From Heterodontus francisci (taxonomy: Eukaryota), in contig NC_090412.1 in assembly GCF_036365525.1 (NCBI RefSeq), positions 11,822,123 to 11,886,122 of the forward strand: a stretch of DNA of 64,000 bases, written 5' to 3'. The notes under the pieces are model-generated. The model saw only the letters and a list, made by a program, of their open reading frames with translations, did no database searches and was not told where the DNA came from. Made by a program: the position numbers and the translations under genes. Below are positions 1 through 64,000 of this stretch, piece after piece (the first letter of the stretch is position 1; every line of letters starts with the position of its first letter).

Positions 1-580
1 TCCTGCTCAGTGCTCGCTTCATTGAAGGTTAGAACACTCTATGAAAAAAAAATATGTGCAGAGTACTGTATGAAAGCAATTTATTACTGTTGTTATTATA
101 GTGTGCTACTGAATCATCCAAGATGGCCCAGTTTTGGTCACTGCTCAATGCAGGAGCAGCTGATTTCAGCTAAGGCTCGATTACAATCGGCATCACTTTC
201 CCTGTGTTAGGGAGGGTTAAATCAGTCAGGGTTCTTCATTTTTCTAATGCTGAAGTGAATAATATGAGTATGGCAAACAGATGAAGCTAGGATCTGTCTC
301 AGCTCTCATGATCCCTGCCCTTTACACTAGAATAACCTGCTGCTCGGCATTGCCTGGGTCCAAATTTGAAAATGACTATTTGCACACGATACAGAAGGAC
401 TAGGAGCACTTATAGACAGACCCTCTTCGCATGAGGCAGTCTTCAAGAGAAGACAGGAGAAAAATGGAGCAACAAATAAATAGACAAGTGGCCATGTTGC
501 CTTCTGTCATCTTATAAACTTGCTAAATTATTTTCTAGGTTGTAGAGAATAATTAAACAAAGGATTTTCTTTACTTTCAG

Positions 581-1053
581 GACTGTGCTGTGTAACAACC
601 CAGAAATGACCCTGATTCCAAACAATATTCCAGCTGAAACTTTAAAACTGGTGATTGAGAAAACATTAATCAGGCAAGTTCCCACACAAGCTTTTTCTTC
701 TGTCTCCAGTCTGGAGTGCCTTTGGCTGTCTTGTAACTCCATCAGCAGCTTTAATGAGGAGAGTCTGCAGGGCCTGATCACACTGAGGGAACTTCATCTG
801 GATGGCAATGCCCTTTCAACCTTTCCATGGGAAGCCCTTTCCTACTTGCCACAACTCTGGCTCCTCGATTTACATGGCAATGTCCTTCGATCATTCCCCA
901 CCCAAGCAGCCAGTTACTTCAGAAACATCACCTACCTGGATTTATCGGATAACAGGCTGACCACACTGTCCTCCAAAGTGATCTCAACATGGCTGACTGC
1001 TCCAAAGGTGACTATTACAACTTCATCGACTGACAAATCAAAATTTATCGTAG
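581..1053 (+). CDS. LRIT1: LRIT1 internal coding exon (LRR repeats); exon 1 lies upstream of the window
   Basis: Acceptor tttcag|G at 580/581 and donor G|gtaagc at 1053/1054. Encodes TVLCNNPEMTLIP...LECLWLSCNSI...LRELHLDGNAL...ITYLDLSDNRL, typical LRIT1 LRRs. Phase is compatible with the next exon. Confidence 0.92.
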
Positions 1054-1336
1054 GTAAGCATAAAGAACATTGGTTCTTTCTCAACTGTGTTGTTTGCTGG
1101 AATCATTTGTAAACAAATCCATCAATAATTTGCTATCCAAATGAAAGGTAGATTTTTAGCTGAATTATTGTCACAAAACTCCACTAAAGTAATATATTTG
1201 GATTGGTGATTAATTTCTTGCTAAGTTAGCAATTTTGGAGAAAGCTGCCATTTCACATATAACAGAAATGTACTATTCTCATGTTACATACTCTGTTCAA
1301 ACTTTTCAGCATAATAAATGTCTCTCTACTATCTTA

Positions 1337-2611
1337 GAGTCATCGAATCGTACAGCATAGAAACAGGCCCTTCGGCCCATCGCGTCCATGCCGACCATAA
1401 TGCCTATCTACACTAATCCCACCTGCCTGCATTAATTCCATATCTCTCTATGCCTTGCTCATTCAAGTACCTGTCCAGATGCCTCTTAAATGTTGCTACT
1501 GTTCCTGCCTCCACCACCTCCTCTGGCAGCTCATTCCAGATACCCACTGTTCTTTGTGTGAAAAATGTACCTCTTTGATCCCCTTTAAACCTCCTCCCTC
1601 TCACCTTAAATCTATGCCCTCTAGTTTTAGTCACCCCTACCATGGGAAACAGACTCTGGCTATCTATTCTATCTATGCCTCTCATAATTTTATATACCTC
1701 TATCATGTCCCCTCTCAACCTCCTTCACTCCAGGGAAAACAGACCCAGCCTATCCAATCTCTCTTTATAACACAAGCCCTCCAAACCAGGCAATGTCCTT
1801 GTGAATCTTTGCTGCACCCTCTCTAGCTTAATCACATCTTTCCTGTACTGCGGCGACCAGAACTGCACACAGAACTCCAAATGCAGCCTAACCAACATTA
1901 TGTACAACTGCAACATGACATCCCAACTCTGATATTCAATGCCTCAGCCGATGAAGGCAAGTATGCCATATGCCTTCTTCACCATCCTGTCTACCTGTGT
2001 TGCTACTTTCAGGGAACTATGTTCTTGCACCCCAAGGTCTCTCTGCTCAACAACACTCCCCAGGGCCCTGCCATTCACTGTATATGTCCTGCCCTGGTTT
2101 AACTTCCCAAAATGCATCACTTCGCACTTGTCTGCGTTAAATTCCATTTGCCACTCCTTTGCCCACTTTTCCAGTTGATCTATATCCTGTTGTAACTTTA
2201 GACAACCTTCTTCACTGTCCACTATACCACCAATTTTGGTGTCATCTGCAAACTTCCTAATCATGCCCCCTACATTCACATCCAAAACATTAGTATATAT
2301 AACAAACAACAGAGGGACCAGCACAGATCCCTGCGGCACACCACTGGTCACCCGCCTCCAATCTGAAAAACAACCCTCCACTACCACCCTCTGCCTCCTA
2401 TCACCAGGCCAATTTTGTATCCAATTGGCTAGCTCACCCTGGATCCCATGTGTTCGAACCTTCTGGACCAGCCTACCATTCGAGACCTTGTCAAAGGCCT
2501 TGCTAAAGTCCATGTAGACAATGTCCACCGCCCTGTCCTCGACAATCCTCTTGGTCACCTCCTCAAAAAACTCAAATAAATTTGTGAGATATGATTTCCC
2601 ATGCACAAAGC
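1337..2611 (-). mobile_element. 5'-truncated CR1-type LINE in a LRIT1 intron
   Basis: RT fragments VYMDFSKAFDKV, SGVPQGSVL, KFADDTK and C-terminal RGHRFKVRG...FFTQR..IWNELP, followed by a CR1 3' UTR; in-frame stops present. Confidence 0.93.
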
Positions 2612-4275
2612 CATTGTCTCCTCAACTTAGCTGCTTTGAATTACTTGACTTTGGCCTGCTTTGGTTAAACTTGTTTCTTGCTAAACTCACTAAACTATCT
2701 TCATGTTAATAAGTTTTAAAGAACTCTTCAACATTTTAACAAGTAAGTTCATATTCGACAACTCCAACCTCCTGTTCGGTGAAATCATTACTCTTGACAA
2801 CTTTTGTATTTATCGCCAGCACTGGCTCCACTTCCCCTCTGCTACTCATAACATTATCCCGAATGACCTTGAATAACTTGTCACTCAACCTGGCTATATC
2901 CCCTGACAGTTCTGATAATTCAACTAATCTCTTGGATCTTTCCCTCACCTACAATCCCAATTCCTAACCTGTATTTGTCACCTCACCACTGCACTATTGC
3001 AGTACCTATGTCAGAGTAACCTATAGTAAATCTTTGTACTTTGTAGTTTGTCCCTGTCTTGGTGATAATTTTCAATTTTGCCATCTGGACAGTATCTGAC
3101 AAACAGATCATTGGCCCATTGTAAACTGTGCCTGACTTTGGTTCTATTGACTTCAATAACTAACTCATTGCTCAACCTACCTGCATCCCTGATAGTCCCA
3201 GTTATTCAATTAATCTCCTAAATCTTTTCTGATAATTATTTGCTACCTTTCCCTGATTTATTGCTACTTTAAGTTGTCCTATTTAAACCCAATTGGCCTG
3301 CTGCAAAAAGATCACAAAAAAGTCATTGACTTATGTTTGAACAGGTATTATTTAAAGGTCAGACAGTCAGAATGAATTAAATATTACAATAGCTTAAATT
3401 CATGTTTGGAGATCAAAACCAAATAATACTTGTTTGGATATAGATCATCTTATTTGCTGTTGTCTTATTACCTGAAGATAGTTACCATATCTCTATTAAC
3501 TAAAAGTTTTAACTTATTGCTGCTGCAATGGAATTTGAATTGGAAGTTATTATTGTATTAGTCAAAAGTGGTGTCAAAACAAATCTGAGTTGTCACATTG
3601 TTGGTACTGTGTTCATTCATAGCTTATTAGCAAGGGCAAACCAAGTTAAAAAATGATACTGCTGCAATGCAAAATAATAGAATATTATGGACCCTAATTT
3701 CTTAATTATGGTTCAGACCACACTGAAGAACCTACCAGCGACGTTTTCAATTGTTGGTTAAAAAAACACTGTACTGCAATATTAATATGCTTTCGCATAC
3801 AGTACAACCATTGCTGACATTTACCACACAATAAATTAAGAGTGTGAATAAGTTAATGTAATTTTCCAGTACAATTTTATCACAATATTTAATTTTTGAA
3901 GTATCTGTCTCAAATAGAAGAGGCGATATAGATGTAAAATTAGTTAAAGCCACACGCTTTTCTGTCAAAGATTGCTGTGACGGCACCTGAAAGCAAATTA
4001 ATATTGTAATACCAATAATTAAACACAGTGTGGTTGCAAGCATCAGCTTGTATATTCATGTAGCATTTTGGCTGCATCACCGATTAATTTTGCTATATTC
4101 AGGAACAGATACTGCTACATGAACAAAGGGGATCGTTTTAACTTTTTTCTTAATCCTTTTAAATTTCAGGGTAACGCAACTTCCTTCTCAGAAATATCCT
4201 TCTATTGTGTTATATAGGATATAGAATAATTTATCCAGAAAGGCCACCGGCTTAATATCTTGCATGTGCTGAGTT

Positions 4276-4648
4276 TAAAGGCCGGCTCGGGTCTGCAAAT
4301 GAAACCCAACCAAGCCCAACAGAACCACATCCAACCCCAAGCCTGGCCCGGCCCGAGTCCTTTCATTTTTTCCCACCCCCGACCTGGCCATCAGTTAACC
4401 TACCTTCCATTTTTCACTTTTTGTTGCTTATCTGCACAAGCTTAAAATAACTGTAACAAAACCACCTTTCAAGTCCAAAAAGTACTTTAACATTGGAGCC
4501 ACTTACCGGAGGTGGTGATACAGCGTGTCCAACCCGGCCTGGCCCGACCCGAGCCTGAATGCCGGACCCGGAAGTGCGACCTAACCTAACCCGAACCCGA
4601 CACATGTCGTCGGGTCCCATCAAGTTCAGGTCAGGTAGCCGGCCTTTA
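4276..4648. mobile_element. hAT-like MITE
   Basis: 12-bp TIR taaaggccggct (4276-4287) / agccggccttta (4637-4648). 8-bp TSD gctgagtt / gctaagtt (1 mismatch). Internal CCCGA/ACCCG repeats. Confidence 0.75.
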
Positions 4649-5092
4649 GCTAAGTTAGCCAATCTCAGGTAGCGTAGCAATGAGAACGCGACAACTGGGC
4701 ATGGCTTTCCCAGCCAGGGCAAATGTCAGCCGGGGTTCCTGCTCCTAATCAGTGTTCAATGTTGGAAAATGTACATATGCATGTCAGGTGAGGATGTGAT
4801 GCCCTCCAGAGTGTAATAGTTTACTGAAGCTTACTGCATGACAACTGATTAATCCCTTGGGTTACCAGGTACCAGATACTTTTTGAACCATTCTCTAAGA
4901 TAATAACTCATATCAAACTTCAGAAAAGAGCTGAAAACTGTGGTGGGGGTGACTGGAAGAGTGTGGAATCTGGAATTAGAGTGTACATATAGTATTTTTA
5001 AATAAATGTATATTAAAATGGAAGGATTTATATCCAACAATTTTGTAATCCTTTCACCTCAACAAAATATGCAAACATGTTCCTATCAACAG

Positions 5093-5398
5093 GACTACAC
5101 GACAATCCTTGGAAATGTGACTGTAGATTGTCAGAACTAGTTCATTTTGTTAAGATGCACAATCCAACTACAGCATTGATGAACCCTGGATTGACATGCT
5201 CTGGGCCAGAAAACCTCTCGGGAACTCTATTCAGCAACATCGAGCTAAAAAAGTGCCAGAGTCCTACTATTCACCCTGCAGAAGCTGAAGCGACTACAGT
5301 CGTGGGGAGCACTGTCTTGCTGCATTGTGTGGCTACAGGGGTTCCCATCCCCAACGTCAGCTGGAGTAGACTGGATAATATCCTGCTGAATGGTATAG
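5093..5398 (+). CDS. LRIT1: LRIT1 coding exon (LRRCT + first half of Ig domain)
   Basis: Acceptor caacag|GA at 5092/5093 and donor G|gtaggt at 5398/5399 (306 bp, phase 1-1). Encodes GLHDNPWKCDCRL...CSGPENLSG...VLLHCVATGVPIPNVSW. Confidence 0.92.
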
Positions 5399-6602
5399 GT
5401 AGGTTTTTGGTCAAATAAGGTCATTTTTTTAACTTTTAAAGCATACTAAAGAAACAGCAAGCTACAATATGTAATAACTGTTATTTACTTACACTCATTC
5501 TCAATAAACTTAGTGATTACACCCTTCATTGAGCCTTCACTGAGGATGTCAACACATTGATTATAGCCAGCAGACCTGATGAAAAAATACGGATCAAGAA
5601 TAGATCTTATGAACCATATGGGCACTTGACTGCAACCACTAGAGAATAATCTAATTTTAGATAATTTTAAAACATTCAAGTTTGCTGCTATGGTTTAATA
5701 ACTTTTGATCCCCATAATTAAATCACTGTCTTATAACCACAACCAATATTATTGCATAATCTATGTGTTTTACATGTCCATAAATGGTGCTTTACTTTTA
5801 AAGTTTACTTCAAACTATTGCTAAGAAGCAAATGTTTAATTCAACTGTTCCTAATAGGCTTTTCTTTTACTTAAAACTTTGACATTTCAATATGTTCTAG
5901 GATTAAGCCAATTAAATAGGACTAAGGATTGTAATTTAGCGTAGAACATATGAACAGGAGTAGGGCATTTAGCCCCTCGAGCCTGTTCGGCCATTCAATT
6001 AGATCACAACTGATCTGTATCTTAACTCCATCTACCTGTCTGGGTTCTTTAACCCTTAATTCTCTTGCCAAACAAAAGCTTATCGATAGATTTCCCAGTA
6101 TAATTTGCCTGTAATATTTTGTGAAACATGCCAGCTGTGGCAAATGATCATGGCCTTGAAATACCGTTGTGCAATACAACAAACATTAATTTGAAATATA
6201 TCTTGTCTGTTATTTTTAGTTGCCTGCTTAAGCTGTCTTTTTAAGGCCATTGTTCAAGAACTCCTCATGGGAAAGTGGTCTTAGGAGGTAAAGCTAAGTC
6301 ATTGTAACTTCTCAGAAATTTGTGAAGTCAATCAAAGAGCAATTGTAACTTGTAAATTCCAGGCTTCAAGTCAGAAGAATCCATCATGAAGTGAATGTCA
6401 TTTTCTCTCTTTTTTGAGATTGTTTTGCATCCAAAAAGGAGAGTTACAAGGTTCGTTGGACAATTTCTACATACAAAACTGGTAGATGAGGAAGAACAGT
6501 AGGCACATTTGAATGGCTTTAATTTTTAATATAAAAACAACCGTGTTAGGAACTCCTGTCCCAAATATTATCTGGTGTTTTGCAATCGTTTGTGTTTTAC
6601 AG

Positions 6603-7687
6603 TGATACTGGACAATTCTGACGAGAGATTAAAGTGGTCTACACTCAGTCTATCAGCTGTATCCTATCAGGATTCTGGTGAATATTTGTGCAGAGCCAAT
6701 AATTTGGTGGGTACATCAAATGCTTCGATTTCCCTTCTCGTGGTGAACTCTGCTGTTACATTGGTACCGATCAAAAGCACATCCAAAAGAATGTATGTCA
6801 GAAACATGAGGAATCAAAAGGCTGCAGTATATAAACAGAAGCTGATGACCAGGTATGTGAGTACCCTGACCACCACGGTGTCACCAAGGAGCTCCTATGT
6901 TATAGGTAGGACAGATTACTTTCTCATGCGTCATCAGCAGATTAAGTCAAATGAAGATGCGTCAGAAATCGTTTCACAGAGTATGAATCCTCCCAAAGTT
7001 AGTGGCTTGTTGCAAAATCGAAGAAGTGCTGACGATCCCAAAAATATTACATCCAGTCCTTCTTCAACACCACCAGAACCAGACTGTCTGGTCAGAACTG
7101 TAAGAGTTATAGGGGGCACCTATCATAGCGTTTCCCTGGCTTGGAGATCCCCTAAGGCTACAAACATCACCATTTTTAGTATTCTATATACTACTTTTGG
7201 TGAAAGGGACATGCGCAGAATAAATGTGGGTCCTGGAAAGACAAAATTCACCATTGATGGTTTAATGCCACAGACCAAATACATCGTTTGCATTTGTATC
7301 AAAGGACTCATGCCCAGGAAAGAGCAGTGTGTGATTTTCTCCACAGATGAGGTGGCGAATGCAAGTGGGACACAGAAACTAATTAATGTGGTGGTGATCA
7401 CTGTGGCCTGTGTGATTGTGGTCCCTCTCACCCTCATTGTCTGCTGTGGGGCCCTGAAGAGGCGCTGCAGGAAGTTTTTGTTTAAGCCCCCGGAAGAGGA
7501 CTACCAAAACGACTCGTATGTCACATTTGAAAGCCTGACAACAGGGCCCAAACCCAATGGCAGTGAAGGAGAGTATCTGACCCGCCACATTAAGGATGAG
7601 TCTAATAGACTTCTGTCACCGAGGTCCAGTTTAGATTCTGAAGAAGCAACAAACAGTGAAGTACAACAGAATGAATATTTCTGCTGA
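6603..7687 (+). CDS. LRIT1: LRIT1 last coding exon (Ig end, stalk, FN3, TM, cytoplasmic tail)
   Basis: Acceptor ttttacag|TG at 6602/6603. Contains DSGEYLCRANNLVG, FN3 (VRTVRVIG...KYIVCICIKGL), TM LINVVVITVACVIVVPLTLIVCCG and C-terminal NEYFC*, characteristic of LRIT1. Confidence 0.93.
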
Positions 7688-8269
7688 TTGATTCATAACC
7701 ATTTGGATCAATCAAATCTGCTCATCAAACTAGAAACATATTTTAAAAATAACAAGCTCCTCACCATTTCTCCTGCAAAACTAACAGTTAGACCAGTCAA
7801 ATCTGACCCCCATCCTTCAGCAGCTCAATAAGACTGTTTAAGGCAACAATAAACCATGTTTCTTGGACTCTTCTTGAAGGCAATATAATTTGAAAGAAAT
7901 TTGAAGAATGGTGCACCAGTTGGTATTATGATCACTTTCACCATAGGCTGTGGAAATGTACAACTATAAATCTCATATTACAACTCAGTCAGTATTTTTG
8001 GGTTTTCTTTTAACATCGACAAGAACGTCATCTCCAGAAAATTAAACACTTTCCATTTCAGGCACCACGCATTTCCAGTCAGATCAAACACAGCCAGAAG
8101 CAAAGCAAAACTTCTTCCAATTTGCTCCAACACTGTACTTCTGCCTCAACCTCAACCTCAGTCAGCACTGCCACCTGCACCATATGACTTTTTCCATTTC
8201 CCACACCAACCATCCTCGGACCTGCCTGAAAAATGTTTCCAATTAGCTGCAAATTAGGGATGGATATTT

Positions 8270-11200
8270 AAAAAATATATTCGGGGGATGTGGGTGTCAC
8301 TGGTTAGGCCTGCATTCATTGCCCATCTCTAATTGCCCTTGAGAAGATGGTGGTGAGCTGCCTTCTTGAACCGCTGCAGTCCTTGGTGTGTAGGTACACC
8401 CACAATGCTGTTAGCGAGGGAGTTCCAGAATCTTGATCCAACGACAGTGAAGGAATGGTGATATAGTTCCAAGTCAGGATGGTGTGTGGCTTAGAGGTGA
8501 ACTTGCAGATGGTGGTTTTCCCATGTATTTGCTGCCCTTGTCCTTGTAGGTGGTAGAGGTCACAGGTTTCAAAGGTACTGTCGAAGGAGCCTTGGTGAGT
8601 TGCTGCAGTGCATCTTGTAGATGGTACACACCGCTGCAACTGTGATGGAGGGAGTGAATGTTGAAGGTGGTGAATGCCAATCAAGTGGGCTGTTTTGTCC
8701 TGGATGGTGTTGAGCTTCTTGGCCGTTGTTGGAGCTGCACCCATCCAGGCAAGTGGAGAGTATTCCATCACACTCCTGACTTGTGCCTTGTAGATGGTGG
8801 ACAGGCACTGGGGAGACAGGAGGTGAGTTACTCACCACAGGATTATCAGTCTCTGACCTACTTTTGTAGCCTGCTCCAGTTCAGTTTCTGGTCAATGCTG
8901 ACCCCCAGGATGTTGATAGCAATGGTAATGCCATTGAACGTCAAGGGGAGATGGCTAGATTCTCTCTTGTTTGAGATAGTCATTGCCTGGCACTTGTGTG
9001 GTGCGAATGTGACTTGCCACTTATCAGCACACACCTAGATGTTGTCCAGATCTTGCTGCATATGGACATAGGTTGCTTCAGTATCTGAGGAGTCGCGAAT
9101 GGTGCTGAACATTGTGTAATCATCAGCAAACATCCCCACTTCTGACCTTATGATGGAGGGAAGGTCATTGAAGAAGCAGCTGAAGATGATTGGGCCTAGG
9201 ACACTACCCTGAGGAACTCCTGCAATGATGTCCTGGGACTGAGATGATTGACCTCCAACAACCACAACCATCTTTCTTTGTGTTAGATATGACTCCAACC
9301 AGTGGAGAGTATTCCCCCGATTCCCATAGACTCCATTTTGCTAGGGCTCCTTGATGCCAAACTCGGTCACATGCTGCCTTCATGACAAGATCAGTCACTC
9401 TCAATCCACCTCTGGAGTTCAGTTCTTTTGTCCATGTTGGGACCAAGGCTGTAATGAGGTCAGGAACTGAGTAGCCCTGGCAGAACCCAAACCGAGCATC
9501 AGTGAGCAGGTTATTGCTGAGCAAGTGTCACTTGATAGCACTGTTGACAACCCCTTCCATCACTTTGCTGATGATTAGGAATACATTGATAGGGTAGTAA
9601 TTGGCCAGGTTGGATTTGTCCTGCTTTGGAGTGCACAGGACATATCTAGGTTCCACATTGTCGGGTAGATGCCAACGTTGTAGCTGTACTGGAACAACTT
9701 TGCTAGGGGCACAGCTAGTTCTGGAGCACAAGCCTTCAGTAGTATTGCCGGAATGTTGTCAGCGCCCATTGCCTTTGCAGTATCCAGTGCCTTCATCCAT
9801 TTCTTGATATCACTTGGAGTGAATCGGATTGGCTGAAGACTGGCATCTGTGACGCTAGGAACCTCAGGAGGAGGCTGAGATGGATCATCCACTTGGCACT
9901 TCTGGCTTTTGCACTGATGTGCTGGGCTCCCCAATCATTGAGGATGGGGATATTTGTGGAGCCTCCTCCTCCTGTCAGTTGTTTAATTGTCCAGCGTCAT
10001 TCATGACTGGAGGTGGCAGGACTGCAGAACTTAGATCTGATCCGTTGGCTGTGGGATCGCTTAACCCTGTCTATTGCATTGTGCTTCTGCTGTTTGGCAT
10101 TCAGGTAGTCCTGTGTTGTAACTTCAACAGGCTGACACCTCGGACTGGATTTTAAGGAGCCGCCGACATCTGGATCTGTGGCGTGGTGGGGGGGGGGGGG
10201 GTTAGGGTTAGGGTTAGATGAACCCAGATGAGGCCTGCCATGGACCTCGACGCCAGTAGGGCCCGACCCTATCCTCCAGGCAGTAGAGAGGCACTGTGGC
10301 GGCCACCCCCGCCCCACCGGACCATAATCAAAGGCAAATGAATAAAATTAATAGATTTGCATGTACTTACCCTTAATCCTGATGAGCCTCTGTGATCTTC
10401 GGCCCGGTAGCTGGCACTCCCATGCCTTCGGATCCCTGTCCGGGGAAATGAGGTGCCACACTGGTGGGGATGGGGGAGGACGTAAGTTTATCAGTGCGAG
10501 ATGGGAGTGGATGGGATGGTGGGAAGGGTTGCATTTTAACCGTTGTGCAGTTTGGGGAGGGGGGAGGAGAGGTCCGATGGTAAACGTAAGTGTTTTGGGG
10601 GAAAGGGCAAATAATTAAGTTTATTGTCATTGGGGGGGGGGGCGGTGGTGGGAGAGGGGCCAAAGAAACGTATTTATTTGATTTCATTCAATCTGTCTTT
10701 AAATATTTAACTAAGACGGTAGGGCTGATTGCCTTTAAAAATGGCATCAGCACCTGCACATACGCAGCTGAGACCATTGCTGTGGAAGGACAGCCCGTCC
10801 CCGCCAAATGATCGGGGGGGGGCGGGGTAACGGCCCGCTCCAGCTATTTGAATGATCTGCTGAGTTTGAGATTGCGGCAGTTCTTTGGCATGCGGTGGGC
10901 GGGCCACCATTTTTAATGAAATCCAGCCCCTCATTTTTATCTGTGCCTGAGTGCTGCTCCTTGCATGCCCTCCTGCACTCTTCATTGACCCAGAGTTGGT
11001 TCTCCGGCTTGATGGTAATGGTAGAGTGGGGGATATGCCAGGCCATGAGGTTACAGATTATGGTCGAGTACAGTTCTGCTGCTGCTGATGGCCCACAGCA
11101 CCTCACGGGTGCCCAGTTTTGCATTGCTAGATCTCTTCGAATTTTCTCCCATTTGACACAGTGGTAGTGCTACACAACATGATGGTGGGTGGCCTCAGTG

Positions 11201-11390
11201 TGATGACGGGACTTTGTCTCCACAAGGACTGTGTGGTGGTCACTCCTACCAATACTGTCATGGACAGATGCATCTGCAACAGGTAGATTGGTGAGGACGA
11301 GGTCAAGTAGGTTTTTCCCTCTTGTTGGTTCCCTCGCCACCTGCCACAGTGCCAGTCTAGCAGCTGTGTCCTGTAGGCTGTAGGCTGAAT
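8270..11390 (-). mobile_element. Degenerate non-LTR retrotransposon (CR1/L2-group LINE; endonuclease end + RT), interrupted by a nested element
   Basis: Fragmented ORFs: PTRGKNLLDLVLTN...GRSDHHTV (APE), NYYPINVFLIISKVME, AGVPQGSVLGPIIF...NDLP...MFADD (RT). Its 11015-11390 portion is repeated at 24273 and 37531. Confidence 0.88.
10142..10929. mobile_element. Non-autonomous DNA element (PIF/Harbinger-like MITE) nested in the LINE
   Basis: TIR ggactggattt / aaatccagccc (11 bp, 1 mismatch) and 3-bp direct repeat ctc at 10139-10141 and 10930-10932. The LINE reads continuously when the insert is removed. Confidence 0.65.
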
Positions 11391-12264
11391 GGAGACGGCC
11401 AAAACACATTAGGACCCTGACAGTTAACAGACAAAGGGTGCTATCAACCCATCAATCTAAGTTGGATTTGAACCTGGAAGTGAAAGGCCAATCTCTAATC
11501 TTTTGCTTCCTCTTATACGTTAACATCTATTTTTATTCATTGCTCAGTGCATTTGGATGTCTTTCTGTGCACTGTAAGAAATAAGTACCTTGCAATGCAT
11601 CTTTCTTAAAATAGATACCATTTTGTTTCACATCACTCTATGATGTTATTTCTGTGTCACTTCCCATGTCTTGATTCAGAAGAGTGACAGACATTTTATG
11701 TAACAAAATGATCAGCACCAGTTTTTAATTTACCTTTGTATGTCTGTGGAATGACTATTGTGTATTTTACTTATGTTGTGAATCTCTGAGAATATAACAA
11801 TTAGGTAAATGGATGCTTTTCTACCAGCACTTATTGTTTTCCTTTTACACTTTTACATGAAGTTTAGTGTTGTCTCAATGAAAGGTATAATTTTAAAGAT
11901 GCATTTTGCAGGTTGGTCAGGACTTTTGAACATTTGCCACTCGGCCAACACACACATCACATCTGTACAGTAAGTGTCAGAATTCCAATAGTATCTGAAG
12001 GCAGTGTTCCTCTTGAACAAAATTTTATGCTCATTTATTACCAAGTGAAACATGGTGATTAAGGTCTTAAGGCAACTTTGTGCAGAACTAATGCTAGCTT
12101 GGCGAAAGCATTAATTGAGCAGATCCAACTAACTTAAACCATGTTACCTATTGCATCATGGTACAGGGAGTTCTCTATGATGATACCAGATTCAAACAGG
12201 ATCTTACATTTTGAGAGCAAACTAAAGTCTGCACATTGGAAGTGTTTTTTTCAATGTACTTCCG

Positions 12265-12685
12265 AACATGTCAACATAGGAACAGGAATGGCCCATTTAG
12301 TCCATCGAGCCTGTTCTGTCATTCAATGAGATCATGGGGGGTCGATCTTTGACCTAACTACACATACCTGCCTTTGCCTCATATCCCTTAATACCTTTGG
12401 TTAACAAAAATCTATCAACCTCAGATTTAAAATTAACAGCTGATCTAGCATCAATTGCCATTTGTGAAAGAGAGTTCCAAACTTCGACTAGCCTTTGTGT
12501 GAAAGAGTATTTCCAAATTTCACACCAGAAAGGTCGGGCTCTAATTTTTAGACTATGCATCTAGTCCTTGACTCCCCAACCAGCTGAAATGGTTTCTCTC
12601 TTTCTATCCTATCCATTCCCCTTAAAATCTTGAAAACTTCAATCAAATCACCCCTTAACTTTCTAAATACCAAGGAATACAATCC
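12265..12685 (-). mobile_element. Old CR1 3' fragment (copies at 25523-25943 and 38781-39201)
   Basis: HSLKIRARPF...SFTQRLVEVWNSL...FKSEVDRFL..KGIKGY, the CR1 ORF2 C-terminus. Confidence 0.75.
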
Positions 12686-13599
12686 TATAACAATGCATGA
12701 CAAATTGTATCAGGTAGTCGGTGTATATTAACATATTTGAGACATGGTGAAACTGGAGAAAATCAAGCCGCCTTCATGACTAAAATAATAGAGCATAACA
12801 AGTAACTAGACATTGCTAGAAGCTCTAAGGGAGATACAGTGAATGACTTTCATCAGATCCTAACCAGCAAGTATATGGTGTGCTGGGCGATAGTGATATT
12901 TTTCATTTTACTAAGTTTGATTATGGGCTGATTCCTCTTTCTGCAATCATGAAGCAGAATTGATGCTTCTCACCGACAACCCTGGATTATCACTGTAGAT
13001 GTTCCCAACTGAAGAAAGATACATGTTCTTATCTATAGAAGCTGCACTATAAATAACGTTTGTAAGACATTTATAACAAATTCCACCAGCTATCTGTAAA
13101 CTTTCCTAGCGTTTGTTATATATGTATGTATGGAAGACAAGGTAGTTAGGATTCAAATTTGTTCTTTGGTTCGTTCTCTAAAACCTTCCCAATAAATAGT
13201 TACATTCTCAAATTCACAAAAACTAGACAGATACTTTCAAGGAAGTTGAATGTAGGGTAATTTATTTTATGAAAGTTTTATAAACAATTATAGATGTATC
13301 TTGGTATTATGAAATATTCAGCACTGCTAGATCTAGACCTCCAAAAGCAGGGGACCATTATTAGGAATGCTGACTGCACATATTGGGAAATCATGGCTGC
13401 ACTCTGCTCAATACATTTCCCCAGCAATCCCCTAATAAGTGTTCACTGCTTCATCTTTTTAAGGTATTTCCTTGTTCACCTGTACATTTTATCTAAGTTA
13501 CCCACTGCCTTGAGCTTGTGTAGCAGTCTCTCATGTGGAACTTTTTCCAAGAGTTTTCTGAAGGCTATGTTTTATTGCTAAATCAGTAGGGTATAAATC

Positions 13600-14090
13600 T
13601 GATGTTATCATGCTGAACTTTCTAGTGCTTTTGTAAGGCCACACATTGAATACTACCCTTGGCTAGAACAAGGGAGTCATGAAAGCCAAGTGATGCAAAG
13701 AGGGGCAATGCAGCTAATCTAAAGTGCCATAGGACTGAGTAATAAGGAGAGATAGAGTTTGATCTCTTTAGCCTCAAAAGGAAGTGAATGAGAGGAAACC
13801 TAATAGATGTATATAAATGGTATGGAATGGAATAGCTAGCTAATTCTAAGCATTATTGCCAGTTAAGAATGCAGGACAAACAGACATGGGTACAAACTGG
13901 GTAAAAGCTCAACTTAGGACCAATGTCAGGAAGCACTTCTTCACACAGGGTGATCAATATCTGGAATGGTAGAGTAGTCAGGCCAAAACTTCTGGAGTCT
14001 TCAAAAGGCAGTTAGACAATATAATGGGGGGAGGGCAGAGACTTTAGGTTTTTAAGGAAGGATGAACTGAAAGAGCCAAATGACTGCCTT
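13600..14090 (+). mobile_element. Highly decayed CR1 3' fragment (triplicated)
   Basis: Nucleotide resemblance to the CR1 end (gtaaggccacacattgaatac; gtcaggaagcacttcttcacacag; ctggaat). Confidence 0.5.
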
Positions 14091-14104
14091 CATTGTTGTG
14101 ATTC

Positions 14105-14325
14105 AACACCACCAAAAACAGATTAACTGTCCATTTCTATCAATGCTGTTAGTTAATGGGATCTTGTGTACAAAATAGTTGCTATGCTTACATACATGGC
14201 CAGTCCTATGGCACTTTGGATCAGCTGCATTGCCCCTCTTTGCATTTCAAAGCAATTCAATGTACGTTAAGTGCTTTGAGACATTTTTAAGAGACATGAA
14301 AAGGTGCTATATAAATGCAAATCTT
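14105..14325 (+). mobile_element. DeuSINE/L2-tail-like fragment (similar tails at ~16010-16085 and, on the minus strand, ~19295-19355)
   Basis: Tail motif ...aagtgctttgagac...catgaaaaggtgctatataaatgcaa and cattggctgtaaagcgctttgggat...gtgaaaggcg..ataaatgcaa. Confidence 0.5.
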
Positions 14326-16499
14326 CTTTTATATTAAAGATTCAGAATTCATATTGGCCTGAGATTTTGGGTTCCAATCCAAATGAGACATATTAGTTCT
14401 GGGGACTGTTACAATTTTCAAATTGTCATAGAGGGTCAAATACTTCAAGTTCACATACAAATTGGGTAAGATGCAGAATAATGATTCCCATTCTCACTCT
14501 ATCCCAATACTGTCTCCCAGAAAAACATCTGGAAGTGGTCCAGTTTAGATTTCTCTTTCTCACATTGGCCCCCTCACTTCATTGAGATTGCCACTTTTGT
14601 GTGAAATTATTCCTTTGAGTTCAGGATTTATGCCCCCAGGGTCTGGATTTGACTGCCCAAACCAATTTCACTCAGGGTTCTTATAGAAAACACTAAAAGA
14701 AAAATTGCATCAAACTGGATTGAAACCCTGATCTCAAGTGTGAAAGTGTTGTAATGCATTTTTACCACTTTCTAACTCACCTACATTCCATGGTGCAATC
14801 CCTATCTGACACTATAGTCAGAGGTTTTCTTCAATGATCACTGACCTTCAAGGCAAGCTTTTATTTACTATTGTAATTTTGTTTTGGGTGCATTCACCGT
14901 TTATGAGGAGTTACAAAGACGGACAGGTAAAGACCCTTTGGTGCATCCAACCTGTCCCACCAGGAGTTCTGAATATTTGTGCCTGAACAGACGGAAGAGA
15001 GGGAGATTTTATACAGTATATCACCTAAAATTGTGAAGCAACAAAGTACATAACATTAATAACTTGCCCCAGATCAAAGAGGTAGACAGTAAATCATTCC
15101 ATAAAACAATGTTTATGGTACACTTGTCAAGCATAATTTTGTATGAATCCAGAAGCTGGGGAATTAAGAAATTGTCTCCCTCGCAATACCCCTTCCTTCC
15201 ACAAGGCGACGCGGATAAATCTTTATTGGCAAGGTCCAGGAACTCAGTGAGGTTCAATTGGGAGTTGATCGCTGTGGCGGTAATGATTTATTAAAACGTG
15301 TTACACCCGTTTTAGACAGGAGGTCGTTGACTTTCAGAGTTTCATCTTTCGATGCTGTCTCAAATCCCACAGAAACAGTAATACTTGCTGTCCAAGGGAC
15401 GCTGCTTTGAATCACATTTCCTGACAGTTGGTTCCCATTAATTTTCTTTTTTCTAATCAGCGCATTTCCGAGTAATGATGTAAGACTGCTCGGAGTCAGT
15501 AATCTTACACTGGGTTCTGGTTTGACATTCCATGGGGTATCAATCCCATTGACTGATTTCACAGCCAATGTGCAAAGTTCTCACTGGAGGGAGCTATCTG
15601 ACCTTAATTTAAATACTTGGCGAGTTTACACTTTCTCCTCCCCACTCGGTAAATAGTATTGGGACATGTGCAAGAGAGCACTCTAGAACAAGACAATTCA
15701 GAGTTCTGACAAGGAAGGAGCCAACACTGCCAAACTGGAATCTTCAACTGCTGAGAAGGGAATACAGGCAGAAGTAAAAGTGTGAGATAACTTCTGGAGA
15801 GGCCTGACACACTCCATAGTGCATTTGCAAAACCGATTGGGGCCCATGTTGCTAGTTTTAATGGCACTTCAATGCAAATACGCATCTAAAACTGCTTCAA
15901 AAGTCATAGTTGCAACTGCGTCCAATGTAGGGCCATTGTGTCCAGAAGATGTGTGGAGGCTAAGCCACAGGCTTTAACCTATTTGAAATCATTGGTTTAT
16001 TGATTGGACTCCAAAAGCACTTCATTGGCTGTAAAGCGCTTTGGGATCTCCTGAAGTCGTGAAAGGCGTTAAATAAATGCAAATCATTCCTTTTTTTAGC
16101 AGTCAGACTTTCTTCAGTTGCCGTTTTCACGAATTTCTAAATATGTTCCAAAATAACTAAGCTTGGAGATGTTAACCTGCAATCAATATTAATTATAGTT
16201 AGCCAAAAGACCTTTATAATCTTCTGTAGTTCAAGTCTTGTAAAAGCAGTCACCATGAGACTACATGTACAAAGCGCCCACCTGTCCAGAGAGGAGGAAC
16301 AAATCGGGGACATTTACCCGCAAGACGCTTGTCTATAAAGTGTACTTTTAAGAATGAGAGAGACAAAGATATGAGGCTTTAAAGTTGAATTTTAAAAGTA
16401 TATGTTTATCATATTTATTTTGGTTTAAAATTATATGTCGAAATGAATTTCGTTCATAAATTTCTTTTCATGAACTTCTCTAATCAACTTAAATATATT

Positions 16500-16695
16500 C
16501 TAATATATTTCATAAAAATATGTAATCCGCTGGATAGAATTTTGGTTTGGGTGATTTGAGCTGTTTTCTATGTCGAACCTCTGGCCGAGTTCAAGGTTAC
16601 GTCAGATAAGATTACTGTTAATGTGATTCGATGTAATCTCAAATTGTGAACGCGTCTGGTGTGAAGACAAACGCCTTGTCTACATTTGAGGAATC
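16500..16695 (+). promoter_or_regulatory. Putative LRIT2 proximal promoter with CRX/OTX-type sites (copies at 29758-29953 and 43016-43211)
   Basis: TAATCC at 16523, AGATTA (=TAATCT) at 16609 and TAATCT at 16634, all within 175 bp of the ATG of a retina-expressed gene. Confidence 0.5.
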
Positions 16696-16802
16696 ATGGA
16701 CATACTTTGGAACATTTACTGTCTTCTTCTGCTCTGTTCTGCTAAACGAACAGTTGCATCTTGTGTGCCGGAGTGTTCTTGCAGAAATGATAGCTTTGGA
16801 AG
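16696..16802 (+). CDS. LRIT2: LRIT2 copy 1, exon 1 (signal peptide + LRRNT)
   Basis: Read manually; not in the ORF track. ATG at 16696 gives MDILWNIYCLLLLCSAKRTVASCVPECSCRNDSFGR, followed by donor AG|gtgag at 16802/16803. Confidence 0.88.
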
Positions 16803-16906
16803 GTGAGAATCAGGTTTTCACTGTTGTTTGAGTTACCATTTCGTGAAATTTGTAGGTGTATATTTGAAAATGAGGATCGTTTGCAAATGTGTGTTTTGTT
16901 TTACAG

Positions 16907-17688
16907 AAGTTTGCTCTGCATATCTTCCTCTTTGCGAAGAATACCAGTGAATATTCCACCCGATATCAAAAAAATCAGAATAGAAAATTCTCGTCTGGCA
17001 GAATTACCTCGTGGTGCGTTCTCCGTAACCCGTGCCTTGGAATACCTGTGGCTGAATTTTAATGATATTACACTCATGCATGCGAAGAGTCTGCAAGATA
17101 TGACCAATCTATCCGAGTTGCGAATGCAAGGGAACAAATTGCGTTCAGTACCATGGACAGCTTTCCAGGATTGTCCCGCTTTGAAAATTTTGGATTTGAA
17201 GCACAATCGACTGGATGTTCTTCCAGAACATGCTCTGAGGTATCTCACCAACTTGACCTACTTGGACATATCCTTCAACCAGCTGACAGTGATTTCTCCA
17301 GATGTGTTCCTAAACTGGCCGGTCTATCAGAGAACACAGCAGGTTGAGGGTCAAGAGAAAAGTACCTCCAACGCAGTACTAGCTCTCCATAATAATCCAT
17401 GGTTCTGTGACTGCCGTCTTAAAGGTTTTGTACATTTCGTCAAATCCATCAGTCCCCCTATTATTCTGATGAATTCTTACCTATCCTGTTCAGGCCCAGA
17501 TTCCAGGGCAGGGAAATTTTTCTACGAAGTGGAACTAAAAAGTTGCTTTAAACCGTTAGCAACGTCTGAGAACGCGAATGTTAGTGTTCCACTTAGAGAG
17601 AAAGTACATCTTTCCTGTGAAGCCAAAGGAAATCCTACCCCTACAGTGTGGTGGACAAATGGTGTGAAGATCATTCGGAGATTTAATG
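16907..17688 (+). CDS. LRIT2: LRIT2 copy 1, exon 2 (LRRs, LRRCT, Ig start)
   Basis: Acceptor ttacag|A at 16906/16907 and donor AAT G|gtatgt at 17688/17689. Motifs IRIENS, LEYLWLNFN, SVPWTAF, VFLNWP and ALHNNPWFCDCRL match LRIT2. Confidence 0.93.
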
Positions 17689-17932
17689 GTATGTTCCTAT
17701 TGTCACTATCTGAAAGTTAGCCTTTTTTTTTTACCTTCTTACAATAGCATTTAAAACCGCATTCTGGAAAACGAAAGCCACAAAGTTTACCACCTTTTTA
17801 TGAGATGGCTTTTGAGTCTAACAAAAGTTTAATTTATAGACCACCAAATGATACATCACGTGATTTATAAAGGAATTACATTATGAGTACTTACAAAATC
17901 TTGCACATAGTCTGACTTTCCATAAATGTCAC

Positions 17933-18252
17933 GTTTACTTTATTTAGAGATACAGCACTGAAACAGGCCCTTCGGCCCACCGAGTCTGTGCCGACCAACA
18001 ACCACCCATTTATACTAACCCTACAGTAATCCCATATTCCCTATCACCTACCTACGCTAGGGACAATTTACAATGGCCAATTTACCTATCACCTGCAAGT
18101 CTTTGGCTGTGGAAGGAAACTGGAGCACCCGGGGAAAACCCACGCAGACACAGGGAGAACTTGCAAACTCCACACAAGCAGTACCCAGAATCAAACCTGG
18201 GTCCCTGGAGCTGTGAGGCTGCGGTGCTAACCACTGCGTCACTGTGCCGCCC
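17933..18252 (-). mobile_element. tRNA-derived V-SINE (HE1-like) in LRIT2 intron 2; copies at 31191-31510 and 44449-44768
   Basis: tRNA-like head ggcggcacagtg..gcagtggttagcac, V-domain gtgtggagtttgcaagttctccctgtgtctgcgtgggttt, CR1-like tail gggccgaagggcctgtttcagtgctgtatctct. Confidence 0.85.
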
Positions 18253-19610
18253 TCAAGTTATCACTTGCTGCACACTTAGTACCATTTTGTTGATAACCCC
18301 CTTATTATAAAGTAGTAGACCCTCTAAATCACCATGAGGAAAACCCTGAGATCTGTTAGTGTATGTGTATATATTTCGTATAAGACATCAATGCAAACTG
18401 TCATTTCTGGGTTGGTTGTGGGCTAAATGATAAAGATTGATTGCTATGATTAATTGACAACTCTATTAGCAGTATATCATGCGACAGTAGAAGGGAACTA
18501 GATGGGTCTTGGACTTTTTTCATCCTGCAAGTCCTAGTTTCCTAAACCATAACTTGATTCCTCAGAGTATGCAGATTAATTTTATTAATTAATATTCAGT
18601 AATTTTGCTGCTCTGATATCAGACCCCATTGTACTTCTGCACCCATGACATCACAAACCAATAACGTTCTAACCAGTTTAGTTGTCTACAGCAACATAGT
18701 ATTTCATGAAGGAAATTAAGGAAAGTATAATTTGCTTGCATCAAATGCGGAGGGATGGATTATGAACATTTTTGATGTTCTTTAACTGGTCTGGAGTCAA
18801 TTTGCCATTATATCAGTGAAACTCATTCCTTTATGCTTGGGATAAATTGGGTAGCACTTTTCTGACCATTGTACTACCACTTCTGTCTCAATGCAAAGTG
18901 ATCTCAGGTGTACAACACAGCAATTTCACCATATAACTTGCAAGTCAGAATTCCTTCGAATTTCTAAACACAGTTAAGGTGAGTTGTGAGATCAGCTGTA
19001 GTATTTAGTCATATCTCATTTGGGGTTCCAACCTGATGTTGTATAACTACAACCCAGGTCATCGTCAGAATTTTAAAAGTATCCAAGTCATCGATTGGAG
19101 CGCTTGGGCCATTAATAATATCAACAAGTTCAGAGAGAGCCCAGATTCCAACCTTACTCCCTCATAACATTAGAAATTGGATGTCAGGACGGTCAATCTA
19201 TGACGTCAACCATATCTAAAGACCCCTATTTGCTGCACTCAATGCACCCTGCAGTAATAAGTAATGTTACAGATTCAAAAAGGTTGAAAAAAGAAATACT
19301 TGCATTTAGAGAGTGCTTTTCATGAACACAAGCTATCCCAAAGCACTTTACAGCCAATTTAGAACTTTTGAGTTGAGTAAAACTTTTTTTTAAAAGAAGA
19401 GTGCAAGGATGTTGAATTGCAGGAAAAGACATGCAATTCCCATCTCACTCTGTTAAGTTTCTGTACCTGAAGTAATTTGACTCAATGTTTTTCCTTTGTG
19501 CTTATGGTGGGAGCTTAGACAATATTATATACATTTTATATAAAACTGTGAATAGTTTGCATTAATAATGGAAATTATGTAAATAAAACAAATCTTTATA
19601 TTAATTATAG

Positions 19611-20416
19611 TGTCTGTCACAAATATTGATGAAGAAACAGTGAAGTCAGTGCTGGTGATTCCATCAGCCCACAGTACAGATGAAGGAAGTTACATTTGCA
19701 TTACTACTAACTATCTTGGAAACTCATCTGTGCGGATTCTGGTGACAATTTTAACTTCAGAAACTTTACCTACCCCATCATCCTTGTCCCCTTCATCCTT
19801 GGAGGAGGAGAATGTTTATATAGATGTTAGGATTGCAAAGCAGACAGTATATGGCATAACCCTGGAGTGGTACACAGCAACACGGAACCCTGCTGAAACC
19901 TGGTACACCCTGCACTTCGGGAAATTTGAAGATGCTAAAAAGGAAATGATTTACATCGGACCAGGGGTAAATACTTATGCAATTAATGATCTGTTTCCAG
20001 CAACAAAGTACAAGGTGTGCGTGACACTGAGGAACCAGCCTCCGAAGAGAAGTCAATGCATTATATTTGTTACAGGTAGTGATATCAGTGAAATGGAGCA
20101 AAGAGAGAAGCTCATTCACATTATAGTCATTGTGTGCGCCATGGTTTTGGCAGTCCCAGCAGGAATGTACGCTTGTACGACAGAGACCCGTTTCAGCTGC
20201 TTTGATAGATGTGGCAAGTTTTGTCGAAGACAAAGACGAGGAGAAAAAACGCTGAAGACTGGAGCACGGGATGTCACCTTTGACAGTTTGCAGACAGGCA
20301 GCGATGCTGAACTCTGTAACAGAGACTCCAAGGAAGACAGGAGGCGACGTAAAAAATCAGATGACAAAACCCATAAGACCAAAACCGAGCACAAGAATAG
20401 TGATGAATTGTATTAG
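19611..20416 (+). CDS. LRIT2: LRIT2 copy 1, exon 3 (Ig end, FN3, TM, tail)
   Basis: Acceptor attatag|TG at 19610/19611. Contains YIDVRIAKQTVYGITLEW, IGPGVNTYAINDLFPATKY and TM LIHIIVIVCAMVLAVPAGMY. Spliced CDS is 107+782+806=1695 nt = 564 aa + stop. Confidence 0.93.
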
Positions 20417-22570
20417 ACAAAACTAGCATTAGCTTGTTTTCGTCAAAACCTACTTAAGGCACCAGTGAATATTTTATAATTAGGGCTGGATGCCCTGACT
20501 ATATTACACATCTGTTGACAATATGGCACAGTTATTGTGGTCTGTGTTAAAACATGACTATCTGTTATTGCCATTTATAGACACACTTCTGGCATCGAGA
20601 TTAAATAGCCATTAACAAACAGAGTAAAAATCTTATATATGCTAGCTGATCTCCTGTAGTATTTTACATGGGGAATTAAAAGCAAGTGTTGTCTTCAGGT
20701 GAAGTGGGGTTAGAGGGCAGGATACAATTTGACCAGGGTACACTGGTCCACATTTTATGTCCCACTTTATGTAATATTTTGATTTAATATTTATAACTAA
20801 AAACACATGACAAGTTGGGAGGCAGAGAAATAGTTAGTTGGAGGCTGATGTTCTCTACAGTATAAGCTGGGAGACATAGAACTAATGGGCTACAGTGCCA
20901 TCACTGGTCGGAGGATTTAATTATAATGTGATAGGTTTACATAGACAGTTTCAATTATGTGTCGGCATAGAAATTCATAATGGAATAAATGCAGGTGTAG
21001 GATTTTTGATATTATTTCTTCTGTGTATTATATGTTACTTATATCATATCAAAGGATTAACTTTCTCACAATTTTACTTTGCCACAAAGGCATTTGGTCA
21101 AATGCAACTAAAATAAATTTAATTCAAAGCACAAGTTCTTACCTAAACTAGTCAATGAAAAACATTCAGGAAGATGAGGATGTGCTGAATGTTGTACAGC
21201 TGTTCAGGAATATCCTGTAAAATAACTATTAAAAAGAGGTTAACATAACTTGTAAACTAACAAAAGTACTAATAAAGATAGCCAGCACTTGAAAAACATT
21301 TTTAAAATTACTCATTATCACCTGAATAGGATTGTTTGCATCAACCCAATTTTTGAATAGGTAAACTAATCCTAGGGATAAAATCAACCTTCGGTATAGA
21401 TCCAGTCAAAGGAAGAGATGTTCCAAGCCAGCAAAAGCATAAGATAGCAGCGAAAGAAACTATGAAGAGTCAGAGGTGGAGCGGGGAGTTTACTCATAAG
21501 TACAGCATAGCAAAAGACAGAAAAGTGATTGATATGAATCACTGGTCACTCAAAGACCAATAATAGAAGGAAGTCAAGATGGTTTGTTAAGAAAATAAAA
21601 ATGATGAGATTGGTGAACCCATGTTCATGAATCTTAGGTCAAAAAAGCAAGGCAATTGAACATGTCACCCTTTCAAGAAGCTGGTTAGCTTGGGGGAAAA
21701 TCCTATCAGCATTGAGCTAATCAAGTTTTACGAATTTGTGTTTACCATAGTTCAAAAGGACAAGTATGAAGTACTAATATGTGTAAAGGTCAGGTTATGA
21801 AGATGTGATTGAGATGGAAAATTGTCTGTTCACTTTAGGTCAAGTTGGAAAAAATGTGAAGAAATATATAGGAAAAAGTAGATGAAAGCCAACATTTTAA
21901 CCAAATATAAATGAGTTACGCACAGTATCAGATTTAATTGGTTGAAAATAATGAAAGGAAAGTATGGATTATAGACTGTTTCACAAGGTATGAAGCACTG
22001 AAGTGTCAAGAGATTGTTATTGCACAATTTCATTCTATGAATAGCTTGCATGAAATTGGCTTAGTGCACATTATAAATTAAGAACACAGCATCAGTGGAA
22101 TTTATTGTGAAAAAACTATAGAGATAGTGTAATGGAAGAATATATTTAATCATTTTCTGTGACCATTCAAAGAAGTAACACATACACAGTTTGAAATGGA
22201 TCCAACATATGTATCAATTTATACTTGATCTACTTCTACTCCTAAATATTCTAAAACTTTTTTAAAAATCGACAAGATACACAATGGTGCTGAGTAACTC
22301 ACCTAATCAGCTATTGTCCATCCGAAGTTTAAATCAATCCTTATATTTTTTTATCTAGAAATATTAAGGAAGCATAGAAATAGTTTTAAGGAAGATTATT
22401 TAATATTTGACTCTTCATTCGCTGAGAAAATTGCTATTTTTTATCAGTCTGCTCAATTTTTGTAGTGTAATCAACTCAATGAAATTACATAGTTAATTAG
22501 AATTTTACAGCACAGAAACAGGCCATTCAGCCCAGCGAGTCTATGCCATTGTTTATGCTCCAAATGCACC

Positions 22571-22895
22571 TCATAGAGTCATAGTCATAGAGAGATACAG
22601 CACTGAAATAAGCCCTTCGGCCCACCGAGTCTGTGCTAACCACCAACCACCCATTTGTATTAATCCCATATTTCCCTACCACATCCCCTCAATTCTCCTT
22701 GCACCTACCTACACGAGGGGCAATTTACAATGGCCAATTTACCTATCAACCTGCAAGTCTTTGGCTGTGGGAGGAAACCCTGCGGAAACCCACGCGGTCA
22801 CAGGGAGAACGTGCAAACTCCGCACAGGCAGTACCCAGAACCGAACCCGGGTCACTGGAGCTGTGATGCTAACCACTGCGCCACTGTGCTGCCCC
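22571..22895 (-). mobile_element. tRNA-derived V-SINE (HE1-like); copies at 35829-36153 and 49087-49411
   Basis: Same head, V-domain and tail as above; inserted into a short CR1 3' fragment. Confidence 0.85.
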
Positions 22896-23902
22896 ATTTT
22901 ATTTCATTTAACCCTAGCAACACATCATAGAATCATAGAAATCACTTACATGGCATATGAAAATTGTTTTCGACCAAGCATAGCTGACCTTTGTGCCCAA
23001 CTGAGGGAGTGGTGGACAGAGGGAAAAAACTACAGAGAAAGAATAATAAGTGCTGAAACACCATATGGAATATCCATTAGAAATAGCCAGATTCATCCCA
23101 GAAGGCTTAAGAGTCTAATTGCCCATTTGATAGTACCTTCCCAGTTGGGAGAAGAGGATAACCAGAGGCTGGCAGCAGCTCAGTGTTGCCCTTTCAGTAG
23201 CTGGATCATAAGTTCACTGCCAGCAGTAACAGCCTTTCCAAAAGAAAATCCACAGTCATTCAGATTTTCTTAGCTTCTAAAATTGCAGTCATTTTGTTAG
23301 CCATTCTAAAACTGCACTGAACACTCATATAAAAGAATAATTTAAACATCTAATCATTTGAATTAATAAAATGAAATGAATTGCATATCTAAAGATGGAA
23401 GAAAGCTCTCCTAATGGCTCAGTGAGCTTATCGAATATTTAGCTAAACACAGCAGAAAGGTCTTACACTGAATCGAGTGTTGAGGTAGCTAATCCCATTA
23501 CAACTTCTTTCAGCACTGTTGTGTTGGGGGAGAATTGGCCACAGTTCCTCCTCCTGATCAGAATCCACAAAGTTCTGATCTAAGTGTTTGTGCTTGAACT
23601 TCAAATTTCATGGTGGGTCTTGGTTGTGATGCCTGCGACAGTGGAAGAGCTGAGCTGAACTCTCAAGGCTTTACAGGTAACAGCTAAGTACAATGGGTTA
23701 GGTACAAGATGGCCTGTGGAACTACACTCCAGTGACAAATCAACTCCTTCAGGAGATAAGGGAGGCGAATGACGAGCATGCACAAAAAATTATTGCATAC
23801 ATAAATACACAAATAAATACTTAACAAGAAAGTGGAAGAGAAAGAAGTCAAAGTGTGAATGAAACTAAATTTAAATCACTGATGGAGCCCCATGATATTA
23901 AA

Positions 23903-24274
23903 GCAAAATACTGCGGATGCTGGAAATCTGAAACAAAAACAAGAAATGCTGGAGTCACTCAGCAGGTCTGGCAGCATCTGTGGAAAGAGAAGCAGAGTTA
24001 ACGTTTCGGGTCAGTGACCCTTCTTCGGAACTGACAAATATTAGAAAAGTCACAGATTATAAACAAGTGAGGTGGGGGTGGGGCGAGATAACAAAGGAGA
24101 AGGTGCAGATTGGACCAGGCCACATAGCTGACCAAAAGGTCACGGAGCAAAGGCAAACAATATGTTAATGGTGTGTTGAAAGACAAAGCATTAGTACAGA
24201 TTAGGTGTGAATACACTGAATATTGAACAGCAGCAAGTGCAAACCTGAAGAAAAACAACCTGAAAACCCACTGT
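23903..24274 (-). mobile_element. Orphan left arm of the Penelope-like palindrome (end of unit 1)
   Basis: Identical to 50419-50790; cut at the palindrome apex by the duplication junction. Confidence 0.8.
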
Positions 24275-27200
24275 AATGGTAGAGTGGGGGATATGCCAGG
24301 CCATGAGGTTACAGATTATGGTCGAGTACAGTTCTGCTGCTGCTGATGGCCCACAGCACCTCACGGGTGCCCAGTTTTGCATTGCTAGATCTCTTCGAAT
24401 TTTCTCCCATTTGACACAGTGGTAGTGCTACACAACATGATGGTGGGTGGCCTCAGTGTGATGACGGGACTTTGTCTCCACAAGGACTGTGTGGTGGTCA
24501 CTCCTACCAATACTGTCATGGACAGATGCATCTGCAACAGGTAGATTGGTGAGGACGAGGTCAAGTAGGTTTTTCCCTCTTGTTGGTTCCCTCGCCACCT
24601 GCCACAGTGCCAGTCTAGCAGCTGTGTCCTGTAGGCTGTAGGCTGAATGGAGACGGCCAAAACACATTAGGACCCTGACAGTTAACAGACAAAGGGTGCT
24701 ATCAACCCATCAATCTAAGTTGGATTTGAACCTGGAAGTGAAAGGCCAATCTCTAATCTTTTGCTTCCTCTTATACGTTAACATCTATTTTTATTCATTG
24801 CTCAGTGCATTTGGATGTCTTTCTGTGCACTGTAAGAAATAAGTACCTTGCAATGCATCTTTCTTAAAATAGATACCATTTTGTTTCACATCACTCTATG
24901 ATGTTATTTCTGTGTCACTTCCCATGTCTTGATTCAGAAGAGTGACAGACATTTTATGTAACAAAATGATCAGCACCAGTTTTTAATTTACCTTTGTATG
25001 TCTGTGGAATGACTATTGTGTATTTTACTTATGTTGTGAATCTCTGAGAATATAACAATTAGGTAAATGGATGCTTTTCTACCAGCACTTATTGTTTTCC
25101 TTTTACACTTTTACATGAAGTTTAGTGTTGTCTCAATGAAAGGTATAATTTTAAAGATGCATTTTGCAGGTTGGTCAGGACTTTTGAACATTTGCCACTC
25201 GGCCAACACACACATCACATCTGTACAGTAAGTGTCAGAATTCCAATAGTATCTGAAGGCAGTGTTCCTCTTGAACAAAATTTTATGCTCATTTATTACC
25301 AAGTGAAACATGGTGATTAAGGTCTTAAGGCAACTTTGTGCAGAACTAATGCTAGCTTGGCGAAAGCATTAATTGAGCAGATCCAACTAACTTAAACCAT
25401 GTTACCTATTGCATCATGGTACAGGGAGTTCTCTATGATGATACCAGATTCAAACAGGATCTTACATTTTGAGAGCAAACTAAAGTCTGCACATTGGAAG
25501 TGTTTTTTTCAATGTACTTCCGAACATGTCAACATAGGAACAGGAATGGCCCATTTAGTCCATCGAGCCTGTTCTGTCATTCAATGAGATCATGGGGGGT
25601 CGATCTTTGACCTAACTACACATACCTGCCTTTGCCTCATATCCCTTAATACCTTTGGTTAACAAAAATCTATCAACCTCAGATTTAAAATTAACAGCTG
25701 ATCTAGCATCAATTGCCATTTGTGAAAGAGAGTTCCAAACTTCGACTAGCCTTTGTGTGAAAGAGTATTTCCAAATTTCACACCAGAAAGGTCGGGCTCT
25801 AATTTTTAGACTATGCATCTAGTCCTTGACTCCCCAACCAGCTGAAATGGTTTCTCTCTTTCTATCCTATCCATTCCCCTTAAAATCTTGAAAACTTCAA
25901 TCAAATCACCCCTTAACTTTCTAAATACCAAGGAATACAATCCTATAACAATGCATGACAAATTGTATCAGGTAGTCGGTGTATATTAACATATTTGAGA
26001 CATGGTGAAACTGGAGAAAATCAAGCCGCCTTCATGACTAAAATAATAGAGCATAACAAGTAACTAGACATTGCTAGAAGCTCTAAGGGAGATACAGTGA
26101 ATGACTTTCATCAGATCCTAACCAGCAAGTATATGGTGTGCTGGGCGATAGTGATATTTTTCATTTTACTAAGTTTGATTATGGGCTGATTCCTCTTTCT
26201 GCAATCATGAAGCAGAATTGATGCTTCTCACCGACAACCCTGGATTATCACTGTAGATGTTCCCAACTGAAGAAAGATACATGTTCTTATCTATAGAAGC
26301 TGCACTATAAATAACGTTTGTAAGACATTTATAACAAATTCCACCAGCTATCTGTAAACTTTCCTAGCGTTTGTTATATATGTATGTATGGAAGACAAGG
26401 TAGTTAGGATTCAAATTTGTTCTTTGGTTCGTTCTCTAAAACCTTCCCAATAAATAGTTACATTCTCAAATTCACAAAAACTAGACAGATACTTTCAAGG
26501 AAGTTGAATGTAGGGTAATTTATTTTATGAAAGTTTTATAAACAATTATAGATGTATCTTGGTATTATGAAATATTCAGCACTGCTAGATCTAGACCTCC
26601 AAAAGCAGGGGACCATTATTAGGAATGCTGACTGCACATATTGGGAAATCATGGCTGCACTCTGCTCAATACATTTCCCCAGCAATCCCCTAATAAGTGT
26701 TCACTGCTTCATCTTTTTAAGGTATTTCCTTGTTCACCTGTACATTTTATCTAAGTTACCCACTGCCTTGAGCTTGTGTAGCAGTCTCTCATGTGGAACT
26801 TTTTCCAAGAGTTTTCTGAAGGCTATGTTTTATTGCTAAATCAGTAGGGTATAAATCTGATGTTATCATGCTGAACTTTCTAGTGCTTTTGTAAGGCCAC
26901 ACATTGAATACTACCCTTGGCTAGAACAAGGGAGTCATGAAAGCCAAGTGATGCAAAGAGGGGCAATGCAGCTAATCTAAAGTGCCATAGGACTGAGTAA
27001 TAAGGAGAGATAGAGTTTGATCTCTTTAGCCTCAAAAGGAAGTGAATGAGAGGAAACCTAATAGATGTATATAAATGGTATGGAATGGAATAGCTAGCTA
27101 ATTCTAAGCATTATTGCCAGTTAAGAATGCAGGACAAACAGACATGGGTACAAACTGGGTAAAAGCTCAACTTAGGACCAATGTCAGGAAGCACTTCTTC

Positions 27201-29953
27201 ACACAGGGTGATCAATATCTGGAATGGTAGAGTAGTCAGGCCAAAACTTCTGGAGTCTTCAAAAGGCAGTTAGACAATATAATGGGGGGAGGGCAGAGAC
27301 TTTAGGTTTTTAAGGAAGGATGAACTGAAAGAGCCAAATGACTGCCTTCATTGTTGTGATTCAACACCACCAAAAACAGATTAACTGTCCATTTCTATCA
27401 ATGCTGTTAGTTAATGGGATCTTGTGTACAAAATAGTTGCTATGCTTACATACATGGCCAGTCCTATGGCACTTTGGATCAGCTGCATTGCCCCTCTTTG
27501 CATTTCAAAGCAATTCAATGTACGTTAAGTGCTTTGAGACATTTTTAAGAGACATGAAAAGGTGCTATATAAATGCAAATCTTCTTTTATATTAAAGATT
27601 CAGAATTCATATTGGCCTGAGATTTTGGGTTCCAATCCAAATGAGACATATTAGTTCTGGGGACTGTTACAATTTTCAAATTGTCATAGAGGGTCAAATA
27701 CTTCAAGTTCACATACAAATTGGGTAAGATGCAGAATAATGATTCCCATTCTCACTCTATCCCAATACTGTCTCCCAGAAAAACATCTGGAAGTGGTCCA
27801 GTTTAGATTTCTCTTTCTCACATTGGCCCCCTCACTTCATTGAGATTGCCACTTTTGTGTGAAATTATTCCTTTGAGTTCAGGATTTATGCCCCCAGGGT
27901 CTGGATTTGACTGCCCAAACCAATTTCACTCAGGGTTCTTATAGAAAACACTAAAAGAAAAATTGCATCAAACTGGATTGAAACCCTGATCTCAAGTGTG
28001 AAAGTGTTGTAATGCATTTTTACCACTTTCTAACTCACCTACATTCCATGGTGCAATCCCTATCTGACACTATAGTCAGAGGTTTTCTTCAATGATCACT
28101 GACCTTCAAGGCAAGCTTTTATTTACTATTGTAATTTTGTTTTGGGTGCATTCACCGTTTATGAGGAGTTACAAAGACGGACAGGTAAAGACCCTTTGGT
28201 GCATCCAACCTGTCCCACCAGGAGTTCTGAATATTTGTGCCTGAACAGACGGAAGAGAGGGAGATTTTATACAGTATATCACCTAAAATTGTGAAGCAAC
28301 AAAGTACATAACATTAATAACTTGCCCCAGATCAAAGAGGTAGACAGTAAATCATTCCATAAAACAATGTTTATGGTACACTTGTCAAGCATAATTTTGT
28401 ATGAATCCAGAAGCTGGGGAATTAAGAAATTGTCTCCCTCGCAATACCCCTTCCTTCCACAAGGCGACGCGGATAAATCTTTATTGGCAAGGTCCAGGAA
28501 CTCAGTGAGGTTCAATTGGGAGTTGATCGCTGTGGCGGTAATGATTTATTAAAACGTGTTACACCCGTTTTAGACAGGAGGTCGTTGACTTTCAGAGTTT
28601 CATCTTTCGATGCTGTCTCAAATCCCACAGAAACAGTAATACTTGCTGTCCAAGGGACGCTGCTTTGAATCACATTTCCTGACAGTTGGTTCCCATTAAT
28701 TTTCTTTTTTCTAATCAGCGCATTTCCGAGTAATGATGTAAGACTGCTCGGAGTCAGTAATCTTACACTGGGTTCTGGTTTGACATTCCATGGGGTATCA
28801 ATCCCATTGACTGATTTCACAGCCAATGTGCAAAGTTCTCACTGGAGGGAGCTATCTGACCTTAATTTAAATACTTGGCGAGTTTACACTTTCTCCTCCC
28901 CACTCGGTAAATAGTATTGGGACATGTGCAAGAGAGCACTCTAGAACAAGACAATTCAGAGTTCTGACAAGGAAGGAGCCAACACTGCCAAACTGGAATC
29001 TTCAACTGCTGAGAAGGGAATACAGGCAGAAGTAAAAGTGTGAGATAACTTCTGGAGAGGCCTGACACACTCCATAGTGCATTTGCAAAACCGATTGGGG
29101 CCCATGTTGCTAGTTTTAATGGCACTTCAATGCAAATACGCATCTAAAACTGCTTCAAAAGTCATAGTTGCAACTGCGTCCAATGTAGGGCCATTGTGTC
29201 CAGAAGATGTGTGGAGGCTAAGCCACAGGCTTTAACCTATTTGAAATCATTGGTTTATTGATTGGACTCCAAAAGCACTTCATTGGCTGTAAAGCGCTTT
29301 GGGATCTCCTGAAGTCGTGAAAGGCGTTAAATAAATGCAAATCATTCCTTTTTTTAGCAGTCAGACTTTCTTCAGTTGCCGTTTTCACGAATTTCTAAAT
29401 ATGTTCCAAAATAACTAAGCTTGGAGATGTTAACCTGCAATCAATATTAATTATAGTTAGCCAAAAGACCTTTATAATCTTCTGTAGTTCAAGTCTTGTA
29501 AAAGCAGTCACCATGAGACTACATGTACAAAGCGCCCACCTGTCCAGAGAGGAGGAACAAATCGGGGACATTTACCCGCAAGACGCTTGTCTATAAAGTG
29601 TACTTTTAAGAATGAGAGAGACAAAGATATGAGGCTTTAAAGTTGAATTTTAAAAGTATATGTTTATCATATTTATTTTGGTTTAAAATTATATGTCGAA
29701 ATGAATTTCGTTCATAAATTTCTTTTCATGAACTTCTCTAATCAACTTAAATATATTCTAATATATTTCATAAAAATATGTAATCCGCTGGATAGAATTT
29801 TGGTTTGGGTGATTTGAGCTGTTTTCTATGTCGAACCTCTGGCCGAGTTCAAGGTTACGTCAGATAAGATTACTGTTAATGTGATTCGATGTAATCTCAA
29901 ATTGTGAACGCGTCTGGTGTGAAGACAAACGCCTTGTCTACATTTGAGGAATC

Positions 29954-30060
29954 ATGGACATACTTTGGAACATTTACTGTCTTCTTCTGCTCTGTTCTGC
30001 TAAACGAACAGTTGCATCTTGTGTGCCGGAGTGTTCTTGCAGAAATGATAGCTTTGGAAG
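29954..30060 (+). CDS. LRIT2: LRIT2 copy 2, exon 1
   Basis: Same sequence as 16696-16802 at offset +13258. Confidence 0.85.
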
Positions 30061-30164
30061 GTGAGAATCAGGTTTTCACTGTTGTTTGAGTTACCATTTC
30101 GTGAAATTTGTAGGTGTATATTTGAAAATGAGGATCGTTTGCAAATGTGTGTTTTGTTTTACAG

Positions 30165-30946
30165 AAGTTTGCTCTGCATATCTTCCTCTTTGCGAAGAAT
30201 ACCAGTGAATATTCCACCCGATATCAAAAAAATCAGAATAGAAAATTCTCGTCTGGCAGAATTACCTCGTGGTGCGTTCTCCGTAACCCGTGCCTTGGAA
30301 TACCTGTGGCTGAATTTTAATGATATTACACTCATGCATGCGAAGAGTCTGCAAGATATGACCAATCTATCCGAGTTGCGAATGCAAGGGAACAAATTGC
30401 GTTCAGTACCATGGACAGCTTTCCAGGATTGTCCCGCTTTGAAAATTTTGGATTTGAAGCACAATCGACTGGATGTTCTTCCAGAACATGCTCTGAGGTA
30501 TCTCACCAACTTGACCTACTTGGACATATCCTTCAACCAGCTGACAGTGATTTCTCCAGATGTGTTCCTAAACTGGCCGGTCTATCAGAGAACACAGCAG
30601 GTTGAGGGTCAAGAGAAAAGTACCTCCAACGCAGTACTAGCTCTCCATAATAATCCATGGTTCTGTGACTGCCGTCTTAAAGGTTTTGTACATTTCGTCA
30701 AATCCATCAGTCCCCCTATTATTCTGATGAATTCTTACCTATCCTGTTCAGGCCCAGATTCCAGGGCAGGGAAATTTTTCTACGAAGTGGAACTAAAAAG
30801 TTGCTTTAAACCGTTAGCAACGTCTGAGAACGCGAATGTTAGTGTTCCACTTAGAGAGAAAGTACATCTTTCCTGTGAAGCCAAAGGAAATCCTACCCCT
30901 ACAGTGTGGTGGACAAATGGTGTGAAGATCATTCGGAGATTTAATG
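30165..30946 (+). CDS. LRIT2: LRIT2 copy 2, exon 2
   Basis: ORF translation identical to copy 1 at offset +13258; splice sites intact. Confidence 0.9.
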
Positions 30947-32868
30947 GTATGTTCCTATTGTCACTATCTGAAAGTTAGCCTTTTTTTTTTACCTTCTTAC
31001 AATAGCATTTAAAACCGCATTCTGGAAAACGAAAGCCACAAAGTTTACCACCTTTTTATGAGATGGCTTTTGAGTCTAACAAAAGTTTAATTTATAGACC
31101 ACCAAATGATACATCACGTGATTTATAAAGGAATTACATTATGAGTACTTACAAAATCTTGCACATAGTCTGACTTTCCATAAATGTCACGTTTACTTTA
31201 TTTAGAGATACAGCACTGAAACAGGCCCTTCGGCCCACCGAGTCTGTGCCGACCAACAACCACCCATTTATACTAACCCTACAGTAATCCCATATTCCCT
31301 ATCACCTACCTACGCTAGGGACAATTTACAATGGCCAATTTACCTATCACCTGCAAGTCTTTGGCTGTGGAAGGAAACTGGAGCACCCGGGGAAAACCCA
31401 CGCAGACACAGGGAGAACTTGCAAACTCCACACAAGCAGTACCCAGAATCAAACCTGGGTCCCTGGAGCTGTGAGGCTGCGGTGCTAACCACTGCGTCAC
31501 TGTGCCGCCCTCAAGTTATCACTTGCTGCACACTTAGTACCATTTTGTTGATAACCCCCTTATTATAAAGTAGTAGACCCTCTAAATCACCATGAGGAAA
31601 ACCCTGAGATCTGTTAGTGTATGTGTATATATTTCGTATAAGACATCAATGCAAACTGTCATTTCTGGGTTGGTTGTGGGCTAAATGATAAAGATTGATT
31701 GCTATGATTAATTGACAACTCTATTAGCAGTATATCATGCGACAGTAGAAGGGAACTAGATGGGTCTTGGACTTTTTTCATCCTGCAAGTCCTAGTTTCC
31801 TAAACCATAACTTGATTCCTCAGAGTATGCAGATTAATTTTATTAATTAATATTCAGTAATTTTGCTGCTCTGATATCAGACCCCATTGTACTTCTGCAC
31901 CCATGACATCACAAACCAATAACGTTCTAACCAGTTTAGTTGTCTACAGCAACATAGTATTTCATGAAGGAAATTAAGGAAAGTATAATTTGCTTGCATC
32001 AAATGCGGAGGGATGGATTATGAACATTTTTGATGTTCTTTAACTGGTCTGGAGTCAATTTGCCATTATATCAGTGAAACTCATTCCTTTATGCTTGGGA
32101 TAAATTGGGTAGCACTTTTCTGACCATTGTACTACCACTTCTGTCTCAATGCAAAGTGATCTCAGGTGTACAACACAGCAATTTCACCATATAACTTGCA
32201 AGTCAGAATTCCTTCGAATTTCTAAACACAGTTAAGGTGAGTTGTGAGATCAGCTGTAGTATTTAGTCATATCTCATTTGGGGTTCCAACCTGATGTTGT
32301 ATAACTACAACCCAGGTCATCGTCAGAATTTTAAAAGTATCCAAGTCATCGATTGGAGCGCTTGGGCCATTAATAATATCAACAAGTTCAGAGAGAGCCC
32401 AGATTCCAACCTTACTCCCTCATAACATTAGAAATTGGATGTCAGGACGGTCAATCTATGACGTCAACCATATCTAAAGACCCCTATTTGCTGCACTCAA
32501 TGCACCCTGCAGTAATAAGTAATGTTACAGATTCAAAAAGGTTGAAAAAAGAAATACTTGCATTTAGAGAGTGCTTTTCATGAACACAAGCTATCCCAAA
32601 GCACTTTACAGCCAATTTAGAACTTTTGAGTTGAGTAAAACTTTTTTTTAAAAGAAGAGTGCAAGGATGTTGAATTGCAGGAAAAGACATGCAATTCCCA
32701 TCTCACTCTGTTAAGTTTCTGTACCTGAAGTAATTTGACTCAATGTTTTTCCTTTGTGCTTATGGTGGGAGCTTAGACAATATTATATACATTTTATATA
32801 AAACTGTGAATAGTTTGCATTAATAATGGAAATTATGTAAATAAAACAAATCTTTATATTAATTATAG

Positions 32869-33674
32869 TGTCTGTCACAAATATTGATGAAGAAACAGTG
32901 AAGTCAGTGCTGGTGATTCCATCAGCCCACAGTACAGATGAAGGAAGTTACATTTGCATTACTACTAACTATCTTGGAAACTCATCTGTGCGGATTCTGG
33001 TGACAATTTTAACTTCAGAAACTTTACCTACCCCATCATCCTTGTCCCCTTCATCCTTGGAGGAGGAGAATGTTTATATAGATGTTAGGATTGCAAAGCA
33101 GACAGTATATGGCATAACCCTGGAGTGGTACACAGCAACACGGAACCCTGCTGAAACCTGGTACACCCTGCACTTCGGGAAATTTGAAGATGCTAAAAAG
33201 GAAATGATTTACATCGGACCAGGGGTAAATACTTATGCAATTAATGATCTGTTTCCAGCAACAAAGTACAAGGTGTGCGTGACACTGAGGAACCAGCCTC
33301 CGAAGAGAAGTCAATGCATTATATTTGTTACAGGTAGTGATATCAGTGAAATGGAGCAAAGAGAGAAGCTCATTCACATTATAGTCATTGTGTGCGCCAT
33401 GGTTTTGGCAGTCCCAGCAGGAATGTACGCTTGTACGACAGAGACCCGTTTCAGCTGCTTTGATAGATGTGGCAAGTTTTGTCGAAGACAAAGACGAGGA
33501 GAAAAAACGCTGAAGACTGGAGCACGGGATGTCACCTTTGACAGTTTGCAGACAGGCAGCGATGCTGAACTCTGTAACAGAGACTCCAAGGAAGACAGGA
33601 GGCGACGTAAAAAATCAGATGACAAAACCCATAAGACCAAAACCGAGCACAAGAATAGTGATGAATTGTATTAG
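32869..33674 (+). CDS. LRIT2: LRIT2 copy 2, exon 3
   Basis: ORF translation identical to copy 1 at offset +13258. Confidence 0.9.
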
Positions 33675-36600
33675 ACAAAACTAGCATTAGCTTGTTTTCG
33701 TCAAAACCTACTTAAGGCACCAGTGAATATTTTATAATTAGGGCTGGATGCCCTGACTATATTACACATCTGTTGACAATATGGCACAGTTATTGTGGTC
33801 TGTGTTAAAACATGACTATCTGTTATTGCCATTTATAGACACACTTCTGGCATCGAGATTAAATAGCCATTAACAAACAGAGTAAAAATCTTATATATGC
33901 TAGCTGATCTCCTGTAGTATTTTACATGGGGAATTAAAAGCAAGTGTTGTCTTCAGGTGAAGTGGGGTTAGAGGGCAGGATACAATTTGACCAGGGTACA
34001 CTGGTCCACATTTTATGTCCCACTTTATGTAATATTTTGATTTAATATTTATAACTAAAAACACATGACAAGTTGGGAGGCAGAGAAATAGTTAGTTGGA
34101 GGCTGATGTTCTCTACAGTATAAGCTGGGAGACATAGAACTAATGGGCTACAGTGCCATCACTGGTCGGAGGATTTAATTATAATGTGATAGGTTTACAT
34201 AGACAGTTTCAATTATGTGTCGGCATAGAAATTCATAATGGAATAAATGCAGGTGTAGGATTTTTGATATTATTTCTTCTGTGTATTATATGTTACTTAT
34301 ATCATATCAAAGGATTAACTTTCTCACAATTTTACTTTGCCACAAAGGCATTTGGTCAAATGCAACTAAAATAAATTTAATTCAAAGCACAAGTTCTTAC
34401 CTAAACTAGTCAATGAAAAACATTCAGGAAGATGAGGATGTGCTGAATGTTGTACAGCTGTTCAGGAATATCCTGTAAAATAACTATTAAAAAGAGGTTA
34501 ACATAACTTGTAAACTAACAAAAGTACTAATAAAGATAGCCAGCACTTGAAAAACATTTTTAAAATTACTCATTATCACCTGAATAGGATTGTTTGCATC
34601 AACCCAATTTTTGAATAGGTAAACTAATCCTAGGGATAAAATCAACCTTCGGTATAGATCCAGTCAAAGGAAGAGATGTTCCAAGCCAGCAAAAGCATAA
34701 GATAGCAGCGAAAGAAACTATGAAGAGTCAGAGGTGGAGCGGGGAGTTTACTCATAAGTACAGCATAGCAAAAGACAGAAAAGTGATTGATATGAATCAC
34801 TGGTCACTCAAAGACCAATAATAGAAGGAAGTCAAGATGGTTTGTTAAGAAAATAAAAATGATGAGATTGGTGAACCCATGTTCATGAATCTTAGGTCAA
34901 AAAAGCAAGGCAATTGAACATGTCACCCTTTCAAGAAGCTGGTTAGCTTGGGGGAAAATCCTATCAGCATTGAGCTAATCAAGTTTTACGAATTTGTGTT
35001 TACCATAGTTCAAAAGGACAAGTATGAAGTACTAATATGTGTAAAGGTCAGGTTATGAAGATGTGATTGAGATGGAAAATTGTCTGTTCACTTTAGGTCA
35101 AGTTGGAAAAAATGTGAAGAAATATATAGGAAAAAGTAGATGAAAGCCAACATTTTAACCAAATATAAATGAGTTACGCACAGTATCAGATTTAATTGGT
35201 TGAAAATAATGAAAGGAAAGTATGGATTATAGACTGTTTCACAAGGTATGAAGCACTGAAGTGTCAAGAGATTGTTATTGCACAATTTCATTCTATGAAT
35301 AGCTTGCATGAAATTGGCTTAGTGCACATTATAAATTAAGAACACAGCATCAGTGGAATTTATTGTGAAAAAACTATAGAGATAGTGTAATGGAAGAATA
35401 TATTTAATCATTTTCTGTGACCATTCAAAGAAGTAACACATACACAGTTTGAAATGGATCCAACATATGTATCAATTTATACTTGATCTACTTCTACTCC
35501 TAAATATTCTAAAACTTTTTTAAAAATCGACAAGATACACAATGGTGCTGAGTAACTCACCTAATCAGCTATTGTCCATCCGAAGTTTAAATCAATCCTT
35601 ATATTTTTTTATCTAGAAATATTAAGGAAGCATAGAAATAGTTTTAAGGAAGATTATTTAATATTTGACTCTTCATTCGCTGAGAAAATTGCTATTTTTT
35701 ATCAGTCTGCTCAATTTTTGTAGTGTAATCAACTCAATGAAATTACATAGTTAATTAGAATTTTACAGCACAGAAACAGGCCATTCAGCCCAGCGAGTCT
35801 ATGCCATTGTTTATGCTCCAAATGCACCTCATAGAGTCATAGTCATAGAGAGATACAGCACTGAAATAAGCCCTTCGGCCCACCGAGTCTGTGCTAACCA
35901 CCAACCACCCATTTGTATTAATCCCATATTTCCCTACCACATCCCCTCAATTCTCCTTGCACCTACCTACACGAGGGGCAATTTACAATGGCCAATTTAC
36001 CTATCAACCTGCAAGTCTTTGGCTGTGGGAGGAAACCCTGCGGAAACCCACGCGGTCACAGGGAGAACGTGCAAACTCCGCACAGGCAGTACCCAGAACC
36101 GAACCCGGGTCACTGGAGCTGTGATGCTAACCACTGCGCCACTGTGCTGCCCCATTTTATTTCATTTAACCCTAGCAACACATCATAGAATCATAGAAAT
36201 CACTTACATGGCATATGAAAATTGTTTTCGACCAAGCATAGCTGACCTTTGTGCCCAACTGAGGGAGTGGTGGACAGAGGGAAAAAACTACAGAGAAAGA
36301 ATAATAAGTGCTGAAACACCATATGGAATATCCATTAGAAATAGCCAGATTCATCCCAGAAGGCTTAAGAGTCTAATTGCCCATTTGATAGTACCTTCCC
36401 AGTTGGGAGAAGAGGATAACCAGAGGCTGGCAGCAGCTCAGTGTTGCCCTTTCAGTAGCTGGATCATAAGTTCACTGCCAGCAGTAACAGCCTTTCCAAA
36501 AGAAAATCCACAGTCATTCAGATTTTCTTAGCTTCTAAAATTGCAGTCATTTTGTTAGCCATTCTAAAACTGCACTGAACACTCATATAAAAGAATAATT

Positions 36601-37160
36601 TAAACATCTAATCATTTGAATTAATAAAATGAAATGAATTGCATATCTAAAGATGGAAGAAAGCTCTCCTAATGGCTCAGTGAGCTTATCGAATATTTAG
36701 CTAAACACAGCAGAAAGGTCTTACACTGAATCGAGTGTTGAGGTAGCTAATCCCATTACAACTTCTTTCAGCACTGTTGTGTTGGGGGAGAATTGGCCAC
36801 AGTTCCTCCTCCTGATCAGAATCCACAAAGTTCTGATCTAAGTGTTTGTGCTTGAACTTCAAATTTCATGGTGGGTCTTGGTTGTGATGCCTGCGACAGT
36901 GGAAGAGCTGAGCTGAACTCTCAAGGCTTTACAGGTAACAGCTAAGTACAATGGGTTAGGTACAAGATGGCCTGTGGAACTACACTCCAGTGACAAATCA
37001 ACTCCTTCAGGAGATAAGGGAGGCGAATGACGAGCATGCACAAAAAATTATTGCATACATAAATACACAAATAAATACTTAACAAGAAAGTGGAAGAGAA
37101 AGAAGTCAAAGTGTGAATGAAACTAAATTTAAATCACTGATGGAGCCCCATGATATTAAA

Positions 37161-37532
37161 GCAAAATACTGCGGATGCTGGAAATCTGAAACAAAAACAA
37201 GAAATGCTGGAGTCACTCAGCAGGTCTGGCAGCATCTGTGGAAAGAGAAGCAGAGTTAACGTTTCGGGTCAGTGACCCTTCTTCGGAACTGACAAATATT
37301 AGAAAAGTCACAGATTATAAACAAGTGAGGTGGGGGTGGGGCGAGATAACAAAGGAGAAGGTGCAGATTGGACCAGGCCACATAGCTGACCAAAAGGTCA
37401 CGGAGCAAAGGCAAACAATATGTTAATGGTGTGTTGAAAGACAAAGCATTAGTACAGATTAGGTGTGAATACACTGAATATTGAACAGCAGCAAGTGCAA
37501 ACCTGAAGAAAAACAACCTGAAAACCCACTGT
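37161..37532 (-). mobile_element. Orphan left arm of the Penelope-like palindrome (end of unit 2)
   Basis: Identical to 50419-50790; cut at the palindrome apex. Confidence 0.8.
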
Positions 37533-40500
37533 AATGGTAGAGTGGGGGATATGCCAGGCCATGAGGTTACAGATTATGGTCGAGTACAGTTCTGCTGCTG
37601 CTGATGGCCCACAGCACCTCACGGGTGCCCAGTTTTGCATTGCTAGATCTCTTCGAATTTTCTCCCATTTGACACAGTGGTAGTGCTACACAACATGATG
37701 GTGGGTGGCCTCAGTGTGATGACGGGACTTTGTCTCCACAAGGACTGTGTGGTGGTCACTCCTACCAATACTGTCATGGACAGATGCATCTGCAACAGGT
37801 AGATTGGTGAGGACGAGGTCAAGTAGGTTTTTCCCTCTTGTTGGTTCCCTCGCCACCTGCCACAGTGCCAGTCTAGCAGCTGTGTCCTGTAGGCTGTAGG
37901 CTGAATGGAGACGGCCAAAACACATTAGGACCCTGACAGTTAACAGACAAAGGGTGCTATCAACCCATCAATCTAAGTTGGATTTGAACCTGGAAGTGAA
38001 AGGCCAATCTCTAATCTTTTGCTTCCTCTTATACGTTAACATCTATTTTTATTCATTGCTCAGTGCATTTGGATGTCTTTCTGTGCACTGTAAGAAATAA
38101 GTACCTTGCAATGCATCTTTCTTAAAATAGATACCATTTTGTTTCACATCACTCTATGATGTTATTTCTGTGTCACTTCCCATGTCTTGATTCAGAAGAG
38201 TGACAGACATTTTATGTAACAAAATGATCAGCACCAGTTTTTAATTTACCTTTGTATGTCTGTGGAATGACTATTGTGTATTTTACTTATGTTGTGAATC
38301 TCTGAGAATATAACAATTAGGTAAATGGATGCTTTTCTACCAGCACTTATTGTTTTCCTTTTACACTTTTACATGAAGTTTAGTGTTGTCTCAATGAAAG
38401 GTATAATTTTAAAGATGCATTTTGCAGGTTGGTCAGGACTTTTGAACATTTGCCACTCGGCCAACACACACATCACATCTGTACAGTAAGTGTCAGAATT
38501 CCAATAGTATCTGAAGGCAGTGTTCCTCTTGAACAAAATTTTATGCTCATTTATTACCAAGTGAAACATGGTGATTAAGGTCTTAAGGCAACTTTGTGCA
38601 GAACTAATGCTAGCTTGGCGAAAGCATTAATTGAGCAGATCCAACTAACTTAAACCATGTTACCTATTGCATCATGGTACAGGGAGTTCTCTATGATGAT
38701 ACCAGATTCAAACAGGATCTTACATTTTGAGAGCAAACTAAAGTCTGCACATTGGAAGTGTTTTTTTCAATGTACTTCCGAACATGTCAACATAGGAACA
38801 GGAATGGCCCATTTAGTCCATCGAGCCTGTTCTGTCATTCAATGAGATCATGGGGGGTCGATCTTTGACCTAACTACACATACCTGCCTTTGCCTCATAT
38901 CCCTTAATACCTTTGGTTAACAAAAATCTATCAACCTCAGATTTAAAATTAACAGCTGATCTAGCATCAATTGCCATTTGTGAAAGAGAGTTCCAAACTT
39001 CGACTAGCCTTTGTGTGAAAGAGTATTTCCAAATTTCACACCAGAAAGGTCGGGCTCTAATTTTTAGACTATGCATCTAGTCCTTGACTCCCCAACCAGC
39101 TGAAATGGTTTCTCTCTTTCTATCCTATCCATTCCCCTTAAAATCTTGAAAACTTCAATCAAATCACCCCTTAACTTTCTAAATACCAAGGAATACAATC
39201 CTATAACAATGCATGACAAATTGTATCAGGTAGTCGGTGTATATTAACATATTTGAGACATGGTGAAACTGGAGAAAATCAAGCCGCCTTCATGACTAAA
39301 ATAATAGAGCATAACAAGTAACTAGACATTGCTAGAAGCTCTAAGGGAGATACAGTGAATGACTTTCATCAGATCCTAACCAGCAAGTATATGGTGTGCT
39401 GGGCGATAGTGATATTTTTCATTTTACTAAGTTTGATTATGGGCTGATTCCTCTTTCTGCAATCATGAAGCAGAATTGATGCTTCTCACCGACAACCCTG
39501 GATTATCACTGTAGATGTTCCCAACTGAAGAAAGATACATGTTCTTATCTATAGAAGCTGCACTATAAATAACGTTTGTAAGACATTTATAACAAATTCC
39601 ACCAGCTATCTGTAAACTTTCCTAGCGTTTGTTATATATGTATGTATGGAAGACAAGGTAGTTAGGATTCAAATTTGTTCTTTGGTTCGTTCTCTAAAAC
39701 CTTCCCAATAAATAGTTACATTCTCAAATTCACAAAAACTAGACAGATACTTTCAAGGAAGTTGAATGTAGGGTAATTTATTTTATGAAAGTTTTATAAA
39801 CAATTATAGATGTATCTTGGTATTATGAAATATTCAGCACTGCTAGATCTAGACCTCCAAAAGCAGGGGACCATTATTAGGAATGCTGACTGCACATATT
39901 GGGAAATCATGGCTGCACTCTGCTCAATACATTTCCCCAGCAATCCCCTAATAAGTGTTCACTGCTTCATCTTTTTAAGGTATTTCCTTGTTCACCTGTA
40001 CATTTTATCTAAGTTACCCACTGCCTTGAGCTTGTGTAGCAGTCTCTCATGTGGAACTTTTTCCAAGAGTTTTCTGAAGGCTATGTTTTATTGCTAAATC
40101 AGTAGGGTATAAATCTGATGTTATCATGCTGAACTTTCTAGTGCTTTTGTAAGGCCACACATTGAATACTACCCTTGGCTAGAACAAGGGAGTCATGAAA
40201 GCCAAGTGATGCAAAGAGGGGCAATGCAGCTAATCTAAAGTGCCATAGGACTGAGTAATAAGGAGAGATAGAGTTTGATCTCTTTAGCCTCAAAAGGAAG
40301 TGAATGAGAGGAAACCTAATAGATGTATATAAATGGTATGGAATGGAATAGCTAGCTAATTCTAAGCATTATTGCCAGTTAAGAATGCAGGACAAACAGA
40401 CATGGGTACAAACTGGGTAAAAGCTCAACTTAGGACCAATGTCAGGAAGCACTTCTTCACACAGGGTGATCAATATCTGGAATGGTAGAGTAGTCAGGCC

Positions 40501-43211
40501 AAAACTTCTGGAGTCTTCAAAAGGCAGTTAGACAATATAATGGGGGGAGGGCAGAGACTTTAGGTTTTTAAGGAAGGATGAACTGAAAGAGCCAAATGAC
40601 TGCCTTCATTGTTGTGATTCAACACCACCAAAAACAGATTAACTGTCCATTTCTATCAATGCTGTTAGTTAATGGGATCTTGTGTACAAAATAGTTGCTA
40701 TGCTTACATACATGGCCAGTCCTATGGCACTTTGGATCAGCTGCATTGCCCCTCTTTGCATTTCAAAGCAATTCAATGTACGTTAAGTGCTTTGAGACAT
40801 TTTTAAGAGACATGAAAAGGTGCTATATAAATGCAAATCTTCTTTTATATTAAAGATTCAGAATTCATATTGGCCTGAGATTTTGGGTTCCAATCCAAAT
40901 GAGACATATTAGTTCTGGGGACTGTTACAATTTTCAAATTGTCATAGAGGGTCAAATACTTCAAGTTCACATACAAATTGGGTAAGATGCAGAATAATGA
41001 TTCCCATTCTCACTCTATCCCAATACTGTCTCCCAGAAAAACATCTGGAAGTGGTCCAGTTTAGATTTCTCTTTCTCACATTGGCCCCCTCACTTCATTG
41101 AGATTGCCACTTTTGTGTGAAATTATTCCTTTGAGTTCAGGATTTATGCCCCCAGGGTCTGGATTTGACTGCCCAAACCAATTTCACTCAGGGTTCTTAT
41201 AGAAAACACTAAAAGAAAAATTGCATCAAACTGGATTGAAACCCTGATCTCAAGTGTGAAAGTGTTGTAATGCATTTTTACCACTTTCTAACTCACCTAC
41301 ATTCCATGGTGCAATCCCTATCTGACACTATAGTCAGAGGTTTTCTTCAATGATCACTGACCTTCAAGGCAAGCTTTTATTTACTATTGTAATTTTGTTT
41401 TGGGTGCATTCACCGTTTATGAGGAGTTACAAAGACGGACAGGTAAAGACCCTTTGGTGCATCCAACCTGTCCCACCAGGAGTTCTGAATATTTGTGCCT
41501 GAACAGACGGAAGAGAGGGAGATTTTATACAGTATATCACCTAAAATTGTGAAGCAACAAAGTACATAACATTAATAACTTGCCCCAGATCAAAGAGGTA
41601 GACAGTAAATCATTCCATAAAACAATGTTTATGGTACACTTGTCAAGCATAATTTTGTATGAATCCAGAAGCTGGGGAATTAAGAAATTGTCTCCCTCGC
41701 AATACCCCTTCCTTCCACAAGGCGACGCGGATAAATCTTTATTGGCAAGGTCCAGGAACTCAGTGAGGTTCAATTGGGAGTTGATCGCTGTGGCGGTAAT
41801 GATTTATTAAAACGTGTTACACCCGTTTTAGACAGGAGGTCGTTGACTTTCAGAGTTTCATCTTTCGATGCTGTCTCAAATCCCACAGAAACAGTAATAC
41901 TTGCTGTCCAAGGGACGCTGCTTTGAATCACATTTCCTGACAGTTGGTTCCCATTAATTTTCTTTTTTCTAATCAGCGCATTTCCGAGTAATGATGTAAG
42001 ACTGCTCGGAGTCAGTAATCTTACACTGGGTTCTGGTTTGACATTCCATGGGGTATCAATCCCATTGACTGATTTCACAGCCAATGTGCAAAGTTCTCAC
42101 TGGAGGGAGCTATCTGACCTTAATTTAAATACTTGGCGAGTTTACACTTTCTCCTCCCCACTCGGTAAATAGTATTGGGACATGTGCAAGAGAGCACTCT
42201 AGAACAAGACAATTCAGAGTTCTGACAAGGAAGGAGCCAACACTGCCAAACTGGAATCTTCAACTGCTGAGAAGGGAATACAGGCAGAAGTAAAAGTGTG
42301 AGATAACTTCTGGAGAGGCCTGACACACTCCATAGTGCATTTGCAAAACCGATTGGGGCCCATGTTGCTAGTTTTAATGGCACTTCAATGCAAATACGCA
42401 TCTAAAACTGCTTCAAAAGTCATAGTTGCAACTGCGTCCAATGTAGGGCCATTGTGTCCAGAAGATGTGTGGAGGCTAAGCCACAGGCTTTAACCTATTT
42501 GAAATCATTGGTTTATTGATTGGACTCCAAAAGCACTTCATTGGCTGTAAAGCGCTTTGGGATCTCCTGAAGTCGTGAAAGGCGTTAAATAAATGCAAAT
42601 CATTCCTTTTTTTAGCAGTCAGACTTTCTTCAGTTGCCGTTTTCACGAATTTCTAAATATGTTCCAAAATAACTAAGCTTGGAGATGTTAACCTGCAATC
42701 AATATTAATTATAGTTAGCCAAAAGACCTTTATAATCTTCTGTAGTTCAAGTCTTGTAAAAGCAGTCACCATGAGACTACATGTACAAAGCGCCCACCTG
42801 TCCAGAGAGGAGGAACAAATCGGGGACATTTACCCGCAAGACGCTTGTCTATAAAGTGTACTTTTAAGAATGAGAGAGACAAAGATATGAGGCTTTAAAG
42901 TTGAATTTTAAAAGTATATGTTTATCATATTTATTTTGGTTTAAAATTATATGTCGAAATGAATTTCGTTCATAAATTTCTTTTCATGAACTTCTCTAAT
43001 CAACTTAAATATATTCTAATATATTTCATAAAAATATGTAATCCGCTGGATAGAATTTTGGTTTGGGTGATTTGAGCTGTTTTCTATGTCGAACCTCTGG
43101 CCGAGTTCAAGGTTACGTCAGATAAGATTACTGTTAATGTGATTCGATGTAATCTCAAATTGTGAACGCGTCTGGTGTGAAGACAAACGCCTTGTCTACA
43201 TTTGAGGAATC

Positions 43212-43318
43212 ATGGACATACTTTGGAACATTTACTGTCTTCTTCTGCTCTGTTCTGCTAAACGAACAGTTGCATCTTGTGTGCCGGAGTGTTCTTGCAG
43301 AAATGATAGCTTTGGAAG
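43212..43318 (+). CDS. LRIT2: LRIT2 copy 3, exon 1
   Basis: Same sequence as 16696-16802 at offset +26516. Confidence 0.85.
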
Positions 43319-43422
43319 GTGAGAATCAGGTTTTCACTGTTGTTTGAGTTACCATTTCGTGAAATTTGTAGGTGTATATTTGAAAATGAGGATCGTTTGC
43401 AAATGTGTGTTTTGTTTTACAG

Positions 43423-44204
43423 AAGTTTGCTCTGCATATCTTCCTCTTTGCGAAGAATACCAGTGAATATTCCACCCGATATCAAAAAAATCAGAATAGA
43501 AAATTCTCGTCTGGCAGAATTACCTCGTGGTGCGTTCTCCGTAACCCGTGCCTTGGAATACCTGTGGCTGAATTTTAATGATATTACACTCATGCATGCG
43601 AAGAGTCTGCAAGATATGACCAATCTATCCGAGTTGCGAATGCAAGGGAACAAATTGCGTTCAGTACCATGGACAGCTTTCCAGGATTGTCCCGCTTTGA
43701 AAATTTTGGATTTGAAGCACAATCGACTGGATGTTCTTCCAGAACATGCTCTGAGGTATCTCACCAACTTGACCTACTTGGACATATCCTTCAACCAGCT
43801 GACAGTGATTTCTCCAGATGTGTTCCTAAACTGGCCGGTCTATCAGAGAACACAGCAGGTTGAGGGTCAAGAGAAAAGTACCTCCAACGCAGTACTAGCT
43901 CTCCATAATAATCCATGGTTCTGTGACTGCCGTCTTAAAGGTTTTGTACATTTCGTCAAATCCATCAGTCCCCCTATTATTCTGATGAATTCTTACCTAT
44001 CCTGTTCAGGCCCAGATTCCAGGGCAGGGAAATTTTTCTACGAAGTGGAACTAAAAAGTTGCTTTAAACCGTTAGCAACGTCTGAGAACGCGAATGTTAG
44101 TGTTCCACTTAGAGAGAAAGTACATCTTTCCTGTGAAGCCAAAGGAAATCCTACCCCTACAGTGTGGTGGACAAATGGTGTGAAGATCATTCGGAGATTT
44201 AATG
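43423..44204 (+). CDS. LRIT2: LRIT2 copy 3, exon 2
   Basis: ORF translation identical to copy 1 at offset +26516; splice sites intact. Confidence 0.9.
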
Positions 44205-46126
44205 GTATGTTCCTATTGTCACTATCTGAAAGTTAGCCTTTTTTTTTTACCTTCTTACAATAGCATTTAAAACCGCATTCTGGAAAACGAAAGCCACAAA
44301 GTTTACCACCTTTTTATGAGATGGCTTTTGAGTCTAACAAAAGTTTAATTTATAGACCACCAAATGATACATCACGTGATTTATAAAGGAATTACATTAT
44401 GAGTACTTACAAAATCTTGCACATAGTCTGACTTTCCATAAATGTCACGTTTACTTTATTTAGAGATACAGCACTGAAACAGGCCCTTCGGCCCACCGAG
44501 TCTGTGCCGACCAACAACCACCCATTTATACTAACCCTACAGTAATCCCATATTCCCTATCACCTACCTACGCTAGGGACAATTTACAATGGCCAATTTA
44601 CCTATCACCTGCAAGTCTTTGGCTGTGGAAGGAAACTGGAGCACCCGGGGAAAACCCACGCAGACACAGGGAGAACTTGCAAACTCCACACAAGCAGTAC
44701 CCAGAATCAAACCTGGGTCCCTGGAGCTGTGAGGCTGCGGTGCTAACCACTGCGTCACTGTGCCGCCCTCAAGTTATCACTTGCTGCACACTTAGTACCA
44801 TTTTGTTGATAACCCCCTTATTATAAAGTAGTAGACCCTCTAAATCACCATGAGGAAAACCCTGAGATCTGTTAGTGTATGTGTATATATTTCGTATAAG
44901 ACATCAATGCAAACTGTCATTTCTGGGTTGGTTGTGGGCTAAATGATAAAGATTGATTGCTATGATTAATTGACAACTCTATTAGCAGTATATCATGCGA
45001 CAGTAGAAGGGAACTAGATGGGTCTTGGACTTTTTTCATCCTGCAAGTCCTAGTTTCCTAAACCATAACTTGATTCCTCAGAGTATGCAGATTAATTTTA
45101 TTAATTAATATTCAGTAATTTTGCTGCTCTGATATCAGACCCCATTGTACTTCTGCACCCATGACATCACAAACCAATAACGTTCTAACCAGTTTAGTTG
45201 TCTACAGCAACATAGTATTTCATGAAGGAAATTAAGGAAAGTATAATTTGCTTGCATCAAATGCGGAGGGATGGATTATGAACATTTTTGATGTTCTTTA
45301 ACTGGTCTGGAGTCAATTTGCCATTATATCAGTGAAACTCATTCCTTTATGCTTGGGATAAATTGGGTAGCACTTTTCTGACCATTGTACTACCACTTCT
45401 GTCTCAATGCAAAGTGATCTCAGGTGTACAACACAGCAATTTCACCATATAACTTGCAAGTCAGAATTCCTTCGAATTTCTAAACACAGTTAAGGTGAGT
45501 TGTGAGATCAGCTGTAGTATTTAGTCATATCTCATTTGGGGTTCCAACCTGATGTTGTATAACTACAACCCAGGTCATCGTCAGAATTTTAAAAGTATCC
45601 AAGTCATCGATTGGAGCGCTTGGGCCATTAATAATATCAACAAGTTCAGAGAGAGCCCAGATTCCAACCTTACTCCCTCATAACATTAGAAATTGGATGT
45701 CAGGACGGTCAATCTATGACGTCAACCATATCTAAAGACCCCTATTTGCTGCACTCAATGCACCCTGCAGTAATAAGTAATGTTACAGATTCAAAAAGGT
45801 TGAAAAAAGAAATACTTGCATTTAGAGAGTGCTTTTCATGAACACAAGCTATCCCAAAGCACTTTACAGCCAATTTAGAACTTTTGAGTTGAGTAAAACT
45901 TTTTTTTAAAAGAAGAGTGCAAGGATGTTGAATTGCAGGAAAAGACATGCAATTCCCATCTCACTCTGTTAAGTTTCTGTACCTGAAGTAATTTGACTCA
46001 ATGTTTTTCCTTTGTGCTTATGGTGGGAGCTTAGACAATATTATATACATTTTATATAAAACTGTGAATAGTTTGCATTAATAATGGAAATTATGTAAAT
46101 AAAACAAATCTTTATATTAATTATAG

Positions 46127-46932
46127 TGTCTGTCACAAATATTGATGAAGAAACAGTGAAGTCAGTGCTGGTGATTCCATCAGCCCACAGTACAGATGAA
46201 GGAAGTTACATTTGCATTACTACTAACTATCTTGGAAACTCATCTGTGCGGATTCTGGTGACAATTTTAACTTCAGAAACTTTACCTACCCCATCATCCT
46301 TGTCCCCTTCATCCTTGGAGGAGGAGAATGTTTATATAGATGTTAGGATTGCAAAGCAGACAGTATATGGCATAACCCTGGAGTGGTACACAGCAACACG
46401 GAACCCTGCTGAAACCTGGTACACCCTGCACTTCGGGAAATTTGAAGATGCTAAAAAGGAAATGATTTACATCGGACCAGGGGTAAATACTTATGCAATT
46501 AATGATCTGTTTCCAGCAACAAAGTACAAGGTGTGCGTGACACTGAGGAACCAGCCTCCGAAGAGAAGTCAATGCATTATATTTGTTACAGGTAGTGATA
46601 TCAGTGAAATGGAGCAAAGAGAGAAGCTCATTCACATTATAGTCATTGTGTGCGCCATGGTTTTGGCAGTCCCAGCAGGAATGTACGCTTGTACGACAGA
46701 GACCCGTTTCAGCTGCTTTGATAGATGTGGCAAGTTTTGTCGAAGACAAAGACGAGGAGAAAAAACGCTGAAGACTGGAGCACGGGATGTCACCTTTGAC
46801 AGTTTGCAGACAGGCAGCGATGCTGAACTCTGTAACAGAGACTCCAAGGAAGACAGGAGGCGACGTAAAAAATCAGATGACAAAACCCATAAGACCAAAA
46901 CCGAGCACAAGAATAGTGATGAATTGTATTAG
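46127..46932 (+). CDS. LRIT2: LRIT2 copy 3, exon 3
   Basis: ORF translation identical to copy 1 at offset +26516. Confidence 0.9.
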
Positions 46933-49900
46933 ACAAAACTAGCATTAGCTTGTTTTCGTCAAAACCTACTTAAGGCACCAGTGAATATTTTATAATTAGG
47001 GCTGGATGCCCTGACTATATTACACATCTGTTGACAATATGGCACAGTTATTGTGGTCTGTGTTAAAACATGACTATCTGTTATTGCCATTTATAGACAC
47101 ACTTCTGGCATCGAGATTAAATAGCCATTAACAAACAGAGTAAAAATCTTATATATGCTAGCTGATCTCCTGTAGTATTTTACATGGGGAATTAAAAGCA
47201 AGTGTTGTCTTCAGGTGAAGTGGGGTTAGAGGGCAGGATACAATTTGACCAGGGTACACTGGTCCACATTTTATGTCCCACTTTATGTAATATTTTGATT
47301 TAATATTTATAACTAAAAACACATGACAAGTTGGGAGGCAGAGAAATAGTTAGTTGGAGGCTGATGTTCTCTACAGTATAAGCTGGGAGACATAGAACTA
47401 ATGGGCTACAGTGCCATCACTGGTCGGAGGATTTAATTATAATGTGATAGGTTTACATAGACAGTTTCAATTATGTGTCGGCATAGAAATTCATAATGGA
47501 ATAAATGCAGGTGTAGGATTTTTGATATTATTTCTTCTGTGTATTATATGTTACTTATATCATATCAAAGGATTAACTTTCTCACAATTTTACTTTGCCA
47601 CAAAGGCATTTGGTCAAATGCAACTAAAATAAATTTAATTCAAAGCACAAGTTCTTACCTAAACTAGTCAATGAAAAACATTCAGGAAGATGAGGATGTG
47701 CTGAATGTTGTACAGCTGTTCAGGAATATCCTGTAAAATAACTATTAAAAAGAGGTTAACATAACTTGTAAACTAACAAAAGTACTAATAAAGATAGCCA
47801 GCACTTGAAAAACATTTTTAAAATTACTCATTATCACCTGAATAGGATTGTTTGCATCAACCCAATTTTTGAATAGGTAAACTAATCCTAGGGATAAAAT
47901 CAACCTTCGGTATAGATCCAGTCAAAGGAAGAGATGTTCCAAGCCAGCAAAAGCATAAGATAGCAGCGAAAGAAACTATGAAGAGTCAGAGGTGGAGCGG
48001 GGAGTTTACTCATAAGTACAGCATAGCAAAAGACAGAAAAGTGATTGATATGAATCACTGGTCACTCAAAGACCAATAATAGAAGGAAGTCAAGATGGTT
48101 TGTTAAGAAAATAAAAATGATGAGATTGGTGAACCCATGTTCATGAATCTTAGGTCAAAAAAGCAAGGCAATTGAACATGTCACCCTTTCAAGAAGCTGG
48201 TTAGCTTGGGGGAAAATCCTATCAGCATTGAGCTAATCAAGTTTTACGAATTTGTGTTTACCATAGTTCAAAAGGACAAGTATGAAGTACTAATATGTGT
48301 AAAGGTCAGGTTATGAAGATGTGATTGAGATGGAAAATTGTCTGTTCACTTTAGGTCAAGTTGGAAAAAATGTGAAGAAATATATAGGAAAAAGTAGATG
48401 AAAGCCAACATTTTAACCAAATATAAATGAGTTACGCACAGTATCAGATTTAATTGGTTGAAAATAATGAAAGGAAAGTATGGATTATAGACTGTTTCAC
48501 AAGGTATGAAGCACTGAAGTGTCAAGAGATTGTTATTGCACAATTTCATTCTATGAATAGCTTGCATGAAATTGGCTTAGTGCACATTATAAATTAAGAA
48601 CACAGCATCAGTGGAATTTATTGTGAAAAAACTATAGAGATAGTGTAATGGAAGAATATATTTAATCATTTTCTGTGACCATTCAAAGAAGTAACACATA
48701 CACAGTTTGAAATGGATCCAACATATGTATCAATTTATACTTGATCTACTTCTACTCCTAAATATTCTAAAACTTTTTTAAAAATCGACAAGATACACAA
48801 TGGTGCTGAGTAACTCACCTAATCAGCTATTGTCCATCCGAAGTTTAAATCAATCCTTATATTTTTTTATCTAGAAATATTAAGGAAGCATAGAAATAGT
48901 TTTAAGGAAGATTATTTAATATTTGACTCTTCATTCGCTGAGAAAATTGCTATTTTTTATCAGTCTGCTCAATTTTTGTAGTGTAATCAACTCAATGAAA
49001 TTACATAGTTAATTAGAATTTTACAGCACAGAAACAGGCCATTCAGCCCAGCGAGTCTATGCCATTGTTTATGCTCCAAATGCACCTCATAGAGTCATAG
49101 TCATAGAGAGATACAGCACTGAAATAAGCCCTTCGGCCCACCGAGTCTGTGCTAACCACCAACCACCCATTTGTATTAATCCCATATTTCCCTACCACAT
49201 CCCCTCAATTCTCCTTGCACCTACCTACACGAGGGGCAATTTACAATGGCCAATTTACCTATCAACCTGCAAGTCTTTGGCTGTGGGAGGAAACCCTGCG
49301 GAAACCCACGCGGTCACAGGGAGAACGTGCAAACTCCGCACAGGCAGTACCCAGAACCGAACCCGGGTCACTGGAGCTGTGATGCTAACCACTGCGCCAC
49401 TGTGCTGCCCCATTTTATTTCATTTAACCCTAGCAACACATCATAGAATCATAGAAATCACTTACATGGCATATGAAAATTGTTTTCGACCAAGCATAGC
49501 TGACCTTTGTGCCCAACTGAGGGAGTGGTGGACAGAGGGAAAAAACTACAGAGAAAGAATAATAAGTGCTGAAACACCATATGGAATATCCATTAGAAAT
49601 AGCCAGATTCATCCCAGAAGGCTTAAGAGTCTAATTGCCCATTTGATAGTACCTTCCCAGTTGGGAGAAGAGGATAACCAGAGGCTGGCAGCAGCTCAGT
49701 GTTGCCCTTTCAGTAGCTGGATCATAAGTTCACTGCCAGCAGTAACAGCCTTTCCAAAAGAAAATCCACAGTCATTCAGATTTTCTTAGCTTCTAAAATT
49801 GCAGTCATTTTGTTAGCCATTCTAAAACTGCACTGAACACTCATATAAAAGAATAATTTAAACATCTAATCATTTGAATTAATAAAATGAAATGAATTGC

Positions 49901-50511
49901 ATATCTAAAGATGGAAGAAAGCTCTCCTAATGGCTCAGTGAGCTTATCGAATATTTAGCTAAACACAGCAGAAAGGTCTTACACTGAATCGAGTGTTGAG
50001 GTAGCTAATCCCATTACAACTTCTTTCAGCACTGTTGTGTTGGGGGAGAATTGGCCACAGTTCCTCCTCCTGATCAGAATCCACAAAGTTCTGATCTAAG
50101 TGTTTGTGCTTGAACTTCAAATTTCATGGTGGGTCTTGGTTGTGATGCCTGCGACAGTGGAAGAGCTGAGCTGAACTCTCAAGGCTTTACAGGTAACAGC
50201 TAAGTACAATGGGTTAGGTACAAGATGGCCTGTGGAACTACACTCCAGTGACAAATCAACTCCTTCAGGAGATAAGGGAGGCGAATGACGAGCATGCACA
50301 AAAAATTATTGCATACATAAATACACAAATAAATACTTAACAAGAAAGTGGAAGAGAAAGAAGTCAAAGTGTGAATGAAACTAAATTTAAATCACTGATG
50401 GAGCCCCATGATATTAAAGCAAAATACTGCGGATGCTGGAAATCTGAAACAAAAACAAGAAATGCTGGAGTCACTCAGCAGGTCTGGCAGCATCTGTGGA
50501 AAGAGAAGCAG

Positions 50512-50548
50512 AGTTAACGTTTCGGGTCAGTGACCCTTCTTCGGAACT
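50512..50548 (-). ncRNA. Minimal hammerhead-like motif, opposite-strand copy (also at 23996-24032 and 37254-37290)
   Basis: Reverse complement of 51027-51063. Confidence 0.5.
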
Positions 50549-51026
50549 GACAAATATTAGAAAAGTCACAGATTATAAACAAGTGAGGTGGGGGTGGGGC
50601 GAGATAACAAAGGAGAAGGTGCAGATTGGACCAGGCCACATAGCTGACCAAAAGGTCACGGAGCAAAGGCAAACAATATGTTAATGGTGTGTTGAAAGAC
50701 AAAGCATTAGTACAGATTAGGTGTGAATACACTGAATATTGAACAGCAGCAAGTGCAAACCTGAAGAAAAACAACCTGAAAACCCACTGTTTTTTTCAGG
50801 TTGTTTTTCTTCAGGTTTGCACTTGCTGCTGTTCAATATTCAGTGTATTCACACCTAATCTGTACTAATGCTTTGTCTTTCAACACACCATTAACATATT
50901 GTTTGCCTTTGCTCCGTGACCTTTTGGTCAGTTATGTGGCCTGGTCCAATCTGCACCTTCTCCTTTGTTATCTCGCCCCACCCCCACCTCACTTGTTTAT
51001 AATCTGTGACTTTTCTAATATTTGTC

Positions 51027-51063
51027 AGTTCCGAAGAAGGGTCACTGACCCGAAACGTTAACT
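51027..51063 (+). ncRNA. Minimal type I hammerhead-ribozyme-like motif (variant core)
   Basis: agtt-CCGAAGA-a-gggtc(act)gaccc-GAAAC-GTT-aact. Stem I agtt/aact, core CCGAAGA (U4>C relative to CUGANGA), hairpin stem II, GAAA, and a loop-less palindromic stem III as described for Penelope-associated hammerheads. Confidence 0.55.
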
Positions 51064-52289
51064 CTGCTTCTCTTTCCACAGATGCTGCCAGACCTGCTGA
51101 GTGACTCCAGCATTTCTTGTTTTTGCCCCATGATATTAAATTGAGAATACTGGCTCATAAAAAGAATTTCAAGGATAATGTGTTTGTGAATCTTGGTTGA
51201 ATTTAAAGATATATGGTTTCACCAGGATAAATGACAATACTTTCCTTCAGAGAAATTTGACGTAAAATTGATGCTTAAAATATCAATAGTTTTGATGTGA
51301 TATTAGATTTTTATAAAATGTTGTAGACAGTATAAATGCGGCCTGACTAAAATCAATTTGCATCAAAGGGAAGATGATGGTTTTATGTAAGAGCATATTG
51401 AAATAGAAGAACATAGAAGCTGCTTACACAGTCTCGTCTCATCTCACTGATCCAACATCAACTAAAATATAGGTTACATCCGGATTAAAGTTCTGTGTAG
51501 TGTGCTTCAGGCATTTGTTCTAGGTTGCATCCTAAGGATACAGTGACTGAAGCATTTTAATACAGCATAAGCCAGTAAACAGGCAGCCTGGTCTATTAGT
51601 TGTAACATTTAGTTGAATGCAAGGTTTGCTCAATTGCACTGGTAGGTTTATAATAAGTTTTTATATAAGTTGTTATATCTTGTGTAAACAGTGTAGACTG
51701 CACTAGGTCTGATCCATTACAGATTAAAAGATGCATGTACTTCTAAGCAAATGAAGCATACCTGCTGATTGTTTTGTGTAATCTTTTGTGATTACCTTAT
51801 AGATCCACTCATACAGAAATAAGAGTTTCATATTCTACTCATCATCTAAGAATTCTGCTGTTGGGGTATGGATTAGTTCTTGGGTATCTGAATACTGACT
51901 GACTAGTTGCAATTTTTTGTTTCTGTCTGTAAGATCTAAATTCTCACTTACAGACGACCTAATGTTGTATCTTAGTCATTATCCTGCTGCATGGCAAAAT
52001 CAGTTGTAAAAATCTTGCATGCAGCCAGAAGACAGATATGCAAAAGTTAAATTACTTCCACCATGATGCCACACAATAGTCACTCCCAGTGATATCAAAT
52101 TTGTTACTGTTTAACAGCATTCAAACATTAATATTGCATTAAAATGATGGAAAGTACCCGAATAAATATCACATTTTTGTTCTGCTTCACTTGCACCAAT
52201 GTAAGTTTTCAAGCCAGTTCTTTATTTGGTATTCAGACAATTTAGCACTATTACACAGGGATGCACAATTAACAATCACCTACATTTAT

Positions 52290-52500
52290 ACAACAACAAC
52301 AGCAACTTGCACTTACATACTGCCTTTAATGTAGTAAGATGTTCCAAGGTGCTTCACAGGAGCATTATCAAACAAACTTTGACACTGAGACACAGAGACG
52401 ATATTAGGGCAGATGACCAAAAGTTTGGTCAAGGAGGTAGGTCTTAGGAGGCATCTTAAAGGAAGACAGAAAGGTTTAGGGAGCGAATTTCAGAACTTAA
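52290..52500 (-). mobile_element. L2-type LINE 3' fragment
   Basis: (aac)n tail followed by aacttgcacttacatactgcctttaat...ccaaggtgcttcacagg, typical of an L2 3' end read on the opposite strand. Confidence 0.5.
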
Positions 52501-52829
52501 GGCTATTATATGCAAAAATGTTCTATGGTGCAATGCAAAATTGAGATGAAATCAGTCAGGGCCTCAATGAAATTACAGTGCTATTCTTCCCAATTACTAC
52601 TTCAGCTTTTTGCAATTATTAGGCAAGCCCTTACAGTCACATTAACTACAATGAGCAGATGTGTAAAAAAAAAAGTGATAAACAAATAGATTTGGAACAT
52701 GAGCAGACCTTCTGCTGAAGTAGATGGAGTTAATCTTCAGGATCTTAAATGGAAGTTAATCTGCTCCTTTCAGTCTGTTGAAATCAGCCCAGATTAATGG
52801 AATAAAAGCGTTTTCTGCCTGTTGCCTGG

Positions 52830-55800
52830 AAAGAACAAAAGAACAAAGAACAGTACAGCACAGGAACAGGCCATTCGGCCCTCCAAGCCTGCACCGATCT
52901 TGATGCCTGCCTAAGCTAAAACCTTCTGCACTTCTGGGGACCATATCCCTCTATTCCCATCCTATTCATGTATTTGTCAAGATGCCTCTTAAACGTCATT
53001 ATCATACCTGCTTCCACCACCGCCCGCAGCAGCAGGTTCCAGGCACTCACCACCCTCTGTGTAAAGAACTTGCCTCGCACATCCCCTCTAAACTTTGCCC
53101 CTCTCACCTTAAACCTATGTCCCCTAGTAACTGACTCTTCCACCCTGGGAAAAAGCTTCTGACTATCCACTCTGTCCATGCCGCTCATAACTTTGTAAAC
53201 CTCTATCCTGTCGCCCCTCCACCTCCGTCGTTCCAGTGAAAACAATCCGAGTTTATCCAACCTCTCCTCATAGCTAATGCCCTCCAGACTAGACAACATC
53301 CTGGTAAACCTCTTCTGTACCCTCTCCAAAGCCTCCACGTCCTTCTGGTACTGTGGCGACCAGAATTGCATGCAATATTCTAAGTGTGGCCTAACTAAAG
53401 TTCTGTACAGCTGCAGCATGACTTGCCAATTTTTATACTCTATGCCCCGACCGATGAAGGCAAGCATGCCGTATGCCTTCTTGACTACCTTATCCACCTG
53501 CGTTGCCACTTTCAGTGACCTGTGGACCTGTACGCCCAGATCTCTCTGCCTGTCAATACTCCTAAGGGTTCTGCCATTTACTGTATACTTCCCACCTGCA
53601 TTAGATCTTCCAAAATGCATTACCTCACATTTGTCCGGATTAAACTCCATCTGCCATTTCTCCGCCCAAGTCTCCAACCGATCTATATCCTGCTGTATCC
53701 TCTGACAATCCTCATCACTATCCGCAACTCCACCAACCTTTGTGTCATCCGCAAACTTACTAATCAGACCAGCTACATTTTCCTCCAAATCATTTATATA
53801 TACTACAAAGAGCAAAGGTCCCAGCACTGATCCCTGCGGAACACCACTAGTCACATCCCTCCATTCAGAAAAGCACCCTTCCACTGCTACCCTCTGTCTT
53901 CTATGACCGAGCCACTTCTGTATCCATCTTGCCAGCTCACCTCCGATCCCGTGTGACTCCACCTTTTGTACCAGTCTGCCTTGAGGGACCTTGTCAAAGG
54001 CTTTACTGAAGTCTATATAGACAACATCCATTGCCCTTCCGTCATCAATCATCTTTGTCACTTCCTCAAAAAACTCAATCAAATTAGTGAGATACGACCT
54101 CCCCTTCACAAAACCATGCTGCCTCTCGCTAATAAGTTTGTTTGTTTCCAAATGGGAGTAAATCTTGTCCCGAAGAATCCTCTCTAATAATTTCCCTACC
54201 ACTGACGTAAGGCTCACCGGCCTATAATTTCCTGGATTATCCTTGCTACCCTTCTTAAACAAAGGAACAACATTGGCTATTCTCCAGTCCTCTGGGACCT
54301 CACCTGTAGCCAATGAGGATGCAAAGATTTTTGTCAAGGCCCCAGCAATTTCTTCCCTTGCCTCCCTTAGTATTCTGGGGTAGATCCCATCAGGCCCTGG
54401 GGACTTATCTACCTTAATGCTTTGCAAGACACCCAACACCTCCTTTTTGATAATGAGATGACTGAGACTATCTACACTCCCTTCCCTAGGCTCATCATCC
54501 ACCAACTCCTTCTCTTTGGTGAATACTGATGCAAAGTACTCATTTAGTACCTCGCCCATTTCCTCTGGCTCCACACATAGATTCCCTTTTCTGTCCTTGA
54601 TCGGGCCAACCCTTTCCCTAGTTACCCTCTTGCTCTTTATATATGTATAAAAAGCCTTGGGATTATCCTTAATCCTGTTTGCCAATGACTTTTCATGACC
54701 CCTTTTAGCCCTCCTGACTCCTTGCTTAAGTTCCTTTCTACAGTCTTTATATTCCTCAAGGGATTCGTCTGTTCCTAACCTTCCAGCCCTTACGAATGCT
54801 TCCTTTTTCTTTTTGACTAGGCCCACAATATCCCACGTTATCCAAGGTTCCCGAAACTTGCCAAACTTATCCTTCTTCCTCGCAGGAACATGCTGGTCCT
54901 GGATTCTAATCAACTGACATTTGAAAGACTCCCACATGTCAGATGTTGATTTACCCTCAAACAGCCGCCCCCAATCTAAATTCTTCAGTTCCTGCCTAAT
55001 ATTGTTATAATTAGCCTTCCCCCAATTTAGCACCTTCACCCGAGGACTACTCTTATCCTTATCTACAAGTACCTTAAAACTTATGAAATTATGGTCACTG
55101 TTCCCGAAATGCTCCCCTACTGAAACTTCGACCACCTGGCCGGGCTCATTCCCCAATCCAGGTCCAGTACGGCCCCATCCCTAGTTGGACTATCTATATA
55201 TTGTTTCAAGAAGCCCTCCTGGATGCTCCTTACAAATTCTGCCCCATCTAAGCCCCTAGCACTAAGTGAGTCCCAGTCGATATAGGGGAAGTTAAAATCA
55301 CCCACCACTCCAACCCTGTTACCTTTACATCTTTCCAAAATCTGTCTACATATCTGCTCCTCTACCTCCCGCTGGCTGTTGGGAGGCCTGTAGTAAACCC
55401 CCAACATCGTGACTGCACCCTTCCTATTCCTGAGCTCCACCCATATTGCCTCGCTGCACGACCCCTCCGAGGTGTCCTCTTGCAGTACAGCTGTGATATT
55501 CTCCTTAACCAGTAATGCAACTCCCCCACCCCTTTTACGTCCCCCTCTATCCCGCCTGAAGCTTCTAAATCCCGGAACATTTAGCTGCCAATCCTGTCCT
55601 TCCCTCAACCAAGTCTCTGTAATAGCAACAACATCATAGTTCCAAGTACTAATCCATGCTCTAAGTTCATCTGCCTTACCTGTTCTACTTCTCGCATTGA
55701 AACAAATGCACTTCAGACCACCAGTCCCGCTGTTCTCCGCAACATCTCCCTGCCTGCTCTTCCTCTTAGTCTTACTGGTCTTATTTACTAGTTCCCCCTC

Positions 55801-56460
55801 ATTTGTTTCACTTGCTGTCCTACTGCTCTGGTTCCCACCCCCCTGCCACACTAGTTTAAACCCTCCCGAGTGACGCTAGCAAACGTCGCAGCCAGGATAT
55901 TTGTGCACCTCCAGTTTAGATGCAACCCGTCCTTCTTGTACAGGTCCCATCTGTCCCTGAAGAGATCCCAATGGTCCCGATATCTGAAACCCTCCCTTCT
56001 ACACCAGCTGTTCAGCCACGTGTTTAGCTGCACTATCTTCCTATTTCTAGCCGCACTGGCACGTGGCACAGGGTGTAATCCCGAGATTACAACCCTAGAG
56101 GTCCTGTCTTTTAATTTTCTACCTAACTCCCTAAACTCCCCCCTGCAGGACCTCGTCACTCTTCCTGCCTATGTCATTGGTACCGATGTGTACCACAACG
56201 TCTGGCTGTTCACCCTCCCCCTTCAGAATGCCCCCTGTCCATTCAGAGACATCCTTGACCCTGGCACCAGGGAGGCAACATACCATCCTGGAGTCTCTTT
56301 CACATCCACAGAAGCGCCTCTCTGTGCCCCTGACTATAGAGTCCCCTATAACTATTGCTCTTCTGCGCTTTGTCCCTCCCTGCTGAACAACAGTGCCAGC
56401 CATGGTGCCATTGCTCTGGCTGCTGCTGTTTTCCCCTGATAGGCCATCCCCCCCAACAGG
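52830..56460 (-). mobile_element. Young, long CR1 LINE: SGNH-esterase part of ORF1 plus ORF2 (APE + RT) with two frameshifts
   Basis: ORF1 motifs IVIGDSIVRG, CLPGARV, VVVHIGTND, DGLHLN. ORF2 APE (ICFNARS, AITETWL, GDFNFP, SDHN) and a 746-aa RT ORF (NYRPVSLTSVVGK, DFSKAFDKV, GVPQGSVLGP, KFADD). (aaagaac)n tail at ~52830-52850. Confidence 0.95.
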
Positions 56461-56847
56461 TCTGAAATGAAGTGACGTTGGCAGTCTCAACCTTGTTTGT
56501 ATTAATATGAGACAATGGTTTAAAGCTGCTAGCACCTTGATATAAATTGGCAATTGTTTGGCAGCTAAGGTGACTGGTGTGTTGCAATTATACCTTTCAA
56601 GCAATGGGGGAGTTCTGTAGAATGCTTCTAGATGGATGAATTAAAATCGGCCAAATTGCCTCCGTCATCTGTAATTATTTTGCGAACCTACAAACTTAAA
56701 ATCAAGTCCTAAATGTTAGGAATAAAGAGCCAAAATTCAGGGGCAGTTTATTCTGCATAGTTTACTGAATATCCAAATGACCTAATATTATTATTTGCAT
56801 ACTTCTAAAGATTTTAATGCATTGGTTAGACTTCCACAGGCCAGATA

Positions 56848-57192
56848 GGGGGCAGCACAGTGGCGCAGTGGTTAGCACCGCAGCCTCACAGCTCCAGCGA
56901 CCCAGGTTCATTTCTGGGTGCTGCCTGTGCAGAGTTTGCAAGTTCTCCCTGTGTCTGCATGGGTTTCCTCCGTGTGCTCCGGTTTCCTCCCACAGCCAAA
57001 AGACTTGCAGGTTGATAGGTAAGTTGGCCATTATAAATTGCCCCTAGTATAGGTAGGTGGTAGGGGAATATAGGGACAGGTGAGGATGTGGTAGGAATAT
57101 GGGATTAGTGTAGGATTAGTATAAATGGGTGGTTAATGGTCGGCACAGACTCGGTGGGCCGAAGGGCCTGTTTCAGTGCTGTATCTCTAAAT
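56848..57192 (+). mobile_element. tRNA-derived V-SINE (HE1-like)
   Basis: ggcagcacagtggcgcagtggttagcacc...gagtttgcaagttctccctgtgtctgcatgggtttcctcc...gggccgaagggcctgtttcagtgctgtatctctaa. Confidence 0.88.
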
Positions 57193-57707
57193 CAAATACA
57201 TATTGAAGGAATTTCAGTTTTGAATGTGTCTTCTCAATCAAGCAGATTAACACCTTCATATATTTTGATGGCACGTAGATTAAGCTCTAAAATATGTTGC
57301 ATCACAATATGATACAGCATTTGATCATTCAGACTGAAAAGAAGCATTTTATGTCAATGCCATATTTCCTTTACTCCACCACCACTTGCCGCAACTCCAA
57401 AAAGCGGTCGTAAACATCGTGAAATTTGGGAATTCATCAATAAAGTCACGACAGTAAGATGGCACTGAAGTTGACTTGTAAAGTTAGACTGTCCCAATGA
57501 AATCTGTCCATTAGGGTGGTATGGCAACATTGGTCAGGGATCTTGACCATTGACAAGCAGAAATCCAGGTGCCCATTGTCCATGATTTTGTGCTGTACAT
57601 GACTGAGTGTAATATTGGGTGCGGAAAGTGGACCTGTGTTGCATTCTCAACACGAGCAGGCTTCATCTTGACATCGTAAAACACACCCCAACATTTCTAT
57701 CAAGTAA

Positions 57708-58210
57708 GGTGGGTTTTCCAAGAGGTTTCATACTGAGCAGCTAGCCAGTTAGAGAATGTCTACACTTATGGACAGGTCGAAGGAGGTAAGGTTTTCAGTG
57801 GGGGGGGAGGGAACAGGGTCAAATAAACGAAATGGGTGTAGAGGATGGTGGGAAGTGTTGAACTGTAAACTTTGTGCAGTTTGGGGTAAAGGTCGGATGT
57901 TAAAGGTAATTGTTTTGGGGGGAGAGGGCAAATAGTCAATGTAATTGTTATTGAGGGGGTGGGAAAGGGGCATTGCAAATTTATTTATTTAATTTTGGGG
58001 GTCTGTCTTTAAAAATTTAAATTAGGCGTAGGGCTAGCTGCCCTTTAAAAATGACGCCAGCACACACAGCTGATGCCATTGCTGAAGACGGACAGCCCAG
58101 CCCCTCCATGAGATTGGGGTGTGAGGTGGGTTACCCCGGCTATTTAATTGAGCCACTGTGCTCAAGATCATAGCGGCTCTTGGGCGTGAGTTCATCACTG
58201 AAAATCCAGT
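57708..58210. mobile_element. Older diverged copy of the same MITE family as 10142-10929
   Basis: Shared blocks gggcaaata, tatttattt..tctgtctttaaa, gtagggct..tgcc(c)tttaaaaatg, cagctga..ccattgctg..ggacagccc, gctattt and terminal aaatccag. Boundaries approximate. Confidence 0.6.
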
Positions 58211-59207
58211 TGCATATACCCAGCTTTGCCCCATATCCCTTAATGTCTTCATACATCACAAAGTAACATGACATTATCAATATTTTATTTTCTTCAAATT
58301 GCTTGGTCAGTACGATAGAATATGGTCAGGTATGTTTTTTGCAAAATGTGCAACTGCATCACACCATCAGTCATTAGATTAACATTACCAATTTGAGGCA
58401 GATCTCTGTAATTGAAACACAGTTTGTTGTTGCATATCATTTTAAGCCTAAAAACTCTTTAATCTTTTTTAATTGAAGGTGGTACTGGGATATTTCCTTG
58501 AGCATTCTCCAGCAGGGTGATCCATTTGCCTGTCATAGCTTTAACAAAACAGGTTATTTTAAATTAAAACACAGGTTACTGCAGCACTACTTCAAATGTT
58601 GCTGTCTGTCTTTAATTGTGACATGTCGTTCCTTTTTATATTCAATTGATCTTTTAAAATTACTGTATACATTCATGTAGAAGATTGGAAACATAGGTCA
58701 ATGTTTGGGGGTTGGAAGTAGGAGATTGTCTTATATATAAGTCACGATGTGGGAGATGCAGATGGGAAGTGCATTCACCAACTTCTGACTCAATTTCACT
58801 TTACTGACTATCCTGGACTCTCCAGTGTTCCCTTCCCTTTGCTTCTTTTGCCATTCTCCTCTCTCAGGCTTACAATTTCTCACTCACTAACTGTGCATCG
58901 ATTGTGGCAGCATGTGGAACCGTCAGCACGTTTTAAAGCTGAATTTCTTGTTTTCCAGGATGCTGCGGTAACCAATGTGAGCATTTCAGCATATGCATCC
59001 ATTTTAGGTGGAAAGTAGAGGATGTCTTGTAGATAGGTCAACTTATATGCAGGTATATATGGTAATACAAGAGGTTGTGCCTGTATAGCCTGCAAAACTT
59101 TTAAACTTTGCACAGTATAGAAAACCATGTTTCTGGCATGTTTTAAAACCATTCATGTAGTATTTCAATCACATCATGTACTTTATTTTATTGTAGCAAA
59201 AAACACT

Positions 59208-59771
59208 TTATAAGTACAGTTTAGAAGCATCTTCATTCATTTTCTTTTCCAGGCGCTGTTTGAGCTCTGATACCAGGGCACTGTTGATGTTCGATGTCTT
59301 TCTTTTTGACTGCTGAGGGATATGGCTCCTCTTGGGACTAAGAGATCCCGACACCGTAGGCAGATTCCAATCTGGCTTGTTGAGTTTGGTTGGGAGTAAA
59401 GTTATTTGAGGAGGAAGCAAAGGTGCACATGGCAATGCCAGTGGGAGAGCTGGATGGTTATTTTTAGTGCTCACATTATGCAAATGTTGGTTGGCTTCAG
59501 AAACCATGAAACCAGTTGCTTTTTTGGTGAATTTCTTACTTTGGAACCATCCAGATTTGCGAGTTTGCAATTTATGGTGTGGCCTTTTCTTTATGATACG
59601 CCTCACTGGGCCAACTCTATTGGACTTTTTGTTCCGCCAAAACATGACCGTCGAAATTAAGATTGTAAGAATCACAAAAAAACAAACTATTCCTGCTATT
59701 ACTCCTAGGGCTTTCATGGGATTATCTTTAGATTGCAACAAGAAGTCTGCCATATGCCCTTTGCCAGAAGT
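59208..59771 (-). CDS. CDHR1: CDHR1 canonical last exon (TM + cytoplasmic tail)
   Basis: Acceptor ttttacag|ACT at 59771. Encodes TSGKGHMADFLLQSKDNPMKALGVIAG...TILISTVMFWRNKKSNRV...PTVSGSLSP...LVSELKQRLEKK, matching the vertebrate CDHR1 C-terminus. Confidence 0.92.
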   Translation of the reverse strand, partial: TSGKGHMADFLLQSKDNPMKALGVIAGIVCFFVILTILISTVMFWRNKKSNRVGPVRRIIKKRPHHKLQTRKSGWFQSKKFTKKATGFMVSEANQHLHNVSTKNNHPALPLALPCAPLLPPQITLLPTKLNKPDWNLPTVSGSLSPKRSHIPQQSKRKTSNINSALVSELKQRLEKKMNEDASKLYL

Positions 59772-60676
59772 CTGTAAAAGAGTACAAAGAAAACAAGTGA
59801 TTTAGTCCATCGGACTAGATTCTTCAATTGTACAAAACATATAGACCGTTCAATAGATATTCTGTTCTGGATACAATTTTCTCAAGTGTACAAAAGCCAC
59901 ACTTGCTCTTGGTTCCCTAGAGTAGCATTAATCACACTCATCCAATGTATTTTTAAGCAGTCTATAGTGTGGAGCCAAATTCAATAGTCAGGGAATGAAG
60001 TTCATTTCCAGTTCTCTAGTAAAACAGCTGCCAGATCACAAGATTTTCAGCTAGTGTGTAATGTAGATTAATTTACTCGCTGTTTCTTTTGTGCATTTTA
60101 AAAGTTATTTTTCGTCCCCAATTTTAAGCCCTTCCCTGTCATAGATTATTATCCAGCTGAGCGTTAGATAAGCAACCTGCTCCTTGGCCTCTAAGCAAAG
60201 CCAGCTTTAAGTCACTTGTTAAGACATGAGCAAGCCATCCAGGATGACTCACGCTGTGAGGAGGCACCTGTCTCAGATTAGATGATGAGCAGGATTAGAA
60301 GCTTTCCATATATGGGGAAACCATGGTGCAAATTGAGAAAATTGCCACATGGCATATTGGAGAATCAATGCCGCTTTCTGCTATGCCAGCTGGTACCCGG
60401 TGCAGGATATATGGGCAGTGATTGTCACAATGCAAAGTTCTGACATCAGAGCTTTCCATTGACTTTTGTACTCTTGCAAAAGATCATTACTCTGAGTGGT
60501 TCCACTGCATGGAAGGGCAGAGTCCATTACATTTCCAGTTATTGCTTCAGTACTCTTTTACAGACCTGCACAGTAGTAGTTGTTGGAAAAGGAAAAAAGA
60601 CATTTTTTTGCGTCTCCTCTGTCATATTGAGGATATGTGGAAATACAGTCCTGCACCGTCAGAGAAAGGGCACTAA

Positions 60677-60889
60677 TCAGCCACTTCTCTTTGTGGCGGG
60701 TCTCTTGACAATCTTTCGGACCGTGTTGCGTGGATGTATTCTGGATCTTTTCAAAGTTTTCCAGAACATCAGGCCAGATATAATTACTGCTAGAGAAACG
60801 ATGAAGGTGACCGTGCTCACACAAATCCTAAATATTCGCCATGGCTGGTTCCTTAGGCCCAAAATATAAGAGTTTAGTCTTGATTTAAT
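60677..60889 (-). CDS. CDHR1: Putative alternative CDHR1 terminal exon (second TM + short basic tail)
   Basis: Acceptor atttccag|ATT at 60889, in phase 0 with the upstream exon. The 70-codon frame IKSRLNSYILGLRNQPWRIFRICVSTVTFIVSLAVIISGLMFWKTLKRSRIHPRNTVRKIVKRPATKRSG* resembles the canonical TM/juxtamembrane segment. Confidence 0.6.
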   Translation of the reverse strand: MKSRLNSYILGLRNQPWRIFRICVSTVTFIVSLAVIISGLMFWKTLKRSRIHPRNTVRKIVKRPATKRSG

Positions 60890-62056
60890 CTGGAAATGTT
60901 AAAACATTGGATTTCAGTGACAAAGATCAAAGTGTTTGGTCAAACTTATGCTCCGAGATCAGTTTGTGCAAGTATGACATTCGGCTGTTAACCTGTCCTG
61001 ACACTAACATTTTAAAGTAATCTGGTTAAATTGAGAGCAGTAAAACAGAACCAACAAAGGAGATGGCAGATAAAAGGATAAGAAATATTTTCTCTTTCTC
61101 TTCGGTTTCTACCTTAACTTCATTTGCTTCAAGTTTGGGTTAAGAACACAAGATTAAAAGTTAGTTTAAAAGATTATTGTCTTTTTACATTTACCCTGAT
61201 GAGCCTAAGATCAGGGGTTTCTGCCCCGTGCACTTGCTGGCCCAGGTTTGCCTCCCATTCACTGGCAAGTGCAGAAGTGGAAAAACACGGCCAATGTAGA
61301 GAACTTCCAACCATTTATAAACACTCTGAACAGTCCAGTTTACAAAGCTGCCTTCATAGTGCTTAAGATTCCATCTATAAAGGTATAAATTTTACTCACT
61401 TCAATTTCTTTGATTCTATAATGACCATTTTTGCTGTATTTTAAAAATTGCTGTGTATAAAGGAATTAAATCTAAACCACGACTGCTTGTTATAAATAGT
61501 TAATAAATAATGGGAAAAATCTATCCCCACGATGGAATGGCACAGATCATTGCAAAGTACCTTTGGTGTAACAAATAACTGCGAGTATTTCATATGTGTC
61601 CTCTCATGAATTTGGAGGCAAGATCAGCAATGAGGCTTTCTTGCAGAATTGTTTCGATTTGCGCTTGGAGGAGAAAATGGCAGCTTCATCTTTGAATCAC
61701 ATGTAGCCTGAATAGTCTCAGTCTAAGCCCAACCTTTTGCTAGCACATGAGTGCAGAAAATCCTTGTTCTTTCCACCTCATTATTCATGTGAAGACACAG
61801 AATGAGCACCCACTACAGAAGAAGATACCCTCAAGTCAGTGTTTACAGTGTGACATGGGGCACATGAGAAATCCTATCACTGAGGCACACCATGTTATAT
61901 CCTCTGTAGGAGTACTGATTACTAATCAGTAGATGAAAATTGGATGGAGATGTTCTGTTGTTCTGAATTACTTATCTCCATCTCAACAATTCATTCAAAT
62001 CTGCCAGCATTTTACCTTTGCATTCTTGCATAGTTTACGTGTACACCTATACTTAC

Positions 62057-62311
62057 TTCCTCTGTGATATCAATCCTCACAACAGCTGTCGTGCTGAATG
62101 AAGGAGAGCCTCTGTCCTTAGCTTGCACCACCAGTGACCACTGACAGTCTTTAGTTCTGGTGATGTTGTGAATGACCTCCAGAGATTTGATATAGGACTT
62201 CAGCACTATCTCCCCTGTGGCTTCATCAATGTCGAAAACATTTGCAGGATCTGCTTGCATTATCGAATAATCTACAACATTATTCGGCTCTTCTGCATCT
62301 TCATCTTTGGC
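62057..62311 (-). CDS. CDHR1: CDHR1 (photoreceptor cadherin) exon encoding the last cadherin repeat
   Basis: Minus-strand acceptor ctgcag|GCC at 62311 and donor GAA|gtaagt at 62057 (255 bp, phase 0-0). Encodes [17 protein letters not shown]...ANVFDI...[19 protein letters not shown]. Confidence 0.93.
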
Positions 62312-62559
62312 CTGCAGTAAAAGTTTGACACACATGAAACAATTCATCAGATCTCTCCAAAAGCTCACATGAAGTGCAAGATTTTGGCACCAGCATTACT
62401 TTTAACATAACTGAACGGTAAATGTTCTCATCTGTGCAGTTGGGCAAAACAATATCCACTCAGCAACCCCCCTCCCCACCTCCGTGCTACTTGTCAATTT
62501 TAATAAGGGGTTTCTATTGCCCTCTCAGCTGCTGTGGCTACCATCTTGCAATTTTTTTT

Positions 62560-63240
62560 AGAACATTACAGCGCAGTACAGGCCCTTCGGCCCTCGATGT
62601 TGCGCCGACCTGTGAAACCATCTGACCTACACTATTCCATTTTCATCCATATGTCTATCCAATGACCACTTAAATGCCCTTAAAGTTGGCGAGTCTACTA
62701 CTGTTGCAGGCAGGGCGTTCCACGCCCCTACTACTCTCTGCGTAAAGAAACTACCTCTGACATCTGTCCTATATCTTTCACCCCTCAACTTAAAGCTATG
62801 TCCCCTCGTGTTTGCCATCATCATCCGAGGAAAAAGACTCTCACTATCCACCCTATCTAACCCTCTGATTATCTTGTATGTCTCTATTAAGTCACCTCTC
62901 CTCCTCCTTCTCTCTAACGAAAACAACCCCAAGTCCCTCAGCCTTTCCTCGTAAGACCTTCCCTCCATACCAGGCAACATCCTAGTAAATCTCCTCTGCA
63001 CCCTTTCCAAAGCTTCCACATCCTTCCTATAATGCGGTGACCAGAACTGCACGCAATACTCAAGGTGCGGCCTCACCAGAGTTTTGTACAGCTGCATCAT
63101 GACCTCGTGGCTCCGAAACTCGATCCCCCTACTAATAAAAGCTAACACACCATATGCCTTCTTAGCAGCTCTATTAACCTGGGTAGCAACTTTCAGGGAT
63201 TTATGTACCTGGACACCAAGATCTCTCTGTTCATCAACAC
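62560..63240 (-). mobile_element. CR1 3' fragment in a CDHR1 intron
   Basis: EQRDLGVQVHKSLKVATQV...LVRPHLEYCVQFWSP...FFTQRVVGAWNALP plus CR1 3' UTR. Confidence 0.92.
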
Positions 63241-64000
63241 CAATGGGACAAAGGATCATGAAGCCTATTTGAAGGCACCATCCTCTCATTTTGTTTTTTT
63301 TAAAATCTTTGCTGCTTGGAAATAATCACAGATGTGCTATAGAGATCTTTGTTTGATGAAGGTAGGACATAATGTGTTTAATTTTAAACTCTGCCTCTTC
63401 ACTAAGGTGTGTTCTCAGTTTGGCAATTTTTGTGATTTTTGCTCAGAAAGTGGCATTCCGTCCCTGAAACCCTCATCCACACCTTCACCACCTGGAGATT
63501 TGATTTGCCTAGTATGTTCCTCAGTGCCCTCACGGACTATAAGTGACACCAAATCATTAAGAACGCTGTCACCCACATTTTATCCCATACTAAATCCCAA
63601 ACACTATTGCCGCTGTCATGACTGACCTCCATTACTTGTACATCCACCAGTACATACAATTTTAAATCCTTGTTCTTGTTTCCAAATCACTTTATGGACT
63701 TGCTCCACAATACTTCTGCAGTCTTCCCCAATCCAGTGTCCTGTTATATGCCCTCTGCTCTCCCAACTGTGTTCTACAATAAGTCCCCTCTCTGTTCTTT
63801 GTAGGAACTTTAAGCCATCATGCCCCTGCATTCCTCAACCGTCTTTCTAAATCTTTCCATCTTCCTACTTCTTCCCACTGTCAAAGTTCTGTTTGAAACC
63901 TCTGTCTCTCTCACCACCCCTAGCATTCTCCCTTGCCTCCTGATTGGTGCCGTCCAATCTCTTGTAAAGCATATTGAGATGTTAATGTGCAATGCCATTG

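Follow-up and report, generated by a model that had tools for sequence, protein, structure and literature searches.

A Penelope-like hairpin at the edge of three identical LRIT2 copies in a horn shark genome assembly: a candidate trigger of tandem amplification

In the genome assembly of the horn shark, Heterodontus francisci, the LRIT2 gene is encountered three times in a row. Was the gene truly amplified in the animal and, if so, what set the amplification off? The window, i.e., the whole stretch of 64,000 nucleotides that was analysed, does not contain a single N. The array (positions 11015-50790) consists of three units of 13,258 bp plus 2 bp (GT) that are found both where the unit begins and in the right flank. 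At an offset of 13,258 bp, the segments 11015-37532 and 24273-50790 are identical at 26,518 of 26,518 positions, with zero mismatches in a single unbroken match, and the initial annotation, which had reported three identical tandem units of this size, is thereby confirmed. Unit 1 (11015-24272, plus strand) is continuous with the left flank and, therefore, represents the ancestral left side; a LINE reading frame at 10747-11169 reads through position 11015 in this unit only. Unit 2 (24273-37530, plus strand) has a new junction at both ends, and unit 3 with the 2-bp microhomology (37531-50790, plus strand) joins the right flank via an intact hairpin. A composition scan of the sequence revealed nothing notable; Tandem Repeats Finder is blind to a period of 13 kb.

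Each unit carries LRIT2 on the plus strand (16696-20416, 29954-33674, and 43212-46932), with 5,681 bp before the ATG and 3,856 bp after the stop codon, in agreement with the ~5.7 and ~3.9 kb estimated earlier. The exons of copy 1 (16696-16802, 16907-17688, and 19611-20416) are bounded by GT-AG sites, and their coordinates shift by +13,258 per copy. Copies 2 and 3 are identical to copy 1, and all three specify the same intact protein of 564 amino acids with LRR, Ig, and FN3 domains, which is identical to the NCBI-named LRIT2 record P0002 and shows 75-87% identity to the 11 next records (P0003-P0013). Pfam matches on the exon ORFs comprised LRR_8, Ig, and fn3, those of exon 3 to fn3 and I-set scoring under the curated cut-off, and the transmembrane segment is a hydrophobic stretch picked by eye in the translation. 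A tree was built from 19 of 120 matches of an LRIT2 search, eight of 120 matches of an LRIT1 search and the upstream exon, with LRIT3 left out; because the protein matches were clustered at 90% identity, identical copies do not show up in them. The amplified gene was placed in the LRIT2-named clade and its upstream neighbor in the one named LRIT1, with 100/100 support each, and the last exon of the downstream gene is 100% identical to a horn shark CDHR1 record. By this clade placement and exon identity, the gene names and the order LRIT1-LRIT2-CDHR1 given previously hold, as does the statement that the neighbors were not amplified: the downstream exons of LRIT1 (546-7687, plus strand) and the last two coding exons of CDHR1 (59208-62362, minus strand) flank the array and are not part of the repeated unit. 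The locus is like the LRIT1-LRIT2-CDHR1 locus of vertebrates in gene order, orientation, and domain content, but unlike it in that LRIT2 is present three times in this sequence. Three TAATCY sites (16523-16639), candidate CRX/OTX-type motifs, are located <300 bp from the ATG in each unit, where 0.55 would be expected (P = 0.019 in a single test, picked after looking). Several polyadenylation-like signals are also found inside the unit, and all LRIT2 copies should be expressible.

The two junctions in the array reveal how the units are connected. At junction 1 (24273-24274), a hairpin loop is joined to the interior of a LINE by the 2-bp microhomology GT without any insertion, and junction 2 (37531-37532) is base-identical to it. 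The left breakpoint cuts, without homology, an old, broken LINE (8316-11169, minus strand), consisting of ORF pieces with an RVT_1 match at 9038-9340 and 26% identity to CR1 ORF2 at 8921-9796; its 5' part reaches slightly further into the unit. Recombination between dispersed repeats was considered and rejected for lack of breakpoint homology: only 2 bp are shared, the 100 bases outside the array ends match the unit at merely 20/100 and 17/100 positions, and no self-BLAST match links the ends. The microhomology is itself uninformative, since at least 2 bp are found in 17% of random joins. Likewise, a 6-bp mini-hairpin spanning the new junction was not used as evidence, because it was equalled by 5.8% of 3,000 random joins. 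G-quadruplex-like runs are located to the left of the left breakpoint, at a distance of 350-830 bp, with none at the breakpoint itself.

The right breakpoint is found after base 6 to 8 of the 10-nt loop (50783-50792) of an inverted repeat with arms of 333 bp, which are identical at 332 of 333 positions. In the collapsed window of 37,484 bp, the only perfect stem of at least 12 bp (spacer up to 100) is the one whose loop holds this breakpoint, and the chance of a breakpoint falling in that loop, computed after the fact, is ~5e-4 to 8e-4. The left arm (50450-50782, minus strand) is pLTR-like, and the right arm (50793-51125, plus strand) is single copy and located outside the array; the sole mismatch between them is at 50932/50643. 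A tail of 31 nt (50419-50449, minus strand) is attached to the left arm only, and an open start of 25 codons from 50493 extends through this tail. The whole is enclosed by a 16-bp target-site duplication (50403-50418 and 51125-51140, plus strand), the right copy of which has its first base in common with the arm end; in the collapsed window, the 16-mer is found at these two places only. Finally, the right arm contains a minimal hammerhead-like motif (51027-51063, plus strand), which has its mirror counterpart on the minus strand at 50512-50548. The initial annotation contained neither the hairpin at the right breakpoint nor any mechanism.

Judged by this anatomy of tail, target duplication, and hammerhead-like motif, the inverted repeat is a young Penelope-like insertion. 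The insert retains only the 25-codon start, which is shorter than the minimum size for the searches, and is termed a "Penelope-like fragment" here, not a proven family member. Given the one-sided tail, the 16-bp target duplication, and the ribozyme-like motif, a MITE or DNA transposon was not retained as the source of the palindrome. Penelope-like elements have in common with the insertion an inverted terminal pLTR pair, a tail at one end (31 nt here), a target duplication, an ORF start inside the repeat, and possibly a minimal hammerhead motif (PMC8557442, PMC3846280, PMC11167929, PMC4209133), and tails of 30-40 bp have been described for them (PMC8557442, PMC3846280). In contrast, the insert of 706 bp lacks an RT or GIY-YIG ORF, its ribozyme-like motif has a core substitution, and its target duplication measures 16 bp vs. 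8-10 bp in the rotifer Penelope cases (PMC3846280). Compared with described motifs (PMC4209133), the hammerhead-like motif has a 4-bp helix I, an extra base before stem II, a G-C opening pair, and a palindromic 15.2-16.2, and it carries C at core position 4, where U is usual. The descriptor, which was composed after the motif was seen, matched 0.005 times per shuffled window. Folding gave no support, as the minimum-energy fold differs from a hammerhead (z 0.11), and an Rfam search of 50380-51160 yielded 34 matches, all under the gathering score, of which the best were generic miRNA hairpins and none was a hammerhead.

Units 1 and 2 both end with half of this insertion (23887-24272 and 37145-37530, minus strand), i.e., the target copy, the tail, the left arm, and six loop bases, without a hairpin partner. 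The predicted DNA fold of such a half reaches -89 vs. -437 kcal/mol for the intact inverted repeat. One difference separates the arms and none the units, for which P = 0.017 if they were equally old; the hairpin, thus, likely preceded the amplification, although the lone mismatch of the arms could have been introduced by reverse transcription. The earlier qualification of the amplification as very recent calls for a softer wording: at the mutation rate of 7e-10 per generation of the epaulette shark (PMC10587355), the lack of differences sets no more than a limit of ~1.1e5 generations on the age.

On balance, we lean toward a real, young tandem amplification that was begun by the transposon-made hairpin, with the junction present in the chromosomes of the animal. 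That there are exactly three copies is doubtful, and where the assembly shows three, the animal may have two, three, or more. The first event, which can be read from the sequence, was the insertion of the 706-bp Penelope-like fragment as an inverted pair 3.5 kb downstream of LRIT2, resulting in 333-bp arms flanking a 10-nt loop. Subsequently, the repeat would fold into a hairpin or cruciform, and a replication fork would stall or break at its tip. The broken end would then have been joined 13,258 bp upstream, inside the old LINE, by the 2-bp microhomology visible in the junction. This joining would have copied the whole of LRIT2 together with 5.7 kb of upstream and 3.9 kb of downstream sequence, and the new junction would have lost the hairpin. 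Further copies may have arisen by unequal crossing-over or by rolling re-replication in the same event.

The main rival is an assembly artefact, since the unit has approximately the length of one long read and the hairpin could end a contig; 13,258 bp is within the range of typical accurate long reads. We assign a sizeable minority of the probability to a pure artefact, with one LRIT2 per chromosome in the animal, and the initial annotation was justified in warning of an assembly effect. One contig would stop at the hairpin tip and the next would begin a read length upstream, at 11015; if the overlap were joined end to end, or the interval between anchors filled in, three seamless, identical copies could result. 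Such an artefact accounts at once for a breakpoint at the hairpin tip and for three copies, and pasting one consensus would yield perfect identity. Fold-back reads, however, would give inverted, not direct, copies. False same-locus duplications of about read length at contig boundaries are among the commonest assembly errors (10.1101/2020.05.22.110833), and the inverted structures of Penelope are said to trouble assemblies, chiefly short-read ones (PMC8557442). Like the array, false homotype duplications are identical tandem copies at the same locus of about read length, but they usually comprise two copies and a gap, which is usual but not obligatory (10.1101/2020.05.22.110833), whereas here three copies are joined at two identical junctions, both seamless and without Ns or filler. 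Negative gaps of scaffolders and artificial contig duplications are documented, but filler that yields an exact triple is not described in the portions available of these sources (PMC3504050, PMC8849508), and this step of the artefact is our own inference. A tandem arrangement of the two haplotypes is unlikely unless the region is homozygous and would not give three copies: the probability of zero differences between two haplotypes is 3e-12 at a π of 0.002, 1e-3 at 0.0005, and 0.27 at 1e-4.

It is improbable that the junction is real but stems from a minority molecule, such as a circle of 13,258 bp or a duplication made somatically at the hairpin, around which the assembler looped while the germline is single-copy. 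Assemblers normally discard rare junction reads, and two junctions needed to be laid down. Nevertheless, a circle closed at the junction would yield identical units and junctions, and extrachromosomal circles are reported to arise from hairpin-forming repeats (PMC11161834). Even less probable is copying of the gene by the Penelope machinery itself, with an antisense read-through RNA that contained the introns as the template for reverse transcription. In rotifers, intron-containing host genes can be moved between pLTRs (PMC3846280), and a pLTR-like arm that points antisense into LRIT2 ends each unit here. However, the rotifer gene sits between pLTRs with the target duplication around the whole, whereas here a pLTR is missing from the left end, the array ends have no more than 2 bp in common, the junction, which is at the loop, is ~270 bp away from the ribozyme motif, and the 26.5 kb of extra DNA contain no copying error. 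By this junction anatomy, reverse-transcription copying appears close to refuted.

Amplification begun by the hairpin, the reading preferred above, finds both support and opposition in work on inverted repeats and fork barriers. In yeast, inverted Alus of 320 bp with a 12-bp spacer lift rearrangements from 0.03e-7 to 617e-7 (PMC8053094), and forks stall at such an inverted repeat in primate cells (reviewed in PMC7999016). Non-homologous tandem duplications of ~10 kb have one breakpoint at a fork barrier and the other several kb upstream (10.64898/2026.02.20.706968), and a direct repeat of this size class with a non-homologous junction is present here. On the other hand, neither a detectable fork pause nor Mre11 attack was found in yeast with spacers of 9-10 bp, and the products deduced in yeast were hairpin-capped inverted dimers, not direct repeats. 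The fork-barrier model derives from BRCA1-defective mouse cells (10.64898/2026.02.20.706968). A broader, tentative proposal is that Penelope-like insertions, which build near-perfect inverted repeats of their own, act as fragile sites that move about the genome and give rise, in the germline of sharks, to direct amplifications of whole genes in units of ~10 kb, with LRIT2 truly threefold. If it is true, the locus shows the cause beside the product, i.e., the last copy with the intact hairpin and the other copies with a halved one.

Within a real amplification, the extra copies most likely represent neutral copy-number variation, and a selected increase in LRIT2 dosage that alters the vision of the horn shark is improbable. 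Each of the three intact copies has a promoter region and polyadenylation-like signals in its unit. Moreover, the eyes of zebrafish shrink upon lrit2 knockdown (PMC6951830), a screen for losses in mammals with poor vision considered LRIT2 as a candidate eye gene (10.1101/2022.02.25.481972), and in another species, the two members of an old LRIT2-named pair, 62% identical, appear to be located on one contig. However, no accelerated evolution of the LRIT2 protein was found in the tree (end branch 0.064 vs. a median of 0.11), mouse LRIT1/2 double knockouts resemble LRIT1 knockouts, and LRIT2 was reviewed as dispensable for formation of the outer plexiform synapse of photoreceptors in mouse (PMC12022667). 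Thus, the gene-dosage amplification of the initial annotation is unsupported in an adaptive sense; with a mutational cause at hand, selection is not needed.

By itself, the gene-level story is modest. A search of titles and abstracts, with subscription papers mostly outside its scope, retrieved neither an LRIT2 amplification in sharks nor a Penelope hairpin at a duplication breakpoint, and, according to a preprint, the natural triggers of ~10-kb duplications in cancer genomes remain unknown (10.64898/2026.02.20.706968). If real, the array would be a whole-gene amplification tied base-exactly to the tip of a hairpin created by one retroelement insertion. It would offer a testable, natural candidate trigger for a class of duplications so far modelled with an artificial barrier, as well as a naturally occurring dosage allele of LRIT2, whose product is a photoreceptor protein that is still poorly understood. 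If the array is not real, it remains useful as an instance of a gap-free and error-free false gene triplication in an annotated genome, with hairpin tips as places to check.

Among known systems, the array can be compared with the BRCA1-type "Group 1" tandem duplications modelled at the Tus/Ter fork barrier (10.64898/2026.02.20.706968; PMC8096281). In both, the repeat is direct and spans ~10 kb, short microhomology is present at a non-homologous junction, and the breakpoints are kilobases apart, one of them at a barrier there and at a candidate barrier here. They differ in that the array has three copies in a shark, apparently in the germline, with a DNA hairpin as the candidate barrier and no known repair defect. 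The inverted Alu pairs in yeast (PMC8053094) have arms of 320 bp vs. 333 bp here, with near identity and a short spacer in both. As in human PATRRs and other palindromes (PMC7999016), the breakpoint is within the palindrome, which is destroyed in the product, but the palindrome in the horn shark is not AT-rich and arose by one insertion. Whereas the known products of inverted-repeat fragility are translocations, deletions, and inverted dimers, the product here is a direct triple of a whole gene.

The initial annotation described a 13,258-bp unit that carries LRIT2 and occurs three times in tandem, and this description matches the sequence exactly. When the window is compared with itself at an offset of 13,258, a single unbroken match is found between 11015-37532 and 24273-50790 with 26,518/26,518 positions identical; the units show zero differences. 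N bases are absent from the entire window. The array consists of three units (11015-24272, 24273-37530, and 37531-50788) and 2 extra bases, and its two junctions, which are identical to each other, contain no inserted bases. These junctions are non-homologous: the start of the unit has only the 2-bp sequence GT in common with the right flank, and only 20/100 and 17/100 bases match beyond the array ends. Since random joins show microhomology of at least 2 bp in 17% of cases, these 2 bp decide nothing. A mini-hairpin (6 bp, 10-nt loop), equaled in 5.8% of random joins, lies across the new junction (24267-24288). The unit also contains two related interspersed repeats of ~310 bp that are ~80% alike (17936-18252, 22591-22895, and their copies), with more relatives in the flanks and none at the breakpoints.

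Each unit holds an intact LRIT2 gene of three exons with GT-AG introns. With the first in-frame acceptor of exon 3, all three copies encode a protein of 564 aa identical to P0002, a homologue-search record named LRIT2 at NCBI; identity to the 11 records that follow is 75-87%. A tree was built of 28 rows, i.e., 19 of the 120 listed matches of the LRIT2 search, 8 of the 120 of the LRIT1 search, both picked as named records with LRIT3 left out, and the upstream exon of the window. In this tree, the amplified gene falls into the LRIT2 group and its upstream neighbor into the LRIT1 group (support 100/100 each). The last exon downstream shows 100% identity over 187 aa to a CDHR1a record of the horn shark, Heterodontus francisci. 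Together, these matches bear out the annotated location of LRIT2 between LRIT1 and CDHR1. LRIT2 is not accelerated, because its end branch measures 0.064 vs. a median of 0.11. The annotated ~5.7 kb upstream and ~3.9 kb downstream of the gene also hold, as the unit takes in 5,681 of the 9,008 bases of the LRIT1-LRIT2 interval and extends 3,856 bases 3' of the stop codon. Near the LRIT2 ATG, the unit contains three TAATCY sites (P=0.019, in a test picked post hoc), which we take to be CRX/OTX-type motifs, and ten AATAAA/ATTAAA hexamers are found in the unit. All LRIT2 copies could be expressed. Two other LRIT2-named records, P0092 and P0102, are 62% identical to each other and may represent an old, retained pair from another species. 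The last intron of CDHR1 contains a diverged second copy of the transmembrane segment of the last exon (60680-60898, minus strand; 32% identity over 74 aa), which matched none of the best 8 of 120 CDHR1-search proteins above ~37%. An old pseudo-exon is one possibility, an alternative end missing from the annotation the other.

The left breakpoint falls within an old LINE with reverse transcriptase (RT) similarity at 8921-9796, and a reading frame at 10747-11169 crosses position 11015 in copy 1 only. Three G-quadruplex-like runs are located at 10188-10659, 350-830 bp left of this breakpoint; in one of them, a G14 run is followed by two telomere-like hexamers. The right breakpoint, a new finding that was absent from the initial annotation, lies within the loop of a hairpin insertion. 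Its arms, 50450-50782 and 50793-51125, show 332/333 complementary positions and enclose a 10-nt loop, and the right end of the array falls after base 6 to 8 of that loop. The strand folds back immediately past unit 3, and units 1 and 2 retain the left arm alone. In the 37,484-bp window collapsed to a single unit, this is the only perfect stem of at least 12 bp with a spacer of at most 100. By chance, a breakpoint would fall in its loop with a probability of ~5e-4 to 8e-4, computed post hoc. The loop region (50779-50799) shows four A on one side and seven T on the other, and slipped pairing, read by eye, could shrink the loop to 7 nt and leave a bulge of 3 nt; such a loop would be under the limit of 9 nt reported for Mre11 attack in yeast.

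Because an exact 16-bp direct repeat (50403-50418 and 51125-51140) brackets the hairpin, the insert measures 706 bp. Its left arm is longer by 31 bases, and an open start of 25 codons runs from 50493 through this tail. Penelope-like elements have been described with an inverted truncated copy beside the pLTR and a tail of 30-40 bp at one end (PMC8557442; PMC11167929), and a rotifer case has a 31-bp tail and an ORF start within the pLTR, but a target duplication of 9 bp rather than 16 bp (PMC3846280). A minimal hammerhead-like motif is further present in each arm. It shows features listed in PMC4209133: helix I is 4 bp long, stem II is preceded by an extra base, the opening pair is G-C, and the 15.2-16.2 pair is palindromic. 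The descriptor, devised after the motif was seen, gave 0.005 matches per window over 200 shuffles. This post hoc descriptor, a C at core position 4, a best fold that differs from a hammerhead, and an Rfam search with no hammerhead among its 34 matches count against a ribozyme. As the insert contains no RT or nuclease ORF, it is called a Penelope-like fragment. A near-intact CR1-type LINE on the minus strand between LRIT2 and CDHR1 (52916-56640), with endonuclease (55117-55875) and RT (52916-55180) in different frames, suggests that retroelements were recently active in this region.

The likelihoods that follow are judgements rather than calculations. The balance tips slightly towards a real chromosomal junction, whereas a pure assembly artefact, which explains the same anatomy technically, is less probable but substantial. 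One contig would stop at the hairpin tip and another begin at 11015, and filling of their overlap would yield three identical copies. False same-locus duplications at contig ends, about one read long, ranked with the most frequent errors of vertebrate assemblies (10.1101/2020.05.22.110833), and negative gaps (PMC3504050) and scaffolder-made duplications (PMC8849508) are on record. However, the passages concerned in the latter two papers do not describe an exact triple from such fills, which is an inferred step, and false duplications are usually gapped (10.1101/2020.05.22.110833), whereas the LRIT2 array has no gap and two clean, identical junctions. A junction derived from a minority molecule is improbable, and exactly three germline copies are rather doubtful.

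At the epaulette shark mutation rate of 7e-10 per base per generation (PMC10587355), borrowed for the horn shark, zero differences bound the age of the array at ~1.1e5 generations (5e4 to 5e5 across the rate interval). With so slow a rate, perfect identity is not as extreme for a shark as it might seem; the initial wording of a very recent amplification is somewhat too strong, since the identity of the units limits the age only to this bound. Given the one arm mismatch, equal age of hairpin and array has P=0.017, which suggests that the hairpin predates the array, unless the mismatch was a copying error at insertion. LRIT2 is found in photoreceptors and bipolar cells and binds mGluR6 and ELFN1, and in mice, outer plexiform synapse formation proceeds without it (reviewed in PMC12022667). 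Knockdown in zebrafish resulted in smaller eyes (PMC6951830), and LRIT2 was discussed as a candidate in a gene-loss screen in poor-vision mammals (10.1101/2022.02.25.481972). Nothing in the present evidence points to selection for LRIT2 dosage, so an adaptive reading of the proposed gene-dosage amplification finds no backing. The initial observation is confirmed, while its interpretation is supported in part only.

If the junction is real, the hairpin may have stalled or broken a replication fork, the resulting end would have been joined 13 kb upstream, and further copies could have arisen by later unequal exchange or rolling re-replication. Among the open-access papers listed, no title or abstract start gave a prior account of this LRIT2 amplification or of duplication breakpoints located at Penelope hairpins. 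In yeast, rearrangements rose ~20,000-fold with inverted Alus of 320 bp separated by a 12-bp spacer (PMC8053094). Forks stall at such an inverted repeat in primate cells, and human palindromes break recurrently (reviewed in PMC7999016). Non-homologous duplications of ~10 kb have been reported in which one breakpoint lay at a fork barrier, the other kilobases upstream (10.64898/2026.02.20.706968; PMC8096281). The proposed mechanism would fit these precedents imperfectly: yeast spacers of 9-10 bp showed no detectable pause and no Mre11 attack (PMC8053094), the products deduced for yeast inverted repeats are inverted dimers whereas the horn shark locus carries direct repeats, and the fork-barrier model, as presented, requires a BRCA1 defect (10.64898/2026.02.20.706968). 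Hairpin-triggered tandem amplification is already known as a kind; if the array is real, the novelty would be a hairpin made by a retroelement as its trigger.

Follow-up and report, generated by a model that had tools for sequence, protein, structure and literature searches.

LRIT2 triplication next to a retroelement palindrome in Heterodontus francisci suggests that an insertion made a breakable spot from which the neighbouring gene was copied

In a window of 64,000 nucleotides of the Heterodontus francisci genome assembly (NC_090412.1, positions 11,822,123 to 11,886,122 of the forward strand), the gene LRIT2 is present in three identical direct copies, and both junctions of the array join the loop of a retroelement palindrome, which stands intact at the end of the last copy, to a site upstream of the gene. 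This arrangement suggests that the insertion of the element made a breakable spot and that the neighbouring gene was copied from it. Our preferred reading, to which we give a probability of about 0.55, is that the palindrome broke at its tip, that its left end was joined to or copied from a site 13 kb upstream, and that the third copy was added later by unequal exchange or by a loop of the assembler.

Comparison of the window with itself revealed an exact periodicity of 13,258 bp, in which 11015-37532 maps onto 24273-50790 over 26,518 bp with 100% identity. The array consists of three direct (head-to-tail) units, with 0 mismatches out of 13,258 in each of the three pairwise unit comparisons. 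The window contains no N and there is no gap between units. The units and their gene copies are the following:

11015..24272, plus strand: repeat unit 1, 13,258 bp (self-comparison), with a LINE remnant, LRIT2 copy 1, the left target-site copy, the tail, the left arm and part of the spacer
24273..37530, plus strand: repeat unit 2, identical to unit 1 (0/13,258 mismatches)
37531..50788, plus strand: repeat unit 3, identical, running on into the intact palindrome (self-comparison)
16696..20416, plus strand: LRIT2 copy 1, exons 16696-16802, 16907-17688 and 19611-20416, 564 amino acids, GT-AG introns
29954..33674, plus strand: LRIT2 copy 2, identical
43212..46932, plus strand: LRIT2 copy 3, identical

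Every unit holds a complete three-exon gene of 564 residues with no internal stop. The exon model matched P0001, named LRIT2 by NCBI, at 564 of 564 residues, so that the original prediction had named the duplicated gene correctly, and the gene is whole in each unit. Its product has the Pfam domain LRR_8 above the cut-off and Ig and fn3 domains below it, together with a signal peptide and a membrane segment, both judged by eye. Each copy could be expressed, since the units also include 5.7 kb upstream of the LRIT2 start and 3.5 kb beyond its stop, and 10 candidate poly(A) signals precede the element. The three proteins are identical, and any effect would be one of LRIT2 dosage and not of a new protein. 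In the part of the study available, zebrafish knockdown ties Lrit2 to eye size (PMC6951830); no data on Lrit2 dosage were found in the literature searched, and none of the matches listed from the open-access literature reported, in the text available for them, a prior LRIT2 duplication. The array is flanked by unduplicated sequence, with an LRIT paralogue at 546-7687 (pieces 30-45% identical) on one side and cadherin exons at 59208-62395 on the other.

The palindrome that follows the third gene copy, and the parts of it that are found within the array, are made up of these features:

50450..50782, minus strand: left arm of the Penelope-like palindrome, 333 bp, 3' end outward (self-comparison)
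50783..50792, no strand: spacer, 10 nt, predicted hairpin loop, containing the right breakpoint (self-comparison and folding)
50793..51125, plus strand: right arm, 333 bp, 1 mismatch with respect to the left arm, single occurrence (self-comparison)
23903..24274, minus strand: half-palindrome closing unit 1, 372 bp (search for element copies)
37161..37532, minus strand: half-palindrome closing unit 2, 372 bp (search for element copies)
50404..50418, plus strand: target-site duplication, left copy, 15 bp (16 bp counting the G shared by 50403 and 51125), also at 23888-23902 and 37146-37160
51126..51140, plus strand: target-site duplication, right copy
50419..50449, minus strand: 31-bp tail, on the left arm only, a feature described in the available parts of PMC3846280 and PMC8557442
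51027..51063, plus strand: minimal hammerhead motif of the right arm, U4 changed to C (descriptor built on features excerpted from PMC4209133)
50512..50548, minus strand: minimal hammerhead motif of the left arm, with copies at 23996-24032 and 37254-37290 (descriptor search)

Its arms differ at one of 333 positions (50643/50932) and, with the 10-nt spacer, give a palindrome of 676 bp with a perfect core of 139 bp. A palindrome of 333 bp had been predicted at this place; the palindrome is there, with the figure of 333 bp applying to either arm and not to the whole. The central 96 nt folds into a single DNA hairpin with the spacer as its loop (z = -15.8), and no other inverted repeat of this kind (perfect arms of at least 12 bp, spacer of up to 60 nt) was found in the window. 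The G+C content is 43% in the arms and 35% in the central 60 bp. A search of the window for further copies of the element gave none beyond the four known arms. The last five bases of the spacer carry on a repeat of 15 bp that lies within the right arm, which hints that they may have been made during arm joining.

We class the palindrome, by its structure and not by a sequence match, as a Penelope-like insertion that is 5'-truncated and non-coding. The membership that had been proposed for it agrees with four structural features, namely inverted arms, a tail at one end, a target-site duplication and hammerhead motifs. The insert spans 50419-51125 and is bounded by a target-site duplication of 15-16 bp, AT-rich in its 3' part. 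Inverted 5'-truncated copies, a tail of 30-40 bp at one end and hammerheads in the terminal repeats are given as marks of Penelope-like insertions in the excerpted text of PMC8557442 and PMC3846280, and in the latter the head-to-head arrangement is the common case and the tail of the Adineta example measures 31 bp. The tail length found here also matches the spacing of the two reverse-transcription start sites in an anole element (PMC11167929), while the target-site duplication is longer than the 8-10 bp of the examples seen in PMC3846280.

With respect to the hammerhead motifs, those of both arms point outward, in a head-to-head inverted arrangement. They show a short helix I, an extra base after position 9, a G10.1-C11.1 pair and palindromic 15-16 positions, the last three being features of minimal hammerheads in the section of PMC4209133 consulted, and they carry the core change of U4 to C. 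The descriptor, which was composed after the motif had been seen, gave 0 hits in 60 simulated sequences of 36,762 bp and 0 in the rest of the window. Rfam gave 0 matches in the whole window at the gathering threshold. When it was run on the element with E values up to 10, 34 matches were obtained, all of them below the family cut-offs and none to a hammerhead family, and they were rejected; the strongest were to microRNA models, which fit any long hairpin. RNA folding of the ribozyme region did not favour the ribozyme fold, 3 of 3 sequences being no better than their shuffles, and this, together with the changed U4, leaves ribozyme activity unsupported. No coding sequence for a telomerase-like reverse transcriptase or a GIY-YIG endonuclease was found in the 374-bp truncated insert, as expected for a 5'-truncated copy.

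The two junctions of the array and the upstream breakpoint lie as follows:

24273..24274, no strand: junction 1, GT overlap between the spacer (equivalent to 50789-90) and the LINE (equivalent to 11015-16) (sequence comparison)
37531..37532, no strand: junction 2, identical to junction 1 (sequence comparison)
11015..11016, no strand: left (upstream) breakpoint, within the protein-coding remnant of a decayed minus-strand LINE (sequence and domain search)

Each junction is preceded by the left arm and the first 6 bases of the spacer and continues with what lies downstream of 11016; both parents have the intervening GT (11015-16 and 50789-90), and no base is inserted. The right (downstream) breakpoint is thereby placed at 50788-50790, that is, at spacer bases 6-8, 1-3 nt beyond the midpoint of the loop. 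The original prediction had described a junction between the spacer and a LINE at 11015 through a 2-bp GT, its recurrence at 37531, and a half-palindrome at the end of units 1 and 2. The coordinates are right and the GT is shared, 37531-32 is identical to 24273-74, and the halves, of 372 bp each, lie at 23903-24274 and 37161-37532. Its placement of the break within the 10-bp spacer also stands, with the refinement that only 6-8 of the 10 bases are carried. As for the LINE, the old age ascribed to it is borne out by a frameshifted reverse transcriptase piece (RVT_1, E 6.7e-10), which was found with a weak endonuclease piece (E 0.038, below the cut-off) in 2 of 4 fragments scanned; the left breakpoint sits between these two pieces.

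A right-hand break placed at random would hit the spacer with p = 0.0008, and a 50-bp target with p = 0.004, in a post hoc test over the 12,276 bp from the last LRIT2 stop to the next cadherin exon, uncorrected for the number of windows scanned. An ordinary tandem duplication that ended in the spacer by accident is therefore hardly credible as an explanation, the palindrome being the only one of its kind in the window, even though the locus was chosen after the fact from many windows. Non-allelic homologous recombination was rejected as the first event, given that the flanks of the parental breakpoints (+/-200 bp) share no longer homology and that their longest common word is a 9-mer away from the break. 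Breakage-fusion-bridge or fold-back amplification was also rejected, as the units are direct and not inverted.

According to the preferred reading, a Penelope-like element would have inserted 3.5 kb past the LRIT2 stop as a head-to-head pair of its 3' terminal repeats, both 5'-truncated, the structure being observed and the manner of its formation presumed. In the germ line the palindrome would then have been extruded as a hairpin or cruciform and cut, and the hairpin-capped left end opened in the loop to give a short 3' end, as the known behaviour of palindromes suggests. On the sister chromatid, this end would have been joined by end joining, or would have primed copying, at the GT that lies 13,258 bp upstream. 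By whichever of these pathways, the product is the one observed: LRIT2 is duplicated whole and in direct orientation, the seam carries a half-palindrome, and the last copy has the palindrome intact. Both junctions are identical, which indicates one original event with copy three as secondary; since this copy reuses the same junction, it would come from unequal exchange between identical units or from an extra turn of an assembly loop.

Breakage at the tip is supported by the place of the cut, 1-3 nt off the middle of the loop in the window's one long palindrome (p about 0.0008), and by a clean junction in direct orientation without gap or N. It is further in keeping with the read-validated centre breaks of human Xq27.1, and the size and microhomology found here agree with those of replication-linked tandem duplications; both are considered below. 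In the portion of PMC7999016 available, cruciforms undergo cleavage at their base and the hairpin ends are then opened at the tip, in human cells by Gen1 and Artemis respectively, and eukaryotic forks stall at inverted Alus that a 12-bp spacer separates. The same text gives inverted, not direct, amplification as the best-studied product of hairpin-capped breaks, and this counts against tip breakage. Additionally, extrusion is less assured for arms with 43% GC than for PATRRs, which are more than 90% AT. The case comes from one locus.

An apex break or a template switch of the MMBIR/FoSTeS type had been proposed for this junction. The break at the tip is retained, but MMBIR/FoSTeS is not singled out: an overlap of 2 bp is within chance (p = 0.156), the junctions carry no templated insertions or nearby mutations, and nothing points to MMBIR specifically. 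Given that such an overlap is expected by chance in about 16% of cases, the sequence does not separate end joining from MMBIR.

It must also be considered that a fork could have stalled and switched template without any break, either because a strand stalled at the palindrome jumped back 13 kb or because the loop received a strand that had stalled near 11015. The short microhomology and the span of about 10 kb are typical of stalled-fork duplications in the part of PMC12309385 available, and a G-rich insert at 10171-10839, which contains 7 of the 17 G4Hunter-type peaks of the window and ends about 175 bp from the left breakpoint, offers a second possible stall site. However, the left break lies outside this G-rich tract, and the templated insertions and nearby mutations are missing. 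A polymerase that meets the hairpin should moreover halt at the base of the stem (about 50450 or 51125), where a stalled nascent strand would end, and not in the loop; the tip position would therefore fit hairpin opening better than simple fork stalling, which we regard as quite unlikely.

The enzymes of the element itself might have acted, through a second cut by the endonuclease, reverse transcription of an unspliced antisense read-through RNA, or invasion of upstream DNA by a free cDNA end. Read on the minus strand, the layout is inverted repeat, direct repeat, host DNA and direct repeat, bounded by the target-site duplication; however, this layout arises automatically whenever the left target-site copy is part of the duplicated segment. 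In the anole, a Penelope-like enzyme cuts both strands and extends them, and it may also nick the pLTR of its own element (PMC11167929). The break coincides with the seam at which the arms were originally joined, but the junction is neither at the ribozyme site nor at an ATT motif. The captured DNA remains in place and has not been moved. A one-step model would not give copies 2 and 3 their left arm, as the template would be without one, and error-free reverse transcription of 13 kb would be needed, when the insert of the family here is 374 bp. We consider this route very unlikely.

The main concern about the array itself is an assembly or library artefact, in which the palindrome tip interrupts reads or contigs, a chimeric molecule, a bad gap fill or a graph loop makes the junction, and the animal has one LRIT2. 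There are 0 differences across 26,518 bp, and the unit length of 13 kb falls within that of long reads. The available text of 10.1101/2021.04.09.438957 documents false duplications of 7-17 kb, free of gaps, that palindromic chimeric reads had produced. A break during sequencing or assembly would be expected at the same tip, so that the tip position is no argument for an event in vivo. Nevertheless, the read chimeras published there duplicate as palindromes, in inverted orientation, whereas the units here are direct; the array also lacks the gaps or N between units and the allelic differences of the common heterotype false duplications described in the same source. Besides, a base-exact junction that occurs twice would need a graph loop, and so, normally, reads that span it. 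An artefact is thus an unlikely explanation, and the junction, known here from the assembled sequence, is probably real in the animal. If so, three is probably the true number of units; a true copy number of two or of more than three is rather unlikely. Should the array be false, it would document a specific assembly failure at such palindromes that inflates gene counts.

With respect to the order of events, insertion first and duplication second is supported as the parsimonious one, as had been predicted. The element would have come first, since it is complete within a single target-site duplication and its left arm is the same in all three units; a duplication during insertion would have copied the empty site into units 2 and 3. 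The junction contains no base that comes surely from the right arm and, therefore, is not on its own a proof that the palindrome was already complete before it. The arms differ at 1 of 333 positions and the units at 0, which agrees weakly with insertion first, given that the age interval of the arms, 54,000 to 12 million generations, overlaps the upper bound for the units. The arm mismatch could also be a copying error at insertion. At the rate of 7e-10 per base per generation given for the epaulette shark in the part of PMC10587355 available, taken as a proxy for this species, 0 differences between units are compatible with up to about 110,000-160,000 generations; perfect identity is thus not suspicious in itself. 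The duplication is recent.

Penelope inverted repeats, breakage at palindrome centres, microhomology duplications of 10 kb and Penelope-linked gene copy gain are each already known separately. A close likeness, as far as the excerpts of PMC6489244 and PMC11947168 describe it, is the 180-bp palindrome of human Xq27.1, with read-validated insertions at its centre and microhomology of 1-2 bp. Both cases share a break at the centre of a short palindrome, with microhomology of 1-2 bp in one Xq27.1 case; at Xq27.1 the copy gain amounts to tens to hundreds of kb, and MMBIR is proposed. Unlike Xq27.1, where distant DNA was inserted and both arms were kept as flanks, this locus has its adjacent DNA duplicated in direct tandem and retains one intact palindrome, itself the product of a retroelement.

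PATRRs and inverted-Alu fragile sites also have long arms and a short spacer and break in the germ line or with replication, but their outcomes are translocations, deletions and inverted amplification, and PATRRs differ in base composition, as noted above (PMC7999016, as excerpted). In Plasmodium falciparum, direct tandem gene amplification goes with repair by microhomology and with a stable hairpin close to the breakpoint; the hairpins are small, lie a mean of 165 bp from shared breakpoints in long A/T tracts and, in the text available, are not derived from mobile elements (PMC6393310). The tandem duplications of stalled forks in BRCA1-deficient cells (median 11 kb) are similar in span, short microhomology and direct orientation, while they are somatic or arise at engineered barriers or nicks and, in the part of PMC12309385 available, have no natural palindrome at the junction. 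With Penelope-like insertions in general and the Penelope-mediated gene mobilisation of Adineta vaga this locus shares inverted 5'-truncated pLTRs, a one-end tail, a target-site duplication, a hammerhead and host gene copy gain (PMC3846280, PMC8557442, PMC11167929, PMC4209133, largely from excerpts). In contrast to Adineta vaga, where the excerpt of PMC3846280 describes a gene retro-copied to a new site by the enzymes of the element, the element here was most likely passive, its part being that of a fragile DNA structure. Among the matches listed from the open-access literature, no report of a Penelope palindrome whose tip breakage led to direct whole-gene amplification appeared in their titles or the starts of their abstracts.

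A wider reading, speculative and rather unlikely, starts from the routine insertion of Penelope-like elements as head-to-head palindromes with a short spacer: every young copy would then be a ready-made fragile site, and genomes in which such elements are active might undergo recurrent direct duplications of about 10 kb that start at the tip and copy whole neighbouring genes. If this is true, the locus has been caught soon after such an event, and older events could be searched for by the half-palindromes that they left, ending where the tip once was. A real junction would tie the palindromes that Penelope elements make of themselves to tip breakage, with direct whole-gene amplification as the product in place of the usual deletion, translocation or inverted amplicon. 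This is a single, base-exact case, and its value lies in the genome-wide test that it suggests: units ending in a half-palindrome would provide a base-exact signature with which retroelement-seeded gene copy gain could be sought in slowly mutating vertebrates.

The genes and repeats around the LRIT2 copies of the array (three identical direct units, each with one LRIT2 gene) were annotated as follows.

546-7687, plus strand: LRIT-family paralogue, with exons encoding LRR, Ig and fn3 domains
13693-13737 paired with 14201-14245, recurring in the other two units: inverted repeat of 45 bp, arms 96% identical, upstream of LRIT2
17946-18252 and 22591-22894 (and unit copies), and 56849-57198, both orientations: repeats of about 300-350 bp, 80-83% alike
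52916-56640, minus strand: long LINE copy with an open RT frame of 754 codons (RVT_1, E 1.3e-34)
59208-62395, minus strand: cadherin-domain and membrane-proximal exons, tail to tail with the array

From the gene order, the LRIT-family paralogue is presumably LRIT1 and the cadherin exons presumably belong to CDHR1. Upstream of LRIT2, the arms of the 45-bp inverted repeat are separated by approximately 460 bp. Six TAATC-type or related short motifs (raw count), which resemble photoreceptor homeodomain sites, were found at 15500-16640, within the 1.5 kb that precede the start codon of LRIT2. The repeats of about 300-350 bp appear SINE-like, and the two in each unit face opposite ways. Further frames lie upstream of the RT frame in the long LINE, and related pieces were present at 1350-2621 and 62627-63325, with 71-74% identity.

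The decayed LINE that holds the left breakpoint of the array is split by a G-rich insert of about 790 bp (10140-10931), the right end of which lies about 85 bp to the left of that breakpoint. Judged by eye, the insert is apparently MITE-like: its terminal inverted repeats are short and imperfect, and it seems to be flanked by a target duplication of 4 bp. It contains 7 of the 17 G4Hunter-type peaks in the window and, near position 10200, some two and a half TTAGGG-like units. An inverted piece at 57828-58119 was 71% identical to it.

In the palindrome formed by the truncated Penelope-like insertion, a 15-bp repeat internal to the right arm is continued by the last five spacer bases (whole stretch 50788-50817), which suggests slippage or a short fold-back as the two arms were joined. 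In addition, the tail of the left arm (50423-50429) shares a 7-mer at nearly equal offset with the target DNA, just past the right target-site copy (51146-51152), possibly reflecting local pairing during insertion, or chance. With respect to the hammerhead core (51031-51037, plus strand, and mirror copies), U4 was replaced by C in all four arms, that is, the left arm of each unit and the single right arm. Therefore, as judged from these copies, the change is older than the insertion, and the source of this young Penelope-like copy may have been an element with an impaired ribozyme.
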